Source: Stegostoma tigrinum (Eukaryota). From it: 64,000 bases of DNA. The stretch lies in contig NC_081379.1 of the NCBI RefSeq assembly GCF_030684315.1, positions 21,730,637-21,794,636 of the forward strand, in the 5' to 3' direction. The notes beneath the pieces were generated by a model that was given only the letters and a program-made list of their open reading frames with translations, was not told the origin of the DNA and did not search any database. Shown here in pieces: positions 1-64,000 of the stretch. Made by a program: the position numbers and the translations under genes. Numbering within the stretch: position 1 is the stretch's first letter; each line of letters starts with the position of its first letter.

Positions 1-1559
1 CCACAGGAATGGGCTGACACGTTGCTGAGATAGCCAGCAGAGACTTGATGGGTCAAATAGCTTCCTTCTACACTGTAAATAACACTGTTGGGTTATTAAT
101 TTGTGAATGAAACTTCCAGCTTGCCCCACATTGTGCCTGTAAAGCAGTACAGCAAAATAGAACAATTGACAGATTCATTATTGAATCTATGTGCATTTCT
201 CTTTCTGAACAAGGCCAAAAGGAGAGGTTATTTAATGTTGCACATTAGTCGATCTTCGAAACCCTGAAAACTCCACCCCCAAAATGGGGGCCAATATACA
301 TGCTATCTATTAAAATAAATATCTATCATCGTTTTGAAATAGCATCAGCATCCAACACAAAAAACTCAACATATCTTAGAACTCCTATGCAACTTTGCAA
401 CTTAGTTCACATCATCTTGATCCATGGCAACTGACTAAAGGGAAACACAAAATTGTGGTATGAAAAACTGCAAAATTATTAATCACATATGTGAAAATAG
501 CATATTGTGACTGACAAACATGCTAAGTATATGCAAGAACATGATTCTGAAACCAGGCCAGATCAATTTATAGGCAAATATGGTAATCCAATTCCTTCTT
601 GAATGTATTGACTGAACTCATCTCCACCACATTCCAAGGCTGTACACCTTCCTGATCCCAACCACTCACTGAAAACATCTTTCCTCACATTGCAAAAATA
701 TTAAATCTATGGCAATGGGGCTAGACATTTTATTGTAAAAGTGAGCCAGAAAATTGAACTATGGATTATTAGTTGCTTTAAGTTCATAATTTAAAGCAAA
801 CACAAAACTGTGTAGTCACAACGCTTAGACCGGAGCATATAATTTTAGTGGAGGCTAGACTGAGATACTATTGTGGTGCACACCTGCTGTGGGTTACTGC
901 CCAGTAATAAGGTTTGGATCAGTTCTAAGTAGTAGCTTCTTCGTGAACTAAGGGGAAAGAGATCAGTTGGGATACAGACATTTAAGCCTGCAAGCAAGTA
1001 AAATTGTTCTCCCACGTGTGGAATTTTTAATTGAAGAAATAATGCTTAAAAATTTTGCAAGAGGAAAGAAATTTCTAATTCAAGCCAAGATCAAAGTTCA
1101 ACTGACTGACCATCAAATTGAGGATTTCTGCAGTCAACATCACGTTATCACTGGTAAAAGCCAAAACAAAACTTAAAGTCATCTAATTTTCCATTTTGAA
1201 TTGGACTCTGAGCTTTGTGCCTTTCTACCTCTATATTTTCTTCCCACAATACTCATATTTGTCTCTTTTGTCTGGTCCTTGCTATTCGTGAACGAACATG
1301 TTTATATTTTGATGTAAAGAGGCTACAGTTTAATTTTGTACATTTGCAACAAATACACTATTTTTGCCACATGTTAGAGGTTAAGTTTCTTATAATAATG
1401 CTTTGTTTATTTATTCACTGATGAAACCTGGTCTGAGGTTCATTTATCTTGGATAATGGTCACAATTCAGACATTAACTATCATACAAACTAAATTGGTC
1501 ATATTTTACACTTGCAAAAACTTGTAGAATAGAGTGACTTGAATTCAGGCACAGTATTT

Positions 1560-2120
1560 CCATCAAGGTCACGACACTGTTCCTTCTGGTTCTGAATTCT
1601 TTTACTAACGGGAATAGTTTCTCTCCCATTTCTCTATGCAGATCACTCTTGTTTTTGAGAAACTGCAGCAAATCTCTTTTCAAAAATTCTCATCTCTAAG
1701 GAAGACAGAACCAACTTCTCCTATCTATCTGAAATTCCTCATCCCTGGAACAATTGCCATGAATCGTTTCTGCACTCACTCTAATGCTTTTGCATTCTTC
1801 CTCGGTTATGGTACCCAGAACTGGACACAATATTCCAGTCGAGATCCAACCACTTGTCTGCACAAGTTTAACGAAACTTCTTTGCTTTTGAACTCTACAG
1901 TATAGGATCCTCTAGATTTTATTAACTGTCACCTTATCCTGCCACCTTGAATGATTTATGCATATATACACACAAACTCCTCTCCTCCTGCAGACCATAT
2001 AAATTTTAACCTTCATTTTATTTTACCTTCCCAATTATTTCTTAGCAAAATCAATCATTTCTCACTTCATCTGCATTAAAGTTCATCCGCAATTTGTCCA
2101 CCCAACTCATCAACCAGCCT
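1560..2120 (-). mobile_element. Degenerate CR1-type LINE fragment
   Basis: gatcactctt...atccctggaacaatt...ccagaactggacacaatattcc matches the CR1 ORF2 C-terminus in reverse. Confidence 0.7.
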
Positions 2121-5100
2121 GTTAAATGTCAATTTCTATTAAATATCAAATTCACTGGTTTAAACATGCAGATAAATTTTCATACAAAATATGCAACCTC
2201 TGCACCGTCAAGAACATTTGTAAAGAAACCAGATCTTTCAACATAAGATCACCATATTTATTCACTGGCTGAAATATTACTCCTCAGGTGGTTAACAGGA
2301 GGTAATTTATATCCTGGAATAGAAGAGGGTGAGGTTGAAAAGTGTAATCATTATCTGTAATGTGTCACACCCAGATTAAGACTGCGAGCACAGAATAACT
2401 ATCACACATTGGAATGCGTGAAACGTGAATTTAGTCTCCACTGATCCGAGAAATCTATTATTTTTGACTCTATATTTTGGAAAAAACAGAAGCCAACCTC
2501 ATTTTTATACAAAAAAATCCTTTGCTCCTTCATCTGACTAGAATGTTACCATGAAACTAAGTTGACAATTTCCTTCTATAACCAGGTGAATTAAACTAAA
2601 TCAAATAACAATTTATATAAACTTAGAGATACCTCTTATATATACACACAATAATAAAGTAGAATAACATTTCTTTGACTTCAAAAGCTTCATCACACCT
2701 CAGTGTTCATTTGGCAAGAAATACTACCACTATATATCAACACAGACAACAAATACTGTACAGTTGATTAGGAAATGTAATTATTGTATTAACTAATTAG
2801 GTTCATTTTCTAGGACAGAAGGTACTACAAAGAAGAATTTTGAAATGACACAAAGACCATGAAGTTAGTCACCAGGGAGAAATGGCATAAATTCCTTAAT
2901 GAGATTTCCTGAAACATTCTCCATGAATGCAGCAGAGTTCAGATCTCACAAACATTGGCATATTTTGTTACTTGTTCTGTAAAAATAGCTTTAACATTGC
3001 AAGGTATACAAACAGTGGAAGAGTGGACAAAATTGACAGAACTGGTAATCTAGAAGGCATAGACAAAATTCCTACAAATGTGACAAGGCGGCCAAACAAT
3101 CAATCAATCTACCACCTTGTTGATTAAATTCTGCACAAAGAATTGATGGGCAGTGTTCCTGATTGACCCGCCAATATTTAAGACCTTCAGTGGTAAATTT
3201 AAAGTCACGTAATGTCTTAATATTCACTAGCTCGATGAGTTGATTTCCTGGCAGCAGAAAATAAGTGACAGCCTTCCCAGGTGGGAAAGTGCCCCTGGGG
3301 AGGGACAGGGAGAAGTACAATCCTGACCTTCTCCCCTCCAAACCTTCACATTGACTAATCTGTAGCAATCACCTACCCTCCCAAAATGGTCCCAGTCTCC
3401 ACTGCGGTGCGACATTGTTATCAGCGTGTTGTTGCTGCATGTCTCTGTTGGCCTCCGATGGCCAATAGCTTCAGGTAGGGGCTGGACTTTTCAGTCATGG
3501 CACATAATTCGACAAGAAGCTCACTGGGTTAGCACTTAAGAGGGTGACTGGCACTTAACCTGGTAGACTCTCTCAGTAGCATGGCAGAGAATTGCTTACC
3601 CTTCAAGTCACTTTCCCACACTTGACAAAATGGAAAACCCTTTAAATCCCAACATTGTAAGTTTGAGATTACAAATTGACTTCACAAAATGTCTCAAGAA
3701 TACAAACACAAAAGCAAAATACTATGGATGCCAGAAATCTGAAACGAAGATAGTGGAAATACTCAGGTCGATCTTGCAGCACACAGGAAGAAATAGAGAT
3801 AGAGTTAACATTTCCCTCCTTGCAAGTTTATTTTCTTTCTGGTCATGTAATCCAATACCATCTACAATTCAGCACAATCTAGTACCTCAAGTACGTGCCT
3901 ATTATGTGTAAGCCTTCTCAAGGGGAAAAAAGAATCACAATCCAGTCCAGTTAAACCTTCACTTGACATCTAGACACATGCACCTCCAGCTCAGGTTGTT
4001 GGATTTTATCAGCAGCAGCTGGGGTGCTGAGACAACTATAAAAACTGTACTTGGAAAACACAGCCTGAAACTGGGGGGGGAATTGAAACACTACTCATAG
4101 TGCCAGGTTAAACTGGAATAGTCATAAACCCTGTATACCATTTTTCTGACTAGTCATTGCGATGATTGAAATCAGAGTTGTATAAATACTAAAAATAATG
4201 TTGAGGGAAGAGCAAAATCACAACTGCAGGCAGCAGTTCTAAATAAAATACTTAAGATAAGTCTGGGAAACTGTGTTCTTGGGTTATGCACCATGATATT
4301 GACCAAGCTACAACCCCATACAAGATGAAGGCTCATACAAAATGATAACTAAAAAAAAACGAAGCACTCAAACATTTTAATCATAATTAATTAAAATAAG
4401 CTTATGTATCCTTATTAATCTTAAGGACATAATTAAAGAGTTACAACAATGAACACTAATGCAAAAATTAAAGTTTCAGTGGAAACAGCACATCTGTACT
4501 GGAGCACCCCATCAAATAAAATGGAGTAGTGTTGATTGAGATACTGACAGTTCACCGGAGTTCTTCAGTCTGAAAACATATGCAACATATGGAAACAATC
4601 TGCATGAGCCAGTCTGCCTTAAACTCAGAAAAATGTGGTTGGGAGTAAAAGAAAATACTTTGATAAGGGCAAATAACATACATCATGATGTTTAAAGGAA
4701 CACAAAGAATATTCTAAGAATGGCTACCTTCATAAAGTAATAGGCTTGCATTTCTGATCCTCCTTATTATACTCTCATATCTATTATATACAGAAGATTA
4801 TACTTGCAGAATAGAACTTTTTCCCCTACTGATCTTATATCCATGCCTTCATAAGCTTAGCATTTTAAAAAGCATTTTTTAAAAAAAAATATTTAAATGA
4901 ATAAGAAAATAATTGTTCAATTTTAAACAGTAATGTACAACAATCTAGGTAGACATAAAGGGGGGGAAGCTTGTAATCAGATGAATGTATTTAATATCTG
5001 GGCAAATTAAACTCGATGGCTAGGAAGTACAGATTCCTTACGAACTGTTAAAATATTACAAAAAGGAGTAGGTTAATACATCCCACTAAGTTTCAAGGCA

Positions 5101-5708
5101 CCGAAGCGAAAAAATGCATTAAAACGCAAAAAGTCAATTTTAAAATTCATAAAGCTTAATGCATTCCAAAGTTGAAAATATATTTGCAGACAATGACGAT
5201 TATTTATTCCAGTTCGAAGTGTTTTTAAGATCCATTTATCCACAGGGTCGTTATCCTTTGGCTTCATGCCAAAGTCCAATAAATTCTTATATCCTATTTT
5301 GAACTAGTCCATTTCATTCTGTTTAAGTTGACATTAATTGAAATCTTTACTCAACAGACACTATCATGGGAACCTAGATATTAAGCTTGTCGCTTTTTGA
5401 CTGCTATGATAAATCTGTAATACAGAATCTATCATTTAAAGATCTGGGCTACTGATATCATTAGTCTTGTTTTTAAAAAAATATATCTCATGTTAGGCTG
5501 TTTGTGTTTCGGTTCTCCATCTTCAACCAAATGATACATAGTCACACCATCAACTTAAGTGACATTGTAGACCAAAGGTATTATCTGAGTTTTTGGTCAA
5601 TTAAAAGCACAATTGCAGAATCTTGCAGTTGTGTATAAATATTTGGCAAGTAAACCTCGCCATATAATTATTCTCCTTCAATTTCTTCAATAAGAGATCT
5701 TCACTTAC

Positions 5709-5743
5709 CTGTGAGATAGTGAGTACTAGCCCATTGAATGAAC
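5709..5743 (-). CDS. ABCB half-transporter coding exon 10 (35 nt, TM5): (G)SFNGLVLTISQ
   Basis: gtgttttttcag acceptor, CAG|gtaagt donor; phase 1 matches the previous exon; G.F.G pattern of TM5. Confidence 0.82.
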
Positions 5744-8700
5744 CTGAAAAAACACGAGTAAGAAGGATAAGTAATATAAAATGAAATAACAGACTGTTGT
5801 CATTCATGCATGTAAATGCTCCATTTTGCAATCATATGAATTAGGCAAAATAAATAAGTGAACAATATGGAAATTTAGTCTTAAAATACAATCACACAAT
5901 CACAGACTTGTTTTGGTGCAGGAAGCCATTTGGCCAATCATATTTTCACCATCACTCTGAGTGAATATGACAACTTTGTGCCATTCTTCTGCTTTGTCCT
6001 GGCAATTATTTGAATAGAAGCATTCATTGAGTATCTCAATCCAACCTACCTCCATCGCACTTCCAAGCAGAGCAGTTGGGAGCCTAACTACTAACTGTGT
6101 GAAAAAGTTCCTCGTAAAACATTTGTTTCTTTTGCAAATTACCTCATAGAACATTACAGCACAGTACAGGCGCTTCGGCCCTCGATGTTGTGCCGACCGG
6201 TCATACAATTCTAACCTACACTATTCCATGTACGTGCATATGCTCATCCAATGACGACTTAAATGTACCTAAAGTTGGCGAATCTACTACCTCATCAGTA
6301 TATTCGCGTTCTTGATCCTTTTATGCAATGGACCTTTTTCTCCTGTCTACTCTATCCAGCTCCCTCATAATTTGGAAAACTTCTATCAAATGAAAACAGT
6401 CCCTATCTCCACTCTATCTTCATAACTGAAATTCCTCATTCCTGAAACCATTCTTATAAATCCCTTCATAACTGTCTCCAATGTGTGAATATTCTGCCTG
6501 CATGGTGGCACCCCGAACTGCACACAGCACTCCAGCTACGGTCTAAAATAGTTTTATACATGTTCAGCATAACCTCTTTGCTCTCAAACTTGATGCATCT
6601 ATTAATAAAGTCCAGGACACACTTTTGTTTTATGAAACTGCTCTCTGTGCTTGTTCTGCTACCCTTAATGACTTCTACACCTGTAGATCCAGGTCTGTTA
6701 CTGTTCCTGGACATCCATTATGGTATCCTTTTGAGTATATGTCCTTCAATTGTTCTTTGCACCAATACACATCAGCTCATATTTCTGCACATTTGAACTT
6801 CAGACTGTCAGTTGCTTTTTACAGTTCTACACTGTCCTCACGCTCACTCAAGCGAGACTGTGTGTGCGCGCGCGCATGTGTAGTGGAAACGTCACTCGTG
6901 AACAAGAGGCTCAGGCTGTGGCGTGGGTTTGAATTCCACCATGGCAGATAGTGAAATCTGAGTTCAATAAAATCTGGTATTAAAAGCCAGTCTCATGCTG
7001 AGCAAGCAAGCATCATTGATTATTGTAAAAACCCATCAAATTCACTAATGTCCTTTAGGAAGGAAATCTGTTGTCCTTACCTAGACTTGTACATGACGCC
7101 AGGCCTACAGCTGTATGGTTGACTTTCAACTATATTTTGAAATGGTCTAGCAAATTACTCAGTTCAAGGACAGTTAGCGATGGGCAACAAATACTGATCT
7201 TGTCAACGACACTCCAATTTCACGCAAGAGCAAAGTAATGTACATATCTCACGAAAGCAAAAGTTTGCCTTCCCATTTGTGACTTATAGACTGAATAATG
7301 AAATTGCATCTTTTGCGCTCCCTAGCTCGGTCCTTGAATCTGCTGGAACACTCTCCCAACTTTTGTTCCCCTTAACTATCCATCCTCCATTTCTTCCTTT
7401 CCTAAAGGTCCTATATCCAGGAATATTTCACATTTAGTGCTGCTCTTTCCTGAGCTAGGTCTTAAGTAATTTGGATTATCTGAACTCATTATACCAGTGA
7501 GGTTAATCATCATGGAAATGCTGATTGCTCTTGCTGGTTATTATAATTAAAAGTTGAGAGAGTAATTCAAGTGCCTGAAACCATTCAATCCTGTACAAAG
7601 AACCTTAAAATCCCTACAGTGCAGAAAGAGGTCATTTGCCCAGAATCTGCACTGACTGTCCAAAGCTAACACTAGCTTTTAGCTAATTAGCTAACACTAA
7701 TTGCCACTTACCAGCCCAAGCCTGGATGCTGTCCAGAGGGCATCCAACACAAACCCAGACGCAGGCCACCCCTCAACAACCCCCTCAAACCCTATCCCCA
7801 CAACCCCACATTTACCACAGCTAACTCACCTAGTCTTCACATCCCTGGATACTATAAGCAATTTACCACAGCAACAAAGAGGCTACATTTTGTATTAGTT
7901 ACAAAATGGTTGTTTAAAATCCCTTTGGGTATCATTCCAGTGATCAGAATCAACACTCTATATAAACTTCTGTAATTATGATCATGGCACTATTCTAATT
8001 AACTTATTAGTGAGGATTACTGAACTTGAAAAATGAACCTTGTACAGCTGAATTTTACACAAGGTACTGATCATACCACTATTTCAGCAGACACAAGGCA
8101 CCAAATAAATTCACATAATTAAATTTAATTCATGAGATGTAGGTGCTACTGGTTAAGCCAGTATTTATTGCCCATCATTATTGCCTTTGAGAAGGTCATG
8201 GTAAGCTGTGTTCTTGAAACATGGTAGTCCTTCGAATGTAGAGAGTTCGGCAGTGCTGTTAGGAAGGGTATGCCAGGATTTTTACCCATCAACAGCAAAG
8301 GAATGGTAATGTAGTTCCACATCGAGATGGTACATGGCTTGGATGGAAATAGTGCGTAGTGGTGGTCCCATGCACCTATTACCGTTGTTATTCTAGGTGG
8401 TTGATGTTCGAGATAGGGAAGATGCATTTGGAGGAGCCTTGTTGAGTTGCTGCAATGAATCTTGCAGATGGTGCATACTGCTGCTACAGTGAATCAGTGG
8501 TAAGGGAGTGAACATGGAAGACAGTATATGATATACCAAGCAAGCAGGCGACTGTGTTCTGGATTGCAACAAGGTTCTTGTGTGCTGTTGGAGCTGCAAG
8601 TTTCAAGTATTCCATTACACTCCTAACTTGTGCCTTTTGAAAGACATTGCAGAAACAGACAGTGAATTACTTGCCACAGAATTCACATCTCTGACTGGAT

Positions 8701-11700
8701 CTTGTCACCACAGTATTTGTATGGTTGTTTCAGTTCAGTTTCTGGTCAATGGCAACACCTAGGATTCAGTGATGGTCCCTTTTGTTGGAAGTGATCATTA
8801 TTTGATATTTGCATGCTGCTAACACTAACTGCCACTTACCACCCCAATCCTGGATGCTGTCAGATCTTGCAGCATATTAACACATACTGCTTCAGTACTC
8901 AAGTAGTCATGAATGCTGAACATAATGTAATTATCATGGGGTGTCCCCATTCTGAGGTTATGATGGTCACTGCTGAAGGAGTTAAAGATGGCTGGATCAA
9001 GGACACTACCCTTAAGAACACCTGCAGCAATATTCTATGGCTGAAATAACTGACATTCAACAACCACAACCATCTTTCTTTCTGCTAGGTGTACCTCCAA
9101 CCAACAGCAATCTATTCCCCTAGTTTTCAATGATTCCAGTTTTGTTGGAGCTCCTCATTGTTGCACTTCGTGAAATGCTGCCTTGATGTCAAGGGCAGTC
9201 ACTCATCTCACTTCTGGAGATCAGCTCTTTCGTCAGTGTTTGGGACAAGCCTGCAAAGAGTTCAGGAGTTGAGCGACCCTAGTGAAATCCAAATTGAGCG
9301 TCAGTGTGCTGGTTACTGCTGGCCAGATTTCATTCTCCACAAGGAAATTTGTGAAGTATGTGGGCTTTACAACAAACAATAGACAAGACTTTTAGTTCCA
9401 GATTTTTATTTATTTAATTCAAATTTCATTTTCTGTTGTGGTGATATTCAAACCCATGACCCCAGAGCATAGCCGAGGACTTAGGTTTACTAGATTGGTG
9501 ATAATACCACAGAGACACTATCTCCCCTCCACTGATTTACGAATTATAGCAGAGAGAAATTAATTTCTATCGACATTCCTGTACTTAGCTGTTAAGAATG
9601 CAATGTCCTCTTAAAAAAATAAAGGCATTACCTTCAATTTGTTTAGAACATTGTAATCCAAATAGATTCAGGTAATTTGCCTCCCATGGACAGCTATTTA
9701 AACATTTTGTACATACTAAGATTTTAACGAGCATTTAGATTAATGAATGGGAAGTCTGGCCCAGAACAGCTCCTGAACTTCAGGGTCACTCTACACAAAG
9801 TCAGAAAATTCTCTCTGTAGTCTCAATTTAAGAACATGTTTCAACTAGTTTTCATGGGTTATTCAGTTACGTTGCATGAAGATTAGTTGAACGTATTTCA
9901 ATTTAAACCACAATCAAGGACACCAGAGTTGTATTTTACGCATATACTTTAAAGGTATAATAAACTCCTCATTATAGGCAGCAAAACACAAGTTATAAAA
10001 TAGATCAACAGACAGCAAATTTTTAAAACAGAAAATACAGGAAATACTCAGTCTGGTATCATCTGTGAAGGAAGAGAATTAATCTTTTAGGTTGATGACC
10101 TTTCATTAGAATCGAGACGTTATAAACAGGATACATTTTAAGAAAATGAAAGGGGCATGGCAGAGAAATCTCAAAAGGGAAGATCTGTGCCCAGGTTGAA
10201 GTCAGGCATGATTAAGTCACAAAAGGGTTATTGCTGCAAGTCCAAAGGGGATGAAAAGTACAGCAAGTGAGAAACATTGAGAAGAAGAAACTAAACAAAA
10301 TAGAGGCATTGATTATGGTCTGACATTATTGAATTCACCATAGAATCTAGAAAGCTGCAACATGCATAATGAAAAGACGAGGTTCTGTTCTTTGATATTA
10401 CATAAGCTTCACTAAAATACTGCAGGATGCCAAGGGCAGAGAGATTAGCAAGAAATCAAGAAGCAGAAAGAAAATGACAGGTAATTGGAAGTTTGGAGCG
10501 ATGCCTGCAGCCTGAGCCGAGGTATTCCCCAAAATGGTCAGTCAAACTGCCCAATTTTGGGCCCCACACCTCAGGAAGGACATACTGGCGCTGGAGCGTG
10601 TCCAGCAGAGATTCACACGGATGATCCCTGGAATGGTAGGTTTAGTGTACGATGAACAGATAGGGATCCTGGGATTGTATTCATTACAGCTTAGAAGGTT
10701 GAGGGGAAATCTAATAGAAACTTACAAGATAATGTATGGCTTCGAAACAGTGGATGCTGGGAAGTTGTTTCCGTTAGGTGGGGAGACTAGGACCCGTGGG
10801 CACAGCCTTAGAATTAGAGGGGGTAAATTTAAAACGGAAATGAGGAGACATTTCTTCAGCCAGAGTGGGGGACCTGTGGAATTCATTGTCACGGAGTGCA
10901 GTGAAGGTCGGGACGTTAGATACCTTCAAAGCAGAGATTGATAAATTCTTGAACTCACAAGGAATCAAGGGCTACAGGGGTGAGTGCAGGGAAGTGGAGT
11001 TGAAACACCCATCAGCATGATTTAAATGACAGAGTTGACTCAATGGGGCGAATGATCTTACTTCCACTCCTATGTCTTATGGTCTTAAATTGGATTGATT
11101 TGTCAGTGTTGAGCAAACAATAGTGTAAGTTGAAAATGCAGTGTATTAATTTGAAAGGAATGCACTAAGATCATTGATAATCAGAAAGAAGCTTGGACTT
11201 TTGTTGGTGAAGATTAAGGAACAGTCGTTATATCCCTGAGCTTGCATGAAAAAGATGCCTTGGAAAGGGAGGGAAAAGTTGGGGTGATTGAGAAGTGGAC
11301 AGGGATTAATGGAGGGATCAATCTGAAAGCACTAATTAGCCTACATGTAAGCAAACTCTCTCAAATGTTGCTTCAAAGAGGATAGTTTTAAAAAGGGATA
11401 AAAAGTCTGCAGGCAACCAATGATCAAATGGAAAAGGACATATTGAACACTTATAAATCAAGATAAACTAACACCCAAATTTAGAAAGACAAGCTTGAAA
11501 AATTGCACCTTCCAGACATCTTGATATATAAAACTAAATATTCCATTCATTTTGTTGCCTAAAATTTACCAGCCTGTATCACTGCGTATTATACTTCCTG
11601 AGAAGTTTAAATACAATATAATGATGGGACATTAATTTAAAAGATCAAGTTGATGCCGTTCAAAAGGCATTGCATATGTTGTAAAATAGTGATGACATTT

Positions 11701-14700
11701 TTTTAAAAAACAAACCAGGAAGTAATGCAGACACAATGGGCTCATATTGAAACGAGAAGGAATTAGAAAAAAAAAGTTACGATTAGGCGTTTTCCAAGCT
11801 TGGATTTGACATACTTATAGGAGTATCAAAAAATTTTACATATGCTTTCAAATCGTGAAAAGTATTAAATGTTCTAAATGGTGCCAAAGTAACAACTCTG
11901 AGAAGATAAAGAATTACAGCACATCACTTAATTCACAATACTCCTCCATAAAATGGAAATTAACTAAGGTCTTCAAAAAGATTTCAATCATTTGATCATT
12001 TTACAATTTCTTTCTTAGAATACTATTAAAAGTCTATTAGTTTCTCCAGCCACAAAAGCTGGACAGACCAAATAAAAACTTGGGTATCTTAATAACCTCA
12101 AATATTTATTAATGCCCTCAAGTAGCAACACTTCTTCTCAAGGAACTGACTGAATGAACAGGAAATTGAGATAGAAATCAGAATAATTTTCAAGAGATGT
12201 TTACCCAGTACTGTGGGTGGAATAAGAATGTAGAATTCAGAAAATCCTACTGAATAATACCTTCCGCCAAAGCCAGCTTTTTTCCAATCAGATAGCTTTT
12301 ATCTATTCCTTTGTTGTACTGTTCTTCACATTTCTTTTCACTGCAGAAAGTCCTCACAGTACGAATGTTAGAGATGGTCTCCTCTGCCACTGCACCAACA
12401 GCTGCCAGTTCATCCTGAAATCTTTTTCGTAATCTCTTCACAAACTCCCCTGGAAAATCAAGATAAACCAACCTATGTTATCACCCTTTCAAAAATAATT
12501 TACTGAGCAGCCAATTTTATTCTATTGTTGAAATACATATTTTGAGAAATGGTGAAACATAACAGTGCAACATTTTTTAAATTCCCCTGCTTGGTCAAAT
12601 TACTTTATTCTAATCCACCAATAAGTTCACGATGACTAGAAGCACACAACAACGACATGCCACAAGTGAACTTAAATATTAATCCTGATTGCAAATTGAG
12701 CCTCAAAAGAACAAATGGAAGAAATAAATTCATACAAACTTCCATGGATGTTCTACAGTCATATCTTTGAACAAATTTGCATAGTAGCCCCTTGTAAAGT
12801 TCTATGGTTGGAAGCAGACAATGTCAAAGCAATCCCTGGGCAAATGCGATATTTATCACAATTTTTAAAACTGCAGACTGGCAGCTGACAAGTGGTCACT
12901 AATTGTCTAGTGTCAAAATAAAATTAAAACCAGCAAAACCATTCAAAATCACAGCACATAAGTCGACTGCACAAACCAACACATTATTTTGCGACATTTT
13001 TCACTCCATCATGGTGATTTCATGATGTTAGGAAGTACTGTAATTTATGTGAACAAATACACAATACTGGTTACTTTCCACATACCTTTCAGAATGTTCC
13101 AGAATCCTCAGCAGATTTTCTTTACAAGCTCCCAAATGTGGCATGCTTTCAATGAGCTTCCAAAATCCCATACCACCAGACGTAAATGCACAGGAATTGG
13201 ATTTTGTTCCCCATACAGAATGAGAATCCAACCTTAGTAGGAGCATGTATGAATTTTCACAGTATGTATTCCCAGTCTGGAAACAGGTGACAGGAAAATG
13301 ATGTGGGGCTCGGAAAGCAGCGCAAAATCAGGGATTTCTTTCAGGAAATCCAAGTGTGACTATTCTGCACAGAAATTTGCCTTCTCGCTCATATGTAAAT
13401 TTGGGCTCTAGTCTTTGTACTTTAAGTAGGATTAAGAGTCACTGGAAAAGGGTGGAAAAATGTTCCAGGGATGATAACTGAAAAAAACAAAATGAACACA
13501 CGTGGCTATTTTACCTGGGAAAAAAAAAGACAAGAAGTGGCCTGATAGAAGTCTTTGAAATGATTAAGGGGTTAATAAGTAAATTTTAGAGGTGCATCCA
13601 CTTGTTGGGGCTTCTAGGAAAGTAAGCCAGTAAAGGTTTTTAAGATTATTGGAGCTTTTCATATGGTAGAAGTAGAGATATAGTTTCAATTTTGGGTTAG
13701 AGAAACTAGAACCAGGTGGCTAAAAATAAAGTTGGTCACTGATAAATCTAAAAAACTTCAAAAAGGAATCTGTTTACCCAGGCAACAGCTAGAATGCAGA
13801 GCTCACAAGGTGTAGTTCTGGCAATTAACAGATGCCTTCTGGAGGAAGCCAGCTAAGCACATGGAAGGGGGCTCTAATATGCTGTATGAACACAGGCACA
13901 AATGTCTTGTACTGTAAATACTGTGTTTTTTTTTTATTATCCAAAATTGTAATGGCAGAGCAAGTAGCATTAACCTGCAGCTAGATCTATGAAGCAAAGT
14001 AATTCAAGTCAAGCAGTAATAATAAAGTTGAAGATGTAGGAGAAAAAAAAAATTTAACACAGGTTTTAAAGAAAACAAAAAGGAAAAAAGTACCTAAATA
14101 AAAATGATGGCAGCATAGCTGACCATTCCAATGTAAATGCGATTTAATAATGACAATTAACCTTCTCTAATAAACAAATTGCATGAGGCTGAAATTCAAC
14201 TCACCATATAGGACACCTCCAATTGCTACAACTGGGATAGAGGCGAGCAGCACTCCAGTCAATGCTGGGCTTACAACAAACATAAGAACTACAGAACCTA
14301 TTATTTGAAACGTGTATCGTAGCAACATGGACAGATTCACCTGCAAAAGAAAAATTATACAAAAACATGACTTCGCCGTCATCTTATAATTTACACCACT
14401 ATTTATAGAGCTTGGTTCAATTCTCATACAGTACAATACAGATGATAAACACTGCACAAAATAGGAATAGCTTTTTAAAAATAATAACGTCAAGATCAAA
14501 GTTAGACTTGTAAATCTTAACCTTACAGTGATCACACATCAGCTGATGCAGCAACAAAGATGTTGTCGCTAATATTCATAGATACACAGCATAAATTCTA
14601 CGTTGTTACTTCTGCATTACCTCCACTTCTGCTGAAAAAAGGACGTCAAATAACAAATTTTGCTGTTTGCTTCATAACAAACTTACGTTGGTGTTTGTTC

Positions 14701-17700
14701 TTATACTTACTGTTAAAGTGCTCTGAACGATCTGAGTATCAGAGGACAAGCGATTCGTCAATTCACCAGTTCTATTACAAGAAGTAATGTAATTAAACTT
14801 AAAAATTGAGAAAAATTGCACATTCAACCAAAATCAGATATTGTTGAGTTTACTTGCACGTCAAGTTGGACTTATTTAAATAAAACTAAATTTAAATAGA
14901 CTGCAAATACTAATACAAAATATAAGAAGGAAAAATCTGGATAAAAATGAAGAACTGAAGTTGTAGTATGTTTTCCTTTTGATTAGCATTATCACAGGAA
15001 TCTAAAACTCTTTTCAGAACTTTGGGGCACAAGTTAAAATGCTCAGTTTATTGTTCCTACACTAAAATATGGCACACATTAGAAAAGTATTACTTCAGAT
15101 GTGTTGATACAAAATAATTGTAAAAATTTTAAAACACAAACATATATTTTCTCTTGAGGGCAGAAAAGCTGATGTTTTGGGCCTAGACCCTTGTCAGCTT
15201 TCCTGCTCCTCTGATGCTGCTGGGCCTGCTGTGTTCATCCAGCTCTATACCTCGTTACCTCTGATTCTCCAGCATCTGCAGTTCCTATTATCTCTATATA
15301 TTTTCTATTTTCTGAGTTTGAGGCAGGGGAATACCAGAGTCAGGCCACCTGTACCTAGGTTTATGCCAGGTCCAGCCATTTCAGAGAGCACAGTTTTTGC
15401 TTGGTCCTCAACACTGCCATCATTTTCCCTTGCCTCTCAGAACTCGATACCCTTTTGAGATGAACTCGATACCCTTTTGAGATATACTCGCAAGCATCCA
15501 ACTGAAATCAACACCTGAAATATGTACATCGATACAACCAAAGCTAGGAGGAGAAGTGCACAGTACCATAGTCCCACAATTTCACTGGTCAGAACATTAA
15601 AAAATACCTTTTCCTAGTTACCAAGATGGCCTACCATAAACTTTATCTTTAATCAGGTTTTGAATAGGAAGACTTAGCAACCACATTTCTTTAATAATCT
15701 TAGTTATTGGTTTATTCTCAAATCAAAATTTATTCAATGAAAACTCAAGAACCAGCTTACATATACAGGCAGCAGTGCATGTACAAATATTAAAGTCTAA
15801 ATGTTTATGTCTCTAAATAATGTAAAATGCATAAGTAAAAAGTCACACAAAAGGAAGAGAAAAAATATAAATTTCTTTCTCTGCAGTTCTTTTTTTTTGT
15901 AAAATAGAGAAACATTTTCTGTTTATTCTTGGAGCCAAAAAGGATAAGGGGTTGAACTTTTCAAAGTCTGTCAGTGATGTTCTGCAAATATTGTCGCATC
16001 ACTAATCACAAATAGTAAATTGGAGTCTTGGCAGACACAGCTTACCCTGGAAATCTCCTACAATTAAATCACTCTCCATAAGGAACAAATAAATAGCATC
16101 CTAAACTCCAGAAAACGTTCCTTTCAGAAACAGGAGATCAACTCGGTAGCCCTTACTTGGCAGCTACTTGATCCTCATCTAGTTCCAGATATCAAAGTAC
16201 TCTCCACCAAGTCACTGTTCACAAAGCAAGCGATTCACAGGAAACACTATTTTAAAAAAGTTCAAAGTCTAGAGTGATCGTACAACACTTCTTTTAAGGA
16301 ACAAAAAAGGTATTTTTTTCAAAACACAAAATAAATTAATTTTTCCACAATCCTTAAATTTTTAGTCCTCCAAGAAATATCAAAAATGAAGCACAGATTG
16401 TCTTACCAACTACTGAATTAGCTTTTCAATTGTTGAACACATTTTTTTGAGGAAACAGTAGAAAGCAGAACTAATAGCACAGTGAAACTTGGATAAATAA
16501 TATGCTTAATGGAAATTCTTCTTGGGCTTAAAAATCTTGGGGTACTATTTCAGCTACATTACATTCAAAACAGTAACTCAATCCTCAAAATATTGAGAAA
16601 AGTATTGCTTATACTTAAAAAACACAATACTAAATGTACAAAAAGTACCAAGACTACCTAAGGAAAAATTTAAAAAAATCCGAAATAATCAAGAGGATTC
16701 TTGCAAGTACCAACTACACTACAATTTATTTCGTGCCACTTCACATACTCACTGTAAAAACATGACAACTAAAATAAGATAACAGTGTGGAGCTAGAGGA
16801 ACACAGCAGGACAGGCAGCAGAGGAGCAGGAAAGCTGGTGTTTTGAGTCAGGACCCTTCTTCAAAAATGGGGGAGGGGACGGGGTCTCTCAAATAAACTT
16901 GGGTGGGGAGCGGTGATAGCAGGGAGATAGTGGAGCGGATACAACAGGAGAGAAGACAGACTGGTCAAGGAGGTGGGGATGAAGCTAGTAAAAGGTGCGT
17001 GTAGTTGTGTTCCTGCTGTGTTCCTCCAGCTCCACACTGTGCTAGCTCAGACTCCAGCATCAGCAGTTCTTACTATCTTGATGACAACTAAAATGTTCTT
17101 ATGCTTCTACACATGTACATATTGTTACAGCTCTGTGATTTTCTGTAAATATTGAAGAGGAAAACTGAAAAGAAAACCTGATTATACAATTATAGGGGTA
17201 AATCAAAGACGAGTTCAAGAGGATAGGTTTATACTTTATGCAGAAAGTTTCTATTTTAATTGGAAATGGCTTATCTTGGTCTTGATGCATTGCTCTGTTG
17301 ACATTTTCAAAGTCATTTCAACTTCAAATAAACTTGCTTTCAAATCAAGAATACAATTAAAAATAAACAGCCTCCTGAGAGATTTAGATTAATTATTTAA
17401 ACTTAATATTACTAAAACGTTCTTAACCCACTTGCTAACATTGTACATCATGCATAAGTAAAAACTTCAATTAAGAAGCAATTATCGAGACAAATAAAAT
17501 GAATCATAGCAAACTTAGTAAGTTGATGATAAAATTCAACTGGCCTGCTGTCTCTAACAAGTATGCAATAGTTAGCAATAATGTAAACAGAGGTATGAAA
17601 GGAAAACAGTGAAACATAATTTTTTCTTGTAGTGAAGTAATACTATAGCCAATGAAATTTTTCACCCATTACTTGCAATCTACACTTCCTATACGGAGTA

Positions 17701-20700
17701 GGAGCTGCTTGTGCGATGAAAGATTACAGGTCTAACAAATAACATAACATATCTCTATTCATTACAGAATTATAATCAAAAGGGACGCTTGACTTTTCTA
17801 TTATTCTCAACCATGTTTTTGATTAACTCTGTTACATATCAGTAAAATTTAAACAAAAATAATATAAAATGTAGCAATATGCTTCCGCTAATACAAAGTG
17901 ACAGCTATAGCTTCACAATCATGTCAATGTATATTAGTCATTCATAGATGAGTTACTGCTCCAAAAGGAGCGAACACAAAATCCCAGAGTGCTGATGACA
18001 AAGCAACACTAAGACACTGAGGGCACATATCCACATCTGATCTTAACTACGATTACTTCAATCATAGCTGTGAACATTATTAGTTGGAACCAAAACATGC
18101 AGATTAAAAATAATTTACATTTACAAAATACTTCTCCATTTTATGACAGTTGAGTTTTCTTTTCACTATTCATTCGTTATTCATTGTTAAACTTTGCTAT
18201 AAAGTCCTACTTCTGTGTTGGTTACCTTTGAAGTGCTTTTACCAACACTTTCTTCATATTTTAAATATGTGCTACATCAGATATCATGTGGGAGAAGGCT
18301 GAAGATAGCCAAGCTTGGCAAGACTGAAAGATAAATGGCTGTACATTAGGCACATACAATGTTCAGTTGGTCATCGATGACAAAACAAAGTACTATTGAA
18401 AGAGGTGTTAAAACACAAACATCTGGATTAGATCTTCACTGGAAAAGGGTCTGGTGGCTCAAAAATTGCTGTCAAACATAGCACTTCTTTTCATTTGTGA
18501 CATTAAACATGCCATCTTATCAAAATTAATTGCTTGATGATTAATAGGATACAAGTATAAAAGAGATCTACATCGTTCTTCCAATATCCTTTTGGTATAT
18601 ACATAGATAGAAGTTTTATTTCTAGCTGGCAAGCTGACTTTTAGAACACATAGCTGAAACATAACTTCTGTGCATCTGTTTTTAAATGTTAAGTATTTTA
18701 GGAAGTGCTTAGATCTATTACCACAAAAACACAAGTGATTCTTTAAGGGATTCATGTTTATTCCACTAAATTTGGCAATTAGAATTCATTGGACATGTAG
18801 AAACGATTCTCTGCTTTGAAGGTTTAGTATATCAATACCTGGAATTGGTGGGCTGTGAAAGGTTGAACAGGCTAGGCTTATTCTTCCAAAGTCCAGCAGA
18901 TGCAAGTGACAGCTTGATTAAAAGACAAGATCGTAAGGGATCTTGACAGGATTCTTTTTGTAATTCATTCATAGCAAATCAGTGTTGCTGGCTGGGCCAG
19001 CATTTATTAACAATCTCTGGTTGCCCTGGTGACTGTGAGCTGCAGTCCATGTCCTGTAGGCATACCTACAAATGCCATTGGGGAGGGAGTTCCAGGAGTT
19101 GTTTGACCTAGTGACACTGAAGGAAATGACAATATATTGCCGAGTCAAGATGGTGAATGACTCAGAAGGGAACTTGCAGGTGTTGATGTTCCCACGTATA
19201 TGCCGCGCGTGTCCTTCTAGATAGTAGAGAGCATGGATTTAAAACATGCTGTTGAAGGAACCTTGGTGAATTCTGTAGCTTATCTTGCAGGTGTGCATAT
19301 CCGAACAGTGTTTAAGATCAGCCACGATCTCACTGAACAGGACTGTGCCTGAACCAGAGGTGCCAAGTGGCCTATTCCTGCCCTTAATTCATTTGTCTCT
19401 GTATTATGTTCAGGCTAAATACAAGGAACAGCGTGCAAGTTGCTTAAGTTGCAAAATTAAATGGCCAGTTATGATGATTTTTAAAAAATAATATTCCCCC
19501 TAATTCTAGCACAAAACAACTTAAAAACATTGGAGATAAACCCAAGCATGTAAGATATGTTCTGAACTTTCCTTACTGAAATACAATGTCTTTTGGAATA
19601 TTGCAGCATATCAGATAAAATTAAGTTAAAAATAAAATTAACTTTGAAGCCCATCATGACCCACAAAACGGAATTCCATTTCTTTTTATAAAACCAAAAG
19701 ACAGGCAAAACCGAAATTTTGATTTCTAAAGTCTTTAGCTCTTGATTAATCTTGTCACTACCATAGCAAAATCTGGGCCAAGGATTTGCAGATTAGCAAT
19801 GACCTGCTTAAGTCCATCTTCCGTAAATTTCAGGACAGTTTCGTTATAATCATGAAACCTCACATTCTTCTGAAAAAAATTCAATGAATTCAAAGAACAG
19901 AAGTTCGTATCACAAAATTAGCATTCACAATCATACGTTTTATGTATTTTTCATTTTTTTCTAAACATATCATTTTGCAGAATGAAAAAACTATTCTCTT
20001 GCGACTTCATAACATACATGAGATCATTCTGAAACAATAGCAACACCAATTATATCGTTCAGAAAATTCAAAATGTTTTCAGAGTGCCTCATCCCACTAT
20101 AAGTATGACTAATTCAGTCCTAGTTTTACATCTGGTTCATTCTATTCGAGAAAGAAAAACAAATTAGAAAGACAGCTAGTAATTTAATCATGGTAATGAA
20201 CTCTAAAGTTTGAGTACTTTGCGAGCTTTACCATGTCAGCAATGTTTTAACACTTGGCTTTGCCTCATTCCAAAAATATCTAACTTTGTCAATGTGAAGG
20301 ATGCATACTTCGTCATTCATTATAGTTTAAATACATTAAGTCTGTAATTTGTGTCTGGCATCATTCCTTTGTTCCTCATCAATCATTTTAATTACAAACA
20401 TTGTCATAGCCTAACTGCTCCTCCATGTAATCAGTTAATAAACTAAGGCTGGAAATGTGTCAGAAACTACAGGTGAGTATTTCAGGTAAATAATGAACAG
20501 AATTTACAGTTCTGCACATTTTAAAAAATGGCAGGTAGTGTGCCTGAAGCAATCCTAGTTTTAGAATTCCAATATTCCAGTAAGCCTATCTAGCTTTCAT
20601 TATATTAATGCCTTCTGTAGTTCGATTACCATAACTGTATCATGGTTGTTCAGCTCCACAACGCATGGATGAATTTTGTGATTCATGGCAAAGCAACAGC

Positions 20701-23700
20701 AGTCACCGGTGACCTAGAGAAAGCTTTGAACAAAGATTCAGATTTTGTGGAAGAAATCTCTCCTTTAACTGCCCAGAAAATTTGGTGCCAAATCCAGATG
20801 ATGTCTTGGCATCCATCAGCAATTATGTCATCAAGCAGGTAGGCATATGATCAATTTTGAAATATTCACACACAGCAAACTAGGAAATTAAAAACACTTG
20901 AAATCTTTCATGTTTAGACCAAATTAAGATAGCAAAATAAATGAGAGTACTAAGTAGTTGAATTAAAATATAGACTTTTATCTAGCTTTTTTTAAAAAAG
21001 ATGTGAACTTTTGTACTAACAGGGAAATTCAACATTCCACAATTCTAGGCCAGTGAGTGCCATTTGGTACCGATTACAAACTTACGCGACCATTAAAAAC
21101 TCAGTTACGTCTCATGCAACAATATGTAACAATTGGTACACTGAAACAAATTGCTTTATAACAGATGTTATCATCAATTAATGATTGCAATAGAGGTAAT
21201 CCGTGAGAACCTCTATGAAGCACCCAATAAAGGAGCGTAGATTAAATGGCAGCAACTTCTGGCTTCCATATTAGTTTGTACTTGTCTAAAATGATAAAAA
21301 GGTGATTGGCAGATTCAGAACAATAATATCAGCAAATGCTGGCATTGTCATTATTACCACAGCAAAATTTGGACCATGGATTTGAAGTTTCGTATTTCTC
21401 TACCGATACCCATTTTTTCATAAAGTTCTGCAATGTAGTTTTTCATGATGTAAGGAAGAATAAAATTAGAGAAACTATGAAACTAACACAATTCCCACGA
21501 TTAACCCACATTTTAGGATATTGGCAATTTTTTCTTGAATGGATAAATATTTCCATAGATGACTGGATCATTACAGGTCTATGATAAGATTGACATTAAA
21601 CATCATTAGTCTATCCCATTTAATACTATTTGTTGTCAAACAGTGCAGCCAATTTGATTTTCTTAAAAATGGGGGTTAAACACTTAAGCAACCAACTATA
21701 CTCTGTCAAAGTGAGATGCTAATCTCATGTTGATCAACTGGGAAATTGAATGATTTAGCACATTTATTTCAATAAGCAAATGCATACTTCCCTGTAACAT
21801 CATCTCACATCCTTACCTCTGATTAAAACTGTGCAGAACAACAAAATCAGTAAAATTTCTGTCAATAACTAAGGCACCACAGTAGAGATTCAAATTCTGA
21901 GCAGTATTGACTTTCAATCTCCTGAGGAGGCTTCCTGCCTGGCGTAAACTGAAACTGGGGAGAAGGATGGAGTTCTCTCCAGCAACTCATCCACAACTGA
22001 AAAGCTGAGTACAGGGGTTTAAAAAAGCTTAATTACAACAAAATGATGCACTTGGAATTCTTTTCTTCATGTTTACATTACATTCAATATTGACACTGAG
22101 CTCTGAAACTATGCAAAGGAACAAGCTCAATACTTCATAGGGGAGGTGATGGCCTGGCAGTATTATCACTGGAGTGTTAATCCAGAGGCCAGACAACCTG
22201 CTGGGGTCTCAGGTTGGAATCTTGCCATGACAGATGGTGGCATTTGAATTCAATAAATATCTGGAATTAAAAAAAATCTAATGATGACCGTGAATCTACT
22301 GTTGATTGTTGGGAGAAAAATATCCATCTGGTTCACTCACGTCCTTTAGGGAAGGAAACTACCATCCTTACCTGGTCTGGCCTACGTGACTCCCAGACCC
22401 ACAGCAACATGGGGAACTCTGAACTGCCCTTTGGCCAATTAGGATGAGCAATAAATTAGCCAATGATGCCCTTATCCCCTGAATGAATTTAAACAAAACT
22501 TCTAAGGAGGAAGTGCAATTCCCATTGAAATCCATCATCTTTTAATGCTACAACTTAATATCTATACAGCAAGTCTAAAATCTTTTTCACAAGTGTTGAC
22601 ATTTATAGCCTTCATTTAATCACAACTGCAAGGCTCATCATTCAGCAAGTCCATAGCACTCACCTGTTCTCATCAAAGAATGAAATTTCTTGCTTTAGAA
22701 TGCAAGCAAAAAGCCTTTTACGCAGTCTGGCTACCAGCCTGTGTCCCGCGAGAACAAAAAAGTAGGCACGGATAAATGAACAAGCAGCACCACCAATGTA
22801 TATACCAAAGAGGATAAGAATCATTCTGTCAAGATCCTCTGAAAGAAAAAAAACAAATCTTATAAAGTTAACTTTTACAAGCAGAATTTTAGATCGCCTT
22901 CACAGAACCACATATCACATTTTAAAATAAGACTTTTAAAAATTTTTAAAAACATTTCCAAACCATATTTTAGTTGTCATTTACCATTCCAAAAGGGTTA
23001 ATGCGAACCAGTGGTAACTAGATGTCATCAAAGCACCCACTGCAGCACCAAAATGATGAAGCTTCAATGTATAATGCTAATGCACATATGCCCAAAATTA
23101 TAACATCACAAATCCAGTCACGATTGATCTTTTACAGCTGATTTTAAATGTACATCACAGTTAGTTTCACATCTGCTTTCAGTTGTCCTAGGCAATTATA
23201 TTTATTTGCCGGCGTGGGCTGAATTTTTAATATCAGGTCTAGAAGCAAATGTTGGCTAAGATTTTGCAGATGGGCAGTTTGTAACTTTTTCTACTCATCC
23301 TTTAATTTGAAAATTGTTGCGCTACAAAATGCTAATAGTTCAAGCTGACAATATTGTGGTGGGTTCAATGTAGCCTTTGGAACCAACAATCCATCTCCTA
23401 TTATGCAAGTAAATCAAGTGATTAGGAAGTAAAATGGAACATTTGTGAACTGCAAAGGAATGTAATATAAAATTAAGCAAGTTCTGCTACAGGTGTCCAG
23501 GTGATCGGTGAAACAGCATCTGAAGTATTGGGTACCGTTTTGATTTCCTTATTTAAGAAAATGTACAATCTTAACATAAGTAGTTCAGATAAAATTCAGT
23601 TGACCAATTCCTAACAGGTATGGGTTCGTTTTGAGTAAAGTTTGGATAGGTTGAGCTTGTAGTATTCCGTTGGGATTTAGAACAATACAAAAGGTAATCT

Positions 23701-26700
23701 TAATAAAACACAGGGTGCTGAGGACATTTAAGTGAGGATACTTAACGGATATTTCCCCTTATGGTAGAGACCAGAATTAGGGGACAGTTTACAAACAATA
23801 TGTCTTCTACTTAAAATGTAAATTAAGAGAAATATTTCCACTCAGGTCGGTAGTCTATAGAATCTTCTTCCCAAAGTGCAGTGAAGCCAGGGCCATTGAA
23901 TAGTTTTAAGGCTGAATTAAATTTCCAATTAAAGGGAGTTAAAGGTTATATCAGGTAAAAAAGGGCATTAGTGGGACTACAATTAGATTTGCTGCAATCT
24001 TACTAAATGTCAAAGCAGGTTCAAGGAGCCAAATGGCACACCCTACTCTTAACTGGGAAGCTCATATGCATGCTCCTTAACAAATAGAAATTTAAAAGTT
24101 GTAAAAAGATCAACAGAGAAGGACAGTCAAATCAAGTGATAAAAGGAAAGAAAGAAAGAAAAATTGCCTTAAGGTAGAGTGAATAGGGACTGAACGGATA
24201 GAAAGGCAAGGTCCTTTTTAAATAAAATAGCAAGACCAATTTATTGCATACTGAGACACCAGGGTCTCAGCTGTTCCTTTCTTTGAAACTGGGTGATTGA
24301 GTGTCACAGTACGCACATAGATCTAATAATCAAAAGGATCCTTGTGCTCCATTAAGTACTAGCCTAGTACTAGTGTGTTGTAGTTAACTTGCAGTTAAGG
24401 CACAGGTACAATGTCTTGTAATAACAGACAGGCAGTTTATTCGAAATTCATCACGGCAGCAGCTTCCAAATTGCGATGATACAAATGAAACAAAAAAACC
24501 TGACTTATGATTTAGTTATATACAGTCCTTAAAAAGTACAAAATAAGATTGCATAATAATCATTTCAGCATATAAAGACCAAGGTTGTGTTAAACTGTAG
24601 AAGAGAAATTAAAAGGTCTACTGCTCTCCTCATTCTCTATCAAAATCCACAGGTCATCTGTTGTCAAGTCACATTCATTCAATTTCACCCATATCCCTTC
24701 AAACCCTTACTATTCATGTACCATCCAGATGCCTTTCAAATGCTGTAATTGTTCCTGCTTCTACCACCTCCTTTTGGTAAACTTGTTGAATTCACCAGAT
24801 AGCATTCTGTAATGTGTGTTGATTTATGCACTAACAATGACATATATATTAAACTCATCTTTATTTTACAAGCAAATGATGGCTCTATGAAACTTTCAAC
24901 ACCTCAACATATTAACCAAGAAGATGCACCAGATAAAGTTTAGGGAACAGTAAATTCCAAAGTTGCAGAGTCAAAGACACCCACAAGGACAAATTAGGTT
25001 ATAATAATCACAAAAACTAAATAAAAACTTACCAATGAGAGAATTTAAACATTTTTAGAACTACAATTAAGGAATCACTTATACTTATGTTGAGCGACAT
25101 GAAAATGAAAATCAATTTTCGTTCAATTTAAGATGTGGAAGACACATCTTCAAAGTTTTCTAAACAATTCTCCCCTTGACGCCATTCTACTCATATAAAT
25201 TAATAAATTTGTTATTACATTGTTCTTGGGATGTCAGGGAGCCTAACAAGATTGCTTTTACTGCCCATTCCATTGTCTTAAGATGCATTGTGGTGTTCTC
25301 CTTGGACCACTACAGTCCTTGTGCCAATAATATAATACTCTGCAATCGAATTTGGTAGAGAATTCCAGAATATTCATCCAGCAATGAACAAGTAGAATAT
25401 ATATGTCCATGCAATGTATGACTTGTGTAGGAAACTTTTAAGTAGTAGTATCCAGATGCTCAGACAACTCTTCTCTTCATTGGTCAAACAGTCCATTGGG
25501 TTAGGAGACACCATTTTGGCACACTGATGTGGTGTATCCTACGCATAATACATACTGCAGCACAAGTGTTCCAATGGTGAAGGTGGATATTAAATCTAGT
25601 GGCTCACCAAAAATCAAATGAAATGCTCTTCGAGTGTTGATACTGACTTCCTTGAAAGTGATCACGGATGCACCAGGGCAAATGTAAGGAACTCCAAAAC
25701 ACGGTTTGCCTGGTATCGTTTATAAAGCTCAAGTTATAAGGGGGTAAATGGTGCAACACTTGTAGAGTATCTAGTCTATGTCTTTCTCTTGTGGCTTAAT
25801 GCAGCTGCTCCATCTGAGCTTCTCATCAAATAGGGAAGGTGGCCAGGTTTCTCATGCTAGGAATGGTCGCTGCCTTATACCTATTCAGCATCTCCATTAT
25901 TTGTCATTTGTCAGCCCAAGCCTGAATGTTGTCCACGGACATCTGCAGATTCTCTTATCAGTGGAGCTGCAAAGGATGTTGAACGTGGAGGAGCATTCTT
26001 GGTGTACTAGCACAATCCTGGTTGGAGGCAAAAGCAATGTTAAAAGGAAAGGTTTACCAGATCTAAAAAGGAGGACAAATGTCTTTGTTACAAAACAGAA
26101 ATCAGAAAAGCATAGTTCTTGCACCAGCTCAATTTACAGACAATGTGGAGTTGTTTCCTTTGGCTTTCTTTCAACTTCTTCCACCACTTTACTGGTGATG
26201 CAAGGTTGTGAATACATGGATTCTCAAGTCTTCCATTCAATGGTTGAGGATTTGCTGCTTTTAGTGCCTCTGATGATGGTTCATCCTCTTTTCCTTTTAC
26301 CAGGGGTCTTGCGCAGAAAAAATTGAGGGCAAGTAGACAGCTATTCCAGGTCTTTGTTTACTTCGCCACATAAAACAGAAGGATATTTTCTCATCACAGG
26401 CCCAATTTTTCTGCTGTATAATCTGTACCAAAAGTTGTGGCCATCTACCCAGGAATCAATTAACTGGTTATTTTGCAGATCCCAGCATCTGCTTGGCTAA
26501 ACCTGGGTCGCAGAAAATGACCAGCAAATTGCTCTCAGTCATTAGGTGTGACAAGAAATCATCTTGAATGAGGTGTCTCAAATTACACCTAACAACCCTA
26601 AATAATCAATTAAACACGTCAGACTATTTATGTTGAGGCTACTACCACTGGCCAAACTGACAAATCAACAGCAAACTCAAGATTTTTATACAGGTGGATG

Positions 26701-29700
26701 GATGTGTCAAAATAAAACCTGTAATGAAAATGCTCAAAGCACAAAAAAACTATTTTAGAGCTATGTTTAACCATAACATATTTAAATGTGTAATCTAATA
26801 TCTATGTTATATTAGAGACTTTACATTTGAGTTGCAGCTAGGGGCAAGAAAACCTGGGACACAAGAAATGATATACGAGTAAACCACCATGAAAGTAGTG
26901 CATATTGATTAGGCAGAGCTGCCTGCATAAATCAAGAAGAAGAAATATGCATCAAGTGGGATTAGTGTGGATATGAGTCACTCACGTATGAGATTGAACC
27001 AGGCTTTGCAAATCAAAATCAAAACTTGGCTCAGCGGCAGTAACTTCTTTGAAATCACACACATAATGTGAATTCTTTCTTCAAAGTAACCCACCTCAGG
27101 TGTCATACAGCTAACATGTACACGTTTTTTATTGAACACAGAAAAATAGCCTTTGGCATTACACATGGTGATTTGAAGGCTACTGTGTTCAATGCTACAT
27201 AACATAGGCACAGCATCAGAACCATTGACTTGTAGATTTCTGCTTCTGACACTGTACCAAAACAGTTTTATCAAAAATCACAAAACATAGTCATCCCCAT
27301 AAACCTGTATACAGCCTTTGACATGGTTGACTACAACATCCAGGGGCAGGAAGCGAAATCATCGTCAGTGTGCTGTGATGGTCTGGCCTGGCCTGGGCCC
27401 CCGGCCCCCACCCCCCATCCTGATTTAGCCTTGCCCCCAACCCAAGTAAAGTGAGCTCCTTGAAGACCCAGGATCCAGTTATTGGGCCCTGATATACCCA
27501 GTCCTGATCCCTGCTCATGCATCTCCACTGTCCACCTACTGGGCAGGATGACAGTCACCTGGTTCAATTCTTATTTATCTAGTCAGTGTTTGAGATCTCC
27601 TCCTGACTTTGCATCATTACTTGTGTTCCCCAACAGCTATCCTTTACCTGACTTACTTCTCAACTAGATGCTGCTGTGGAGGCACATACCCTAAAAGGAA
27701 GCAGTCTTAGTTTTTGTAGGGGTGACCTCTACCTGGCCACATAGTGTGATCAGGTATAATTCACCTTAAGTTGTGTATGCTTGCGTACAAGATGGCAGAC
27801 AGAAGCTAACTAAAACTAAGTAGCCTGTTCACACAGTGAAATACAATGGTACCTTTCAATAGAACTGCTAGAAGGTCAGTAAAGGAATGCTGTATGTTCT
27901 AGTCTGAGACAGTACTGATAACAGGATGCCTAAGGACAGATAAATGACCAGTTCTGGCCTTATTAATGAAAGGATGATTGTCCCAGTAAATGAATAACAT
28001 CAGGCGCTAGATGAAGTCCCTAGCCAGCTGCAAGGATGACAGGTCAAGTTATTTCATAGTAAATAGATGCTTCTTTTAAGCTACCTGCAATATTAAATAG
28101 TTTCTAATTAAAAATACTTTAATCATAGAACCGTCACTGTACATATAGGGCACCATTCACACTAACTTACAAGATAAGAAAAAAAGGATGATAACTAAGA
28201 TTGTCCAAATTTCCACTGCTGCAGCGCCAGCTCCGGGCTTTCAATCCCTCGCCATGGCCCTGGCTCCAGCTGCCTCGCTGACCTGATCTCACCAGCTGAT
28301 TCTTGATTCACCATTACTGCAGGAGACAACCCGCACATTCAGCTCCCATCACATGGTCCCCGGTCGTGACCCAGCTCCTTCCTGACTCCTTAGTTATGTA
28401 GGTAAAAGAAAAGATTCCATGGCCTAGGGATTGCAAACAACATAAGATCAAGGGAATTTCAGGCCATCTGTAGAAATGCCCATCATTGATTAGGTGAGCC
28501 ACAGGATTGATTGTATGGATTAAGAAGGAAGGACAGTGACTGTTATATTTGATCATTGCAACAAATTTTATAAAATGCTGTATTTTCACTGTAAAAATCA
28601 GAGGGGGTCATTAATCTCCCTGCCAGTTTGCGGAAGACTCTTTAACCTTCTCTTTGCATCAACCGGTTTCTGCTTGAATAAACATCTTCCACTTGTCTGA
28701 ATCCTGCCTGTCTCCTGAGTTTTTGTCCCTGGTCGGGATGGGTAACTCCTACAGTTTTTATATGCTGCATGATATTTTACATGTATATCACTCCAGTTTC
28801 ATGATGTGAGATCTGACACCACTGCTGCTGATACCATGCCAAACTCCATTCCCTAGCAAAAGTCTGAGATAAAACCAGTTTGTTCACAACCAAAGTATCA
28901 CATTTGATCACAAGATTAACTTCCAACCTCATATGGCTTGACACCTTTCCGTTTCACAAAGTCACATCATTCAATGATCATTGAAAGGAAAATCCTCTTT
29001 TCCTTACAGACCACACAAGCTACAGTTTTCAACTGCTTCCGAGATCGCTTGCTTTCATTTGTGCTCAAATCTTGGAGACCACAAGTATACTCACGTGTTG
29101 GTTTTAGGGGTGAACATTACATGCATCACTTTTAGTAAGTCTCACCCTGGGTCTCCTGGACCCGAGCAATCAAGCTTGTCATTAGGCAGAACTGTTGCCA
29201 TGACTCTCTTTATTTAAAGTTAAAATGAGGAAATGAAGAGATTACTTAAACCTTAATCTTAGTCTTATAAAATTTGCATTCATAACAACTGATCGCTGAG
29301 ATAGTGTCTTACAGAGCAAGTGGGTGTGATAAGGCAATACTTGACAAAGCTGTTAATAATGCCTGATTATTTCTGGTGGGACACTGCTGTTCTTTCACAG
29401 AAACTTCTAGATTATATGAGGATAACAAAATTTGGAGCTCTTAGTTTTCTGTGGTTACTATGCTTACAAGCGAGCTTAAGATGAGTTTCCAACCATTTAT
29501 TGATGTCAGAAAGAAAATATACAGACTTTGCCTTGTCTCAGTTCACCTGTCGTTGCACTCCTCATTCATGCTTTTGATTTCTCTACCTTGACAATTCCAA
29601 CATAGTCTTGGCTGGTCTTATACACTGAATCCTTCATAATCTACGTCTTACAAACTCTGCTGCCCATGTCTTCCCCGGCATCAAGTCCTTCTCCCCAACA

Positions 29701-32700
29701 TCCACTACACTGGCTTCAAATTGAAAAGCATTTTGATTTTAAAACTTGTACTTTTGTTCAAATCCCTCCATAGGGTTCCTCCTCCCAAGCTCCATAATCT
29801 TCTCCAATCTCTCAACTCTCTGATGGACCTGCATTCATATTATTCTAGCCTCTTGTTCATTCCCAATATTAGTCACTCAACCATTGATAGTTCTGCCTTC
29901 ACAGTTGTCTAAGTTCCAAGCTTGGAATGTCTTCTCCACACCTCTGCCTTGTACTTCTTTAAGATACCTAAAGCCAATCTCTTTCCCCAAGCTTTTTATT
30001 ATTACATATGATACTTCCTGACGTAGCTGTTTCATATTTGTATTATAACACTCCTGTGAACCACCTTGGGAAGTTTCAATATGTTATAAAGTACTGTTTA
30101 AGTATATCAGCATTCGTCACAATAGCATGACTTATGCTGAGTGATAAAGGAATGTTCGTTACGCATGAAACTTGTGAATTGATGGCTTTAAGTATTATGC
30201 TGTTCATTTGAGCTATTTCTGTTTCCTCAAGCAGAGGATAATGAAAAGGTATTGAGATTTGGCTACAGTGATCCATGCGTTAGGCATATGTGGGATGAGT
30301 GAAAGACTACAAGAAATAGGAACAAGTGTAGGCCATTCAGCCCCTTGAGTCTGTTCTACCATTCAACTGGATCATGGCTGATCTGACACTCCTTATGTCC
30401 ACTTTCCTGCCCTTCCTCCATAACCCTTCATTTATTGGTCAAGAGCCTACCTCAGCCTCAAATATTAAGGAATCTGCCCCCACAGCCCTCTGTGGCAAGA
30501 AGTTGCAAAGGCATCTCACCTAAGTCTTAAATTGGCAGCCTTTATCCTGAGACAATGCCTTTTGATCCTAGGCTGTCCTATGTGAGAAAACGCCCTCTTA
30601 ACATTAACATTGTCAAGCCCCTTAAGAATCTGACATGCTGCAACGAGATCACCTCTCATTCTTTTATACTCCAGTGAGTGGAGGTCCAACCTATTTAACC
30701 TTTGTAAGACTGTCCTTTCAAACTGGGGATCATCCTAGCGAACATTCTCTGAACTACCTCCAACGAAATAATCTCTTTTCTTAAATAAGGAGAACAAACT
30801 AAATTGCTCTCTGTACTCCAGATGTGGTCTCACCAATGAACAACTGCAGTAAGACTTCTTTACTATAATACTCCAATTCCCTTGAATAAAAAAGCCAACA
30901 TTCCATTAGCCTTCCTGATTGCCTATTACACCTGTGTGTTAGCATTCTGTGTTTTGTGTACAAGATCCCAAATTTCTTTGTGTTGCAGATTTATGCAGTT
31001 TTTCCTCTTTAAATAATATACTGTTCTTTTGCTCTGTCTTCCAAAATTAACAACTTTTTTTTTACATTATACTCTATTTGCTAATTTTTGCTACTTAACT
31101 TATTAACATCTCAGCAGAACTGCTGGAATGCCCCTTGCAACCTGCCTTTCCATCTCTTATGTTATCTGAAAATTTGGTGACAGTACATTCACTTCCTTTC
31201 TCCAAATCATTAGTACATAGTGTAGTTCCAGCACTGATCCCACCCTAAAAAGGACCTTTATCCCTACTCTTTCCTACCCACTAGCCAAATTTTATCTATG
31301 CCTCAGCACTACCATGGACTCTTATCTTATGACTTAACCTTTTGCAGTTACCTCTGCCAAATGCCTTCTGGAAGTCCAAAATACAACACACTCACTAGCT
31401 CCACTCTGGCTGAGACTTTCTCCAAAAATTCAAATAAACCAATTAGACAGAACTTCCCTTTCATGAAGCCATGCTGATTCTGCTTGATTAGATTATCTTT
31501 TTCCAAATGTTCTGCTGTTACTTGCTTAATAATTGAATCCTGTAATCATGCAACAAGAGATGATAGGCCAGTCTGCCTACAGTTAAATGTTTTTTGCCTC
31601 CCTTCCATTCTGAATAAGAGTATCACATTGACTGTTTCCCAATCCTTGATACTTCTCCAGAATGCAAGAATTGTTGGAAAATTACAACTAATGTATCTAC
31701 TATCTCTATAGATACTTCTTTTGGAGTAGCCATCTGGCCTAGGTGACTTAGCTGCCTTTAGCCCAATTAGGTTGTGTATTGCCAGCTCTCTAGTGATAGT
31801 GATGGCAGTGGTACTTAATTCCACAACTGGATCTTTTAATATTAATAGGATGTTTGAAGTATCCTCCAACAAAAAGACTGGTGCAAAATATCTGTATAAC
31901 TTCTCTGCCATTTCTTTGTTCCTCATAACCCTCTCCCTAGTCCTCCTTTGCTGTATTATGAATTTATGCATGGAGGACTATTGGGAAGTGTAGGTAAAAT
32001 ATGTCATAGCAATAACTGAGAAGATTATATGATCTCCCCATCTAAAGAACTTGACCATTCAATGATGCTGCGCCTGCAACAGGCACTACTTTTGCCAGTC
32101 CCTCCAGGCATTAAAATTATTAACAGGAAGGAACTTCTATGATATTTTAAGATAAAGACTGCAGCTTCAATCATTATGATGTGCTTGGCTTTGAAATGAA
32201 GGCGTAAAGCTGGGTTCATGCATCATAATTAGGTGGAGCGGCTGGCAATGTCAAGTAATAGGGCCAATCTTAGAAGTTCCAGCACTACGTTTTATTGGGA
32301 AGACTGACCTGACAGGTTTCAGAAATATGAATCAACACTCTGTCTTGATAGGCCAAGACTGTGGAGAATTAAAATGAATAGGGGAAATGGAAAGCCAAAA
32401 TAAGACAAAACAGGCATGCTAGGAAGTACAATACTTGGTGGAAGCGCAGGTCTTTGCATAGCTTTTAATACATTAGTGAATCACCCATAACATTTCCCCA
32501 GGCTAACCTTGGTCAAGGTTTTATCTTTTAGTTTGATTGTAGGAATGGATCAAAATAATTGGCATTTTCAGATACATGGGTCACTAGTGGTGGGAAGACT
32601 TAGTAAGTGACATTTTAATGCATGCTAATTAAAGTGAAAGCAAAAATTTGTCATGCCTTAGATCTTATTAATGGCACAAAAGAAAGAAATAGGTACAGCA

Positions 32701-35700
32701 AACAAGAACAAGAGGGAAAGATAAATATTTCAATAAAAATAGCATGCTGATAAATAGACATTTAAAAAGGTATTCAAGCAATTTATCTCCTCCTCAATGC
32801 AGCATCTCAGAACAGACTGTTAGACTCAGATACTGTTACTTATTGCGAAGATTTCAACTGCAACAGATATGCGTTTCCATGAGATAGAGGTAAACACTGA
32901 GCAGAAAATGGAGGGTGCCCAGGGCAGGGTAAGCACTTGGAGACATTTTTGGAGATATTTTAAAGGCAGACTGGAACAGTGATTTTCAAAGAGTCGCGAG
33001 GACAGGCCTCAAGTAAATAACGATAGACTGGGTGTAATAAGAAATGATCAATCAGTCAAGGTACCTGGAGGTTATCCAAGAAGAGCTAGACAAGGCTTTA
33101 AAGAGATTTGGAAATAAAAAGATTGAAAGTTAAATTGCTATGACACAAGGACCAAGTGAATTTGAAAGAAGACATGTATGGCAAAGACAGGAATTACAAG
33201 TTCTAGACATTACATTTTTCTCAAGTAAAAGCTTTCAGAAGTGGACAAGGATATGCAAAAATACTAATCTATGAGCTGATGTGGGCAAGAGCAAAAGGAT
33301 TAATGATGGAAGCATTTAAAACAATGAAAGTTGAAGACTGCAATCTTCATAAGGCACCACAAACTCCTATTTCTTTAGTTCAGTTTTTCACTGTAATCAC
33401 GAACCAATTCCAATTGCATAAGGCTGGTTGCTATCCAACTAAAATAACAAACAAAATTGAATAAATTCACTTAAATAGATTTAAATACATATATACTTGG
33501 GGCGGGGGGGGGTGAATAATGGGCAGTCACTTTCAAGTCATCCAAATTATTTAATTTAGGTTACTAGGGAAACAAAAAAATTCAAACAAATTTCAGTCTC
33601 AGTTTAAATCCTACGCAGTTAGTTCACGAGCTTAGTTTCAAATGGGATAGCATCAATTGCAGTTTCTCACTAATTCAGATAACAAGAATTTTAAAATAGC
33701 TTAAAAAAGTTAATAGACCTAGCTTCAGGTAACCGGAAAAACAACTGCATTACAGTGGGGGCCTTTGCAGCAGAGAGATTTTGACAGCATATCACTCAAA
33801 TAACAGCACAACATTCCTGTTTCTTCTGAAAGTTAAGTGATGTTGAAATTGATTATTGAAAAAGTAGTCAGCTAATTATTTTTAAATTAATTCCAAGGCT
33901 CAATTGCAAAAGAATCTACCAAAAGACTAGTACAAATCTCCTCAGTCACAGAGTTCAAAATATAAAAAAAATCTTAGACACTTCAAGGCAGGAAATATCA
34001 TTATGTACTCAAGCCACTTTGGTAAAAGCACAAACATGTTTCATTCCTCAGATCACTACAAATTATAAATAGATCAATTATGTGAATTGCTCAAACACAA
34101 AGCAGTAGCTTCAGTTCCTGGATCAAGGGCACAGTTTGACAATGAATTCAAACCTGTCACAAATATTATTTCCAAGATGATTTGGTTGTTTAATGCATTT
34201 TGAAAACAGCATCAATGCACCCCCTGGTGGGATAAAATTGTATGTTACACTTTATTCCAGGAACACTGGAACACGGTAACATTTTTGTTCCAATTTTGCC
34301 TTGTTCAAAAATCAGCAACATCTTTATCAGAGTCCTTCATGTTATATTTAACTAAATTATCTTAATTGCAGATTCCAGAATTATTTCCATAAAGACAGCA
34401 GTGTTTAACTAAGTAGGAAAATGATTCACATACCCATTGATTCCATAGCAATATCAATGACCTTGCCAAAGAAAAATGGAGCCACTATCTGTGAAAGACA
34501 GGAGAAAACTAGTGCCAGCATCCCACCAACACAAATCAGTATTTCCTATTGAATAGAAAAAAATATTTTAAATGTCAATATGATGTATATGTGACAATTT
34601 CTACCCGTAAAGCAACATTTTACTTAAGATTTCCAATATTGTGGATAGTTGTCTGTAGCCATGAGCTGTAGACAGAAAAAATGTTGAACTATTTAGGTAA
34701 TTTAGTAATGGAAAGCTCTAAATGGGCAACAAGTCATTTAGGATCGAAATTGCCCCCAATATTTTAGGGGAACATCTGAAGGCAGCCAAAATTGGAGTCA
34801 TGATATTTGGCTGGCTAAAACTTGAATTGGCATGAAAAAGATGTATCTGCCCTCTCTCATTCACTGAGCTATCCTGAAACATTTTGTCATAAGTCGGTCT
34901 ACACACACTGTACCTTGGGCAGAATCTCCCAGCCCAGGGGGCACAGGCCTGGACATATGAAAGCAACTTAATTACAGGAGGTAACAGTGGACCAAAATCC
35001 TGACATTCTCCTGCCTCCACAAGAAATAAGTTCTGGGTGAAACGATCCATGCTCAAGTTTCCTATCCTGCCACTAATTTAAAGACATTGAGTCATTAATT
35101 GGGGACCACTTAAGGATCTGCTCCCATCTCAGCTGCAATAATCACAGGCAGGACTAAATAATGGCCGGCCCACTAGAATGGTTAACTAGTCCAGGCTACC
35201 TGCTCGTTAGGAGTAGTGCATCTATCAGTTGTAATGTGCGCAAGATTCAGGGCATGGAGACAGGACAAGGCAATTTCTGCTGAAAGTCACCTCTGTTCCT
35301 GCTTCTATCACCACAGAATCCCACTGCCCACAAGCCCCTACCACAGAATATTCCACTCCCACAAGTCATTTACACCTTAACCCTTGGTCCTTGTGATCCT
35401 GGAAGCCTATTTGGCGTTCACATCTTCCACGGTACCACTGAGTGCAAGAAATGACCCTTGATGATTGGTCGGCAGCCCTTGATGTTCAGGACCTCCTCCG
35501 TGACTATTTCAACTCTAGGAACTTGATTTCAGATGAAGGCCCGTGGGTGCTTTCCAAACAGTCTGATTGGAAGATGATATACCATGCCTTTCTCTGAAGG
35601 TCCGGGGGCATATCTCACTACGTTTCAGTGTGCATGCAAGACACCCAGGGAAAATGGAAGATTTTGCCCCTTCAGTGGAATGGACGCATGAAGGTTACAT

Positions 35701-38700
35701 ATGGCACAGTTCAAAAACTGGCTTCTGATTACCAACCCTTCAGTTGTTTGGTTTTGCACTGACAGTCGAGGTCAAATTATGAAAATCATTGATTTGCCAA
35801 AAATCACATGCTCAATCCACTTTTCTGCACACGTTTCTGATTAGCACTGTGCCCATTTTAAACGTGTGTTTTAACTAAAATTACACCCTGCAATGTTCTT
35901 CAATTCTAGCTGATTAAATTCAATTTTAAGTAGATATTAAAAACCAAACGTGAGCATCCATATAGCCAATTCCTGATTTTCTGTAGTTAATTATATTTTT
36001 GCACAATATTTAGTCAGAATTCTATTAAGTAACATCATTTTGTTTATTTTTATAGCTGGAATTTCAACTGTAGTATATTAAATAAATACAAGTGGAAGCA
36101 GAGGACCTGGCATTTGAAATTACTGTAATATACCTAAGAAAGTTTGAAGGCTGGTACAGTGTAAACTGTAAATTTTTGCTGTGGTTCTCCTCATATCTTC
36201 AACAGAAGATCTATGGAAACTCTGGTAAAATACTTAATCATTGCTTACATGGATATTCTATGGGACTTCTATTTTGGTCAAAGCCGACAAATCGTAGGAA
36301 ATTCGTTCTCTTGACATTTTAAGGACAATTATTATAGTCAAGTGAATAATTACTGTTCAGAAATCAGGATTTACATTGCCTATCTTACAAAGTCCTAATG
36401 CATGGGGAACACTGCATGCTGAACACAGCAAGAGTAAAAATGATTTGGTGTAGAAGTCATACCTATCAAATCACACTCTTAAAATATAGTCTGAACTTTT
36501 TCCTTAGAAAAAAAGATGAAGTTAGAAGTTCCTTGAAGTCTGCTAATCAAGAACTATAGAAGTGCATTATCTTTTAACTGCAGGACTCCTCTAACATGTG
36601 CTCCACCAATGCAAATTGGCTTTAATGCGACTGATAAAATAGGGTAATGCTATTTCCAAAACATGAACTTGTATTGACTATAACATGATTCCATTAGTGA
36701 CAATGTTGTTTTGGAAGTAGTTTTTAGAAAGTATTGTAGGGAAAAAAAAATGGATTTCAAGATTCTCTTCTTCTTGGATAATGCACCAAACCATCCTCCC
36801 ACCATTGGTGAGCTTTCTGAAAACATCAAGAGGTTGTTTCTACCCTCAAACACAACCTCCCTCCGTCAACCCATGGACTAGGGTGCAACAGCAATTTTCA
36901 AAGCTTATTATTTAAGGCACACACTTAAGAGGCGGATTGCAGCCACTGAGGATTAGGACAGTGTTCTTCAGTTTTTGGAAGAACTTTGACATCAAGAATG
37001 GAATTGACATTATGGTCGAGGCCTGGAGTGATGTCAGTAAGGATAGCTTGCAAGCAGTTTGGTGGAAGCTTCTCCCAGATTTTTTTCAAGATTTGAAAAC
37101 CTTTGATTTGTCACAGGAGCCCCCAAGAATCAAAGACAATTGCGTTGATCTTGCAAAGCAAGCTGGATTCGAAGAAGTGGAGAGTGAGGATGTTGAAAAG
37201 CTGCTCGAGTCCCACCTCCCTGCAGCTGATCTATAACAACTTGTCCCACAGAGGGGGAAAGTGAAAGCTGGGCATGAATTTGAAGTAGAGGATGCAGCAT
37301 GACAAGGGCTTTCCATTTCTGTTTTGTCTTCCACCCTGAAGGAAATTGAGAAGCAGTTTCAGCTTTCAGAGGACAATGATTACCATGCAGAATACAGAAG
37401 GGTGGCAGTTTGTGGAATAAAATCTTATTTGGCACCCTATGAACAGCTTCTTTATGGAAGAAGGAAAAAGGGAAAAACAGCAGACACTGGATGTCTTTTT
37501 TAAGCCAACCCCGAAAAAAACAGAAGATAATGAATGACAGCCATCCACTTTTGGATGAATTTTTTTTTGCCGTAACCGTGCAACATCAACCATACCTGAA
37601 GGAGACGATGATGATGACCCTCAGCTCCTGCATTAACAACAGGCCAACTTCAAAACCTCTGCCCTCATCAAGTCATATTTACATTTTTTTTCAAGATAGG
37701 TGTTAAGTTTACTTTTATTTCATTAACAGAAATTAAACAAACATTTATTCAAACTGTGCTGTCCTTTGTGTTAGACTTTTGAGTGATCTTTGAGCTTTTT
37801 TTTGGTGGGTCTGCCCCAACCCCACTTTTCCTGTAGGCTCTTATTTCTATAGCATGATTTTTGCTAAATCAACATTCCACAGGGATGTAACTATTGCATG
37901 ATAGCAGAATCCCCTGTACCGCAGATAAGAATTAGGAATACATATCAGATATATAACCTTGAATAAATTCCAGTCCTTATTTGTGAAATTGTCATTGATA
38001 ATACATTAACATAAATAATACTCACATCTTTAGCCAAAGAAAAGAGACGCTTAAGATCAGCTTTATTTTTTTTCTCCCTCTCTTCTTCAATGCTGTGTAC
38101 AATACGAAAGATCTGAAGTCTTCTTAGAAACCTGAGGCAGGAAGTATTAATCTTGTAATGCGCCAGCAATACGAAGGGACTGTAACAACACCTAAATATT
38201 AATACTAAAGTCACAAACAGCTTTAAATCAATCGCAATTAGGAAATATGCATTGTTAACTTGTAACTCTACAAGTTAAACTCTAATTCTTCCTAATTTCT
38301 CTCCTTCGACACAAAGACAAATAAGATAGATACTAAGGGTGGAAATACGAAGAGGAATCGGGGAAATACACAGTTTAATAGTGCTAATCTGGACCATAAG
38401 AGCTTAAGAGTCGTTTCTTTTGGTTCCTTCCAAATCCTTTTAATTCTTTGCTGTTGACACAAGATTGTTTACACCCTGACGCTCTCTTTTATTGACTGGT
38501 TGAGAATTTATTCTTCCACTTGTCTTTGAAAGCGTTTCAGTATCCTTCGACAGGGGATTTGTAGAGAATGATGAGTGCAATACAGCCGTTACTGGAGACT
38601 TTCTGTTATTTCCTTGGAAGAGAGAAACTAGATTTTTTGATTCTCTCTCTCTCTGCAGGCTACAACAGCCACACACAAGCATTATGACTTGGTCAGGAGC

Positions 38701-41700
38701 CAGTTAAAATGCTACTGTCAACAAAATTATTCCCCTTTAATTTGGGAACCGTTGTCTCCATGGTGTCTGCTTTTGCTCCCACTGTTCCAGGGCGAAGCAC
38801 CATTTTACACAACTCATAGCCATGCTTAAGTAAACAGGATACTTAAAACTGCTGAGGGGCAACGTTTTCACTCAGGAAGTGGAATTAACTGCCAAAGGAG
38901 CAGATACAGGCATAATTGCAACATTTAAAATACATGTATCCATGTGAATGTGAAGGATTGAGAGGGATACAGACCAAACACAGGCAAGTGGGATTAGTTT
39001 AGTCTGGTAAAAACTCAGACGAGTTGGACCAAAGGGTCTGTTTCTGTGCTCCATGATTCTATGCTAAAATCTCATGAAGTCTTCTTTCTCCACCCCACCC
39101 TCCCATTTTTAGACCACACAAATAATGAAACTATGATAAGCTCTTATGGTCTTTATACAAGTGCGTCAACAGCATTGCACTCATCAACGCTGTTAGTGTT
39201 ACAAATAATTACACTATGTTAATTAACTGCTTAAGTTATTTTAAGCATGACTGGAACAGACAAAGTGTCAAAGGTAGTGACCATGAAACTGCTGAACTGC
39301 TTTTACAAATTTAACCAGTTTAGCAGTGCTGTTTAGGGAAGGAAATCTACCTGGTCTGAGCTTTACGTGGCCCACAGTAACCTGGTTGACTCTGTTCTGT
39401 TTTCTCAATATTCTCAAATGCAATTAGGAATAGAAAATTAGCGACAGCCTTGTCAGCATGTGGAGACATTAGGAACAAATAATAACACTAGTTTCTTTTG
39501 ATCACTTTGCTTGTTTTTACTGCCATTAAACAATTGCGAAACTTAGCATGTATTCTGACGATGCCAAAGTGCTCAAATTATTGAGTGAAAAATTGAACTG
39601 GTAAATGTTGCAACAGATAACAAAATAGACTTTAATAACATGGAATTATTGAAAACATGCTTAAAAAGGGTTATCAACAATATCATTGCCATTAGTGTAG
39701 TCAAATTTCAATCTATGCATACTTTCTCCTTCATTGTTGCTCATTTTTAACTCAGTGTAATTTGACTAAACAACAATCCATTACCTGTTGCAAAAAATAC
39801 AAAAGGGGAACTCAATCAGGCTGAAGACCAGGGTAGAAATACAAACAATCTTGAAAGTTAGGTGCATCTGTCAATGGAAAAGAAAGTTTGTTATACAAAT
39901 CAGGTTTAAGTAATCACAGACAGACAATTAAGTGTATTTAAACTTCATCCAGAAACAGTGGTAACCATGATTTATTTAAAGCACAATAACGTTTTGCCTG
40001 GTAACAGTGATAGAACTATACAGAGAGAGTGGAGAACACAGCCTATCATTTTTATCTTGGCAAACAAATCAATTTTTTGCAGGAAGAAAATATACAATGA
40101 TGCTGGGATTTCTAGATGAATGCTCTAGTAAGAAAAAAGTAGGCTCTCGAAGCACATGATCCTTTAATCAAGGGACTGCATGAAGCAAAGAACCTACTAA
40201 CCTGAATCTGACTCTTCTATATTACAAGCCCCTTGTTGCGTTGCTTAAATGAACAGATTTCACAGTGTGAAATATTTAAATTAATACATACAAGAAGCCC
40301 AAGTCAAACATTCCTTAGCCAGAAAATGTTATCAGAGATAATGGGAATTTCAGATGCTGGAGAATCCAAGATAACAAAGTGTGTAGCTGGATGAACACAG
40401 CAGGCCAGGCAGCATCTCAGGAGCACAAAACCGTTTCGGGCCTAGACCCTTCAGCAGAGAGGGGGCTGGGGAGAGGGTTCTGAAATAAATAGGGAGAGAG
40501 GGGGAGGCGGACCGACGATGGATAGAGGAGAAGATAGGTGGAGAGGAGAGTATAGGTGGGGATGGGGATAAGTCAGTTCGGGGAGGACGGACAGGTCAAG
40601 GAGGCGGGATGAGGTTGTCAGGTGGGAAATGGAGGTGCGAGGTGAGAGGAAGAACAGGTTAGGGAGGCGGGTCAAGCTGGGCTGATTTTGTGATGCAGTG
40701 GGGTGGGGGGGGGGGGTGAGGGGATGAGCTTGGCGGGTTCAATGTGGACTTCACAAGCTTCAAAATCTCCCCCTCACACACTGCTTCCCAAAACCAGCCC
40801 AGCTCGTCCCTGCCTCCCTAACCTGTTCTTCCACCCACCTATCCCCTCCTTCCACCTCAAGCCGCACCTCCATTTCCCACCTACCAACCTCATCCTGCCT
40901 GCTTGACCTGTGTGCCCTCCCCACCTATACTCTCCTCTATCCATCTTCAGTCCGCCTCCCCCTCTCTCCCCAGAGGATTTTATGTTGGTTTGTCAAAGGA
41001 GATTAATACTGGAAAGATTTTTCAAACTACAATAATATTGAGTTTTAATCCACGAATTGCTGCAGGGAAACTGCAGACCCTGTGTACGTTATCCATTAAA
41101 TGAAAAAAAGAACGAAGGAACTTCTGGGCTTTTAGTTGAAATGATGAGAAGTATTTTACTTCTGTTGAACACATGTAAGGTGCACTTAAAATCTATACAT
41201 TGTTAAGATCAAGCAAATTACCAATATGACAAATGTTTCATTTTATTTTACACCTTATAATTTATGGGCAAAAAAGTGACAACCATTCAAATCGATGCTG
41301 ATTTTTTAAAAATGCATGGATGGGGAGCTGGGTCAATTCCTTCTTCACCATGGAAGCTATTGGGATAATAACAGAAAATGCTGAAGAAGCTCAGTAGACC
41401 TGGCAGAATCTGTGGAGATTCTGACATTCAAATCTGATATGGAATCTCTTCAGTAAGTGGAACAAAGAGTGACTTTTCATTCTTACATTTTCTTTCATTC
41501 ATCAATTAACGTGTTCTTGCTCACAATTGCCTAAAATACACAGCACTGTATGTCAAGCAGTTAAACAATGAACTTTGAACCTGCACCCAGCAGTTGCAAT
41601 CAGACAAAATTTAACAAATTAACATTAATAAACAAGGAATACTTACCTCATTATAACTCTGCGTTATCAGAATTGTAATTCCTTTGGCCACAGTATATGC

Positions 41701-44127
41701 AACCCAGAGTCCAGAGATTAAAAAGCTAATCAGGTGCAACAGCTCTCTTTTCCTTTTAAGGTTAGAATTATTAAGATCATCAATCTGCTTAAGGGCAATG
41801 GACTCCATTGTCAGGAAAATAACAATAAGAATGCAGGTTTTCATTGTGCAAAATACTGCAAGGTCAAAGGTTGATCGCCAAAAGCACCACTTAAGTACAT
41901 CATTTTCCAAGTAGTGAGATCGACCACCTACAAAACAAGAACTTTAATTAATAAAAAAAAGTAACAAAATAACGTGTAGAGAAATGAACTGAAGCCAATG
42001 CCACGAAAACAACAAATAGTTAAAACAACACAAATTCTAATAAAAAAATAAGGCATCTCTTCTTTTCAAATATAAATCACAGCTGTAACTTTTACATCTG
42101 TCTGCTCAGGTTCTCGTGAAACTCGAGTTGTACTAATGTACTGTTAGCATTCCTGAACATTACCTAAAATTAATAACAGCTGTTTTAACCCCCTCAGTTT
42201 TATACTTAAGCCTAATGAAAAACATTTCCCATTTTTGCTAAAAGGAACATTCAAAAAGTAAATTAGTTTTAACACAAAAGTGTTACATTTTGGGCAAGAC
42301 ATCTGGTATGTGTGACTTTTCTCCATTAAAATTATGGCACATTTTCCAGGTGAACTAACAACTTCTCACATTCACAACTTTTGTCACTTAAAAACAGTCA
42401 TGAAGCTTCTCAATTTCCCTTTCCCGCATAATTTTCTCCTCTTTTGCCATCTTGTGCTGTGCCAAGGTTCCACTAGAGACACTGTCCTCAATCTCAGTGC
42501 CCAAGTGGCTAATCACCATGTGAGCTGTCATCATTAAGCATGTAAAGGAGACTTGTATATAGCTCATCTTTGCCATTTCAGGTTTAATACTCATCTTACT
42601 GTAAACAGCAAAGATTTCAATAACCTTACTGTTACAGAACCATACTGAAAACTCAAATGGGAAATGTTCAAATGTTACATTCTGGGGGAAGGGTAAAAGC
42701 AACAGCAACCTATGTTATATGGCATCTCCAATGTAATGAAATATCCTAACCACTTCACAGGTGTGTCATAAAATTAAATATAAAACAGCCACAAAAGCAA
42801 ATATTACATCAGGTGACCAAAATCTTGATCAAAAAGGTAGATTTTAACGAGTGTTTTAAAGGGGGAAAATGAGGTCAAGGCGCAGGGAAGTGCAAGGAGG
42901 GTATTGCAGAGCTTGGAACCTAGGCAATTGAAGGTTAGGTCATCAATGACTGAGAAATTAAAATTGGGATTCCACAAGAGGCCGGAATGAAGGAGTGCAA
43001 AGTAGGGATTAGAAAAAAATGCTGGCCTCGCCAAGGATGCCTACATCCCATGAATCAACAATACATTCTGGAGAATTGCGAAGCTGGAAGAGGTTATAGA
43101 GGGAGAGAGGGGCAAGGCAATGGAGACATGAAAACAAGGATCAGAATTTTAAAATGAAATATCTTACTTGACCATGAAACAGCACAGGTCTACAAGCATA
43201 AAAGTAATAGCAGAAGGGCACTTATTGTGAGTTCAGATACAGCAAAGTTTTGAATAACTTCACATTTGCAGAGGGTAGAATGTGGAAGACCAACCAGGAG
43301 CAAAATGCGATAGTCACTCCCACAGGTAACATCGTCACAAATGAGGGTTTCAATAGCAAAAGAAAAGTCAAAAATCAAATTGTCACAGAGGTGGATAAAG
43401 GCTACATGATGGCACCTCTGAGGTTTAAAGTTCATTTCAGGATCAAATATCAGCAAAATCAGTATCGTCAAACACTTGTTGAAATCAATGCTCTCCTGCT
43501 CTGCGCTAGGTGGTACTATGAGTAAGTAAGAACACAAGACATCAAATCCAACCGTATTAATCAGGCACGATCAATAGCTGTATTGGTTTATCATCCCCAC
43601 AAGCTCAGAAAGGATCTTGTCTTTGACAGCTGGTGAAGCCATCAATTTTAATTGTTTAGTATCCATAGATTTTTCTCACCCTAACAAGGAATATCTCAAA
43701 ATCCCAAGAAACTTACGACCACTTTGAAACTTTAGTTAATTTAATTATAATCAAAGTTTTTTTACAGAAGGTTAAATTCCTTACCAACTTACTCAAACAA
43801 TAAAGCAAAACAGCAAAACACTTGAAAATACTACATTTTTCATGAGGAGTCAATTTTTTTGCAAAATTTTGTAGCATACAGTTAAAAATATACAAATGTT
43901 ACTTATTCATAACACAACACTAAATGTGCATTGGGTCAGTTGGAACATTGGAAAATTGATCCTGAAATTAATTACTTCATACTGTTAATTACAAAGACAA
44001 AGACAGCTACATTACCTAAAATCCAAAGTATAATTGTAGATATTCCATCCACGAACAGAATAACATTAACAAGAGGGATGAATCTAACTGCTGGCAGTCT
44101 GTAATAATAAATACTGTCTTGTGCCAT
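5709..44127 (-). CDS. Spliced gene (5' part, 10 coding exons, 430 aa in window) for an ABC transporter subfamily B half-transporter: TAPL/ABCB9-like TMD0 plus ABC_membrane TM1-5; 3' exons (TM6, NBD) outside the window
   Basis: join of 44127-44016, 41927-41647, 39867-39785, 38131-38026, 34545-34434, 22838-22664, 14771-14711, 14340-14205, 12449-12261, 5743-5709. All GT-AG, phases 1,0,2,0,1,2,0,1,1 match, 1290 nt open. Contains ABCB motifs [50 protein letters not shown] and AEETISNIRTVRTF. Confidence 0.93.
5975..6800 (-). mobile_element. CR1-type LINE fragments (older body with a younger 3' tail at ~6143-6290)
   Basis: catagaacattacagcacagtacagg tail; ORF 6466..6714 carries KSKEVMLNMYKT..R-like CR1 residues. 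Confidence 0.7.
6880..7230 (+). mobile_element. tRNA-derived SINE
   Basis: B-box-like gggtttgaattccacc, then body ggaaggaaatctg..gtccttacct shared with 22139-22495 and 39300-39480. Confidence 0.75.
8125..9330 (-). mobile_element. Degenerate LINE (CR1/L2 group) 3' portion
   Basis: Reverse of the family seen at 55400-56785 (CTIYKMHCSN-like, LTWNYI-like, tail gggcaataaatactggc). Confidence 0.7.
10020..11330 (-). mobile_element. Old degenerate Penelope element (pLTR plus GIY-YIG remnant) interrupted by a younger CR1
   Basis: pLTR-like start (aaaatacaggaaatactcag...gttgatgacctttcatt); 10310-10540 resembles the GIY-YIG 3' region of 51270-51500; appears to resume after 11088. Confidence 0.55.
10548..11087 (+). 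mobile_element. Relatively young CR1-type LINE 3' end (ORF2 C-terminus plus 3'UTR)
   Basis: QFWAPHLRKDILALERVQQRFTRMIPGM...LGLYSL..RRLRGNLIETYKI...TRGHSLRI; ends in short tandem tail tatgtcttatggtctta. Confidence 0.92.
12261..12449 (-). CDS. ABCB half-transporter coding exon 9 (ICL2): EFVKRLRKRFQDELAAVGAVAEETISNIRTVRTFCSEKKCEEQYNKGIDKSYLIGKKLALAE(G)
   Basis: gattttccag acceptor, G|gtatta donor; AEE.ISNIRTVR.F coupling-helix motif; ORF 12247..12471. Confidence 0.95.
13430..13930 (+). mobile_element. Degenerate CR1 3' fragments
   Basis: gttccagggatg...ctgatagaagtctttgaaatgattaagggg...actagaacc; CR1 ORF2 C-terminal signature. Confidence 0.55.
14205..14340 (-). CDS. ABCB half-transporter coding exon 8 (TM3-TM4): VNLSMLLRYTFQIIGSVVLMFVVSPALTGVLLASIPVVAIGGVLY(G)
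   Basis: ttttcttttgcag acceptor, G|gtgagt donor; within ORF 14167..14535. Confidence 0.95.
14711..14771 (-). CDS. ABCB half-transporter coding exon 7: [20 protein letters not shown]
   Basis: cttcttgtaatag acceptor, ACA|gtaagt donor, 61 nt; conserved TGEL.NRL.SDT motif. Confidence 0.95.
15153..15295. mobile_element. Short inverted Penelope pLTR insertion with ~11-bp TSD ATATATTTTCT
   Basis: aaagctgatgttttgggcctagaccc followed by gtcagctttcctgctcc...gcagttcctattatctct; TSD at 15142-52 and 15296-306. Confidence 0.75.
15440..15483. repeat. Perfect 22-bp tandem duplication (GAACTCGATACCCTTTTGAGAT)x2
   Basis: Read directly. Confidence 0.95.
16776..17080. mobile_element. Fold-back Penelope pLTR insertion with 14-bp TSD ATGACAACTAAAAT
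   Basis: TSD at 16762-75 and 17081-94; acagtgtggagct...acacagcagga is mirrored by tcctgctgtgttcctccagctccacactgt. Confidence 0.85.
18955..19290 (-). mobile_element. LINE 3' tail fragment (same family as 8125-9330), inserted in an old CR1
   Basis: gctggctgggccagcatttatt...gggagggagttccagga...gggaacttgcaggtg. Confidence 0.65.
22139..22495 (+). mobile_element. tRNA-derived SINE (near full length)
   Basis: A-box tggcctggcagt, B-box ggttggaatc, same body, tail ...caataaat...gcccttatcccctgaatgaat; 5' fragments also at 9375-9525 (-) and 61088-61235 (+). Confidence 0.8.
22664..22838 (-). CDS. ABCB half-transporter coding exon 6 (TM2/ICL1): [58 protein letters not shown](R)
   Basis: ttttctttcag acceptor, CAG|gtgagt donor, 175 nt; classic RLR..LF..IL.QE..FFD motif. 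Confidence 0.95.
23380..24060 (+). mobile_element. Degenerate CR1-type LINE 3' end
   Basis: tgaagtattgggtaccgttttgatttccttatttaagaaa...gagaccagaattagggg; typical CR1 3'UTR. Confidence 0.65.
27715..28753 (+). mobile_element. Solo LTR (1039 bp) with 5-bp TSD GTTTT
   Basis: TG...CA ends with short inverted termini TGTAGGGGTGA / TAACTCCTACA; GTTTT at 27710-14 and 28754-58; TATAAAA ~28570; AATAAA 28677-82. Confidence 0.85.
29520..30100 (+). mobile_element. L2-type LINE 3' end
   Basis: ctcattcatgcttttg...tccaacatagtcttggctgg...caaactctgctgccc (LIHAF..S..D.SN..LAG..QNSAA of L2 ORF2). Confidence 0.7.
30308..31945 (-). mobile_element. CR1-type LINE, 1.6-kb 3' portion
   Basis: Tail aagaaataggaacaagtgtaggccattcagcc; ORF 31546..31971 NKEMAEKL..YFA.VF..ED...LKAAKSP.PDG...W.TVNV..LF (CR1 ORF2). 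Confidence 0.88.
34434..34545 (-). CDS. ABCB half-transporter coding exon 5 (core TM1): [37 protein letters not shown]
   Basis: ttttctattcaatag acceptor, G|gtatgt donor; P-x-F-F-G-K-V-I-D motif. Confidence 0.92.
34917..35669. mobile_element. Putative non-autonomous DNA transposon (PIF/Harbinger-like) with ~14-bp imperfect TIRs and 3-bp TSD CTT
   Basis: GGGCAGAATCTCCC ... GGAAGATTTTGCCC; CTT flanks both ends; no ORF. Confidence 0.55.
36581..37916 (+). mobile_element. Tigger/pogo (TcMar) DNA transposon deletion derivative with broken DDE transposase
   Basis: KILFFLDNAPNHP...FLPSNTTSL.QPMD*G...FKAYYLR...FWKNFDIKNGIDIMVEAWSDV...W.KLLPDF with stops and frameshifts; right TIR atagcagaatcccctg followed by TA. 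Confidence 0.9.
38026..38131 (-). CDS. ABCB half-transporter coding exon 4 (charged linker/elbow helix): FLRRLQIFRIVHSIEEEREKKNKADLKRLFSLAKD
   Basis: cttcctgcctcag acceptor, GAT|gtgagt donor; RLFSLAK elbow motif typical of ABCB half-transporters. Confidence 0.88.
38860..39065 (+). mobile_element. CR1 3'UTR fragment
   Basis: caacgttttcactcagg...ttggaccaaagggtctgtttctgtgct tail. Confidence 0.65.
39785..39867 (-). CDS. ABCB half-transporter coding exon 3 (TMD0 helix 4): MHLTFKIVCISTLVFSLIEFPFCIFCN(R)
   Basis: ctttcttttccattgacag acceptor, CAG|gtaa donor, 83 nt; phase 0 to 2 exactly bridges the neighbouring exons. Confidence 0.85.
40334..40970. mobile_element. Penelope 3' end/pLTR on the minus strand (40334-~40737) fused to an inverted partial copy on the plus strand (~40738-40970)
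   Basis: Same sequence as 50812-51170 and 61780-62130; ggggaggcggacc...ggtggg is mirrored by cccacc...gtccgcctcccc. Confidence 0.88.
41647..41927 (-). CDS. ABCB half-transporter coding exon 2 (TMD0 helices 2-3): GRSHYLENDVLKWCFWRSTFDLAVFCTMKTCIL...ITQSYNE
   Basis: tcttgttttgtag acceptor, GAG|gtaagt donor, 281 nt open; overlaps ORF 41611..41910. Confidence 0.9.
42700..43480 (-). mobile_element. L2-type LINE 3' end with a small inserted LINE/SINE tail (~43010-43060)
   Basis: Reverse of the L2 tail (aaggtagattttaacgagtgttttaaaggg); ORF 43190..43537 has DY..LLLVGLP..L..IQNFA. Confidence 0.7.
44016..44127 (-). CDS. ABCB half-transporter coding exon 1 (exon 2 spans 44016-44173 with 5'UTR): MAQDSIYYYRLPAVRFIPLVNVILFVDGISTIILWIL(G)
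   Basis: Acceptor ttgttttag at 44174-75; in-frame TAA at 44143-45 upstream of ATG (AGAATGG context); donor G|gtaat; phase 1 matches next exon; hydrophobic TM helix containing Asp. Confidence 0.85.
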
Positions 44128-44584
44128 TCTTTTTCCAATCTCTTATTCTTCAAGGTGAAATATTCAGAGCAGCCTAAAACAATGAGAGAATATGATGCAC
44201 TAATTTGAATATAATATTTCCCAATTTTGAAATAAAATCATATTTTCGGTGTACACAAATAAAACAACACCCATTACACTTCAGCGACAATAAAAAGACC
44301 AAAACTAAGAATTATTAACCTCCATTGAGTTCAGCGATATTGATTCTGGCAAATTTTGCTGTTTTTGCCATAGGTATGATACACGTTTATCACAAAATTC
44401 GAACAACACGACAACAGAATGATTATGCTGAGACTATACAATTTGAAGGGGCACAGCACTTTTTGTTATAGATTTATTTGCTTAGTATAATACCAAAAAG
44501 AAACTTAAAAATAATATATCTGCAAGATTGGTCCCATTGATTCATAGACAATGAGTTGTGGAGGTGTAAAATACAGTTTTAAAA

Positions 44585-46400
44585 GGCCCTTCAGACCACT
44601 GGCCCATTGAATCGATGCTAGACAAATATAAACTATATTAAATAACTATTCCAGTCCTATTTCCAGGACTTGGCCTGTAGCCTGTATGCCTTAGCATCGC
44701 AAGTATACGTCTAAATACTTATCATCATTGAGGGTTTCTGCCTCAACCACCCTCACAGGCAGTGATTCCAGATTTCCACCACACTCTAAGTGAAACAAAA
44801 TTTCCCACATATCCCTTTTAAAACTTTCTCCCCCTCTCCTTAAATCTAAGCCCCGGTCATTGATCCCTCCAGCAAGGGGAAACATTTCTTCCGGTCTCCT
44901 CTGTCTATGCCTCTCAATTTCATACATTTCAAATATGACCACCTCACTCTCCTCTCCACCAAGGAAAATAGTTCCAGTCCATTCCATCTCTCATAATAGA
45001 CCCTCCAGGCCAGGCAATATTCTGGTAAATCTCCTCTGCACCAAAGTCAATGAAATCACATCCCTACGATGAGATGAATTCCAAAACTGTACATAATTCT
45101 TTAACTGTGGTCCAACCAACTTTTCACTTGGTTCCAGCATAACCTCCCTGCTCTGAAATGCAGATAATAAGCCAAGTATCCCATATGCCTTCTTAACCAC
45201 TTTCTCAACCTTGATAGACCAGTGCACTTGCATGCCAAGGTCCCTCGAATCCTTGGTATTTTTCAGGGCCCTCCTATCCATCATGAATTCCCTTGCCTCA
45301 TTTGTCCTGCCCAAGTGCCCATCTCACATCTACTTGGATTGAATTCCGTTTGTACCAATCAGCCCATCTGAACAGCCCATCCGTATCCTCTTGTAATCTA
45401 ACACTGTCCTCTTCATTTACTTCCCAAAAGATTTCCTATATCCCTGAAAGTACTGATCAACCCCCTACTTTCAATTCTAAATTGTTTAAATATATCACAA
45501 GTAAAGTTCCCAACAAGGATCCACTGCAGAACCTCAGTGGACACAGGCTTCCAATCATAAAAATTCCCTCAACCATCACCCTCCGCTTCCTGCTACTCAG
45601 CCAATTCTAGATTGAATTAGCCAAATTTCTTTTAGATTCACTATTAGTCTCCCATAGTCTCTCTCTACCTTATTGAAAGCCTTGAAGTCCAAGCAGACTA
45701 CATTGAATGCATTGCCCTCATCTATATACCTGACTACATCTTCAAAAGTTCAATGAAGTTGAAGACAACAAAACCATGCTGACCGTTCTCGGTTAATTCC
45801 CATCCCTCCAAGTGCAGATTAATTCTGTCCCTCAGTATTTCTTCCGTTAGTTTCCCACCACTAACATTATACCGACTAGACTTTATTCTCCTGGTTTATC
45901 CCTTGCACCCTTCCTGAATAACAATACCACCTCTCCTCTGGCCAGATTGATTGAAAATTATTGCCAGTGACCCTGTAATTTCCTCCCTTGCTTCACTCAA
46001 CAGCTTGGGATATAACAAAGTGTGGAACTGGATGAACACAGCAGGCCAAGCAGCACCTTATGTTACATCAGTCCCTGGAGCTGCCAGACCATTAGGTACC
46101 TCCTCTCAATGTAGGCTAATTTCTTTAAGTACACCACAGTCTTTTTCTTTGATTTCTACACCCGTGTTGCCCCCATCACAAGCGAACGCTGACACGGAAG
46201 TACTCATTTAGAACGCTACCTACATCCTCTGGCTCCATGCACAAATTACCATTGTGGTCTTTAAAGGGCCCTACACTTGCCCTCATCATTGTTTAACCCT
46301 TAACGCACTTGTAAAATAACTCAGAATTTTCCTAATTTTACTTGCTATTTTTCTTTCACCCCATCCTTTTTGTTCACTTCATTTCCTTTTTAAATTTATA
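44585..46400 (-). mobile_element. CR1-type LINE, ~1.8-kb degenerate 3' portion (short Penelope pLTR piece at ~46012-46056)
   Basis: ORFs 44991..45314 (RDLG..VH...KVVKKAYGILG...SREVML...LV.PQL...VQFW...VQRRFTRILPGLEGL) and 44691..44987. Confidence 0.88.
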
Positions 46401-46461
46401 TCTCTTAATATCCACAGTTCACTAAATTTTTTGTTCCCATGCTTCATCTTTATTGGAGGTT

Positions 46462-47053
46462 TTTTTATTCATTCGTGGGATGTGGGCATCGTTGGACAGC
46501 CAGCATTTATTGCTCACCCCTACTTCCCTCGAGGTGGTGAGCTGCCTTCTTGAACTGCTGCAGTCCACCTTCTGTGGATTGACTCACAAAGCCTTTAGGC
46601 CTATAATTCTAGGGTTTTGACCCAGCTACAGTGACAGAACAGCAATATATTTTCAAGGCAGGATGGTAAATGGGTTGGAGGAAAACTTGGAGGCAGGGGT
46701 TCCCATGAATCTACTTCCTTTTGTTCAAGATAGCAGAGGTCATGGGTTTCGAAGGTGTTGTCTGAGGATCTATGGCAAACTTCTACAGGGAATCTTGTAG
46801 ATAGTACACATTGCTGCTGCTGAGCATTGGTGGTAGAGGGAGAGGATGTGCTGTCAATCAAATAGGCTGCTTCTTCCTGGATGGTTTCAAGCTTCTTCAG
46901 TTTTGCTGGAGTTGCATTCCTTCAGGTAAGTGGGTCAAATCTAGGATTTCCCTCCTTAATAACACTGTGGGTGAACCACCTCGTCAAGGGCAACTAGGGA
47001 GCAGCAATAAACACTGGCTGAACCAGAGACACCCACATACCATGACTGAATAA
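46462..47053. mobile_element. LINE 3' end on the minus strand joined to a second 3' end on the plus strand
   Basis: tttattcattcgtgggatgtgggc...ccagcatttattgc at the left; gggcaactaggga..caataaacactggc...cccacataccatgactgaataaa at the right. Confidence 0.7.
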
Positions 47054-48657
47054 ACTTCCTGCAAAAATGGTCACCAGGGACAACTGATGCTTCCGTGATT
47101 TGCCACATAGCACAGCAGAAGCATATCATGGCTGAGTTCTGCTGTCATGACTTCCCTTAAGCACCTCAGTTGACTGATTACCAGACCGAAGAAGTTGGAA
47201 AGACAAAGCTCATTTTGTACTTCATGCTAATTTGACATATATTTCAAACACTTTCTTGCCACTACAAACAAATAGTTTGGAAAAGTAACTTACAGATTAT
47301 GTATATAAATCAAAATACTGCTTTGCAGGTGCAGTTTCAAAACTATATTTTCTCTGAACAAGATTCCAAGCAAATCTTTTGGAATGGAACCTATTTGTTT
47401 GCTCGAAGAAACATTAGATTTAAACTTGTTTCTTTAGTGTACATAAAATCATTATTTTATGGAGTAAAAGCCCAGAACTGAACTTAGGGAGCAAACAAGG
47501 TCAAAAAAGATAAGATTCAAAATTTGCATTTACATGAACAAATGGAAGACCGCAATGAGGCCCAGAAGGTCCAATTTTCAGTTATTTATAAGTTATGATG
47601 TAAGTAACTAGTTCTTGATTGAAAACAAAAATGGGGAGCTTGCATTTATGTAAGGCCTTTCAAAGCTGTGGGACATTCCAAAGTGCTTAAAAGCCCAAAA
47701 ATGTCTTTTTTTTTTAAAAGGATACCTGTAATAACATACAAAGTGCCATAGCCAATTAGCAAATGACATCATTTCTGTTTCAAATACGTTAGTTGAGGGA
47801 CAAACTTTGGGTAGGACACCAGGGAAAACTTCCCAGCTCTTCATTCAGCAGATTAGCCTTAATGATAGAGGATGAAAACATCTGGCCAATTGGATCTATC
47901 CCAGCTCTCTGTAGGTCAATCTAGTTAATCCCATTGTCTCACTGTTTCCTTTGGACTTTGCGAACTTATTTCCCTCAATTACGTTTTCAGTTTTCCTTTG
48001 AAATCATTGATTATATACGCTTCCATCAACCTGGTGGATAAGGAGATTCAGGTCATTCCCACTCACATTAAAGCAAAACCTGCATTTCCAGTCCAAAAAT
48101 CTTACTTTTGTGCCCCCTAGTTATTACTTGGTTGCCAGTTTTCCACATCTATGCAATGAAACTTAAAATTTCAAAATTTTCCAAAAATTACCTAGTTATG
48201 AGCACAAGTTTCCCCATTTAAATATACATTTTTATATCACTAGTAACATTCAACCCCTGACAACATCAGTTATGAATAGTGGTCTATCTTTGATTCTTCA
48301 CTGAACGATTATTGAAGGTTACAGGATCAGTCTTGCTGATTGAACACAACTGGATAAAAGATCCAGCGTTAGTTCACATAGGTACCAGTGTGATATTTGA
48401 AGGAACAGTACGGTACACTCTGCATTATGTTGAGGGTGGAACCAGCGGGCCACACGCAGACATTGATAAGGAACAAAATAAAAAGGCAACCTGTAAAAAA
48501 ACGTGTATGTCGGTGGGAAATTAAATAAATCATTAACATTGTAAATAAACACAAGGACCATAAACAAACCACACAATCCATAAATCAGAGCAACATAAAC
48601 AGACCGTTTCGCACCGTCAATAGCAGAGATGACCTACAAGATGCTGCTGTTCTTTAC

Positions 48658-48860
48658 CTGTCCTCACTTGCCAGCTCCTCTCTCTCCGTTTCGACCGCTT
48701 TATTACTATTTTTTTCTAATTTTTGTTACGGTATCAAGCACACAGCACTAAACAGCGCCACTCCCGCAATCACCAGACACCAAGGCACGGTTGCAGTTAC
48801 AATGGCGACAGTTCGACCTCAAACCAGCTGCGCCCCACAAACCAACGGCTCAGGCAGAGA
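48658..48860 (-). other. Probable non-coding first exon (5'UTR) of the ABCB gene; TSS not defined
   Basis: CpG-enriched segment ending in CAG|gtaaag donor (GT at 48657-56), immediately downstream of GC boxes; no long ORF on the minus strand. Confidence 0.6.
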
Positions 48861-48915
48861 GGAGCATTTGGAATCCCCGCCCCCGGCACGCGCACGGGGG
48901 AAGGGGGCGGGGTCT
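48700..48915 (-). promoter_or_regulatory. Small CpG-rich promoter with two opposed Sp1/KLF GC boxes (CCCCGCCCCC 48875-84; GGGGGCGGGG 48903-12) flanking an NRF1-like GCACGCGCAC
   Basis: The clearest non-TE CpG cluster in the window, 4.7 kb upstream of the first coding exon; motifs read directly. Confidence 0.65.
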
Positions 48916-48917
48916 TC

Positions 48918-49620
48918 TATGGAGGTAGAGCCTGAGGGGTCGTGGTCCAAGGTGGAGGAGGAGATTGAGGTGGAGTGATCTCTGGAGGAGGAGCCAGAGA
49001 GTGTGTGGTCACAGATGAAGGAGGAGTTTGAGGTGAATTGATCTCAGATGGAGGAGGGTGAGGTGCAGTGTCCTCATGTTGAGGTGGGGCCTAAGGAGGT
49101 GTGGGCCAAGGTAGAGGAGGAGCATGAGGTGGAGTGATCTCAAATGGAGGAGGAGCCAGAAGGTGTGTGGTCTTAGATGGAAGAGGAGCTTGAGGTGGAG
49201 TGATCTCAGATGGGGGAGTGTGGGGTGTAGTGATCTCAGGTTGAAGTGGGGCCTGAGGGTAATGTCTCAAGTGAAGGAGGATCCCTAGGTGGAGGAAGAA
49301 TCTGATGTGGAGTGATCTCAGATGGAGGCAGAGCCTGAGGTGAAGAGTCTCAGATGCAGGAGTTGAGGGGGAGGGGTCACAGACAGAGGAAGACCCTAAG
49401 GTGGAGGAGGAGCCTGAAGAGGAGGTGAAGCCTGAGGAGTAAGAGAATTGGATTGGCGGGTTTGGAGAAGGACCCTCAGATGTAGAAGCTGTAGGTAGTA
49501 ACGAGGAGCTGCAGGTAAAGGAGACAGCCCAATTGGAGGATGAAGGGCCTCAGGACGACAGGATGTAAGTGAAATAGGAGGATCCTCAGGTAGTGGAGGT
49601 GGAACTGCAGGTAGAGGGGC
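48918..49620. repeat. Degenerate GA-rich minisatellite (~32-33 bp monomer GAGGTGGAGTGATCTCAGATGGAGGAGGAGCCT) with a ~159-bp higher-order repeat
   Basis: Recurrent gaggtggagtgatctcagatgg; CAAGGT.GAGGAGGAG at 48948 and 49107 starts two aligned ~159-bp blocks. Confidence 0.85.
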
Positions 49621-49925
49621 CACTGCTACCTGACTCGAGCTCTTTTAAAAACGCTGAGTGATATGATATCCCACCCCACTGTAGTTTCACTTGTACGTTT
49701 CACATTTCCATCATCAGTGTTTTTTCTTAAATAATCATTTGAGCTTGCAATAGTAATGGTATAATGCATGAGCTTTTTTGGGAACCAGTTGAACGGTGAC
49801 CCAACAATCCTCAAGAGATGTTAATTTTTATCTCATTCTGAATATAACACTGTGGTGCAACATCAAGTGGAATAAGATGGATAAACATAAAATTTAAACT
49901 ACTCATTAAATTCACCTACATATAT

Positions 49926-50140
49926 TCCATAACAAAGGCAGAAAATGCTCAAAATGTTGAGCAGGTCAGGCAGCATTTGCAAAGAGAAAATCAGAGTTAA
50001 TGTGTCATGTCGGTGACCTTTCAGTTGATAAACACAGACTTCAACACTTGTTTTAAATCTGAAACAGATGCTTCCCTGGCCAGCTGAGTATTTCGAGCAT
50101 TTGTTTTTCATTTCAAAATTCCAGAATCTGCATTATTTTA
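49926..50140. mobile_element. Old fold-back Penelope-type pLTR element
   Basis: aaaatgctcaaaatgttgagcaggtcaggcagcat is mirrored by atgcttccctggccagctgagtatttcgagcattt; related copies at ~3710-3810, 58560-58670 and 59500-59645. Confidence 0.6.
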
Positions 50141-50210
50141 ATTTTTATACGTGTTTTCTAAAAAGAGTGACAAAAGCTGGCCTACAGGTGTCGAAGAATT
50201 GACGATTCAA

Positions 50211-50719
50211 GAACAGTTCTGTTTATAACCTCATGTTATTTGAAGGGAATTAGTGCAAGGTCTCTGTAATTTAGGTTAAAAGAGAAATGCAAAAATGAAC
50301 TGAGGGAAGAATGCGAAGAGACCCGGCATAAGTTGACAAAGGAAAAGGAAAGTAGTGGTATCAGTGTTTGATACCCACTGACCGGGACGCCTCAACATGG
50401 TCCAACACAGGATCAAACGTCATGATCAGAGCAACCAATTTACCCCCATTTGTCTGAGAGCAGAATTAAAGCAATAACGTTGTCAAAAGTGGTACACAGA
50501 AGTTGTTAGCTTGGATGTAGCAGTATACATTGTCTTAATTTGTTGACTGTACAAGTCAAGAAACACTGATACCACTGCTTTCCTTTTCCTTTGTCAACTT
50601 ATGCTGGGGCTCTTCTCATTGTTCCCTCAGTTCATTTTTGCATTTCTCTTTTAACTTAAATTACAGAGACCTTGCACTAATTCCCTTCAAATAACATGGA
50701 GTTGTAAACAGAACTGTTC
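50211..50719. repeat. Inverted duplication: 159-bp arms (50211-50369 / 50561-50719) around a 191-bp spacer
   Basis: gaacagttctgtttataacc...ggtatcagtgttt is the near-exact reverse complement of aaacactgatacc...gtaaacagaactgttc. Confidence 0.95.
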
Positions 50720-50811
50720 ATTTAAATTCTCAATAAGTGCCCAGACACCATGTCACCCTTAGAGTTGGGATAATTAGAACTGGGAATCACAAAGTGACAT
50801 TATATGATGGT

Positions 50812-51978
50812 AGATAATAAAATGTGAGGCTGGATGAACACAGCAGGCCAAGCAGCATCTCAGGAGCACAAAAGCTGAGGTTTCGGGCCTAGACCCTTCA
50901 TCAGAGAGGGGGATGGGGAGAGGGAACTGGAATAAATAGGGAGAGAGGGGGAGGCGGACCGAAGATGGAGAGTAAAGAAGATAGGTGGAGAGAGTATAGG
51001 TGGGGAGTTAGGGAGGGGATAGGTCAGTCCAGGGAAGACGGACAGGTCAAGGAGGTGGGATGAGGTTAGTAGGTAGATGGGGGTGCGGCTTGGGGTGGGA
51101 GGAAGGGATGGGTGAGAGGAAGAACCGGTTAGGGAGGCAGAGACAGGTTGGACTGGTTTTGGGATGCAGTGGGTGGGGGGGAAGAGCTGGGCTGGTTGTG
51201 CGGTGCAGTGGGGGGAGGGGACGAACTGGGCTGGTTTAGGGATGCAGTAGGGGAAGGGGAGATTTTGAAACTGGTGAAGTCCACATTGATACCATATGGC
51301 TGCAGGGTTCCCAGGCAGAACATGAGTTGCTGTTCCTGCAACCTTCGGGTGGCATCATTGTGGCACTGCAGGAGGCCCATGATGGACATGTCATCTGGAG
51401 AATGGGAGGGGGAGTGGAAATGGTTTGCGACTGGGAGGTGCAGTTGTTTGTTGCGAACTGAGCGGAGGTGTTCTGCAAAGCGGTCCCCAAGCCTTCGCTT
51501 GGTTTTCCCAATGTAGAGGAAGCCGCACCGGGTACAGTGGATGCAGTATACCACATTGGCAGATGTGCAGGTGAACCTCTGCTTAATGTGGAATGTCATC
51601 TTGGGGCCTGGGATAGGGGTGAGGGAGGAGGTGTGGGGACAAGTGTAGCATTTCCTGCGGTTGCAGGGGAAGGTGCCGGGTGTGGTGGGGCTGGAGGGCA
51701 GTGTGGAGCGAACAAGGGAGTCACGGAGAGAGTGGTCTCTCCGGAAAGCAGACAGGGGTGGGGATGTAAAAATGTCTTGGGTGGTGGGGTCGGATTGTAA
51801 ATGGCGGAAGTGTCGGAGGATGATGCGTTGTATCCGGAGGTTGGTAGGGTGGTGTGTGAGAACGAGGGGGATCCTCTTAGGGCGGTTGTGGCGGGGGCGG
51901 GGTGTGAGGGATGTGTTGCGGGGAATACGGGAAATACGTCTCCCGTATTCCCCGCAACACATCCCTCACACCCCGCCC
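50812..51978 (-). mobile_element. 5'-truncated Penelope-like retroelement (GIY-YIG endonuclease end plus pLTR)
   Basis: ORF 51129..51962: PLVLTHHP...FRR...CxTC...CTSANVVYCIHCTRCGFLYIGKTKRRLGDRFAEH...NHF...GINVD; pLTR with hammerhead-like motif at ~50877-50905. Confidence 0.93.
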
Positions 51979-53125
51979 ATTCTTAATTCTTAATTTATTA
52001 CTTAAACATGCTGCCGTACTTGTTGGAAGATAAATGTCATAATACTTGAAATCTTTCAGTTGGGATAAGTTAAAATATTTGGTTGCTAGCCAATGACTTT
52101 CAGAGACTATGTTATTGTTTGTGTTTTGGGTTCATTATTATTACAGTCTGCATTTTTCTGTCCAGTTTTCTGTACAGGGAGATGCATGATACAGAATAGT
52201 TGTCAAATGCATTGTTTGAAAGCAATTGCACCTGGTACACCTCTTACAAATTCCCATATGGCAATATTACAAAGACTGCAATTTTGCTGGGACTGTCAGT
52301 TGATCAAGCCAGTTGTACAGAGTCCCATCTTTCTGGCCAAACTATTCAACAGTCTGCTCATTGTCAATTCACCATTCAGGTTTTACATTAAGAAATCATA
52401 AAGTAAGTTTTTTTTTCACTAGGTCCCATTCTATCACCTTACAAGATATAGTCCTTCAGGAACATGGCATACAGGCAGTGTCTGTCAGAATATTGTCACT
52501 GTGACATGCTGTTTTATGTAGACAGATTAGTCGTTTATAGTATCATTCTAACAACTTGGTCCAACATCCTTCTTGGATAGCAAATTCAAAACATCAGTCA
52601 CCCTCTACTTCCTTGAAAAAATCAAAAATCAATTCCTCAATCTGTTTTTACTTACTTTCAGCTAGCTGAGCTAAGAACTGTTATGGTTTAAACATTTCAA
52701 AGGTTTTAGTACAAATCGCAGAACATTGCCGTTACTTATTCCCTTAGACAGTAGTCATTTATCATTCAATTTCTCACAAGCAATGCATTTCTAGTTAATA
52801 GAATGCAACATTCCTCATATCTCCTCACATCATCTGGCATGAACTAATCATTTCACTCCTTTTTGTTAACCTCTTTTTTTCTTAACAAAGACAATATATT
52901 TGTAGCGTATTTTCTTATAATGATACAAAACATGACTGTAATGGTTTGTGTTGTAAAATTAACTGGTACTGTTTAAGCTTGATTCTAAACAGTTCAGTGA
53001 TTATATTGCTCAATTATGCATTGTTTATTAATGACTGACTGCAATAATTAAATATCTTTACAGAATTTGTTAACAATATTAACTCACCTGCAAAAACTAC
53101 ATGTGAGTTGTCATAGTTTATTATA

Positions 53126-54063
53126 CAGGGAGTTCTGCTATAATGCCTACTCCACCAACACGAATTATTTATAACACAATTGACGAATAGGGGACCGCTA
53201 TTTCTAAAATGTGAACTTGTGTTGGATATAATGCAATTCCATCGAGTATGTATTGACATCACGGGCTTTGTAAAAGGAAAATTTCCTTTTTTCTGTCCTT
53301 CCAGCTGGTGTAAATGTTCAGATTAATTCACAATGAGTTCATTTGAAAAAGGTAATTGGATTGTATGTCATAAACATTAAATATAATATCACACAGAGAA
53401 CAACCATCTTATTAAGAAAATATGCAAAGTCTTAGTTTGAAGAGTTTATGCTGAACACGTTAAACGTAAAAAAAGAAGCATGATTTAAAATAAAATGAGT
53501 GCTCTTAAAACATGCATCTTTGTATGTAGTATTTTAGCCTAGATTTTATTACATATTTAATATTTAAGAACATTTGAATTTGTTCATGTAAATCATTTAT
53601 ACCAAAAGTTGTCCATGCTACAACCTGCTCTTTTCCAGCACTATTTTGAATACAATGTTATAGGTTTATAATGCATTTTAATCCTACAATTAATTTCAAT
53701 GTCAGTGGGCTATATGGAAAAGAAAGGTCAGATTCACTGCTTCACTTATCTGAAAATCTATACAGAAGTCTGTGCCAATGGAACGTCAATTCAGATCAGC
53801 AATAGTCTAAGCTGTGATGCAGGCTATGTTGCAGGTGAATAGATTTTATTTGATTGTTAGTGTCAAGGCTCACACAAATGATAGGCATGGTGCCAATACT
53901 TATCGGAGAGTGGTGAGAAAGAATGTTGAGTGATTGAGTGATATTTTTGGTGGTCTGGCCCCAACTCCACTTTTTCCATAGGCCCTGTTATATCTATAGT
54001 GCAATTTTCTATGAGGCAACGTTATCCTGGAACACAACTATTGTGTCATAGCAGAACACCCTG
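53126..54063 (+). mobile_element. Non-autonomous Tigger-type element (same family as 36581-37916) with TA TSDs
   Basis: TA|CAGGGAGTTCTGCTAT ... ATAGCAGAACACCCTG|TA; both ends align with the other copy; the interior carries no transposase. Confidence 0.85.
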
Positions 54064-54244
54064 TACTTCAATCACTTAACAGATTAAGCATTTTATTGGG
54101 GTACAAATATTCAATGACCTAAATTATTCTGATCTTGCTTCTCTGATTTTTCAAGTTTCCTAGTTCAATTTCTGACAAATAAATTAGAAGTACTTTCTAT
54201 CCCCTATTTTACCCGAACCACGACAGTGTAACCTACTTCGTACT

Positions 54245-54430
54245 ACATAGAACATAGAACAATACAGCGCAGAACAGGCCCTTCGACCTTCGATGTTGCA
54301 CCAACCTGTGAACTAATCTAAGCCCCTCCCCCTACACTATCCCATCATTATCTGTATGCTTATCCAAGGACTGTTTAAATGCCCCTAATGTGGTTGAGTT
54401 AACTACATTGGCAGGCAGGGCGTTCCACTG
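54245..54430 (-). mobile_element. CR1 3' tail fragment
   Basis: (catagaa)2 tandem tail, aacaggcccttcgaccttcgatgttg; same family as 6143-6290. Confidence 0.75.
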
Positions 54431-55399
54431 AAAATCGAAACTATTTGTTGAACTTGTATATCATTAGATAGTCACTCATTGATTAATTTGATTTGGTGAA
54501 TTTACTGTCGAAGACACCTAGAAATGGCCATGGCAACATGATTTACCTAAGAGCGGCTAAATAAGGAGCATTCTTCCAAAACTCCATCCATTTAGGGAGA
54601 GCACGCAGATTCTAGATTTAGCACAACTATACACTGTGGCTTGTGAGTAAAGCCACCAGCCTGTTTTGCGGTGTGCACTGTGCTGGGTCATCAGTAGGAA
54701 TGGCAGTAAAATCTTGGTGGTGCCTTCAGTGGGAGGAAAGAAGTGACCATTGCAACAGGGCAAGCATCAAGAGAAACATCAGCTTCCATTAGGTGTCTGC
54801 AAGGGCTTCTGCTGACTGCAATTGAATCCTCTTTGTGAATTACTGTCAGCAAGTAAATTTAAGCCCTGAACTGAAAGTTAGTTAGGAATTCTGTGAAGGT
54901 GTCTCCAATCTAGTGTCAAGCCCTTGCACCATTTGCAAAATTGTAGATGTGGCAAAATATCTCTCGGTTTGCTGCTGAAAGAACTTCATTGAGTGACTAT
55001 AGTTTTACATTGCCATTTATCCTGAGATGTCATCTCCAGAGTTTTCATGCACAGGTAATACAATATCACTCAATTAGCAGGCCACACTCCTGTGAGAAAC
55101 TTCTGATTTGTACAGTCTCAAATCCAACTCCTGCCTCTGTGCCAAAACCATTCTCAAATCTCAGAGATTTGTTCTTATCCCTTGACTTCTGTGATCACTG
55201 TCAAGTTTTTCTTTCGTATTCATAAGAATTCTCTTAATATTTGTAAAACATCAGCAAGGAATTTCCCCTGAGTTTAAAATGAATCCATTAACTTCCCTTT
55301 ACTCATTTATGTTATATAAGACAGTCATTGTTGGTTTGTCAGTAACCGGTGAATTTTATAGTTTTACTGCAAAATATAGAATTGCTCAGTCATGACATG

Positions 55400-56785
55400 T
55401 CTTGCATTTTCTGGACAAATCCAACCTGGTTAATTACCACCCTATCAATCTACTGACAATCATTCATCAGCAAAAAATGTGGGATGGGCTTGTGTTAATA
55501 ACAGTGCTGTTAAGTGGTATCTACTCATTAATAACTAACTCACCAATGATCAGTTTGGGTTCTGCCAGGGCCACTTGTCTCCAGACATCAAAATTGTCTG
55601 GGTTCGAACATGGATGAAAGTGCTGAATCAGCAGGTGAGTTAACAATGATGGCCTTGATATTTTGTTATAATGTGGTGTCGAGGACCCCAAATAAATTTG
55701 GAATCAGTGATAATTGGAGGATGGTTTTCTATCAACTGTGTCTTAGCAGCACAAAGGAAGATGGCTGTGCGTATTGGAGGCCAATCGTCTCAAGTCCAGG
55801 ACATTGTTGAAGGAGTTCTTTAGTGTAGATATCAACCTGCCAGAGATGTTCATCTCAAGGTAGAGACACTACCACTGTGCCACAATTGCCCTGTGTTCTT
55901 TAGTGTGATGTTCTGGGCCAACGCATCTTCAGCTGCTCATTGACCTTACCTTCAACATAAGGTCTGAAGGGGGCCAATTCATTGATGACTACACAATATT
56001 CAATACCATTTGACCTAGCCAACATAGGATTGGGCCAATCAATGTTATTTAGCGGTCATACTACACAGTACCTAGCAATAACCATTTTTGGCAAGAGAGA
56101 GAATCTCAACACCAACCTGTGAAATCAGCATTTTTATTGTGGCTAATGCCCCAACACTAACATACTGGGGAATACCATTGACCAGAAGTTGAACTGAATC
56201 ATCCACAAAATGTACCATGGATAGAAGAGGAGATTAGAGGCTGCATAAATCTGACTTCCCAAGGCCTAATTCCATAAGGCTCAGGTAGGAATTATCTCCA
56301 TTTGCCTGATCTGACAAATCTGAGAAAGGTAGATAACATCAAGGATAAAGCAGTCTGTTTACTGTGCACAGTCTATCATCTTAAACATTGACTCTCTCTA
56401 CAACTGGAGCATAGAGACAACAGTATGTACCATCTACAAGATGTCCTGCAGCAGATCATAAAGGCTTCTTCAGAAGCACCTCCCAAACCCACAACCTCAA
56501 CGAACTGGAAGGACAGGGCAGCAGTCTGATGACAACACCATTAGCTGCAAGATCCCCTCCAAGTTACAAAGCATCCTGACTTGGAAATATATCACCATTC
56601 CCTCATTGTAGATGTGTCAAAATCCTGGACCTCCAACTCGAACTGTGCTGTGCAAGTAGCTTTACCACAAAGCTGGAAAGTTTCAGGGAAGTGGTTCAAC
56701 ATCATTTCCTGCAGGGTAATTAAAGTTGCAGAAAGAATGTTGACCTCTCAGTAACATGCACACTCCAAGCATGAATGAATAAAAA
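55400..56785 (+). mobile_element. Degenerate LINE (RT plus 3'UTR)
   Basis: DKSNLVNYHPINLL.II (RT domain 0/1), QFGF, later CTIYKM.CS and tail atgaatgaataaaa. Confidence 0.8.
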
Positions 56786-56839
56786 TAATATTTTCAAGAA
56801 CACTGTCTTTTGTGGTGAAGTGATTAGTTCAACATAAGC

Positions 56840-57210
56840 ACTTATCAGAGATTCTGTGATGCAATGAATACTTCCTCTGCCTCTCAACCTGAAGCTTTGG
56901 ATTCAAATCCCCCTCCAAGACTTGAGCCAAGGAAGGTATGTTCATCACAAATTGAAGGTCAATTTGTAAATCCTTCCAACATGTGGCAAGTGTGGGGGAT
57001 GTTTCTCGCCATCCATGTGATAGAAAAGTTGAAACCTCTTTCATCAATATCTCTAGCTTGGGAAGAGAACATGAATGTAATATTGTATTTTGCCATAGGA
57101 GCTCAGACTTCTTGGGGGGGTGTTAGTAACAACAGATTGGTGCCAACAGCACAGAACACATTCCCTGTTCTGCCTGGGGTGGATTCAGGATCTCTTTCTT
57201 TGCCCTAGCC
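56840..57210 (+). mobile_element. Old SINE-like repeat
   Basis: tRNA-like 5' end (ctgcctctcaacctgaagctttggattcaaatccc). Confidence 0.4.
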
Positions 57211-59769
57211 CTGCTAGAGATCATAGGTTAGATCTGCCTTTTGGCAGAGAACTCAAACAGAAGAAAATAAATACCTATATTAATACCATAACATATAGCC
57301 TTGACCAAAACTTATTCCTTGTGATAATGATTTTTACCATGGTTTTCAATCCCTATTTCCCATTCAATTTTGCTACATTAATTTTTATGATAGAGTTGCA
57401 GGCCTTGTCGCTTGTTGGCAGTTTGAAGTGGGCTCCTGAATTCTCTTTGTCAACTCCATTTTGCTTTTATGTGTAAAGAATATACATATTTATTAACTGA
57501 GGATAAAATGGTCAAACGATATTTTCAGAAATATCTAAAATTGGCAATGTTAAAAATTAGGTTTATTGAAATTTTAAAAGCACCTGACTCCCTTTTCACT
57601 ATTTTAGTTTTATAATTGATTCTAATGTGTAACAATTATTCTCCAATTATCTTACTGAAAATGTATTATGGGTTAGGAACAGGATAATGCCATTTTTCCT
57701 CTCGAATCTCTTCCACTCAACAAGATCCTGGCTGATCTGGGATCTCACTTAATAACTTTGTAATAAGATATCGAATCTATCAACCTCACATTTAAACTTT
57801 ACAACTGCTGTAATATCAATTGTTTTTGCAAAAGAGAGTCCCAAGCTTCCCTTTGCATAGAAACAGTTTCCTAAGTTCAGTCCTGAAGGTTTGGCAGAAA
57901 TGATGTCCCCTTTTCCTGAAAGAGTGGAACTAATAGGAATATCTTCTCCATCTATCCTAGCAGTTCCCCTTAATATGTTGAAAGCTCAGAACAAGTCACC
58001 CTTTAATCCTCTAAATTCACAGGAAGACAACTCTGTGTATTTGTAATCCCTTCTTCTAAGTTAACATTTTGAATGAAGGGATCGTTCTGTGAAAGCTGGG
58101 CTGTACAACCACCACTGCCAATATATGAGAGCCAAATGCAACCATAACTAACACACGAGATCAGCTCTGTTATTGAAATCATCTGTTTATTTTTAATAAA
58201 CCTTTGTTTCAGAATTAAGTCCCTGCGCAGTGGAAGCTGGATCTGTATGTGCAGCACAGGATTGCAACCTGATAAGTAAGAGCTTTATTAACTTGGTGTT
58301 TATTTTTCTGACATAGGCTTGAACCCTTTCATTACAGCCCAATGTGATTTAAATGAATCCAGCACATTTAAGGTAAGAATTATCAGTAAAACGTAAACAC
58401 GTTATTCCTGTTGGAATGTTAGCTAATTAGTAGGCATATTACATTTCGCTAATAAACATAAAATAGAATTGCTAAAATGCGAGGCAAAGCTGCTAATCTT
58501 GGTAATCACTGCGGGTGATTATGTAATCCTTCCTTTGAAATGAACAATCTGAGTGAAGGTATCAGTTAGTCTGTTAAAGGGTCACTGGACTGAAAATATT
58601 GGCCCTGTTTTTCTCTCCACAGATGCTGCCAATCCTGCTGAGTTTCTCCAGCACTTACTGTGTTTGTTTCAAAATATGTAATCTTGTGTGCTGATAGGCT
58701 TTTATTTCAATTAGATTCTATTCATGCTATTTTGAGAAATAATTTTGCTCGAGGATGATTTTTCAGGATTCAGACAAAATTGTAAACATGTAAATTCAAT
58801 GCTGTACACATACTGTGATTATTTTGGGGGCAACTTGTTTTGGATTTTAATTGTTAGAGTTTGTAGCCTATTGAGAATTTATGTGCCTCTTTTTCTAAAA
58901 GTTTTGTATTGCACCTCAATAACGCTCACGAGCAATGAAATATTCTTTACAGCTAGGCACAGCAGCTTATTTCATTTTACTCTCAATGAGAATCAAACAG
59001 ACTATTTTGAGTTTTCAAGATGCCTGCTTTACTGAATTATACTTATCATTCCACTGAATGGTTTAAATTTTAAATCTTGGTCAATTGAGATGTAGAAAAA
59101 CTGGCAAATCAATCACTGATGATGATAAGGCTGATTGACAAAGGTAACTGAAAAGACCTGGGATCCTACGTTTTTATAATAGTGGTCTGAGGCAGAGCTT
59201 TCTCTTCCCTAGGTGTATCAGCCAGTTCGGAAAAGGTGGATAATCCTGGGAAAAAGGAATTTTGAAGAACATTTTAAAAATCCTGGTTTGGCTTCAACTG
59301 GAGTATTGTATTTAATTTTGGGGACCAGACTGCATTTTTGGAAGGATATGAAGACTCCTGAAAGGGTGTAGAAAAATGATTTCAAGAATGGTTAGTGGAT
59401 TTCTTCGTTTAGATAGATTAGAGAAGCTCAGAATTTTTTTTGGTATGATGAGATACGTGTAAATAATCACGTGCCCATCATCATTTCTTTCTCAACCACA
59501 GACACTGTTGAAGAAACTTAGCAGGTTTGGAAGCCTCTGTGGAGAGACAAACAGTTAATATTTTGAGTCCAGTATGAGTTATTGAGTTTCTGCAGCAATT
59601 TTCTGTACTTGTTTCAGATTTCCAGCAGCCTTCATATTTTGCTTTTAGCATTTCTTTCTCAATGTTCTCCTCTTTTCTTCATTTTCTATCCTTTTTATTA
59701 TCTCTAAATCATTGATTTTTGCTTGGCTATATTTTAATCGTACCAGCAGTGACTCAGACAATCATGTGT

Positions 59770-60070
59770 AAAATGTTATTCTTCATCGATGAGCCTAGAC
59801 AGCGAGTGTTAGCGGGACATTCAGTGGTGGCCAGCATCACAGCTATTCCTAATCTGTCCTCATCAAATGTGCGCACATGTGGTAGGAATTGAAGGGTAGC
59901 TATTATGATGAGGAATCCTGGCTGAAATTTCCTTTCTGTAGGTTAGTGGGCCTGAGGCCAATTACAGAATACAAACTGTAGCCCTGGTTGAGATTAACTA
60001 ACTCGGCACAGACCAAGAATTGACTGGAGGGCTTTCATGTCTGAATAGTTTGTTCTAACAGTAGACAGTG
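59770..60070 (-). mobile_element. Old tRNA-derived SINE
   Basis: Reverse strand reads ccagtcaattcttggtctgtgccgagttagttaatctc...aattggcctcagg...cagccagga..., a SINE-like body; recognised by pattern only. Confidence 0.45.
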
Positions 60071-60199
60071 AGCCATAATACAATAAATGACAGTTTTACT
60101 GAACACCAGCTTATCAGGTAATGGAAATTTTCTGTGCTATTCTTTGGCTTGCGTAATTAATACAGCATAGTGCATGTTTATCCGCTTATTACTGATCAT

Positions 60200-60412
60200 T
60201 GTCAGAAATCACATGACACCAAGTTATAGTCCAACAGATTTATTTAGAAACACAAGCTTTCAGAGCCTCAGTCCTTCTTCAGGTGGCACGAACACCTGAA
60301 GAAAGACTGAGGCTCTCAAAGCCTATGTTTTCAAATAAACCTGTTGGACTATGACCTGGTGTCATGTGATTTCTAACTTTGTCCACCCGAGCCCAACACC
60401 GGCGCCTCCACA
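60200..60412. mobile_element. Palindromic non-autonomous Penelope-type pLTR element (82-bp arms, 7-nt loop) with 14-bp TSD
   Basis: Arms 60204-60285 / 60293-60374; TSD TTATT(A/G)CTGATCAT at 60186-99 and 60413-26; degenerate CTGAAGA...CAAA hammerhead core. Confidence 0.85.
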
Positions 60413-61524
60413 TTATTGCTGATCATGACTGTTTAATATCACAATCACAAGATGGCGCTATAATCAAAACAATAATTTGGACCATTTTGTGCAATGTGAA
60501 GCAGAGTGAGCATTGTAACGTCAGGACTAACCGCCAGACTAATCAGAATCATGTCATTAGATGGATTATTGGTTTTGCCACTTGGGAAATTTATCATTGT
60601 GCTTCCATTGCTTTTGGGAGCGCTGACTTTCTTGCTTATTTAAACTATCATTCAAATATTTGCCAGTAGTTTTCAGCTGGGTTTCCATTGCACACTTCCA
60701 ATGAATGTGGTTCTTGAACATTGGCATAATATTGGGAAAAATATTGCATAAGTGCTTAATTTTTTTTGCTGAATGAACTAAAGCTGTTTAATTCAGATTA
60801 TTGTTAACAGAGTTTATATTTCTCATTGGGGGAAAAACAAATACGTTCAGAATATAAATATATATTCTTGCACAGAGACTCCTGAGACTGCTACCAAAAA
60901 TGAGAGCATTTGAATCTACTTAATCAGGTATCCAACAACAAATCGCCATGCTGTTCTGAACCAGTTTAACTCAGTGTGTCACTGATAACCTACCTTGTTA
61001 ATTCCATTATTGGACAGCAATGTCTTTAGGGCTTTGTTGTTTTCTTGGATAGAATCTTATTTTGCATATCTGTGTCGTTTAATTGATGAGATGTAGTGAC
61101 ATTGTCACTGGATTAGGAATGTAGAGACCCTGGCTAAAGTTCTGGAAAGTGAGTTCAAATCCTACTATTACAGATGACACAATTTGACATCAATTGATAA
61201 ATCTGGAATTATAAAATAGTTTAATGATGACCATTGTGATAATACAATGATGTTAAGAGGTATATTCTATCCTTTTTTTAATTGAAGAAAGGTTTTAAGA
61301 CAGAGGTAGCGAGCTGTCTGTTCCAAGTCAATAAAGTAATCCACTTGTGAGACCCTCGGTTTGAGTTAACTTAGAACAAGAGAAGCAGCATGAATGAGTG
61401 GAGTCAGGAACCCACAGAACGACAGTTTGAGTTTAGTTTTAGTTGTTGGGGTTTTACAGTTGGCTGTGGGAGCAGTTATACATCTCTCTCACCCACAGCA
61501 GAAAGCTGGAATTCTCTCTCTGTC

Positions 61525-62293
61525 TGCATCCACTGTACCCGGTGTGGCTTCCTCTACATTGGGGAAACCAAGCGGAGGCTTGGAGACCGCTTTGCAGAAC
61601 ACCTCCGCTCAGTTCGCAACAAACTATTGCACCTCCCAATCGCAAACCATTTCCACTCCCCCTCCCATTCTTTAGATGACATGTCCATCATGGGCCTCCT
61701 GCAGTGCCACAATGATACCACCCGAAGGTTGCAGGAACAGCAACTCATATTCCGCCTGGGAACCCTGCAGCCTAATGGTATCAATGTGGACTTCACCAGT
61801 TTCAAAATCTCCCCTTCCCCAACTGCATCCCTAAACCAGCCCAGTTCGTCCCCTCCCCCCACTGCACCACACAACCAGCCCAGCTCCTCCACTCCACCCA
61901 CTGCATCCCAAAACCAGTCCAACCTGTCTCCGCCTCCCTAACCTGTTCTTCCTCTCACCCATCCCTTCCTCCCACCCCAAGCCACACCCCCATCGACCTA
62001 CTAACCTCATCCCACCTCCTTGACCTGTCCGTCTTCCCTGGACTGACCTATCCCCTCCCTACCTCCCCACCTATACTCTCTCCACCTATCTTCTTTTCTC
62101 TCCATCTTCGGTCCGCCTCCCCCTCTCTCCCTATTTATTCCAGAACCCTCACCCCATCCCCCTCTCTGATGAAGGGTCTAGGCCCGAAACGTCAGCTTTT
62201 GTGCTCCTGAGATGCTGCTTGGCCTGCTGTGTTCATCCAGCCTCACATTTTGTTGTCTTGGATTCTCCAGCATCTGCAGTTCCCATTATCTCT
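61525..62293 (+). mobile_element. 5'-truncated Penelope-like retroelement, same subfamily as 50812-51978
   Basis: CIHCTRCGFLYIGETKRRLGDRFAEH...LQPNGINVD, then the same Pro/Ser-rich repeat and a pLTR ending ...gcagttcccattatctct. Confidence 0.93.
62160..62200 (+). ncRNA. Minimal type I hammerhead ribozyme motif in Penelope pLTR
   Basis: CTGATGA (62166-72), A, stem II GGGT-ctag-GCCC, GAAAC, GTC cleavage triplet (62191-93); the palindromic ACGT stem III is typical of Penelope-associated hammerheads. Confidence 0.7.
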
Positions 62294-63430
62294 ATAACAG
62301 CACATGACAGGTACTGCACTAGGCTTGTAAAAACAATTAGTCAACCTGGTGAAGCGCAAACACCATTCCAACGCACATATTTGTGTGCCAAACAACACAA
62401 GCAGCTAATGAGACACAGAGCAAAGCAATTCCACAACTAACAGATCGATTATAATCTGTGCAGTCCTCTACATCCAGTTATAAATGATGGTGGACCATCA
62501 AACAGCTCACCGGAGGCAGAGACTTCGTAAATGTTGAAACCAGCACATCACTGCAAAAGACAAGGCTGAAGCATTACCAAGCATCTTCAGCCAGAAGAGC
62601 TGAAAAGATAATCTATCTTGAACTCCTATTGAGGTCTTCAGAATCACAGATGCCAATCTTCAACCAAATCAATTCACCCCAAGTGATACCAAGAAACGAT
62701 TGAAGTCACTGAATACTGCAAAGGCAATGGGTCCTGAAAACATTCTGGCATCGGTACTGAGTTTGTGCTTCAGAAGCATCCTTAGCCAAACTGTTCCAGA
62801 TTAGTTACAACACTGGAATCTGCCTGGCAATGTGTTAAATTGTCCAGGTATCTCCTGTCCACAAACAGTATAACAAATCCAACGTGGCCATCTACTATTT
62901 ACTCTACATCAAAGATGTTCTCAACAGTGCTGTAGACTGGCACATTCTCAGTACTAATCTGCTCACTGATGCTCAATTTGGGTTCTACTAAGGCTACCTA
63001 ATTCCTAACTACAATACAGACATGGTCCAAACATATACAAATGAGCTGAATTCAAGATGGAAATTGAGAGGCACTGTCCTCGATATCAATAGAGCAATTG
63101 CCTGAGTTGTAATCGGTAAGTGTCAGCTAACCTGAAGTCAGTAGGAATGAGAGGGATAATTCATACCTAGCACAAAGGAAGTTGTGGTTGTCGGAGGTAA
63201 ATCATCCCAGCCCCAGAACATCACTACTGTAGTTCCTCAAGTGGTAGGTACTACTTCAATTATTTTCTCTCCGCTATAAGGTCAGATGCAGGAAAATTGG
63301 CTGGAGATTTCACAGTATTCAGCACCATTTGTGACTCCTTAGATACTGAAGAAGTCTGTGTCAAAATGCAGTAAAACTTCAACAAACATGCAGATTTCAG
63401 CTAATGTCTGACATATAATATTCACAACAC
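62294..63430 (+). mobile_element. Degenerate LINE ORF2 (RT) fragment
   Basis: KDKAEAL.SIFSQK...ITDANLQP..FTP.D.KKRLKSLNTAKAMGPENI...LAKLFQ.SYNTGI...PVHK...KSN...QFGF, with stops. Confidence 0.85.
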
Positions 63431-63431
63431 G

Positions 63432-64000
63432 CTGAAAATCTGAAATGAATATAGAGAATGCTGAAGAAACTCAGCCGGTTTGGCAGCATGGAGAGAGAAA
63501 CACAGTTAACATTTGAGTCCAGTATGGCACTTGTTCAGAACTGAAAGGTGTTGGAAAATATTTTCTTATAAGCTTTTGACAAAGGCAGAGAGGAGCAAAG
63601 AGGCAGATTGTGGAGAGACCAAATGCAAAAGATGCATTGATTGTTAATAATAATGAAAGAGAAGGGAGGTGTTATTTTGGTGTGAGTTAAGGTGTGAAAG
63701 GGAGAAAATTGGTCTTCTCTACTAAGAGCAAGGTAAACAAGACTGTGGTAGGATAAGAGAGTATACAAAAATGCAAAATAGACATAAAGTAGTCAAATTC
63801 TGAAATTATGGATTCAGTATTGAAATCTTGTGGCTGTAAAGTTCCTAACTGGAAAATGGGGTATTATCCCTCAAGCTTGCTTTATGATTCATTGGAAACT
63901 CACTGCATTGTTTGGGTCAGGCCCGAAGCGTCAGCTTTTGTGCTCCTAAGATGAGGCTTGGCCTGCTGTGTTCGTCCAGCTCCACACTATGTTATCACTG
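63432..64000. mobile_element. Old Penelope 3' end (minus) plus a younger pLTR fragment (63915-64000, plus)
   Basis: gaatgctgaagaaactcagccggtttggcagcat; ggcccgaagcgtcagcttttgtgctcc at the window end. Confidence 0.6.

Follow-up and report, generated by a model that had tools for sequence, protein, structure and literature searches.

An AbcB1-type ABCB half-transporter gene in the zebra shark with a MENTAL-homologous TMD0

Gene structure within the window

The window, by which we mean the whole 64,000-nucleotide stretch of zebra shark (Stegostoma tigrinum) DNA analyzed here, carries an ABCB gene on its minus strand: ten exons, running from 44127 down to 5709, join into 1290 nt that encode 430 aa without a stop. 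AG is found at all nine internal acceptors and GT at all ten donors. An earlier note, made from the letters alone, had described a clean 10-exon, 430-aa reading frame, and this is borne out by 100% identity (430/430 aa) to RefSeq XP_048412649.1, a protein of 771 aa with the RefSeq name “ABC transporter B family member 1-like”; the five motifs quoted in that note were all found, letter for letter, on the minus strand.

Exon 1 (44016..44127, a 100% match to RefSeq) opens with the ATG at 44127 and encodes residues 1–37, including TM1 of an amino-terminal TMD0 with Asp27; an acceptor at 44173 lies 46 nt upstream of this exon. The short loop helix, the S-x-F-D motif, TM2 (with Lys67) and TM3 (with Lys119) are all encoded by exon 2 (41647..41927, residues 38–131), TM4 of the TMD0 by exon 3 (39785..39867), and a charged linker and the elbow helix by exon 4 (38026..38131). 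The transporter core then follows in exon 5 (34434..34545; core TM1), exon 6 (22664..22838; core TM2 and ICL1), exon 7 (14711..14771; ICL1), exon 8 (14205..14340; core TM3–TM4), exon 9 (12261..12449; ICL2, the coupling helix and the beginning of TM5) and exon 10 (5709..5743; TM5), after which the gene runs on past window position 1. The 4-helix TMD0 and ABCB core recognized earlier are thus both in place: four hydrophobic helices precede the core, and the AlphaFold model agrees. Only the TMD0 and the part of the core from TM1 into the beginning of TM5 are covered by the window; when full-length shark proteins were run by tblastn against positions 1–5700, no additional exon came up, so that the remainder of TM5, TM6 and the nucleotide-binding domain (NBD) must lie beyond the window end. 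An alternative acceptor at 38191 would also preserve the frame (450 aa), but it was rejected because the aligned orthologues do not use it.

Support for the junctions comes from the RefSeq model and from the orthologues, since no gaps are needed to align the 430-aa join with the proteins of other sharks, rays and the chimaera (84–97% identity). A search of sequencing runs listed none of RNA, but four of unstated kind from a single study. A full-length skate-type member (802 aa) lies on a 3417-base Logan contig, which suggests a spliced transcript in a relative. Two RefSeq models depart from this pattern: a Chiloscyllium isoform in which exon 9 (ICL2) is missing in frame, and a whale-shark model without the signature and Walker B region. 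Both are probably non-functional splice forms or annotation artefacts.

Upstream of the coding exons, the CpG-enriched segment at 48658..48930 (minus strand), which contains a GC box and is followed after 48658 by a strong donor, is likely to be the promoter and non-coding first exon of the ABCB gene; the CpG observed/expected ratio reaches 0.85 at 48401–48800, compared with 0.27 for the whole window. Degenerate purine-rich repeats (48920–49640) lie immediately upstream of it. The window also contains repeat copies with a GIY-YIG-like frame (40350–41000, 50860–52000 and 61375–62440), which we take to be probable remnants of Penelope-like retroelements, and, in the introns and upstream of the gene, LINE reverse-transcriptase-like end fragments (10516–10938, 30519–30734 and 44694–45323), which to our eye resemble the reverse transcriptase ends of CR1/L2-type elements.

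Family membership, range and descent

By similarity, the zebra-shark gene is a member of a separate AbcB1-type lineage of ABCB half-transporters. With the white-shark orthologue as the phmmer query, the lamprey protein scored 1057 bits, those of the choanoflagellate Salpingoeca and a sponge 718 and 711, and Dictyostelium AbcB1 644, as against 485 for mouse ABCB9, 483 for human ABCB10, 439 for ABCB8 and 356 for TAP2. The same order held over a 336-aa TMD stretch, where members of the family scored 464 (lamprey), 356 (choanoflagellate), 307 (AbcB1) and 277 bits (sponge) and the paralogues 197 (ABCB10), 186 (ABCB9), 142 (TAP2), 122 (ABCB8) and 107 (TAP1). These scores uphold the earlier view that the gene is none of TAP1, TAP2, ABCB9, ABCB8 and ABCB10 and that its similarity to Dictyostelium AbcB1 exceeds that to either ABCB9 or ABCB10. 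The best NCBIfam model for the family protein was the TAP-family model TIGR00958, which the zebra-shark protein matched at 620.9 bits, under the 874.6-bit cut-off; the lamprey, Dictyostelium and Salpingoeca members likewise fell below it. In all four queries the core TMD was slightly nearer to mitochondrial ABCB10 (197–201 bits) than to ABCB9, and an ESM Atlas search with the full-length protein did not separate the ABCB paralogues.

ABCB10 has a mitochondrial presequence and no TMD0. This combination, the hallmark of ABCB10 and ABCB8, is not what we find in the shark gene, where four helices precede the core; moreover, TM1 of the TMD0 begins by residue 11–16 and so leaves no room for a presequence, in agreement with what the earlier note had said (here judged from sequence alone). 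Pfam places one ABC_membrane domain (PF00664) and one NBD (PF00005) on the shark orthologues, the NBD being read from RefSeq, outside the window, and the NBD motifs (Walker A, signature, Walker B/D-loop and H-loop) are canonical in 106–109 of 110 family members.

A search with residues 1–500 of a catshark orthologue gave 436 matches among 8000 scored candidates, of which the best 120 were examined. These came from cartilaginous fish, lamprey (58%), amphioxus, a hemichordate, echinoderms, molluscs, a brachiopod, a nemertean, a bryozoan, a priapulid, a scorpion, rotifers, cnidarians, Trichoplax, sponges and choanoflagellates; other members of the family are Dictyostelium AbcB1 and its relatives, Creolimax, the apusomonad Thecamonas and Ceratiomyxa. 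None of the best 120 of the 436 matches is named as coming from a bony vertebrate, a hagfish, a tunicate, an insect or a nematode (about 30 of the 120 carry no species name, and none of those exceeds 59% identity). The absence from mammals proposed earlier agrees with these best 120 matches and would extend to the other bony vertebrates, but to describe the lineage as kept in cartilaginous fish was too narrow, as lampreys and most marine invertebrate phyla retain the gene. From this absence we infer that the gene was apparently lost in the ancestor of bony vertebrates.

In a tree of 41 members, the branching of Amoebozoa, choanoflagellates, sponges, cnidarians, protostomes and deuterostomes follows that of the species in rough outline, and lamprey and chondrichthyans are joined at an SH-aLRT of 100; the tree comes from a quick IQ-TREE run without an outgroup, has SH-aLRT as its only support measure and leaves 9 of its 38 inner branches open. 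The pattern fits vertical descent of an AbcB1-type family since before animals, and the lineage is indeed ancient, as had been supposed, since it reaches Amoebozoa and an apusomonad. One nemertean protein, Lineus longissimus XP_064639028, combines a family-type TMD0 (135 bits) with a strongly diverged ABC core (121 bits, compared with 277–464 for the main family members); it may be a fast-evolving paralogue or a faulty model.

Dictyostelium AbcB1 (Q54BU4), the source of the RefSeq name, belongs to the family both by score (644 bits) and by tree; its TMD0 is long and diverged (1.4 bits with the MENTAL HMM, see below), and no account of its function was found in the literature searched, which largely omits subscription journals. 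Ren et al. (2015; PMC4458048) list in lamprey ABCB8, ABCB9, ABCB10 and an “ABCB10-like” gene (KM232926), a name derived from BLAST for a protein that was “not well resolved” in the published tree. We identify this protein as the orthologue of the shark gene (54% identity over 430 aa), and its start and 790-aa length, as given there, are the same as those of the family's lamprey members; the available text holds no analysis of the TMD0, the range of the family or its function. According to the same source, expression peaks in gill, kidney and muscle (17–24 RPM) and is 0 RPM in neutrophils and monocytes, where ABCB9 stands at 0 and 0.4, so a zero in immune cells does not set the gene apart from ABCB9.

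The link to MHC-based immunity that had been suggested for the gene finds no support: the lineage is older than animals, and lamprey carries, as a gene of its own, a true ABCB9, which is treated in the literature as the TAP progenitor (PMC5937356). With a family far older than the MHC and lamprey ABCB9 as the accepted progenitor of TAP, the immune angle is weak; the gene probably codes for an endolysosomal pump and would not be an immune gene, and the family has little to say on the origin of MHC immunity itself. Any bearing on the origin of TAP and TAPL would come only via the TMD0, a domain that the earlier note had left unanalysed.

The TMD0, the MENTAL domain and ABCB9

The AlphaFold model of the TMD0 (residues 6–167, pLDDT 88) consists of four long helices, with a further, short one in the loop that joins TM1 to TM2. 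Its charged and motif positions are strongly conserved across 110 members: D27 is Asp or Glu in 98, S56 is kept in 107, F58 in 102, D59 is Asp or Glu in 109, K67 is Lys or Arg in 101 and K119 is Lys or Arg in all 110. A profile of this TMD0, searched against 1.84 billion proteins, gave 162 matches, five of which are MENTAL+START proteins (E 5e-5 to 1e-4), one of them a coral protein named STARD3-like. The Pfam MENTAL model (PF10457) in turn matched 15 of 20 family TMD0s at E ≤ 0.5 (best 1.5e-5); it had no match to the zebra-shark TMD0, and its cut-off was passed by four of 16 full-length members, the shark proteins not being among them. HHalign aligned the TMD0 with MENTAL over 119 columns and all four helices (probability 97.8, E 1e-12; at most 0.76 for 20 column-shuffled control profiles), and a MENTAL HMM gave at least 15 bits in the TMD0 of 85 of the 110 members, with core scores never above 2.6 bits, although the STARD3 proteins in both of these tests were those picked by the TMD0 profile, so that the tests are not independent of the profile search. 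Taken together, these profile comparisons show the family TMD0 to be homologous, at the level of sequence, to the STARD3 MENTAL domain.

Structural comparison was less specific. Foldseek with the TMD0 model gave no match at E ≤ 0.001, and the best fold-search match was a designed helical bundle (Z 12.6, in the usual range for generic four-helix bundles). The STARD3 AlphaFold model has the same helix order as the TMD0, but the pLDDT of its MENTAL part is only 39–57. ESM Atlas leads for the TMD0 alone reached at most 0.83, several of them to clusters with a minority of TMD0_ABC/MTABC_N members, and homodimer prediction for the TMD0 was uninformative (score 0.01). A TMD0/MENTAL-like four-helix domain was also seen fused to a RhoGEF in Pigoraptor chileana and the choanoflagellate Craspedida sp., which may represent, in two unicellular holozoans, a third architecture besides START and ABC.

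The link to ABCB9 is fainter. In the TMD0 profile, D17, D49 and R57 of mouse ABCB9 align with shark D27, D59 and K67 (E 3.1, one of four matches, the other three being unrelated), and with a broader MENTAL/TMD0 profile built without any ABCB9 the ABCB9 TMD0 was the sole match among 177,635 PDB sequences (E 0.079); both matches fall below database significance. The TMD0s of TAP1 and TAP2 did not match either profile at E ≤ 10, and no ABCB9 or TAP was identified among the best 150 of the 162 TMD0-profile matches (47 scanned with Pfam, ten checked by name). In 2019 Graab and colleagues reportedly described a role of TAPL D17 and R57 in targeting. The TMD0 of TAPL, as far as the available text describes it, was found by NMR to have four helices and a loop helix between TM1 and TM2, its structure being unsolved as of that paper (PMC6199259). 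The shark TMD0 has the intramembrane Asp in TM1 and the loop helix that are the hallmark of TAP-family TMD0s, even with such weak ABCB9 statistics, and it seems likely that the family TMD0 matches the targeting domain of lysosomal ABCB9.

We put forward, tentatively and at a little under even odds, a broader proposal: ABCB9/TAPL would have a MENTAL domain as its TMD0, and so, by descent, would TAP1 and TAP2, whose TMD0s dock tapasin. In the same proposal, the present family would be the slow-evolving ancestral “MENTAL-ABC” link, in which a sterol-binding, endolysosome-targeting module was joined to an ABC pump before animals arose; lampreys and cartilaginous fish would have retained it, and all bony vertebrates would have lost it. 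Neither a MENTAL-ABC link nor a description of the family was found in the literature searched, most subscription journals being outside that search. What was already known is the RefSeq-annotated shark gene and the lamprey copy published as ABCB10-like; what is new here is the MENTAL identity of the family TMD0 and the bridge to ABCB9. The gene adds to the vertebrate inventory an ABCB paralogue that mammal-centred lists miss and databases label ABCB1-like or ABCB10-like, and it bridges two domains that have been studied apart, the lysosome-targeting TMD0 of TAPL and the cholesterol-binding, late-endosome-anchoring MENTAL domain of STARD3, so that the origin and mechanism of the TMD0 become experimentally testable.

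Proposed function and comparison with known systems

Our main reading, to which we give a probability of about 0.6, is that this AbcB1/“ABCB10-like” member with its MENTAL-homologous TMD0 is a homodimeric endolysosomal pump whose substrate, taken from the cytosolic side, is more likely amphipathic or lipid-like than a peptide. Since the NBD motifs are canonical, two half-transporters would pair, on the model of ABCB9 and ABCB10, as a homodimer with two intact and active ATP sites. The TMD0 would target this homodimer to late endosomes or lysosomes, because the MENTAL domain and the TMD0 of ABCB9 are both endolysosomal anchors: STARD3 is tethered to endosome membranes by its MENTAL domain, which also binds cholesterol (PMC5430228), and the TMD0 directs TAPL to lysosomes (PMC6199259, PMC9532399). 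A scan of the tails of 12 members turned up no conserved lysosomal sorting motif, and the literature searched yielded no localisation or transport data for any member of the family. The type IV fold would make the pump an exporter, with ATP driving a substrate from the cytosol or the cytosolic leaflet toward the lumen.

TAPL binds peptides via Y405, Q298 and E456, flops phosphatidylserine and, in one assay, did not translocate cholesterol (PMC9532399). By alignment end-points and by eye on lamprey ABCB9, the shark equivalents of Q298, Y405 and E456 are V311, E418 (variable in the family) and G474; the position of E456 is Ala in 91 of 110 members, and F449 is likewise not conserved. With these anchors replaced the cavity would be less polar, a condition better suited to a lipid-like or amphipathic substrate, and our guess at the substrate class is some 40% for lipid or amphipathic compounds, 30% for peptides and 30% for metal chelates or small organic anions. 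Of the “endolysosomal peptide-transporter” suggested earlier, then, the location gains some indirect backing from the MENTAL/ABCB9-type TMD0, and the peptide transport gains none, as the anchors are not conserved and the TIGR00958 score falls short.

Peptides are central to a less likely alternative, in which the same ancient lineage is a TAPL-like lysosomal peptide importer, redundant with ABCB9 and hence lost in bony vertebrates. The TMD0 in common with ABCB9, the place of TIGR00958 as best NCBIfam model and the way in which redundancy would account for the loss all favour it, as does ATP-dependent peptide import into plant vacuoles, reported in PMC5937356; yet TIGR00958 gives 621 against a cut-off of 875, Y405, E456, Q298 and F449 of TAPL are not conserved, and lamprey keeps the gene beside ABCB9 with a different expression pattern. 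A further reading, also unlikely, makes the family the animal counterpart of ALS1/ABCB27 of the plant tonoplast: a detoxification pump of vacuoles or lysosomes, kept in marine lineages, with metal chelates or organic anions as its substrates. Automatic annotation has given several invertebrate members the name “ABC transporter B family member 25/27-like”, and the CDD model “AtABCB27-like” presumably covers such family proteins. Plant ABCB27/ALS1 gives aluminium tolerance (PMC4886425), and the reported maxima of the lamprey gene in gill, kidney and muscle (17–24 RPM) would suit such a role; automatic names are best-hit labels only, however, and none of the ten name-checked TMD0-search matches was a plant protein.

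That the gene is instead a divergent duplicate of ABCB10 or ABCB9 that arose within chordates is largely refuted, and we consider it highly improbable. ABCB10 is the best vertebrate match to the core TMD, and the lamprey gene took its name from it by BLAST (PMC4458048); against this, proteins of an amoeba, a choanoflagellate and a sponge are far closer than ABCB9 or ABCB10, the gene tree extends to Amoebozoa and an apusomonad, there is no presequence, and lamprey ABCB9 and ABCB10 are, by the same account, separate genes.

The endolysosomal pump that we favour thus has several partial likenesses among known systems. To plant ABCB27/ALS1 it is likened only by the automatic names of some invertebrate members, and to mitochondrial ABCB10 by the core TMD, for which ABCB10 is the best vertebrate match while being a separate gene in lamprey. 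With ABCB9/TAPL it has in common the half-transporter form, the four-helix TMD0, a loop helix that follows TM1, and charged residues at corresponding positions; ABCB9 is nonetheless a distinct paralogue, present alongside the family gene in lamprey and scoring below the amoeba homologues. STARD3 and STARD3NL share with the family TMD0, through MENTAL (PF10457), the four helices, the TM1 Asp, the S-x-F-D motif, the TM2 Arg/Lys, the TM3 Lys and the TM4 Glu. The comparison shows no FFAT-like motif in the 40 family members scanned, and animal members of the family, unlike STARD3, have some 20 aa inserted on the cytosolic side between TM2 and TM3; MENTAL is fused to START in STARD3, whereas in the shark family the TMD0 is fused to an ABC core.
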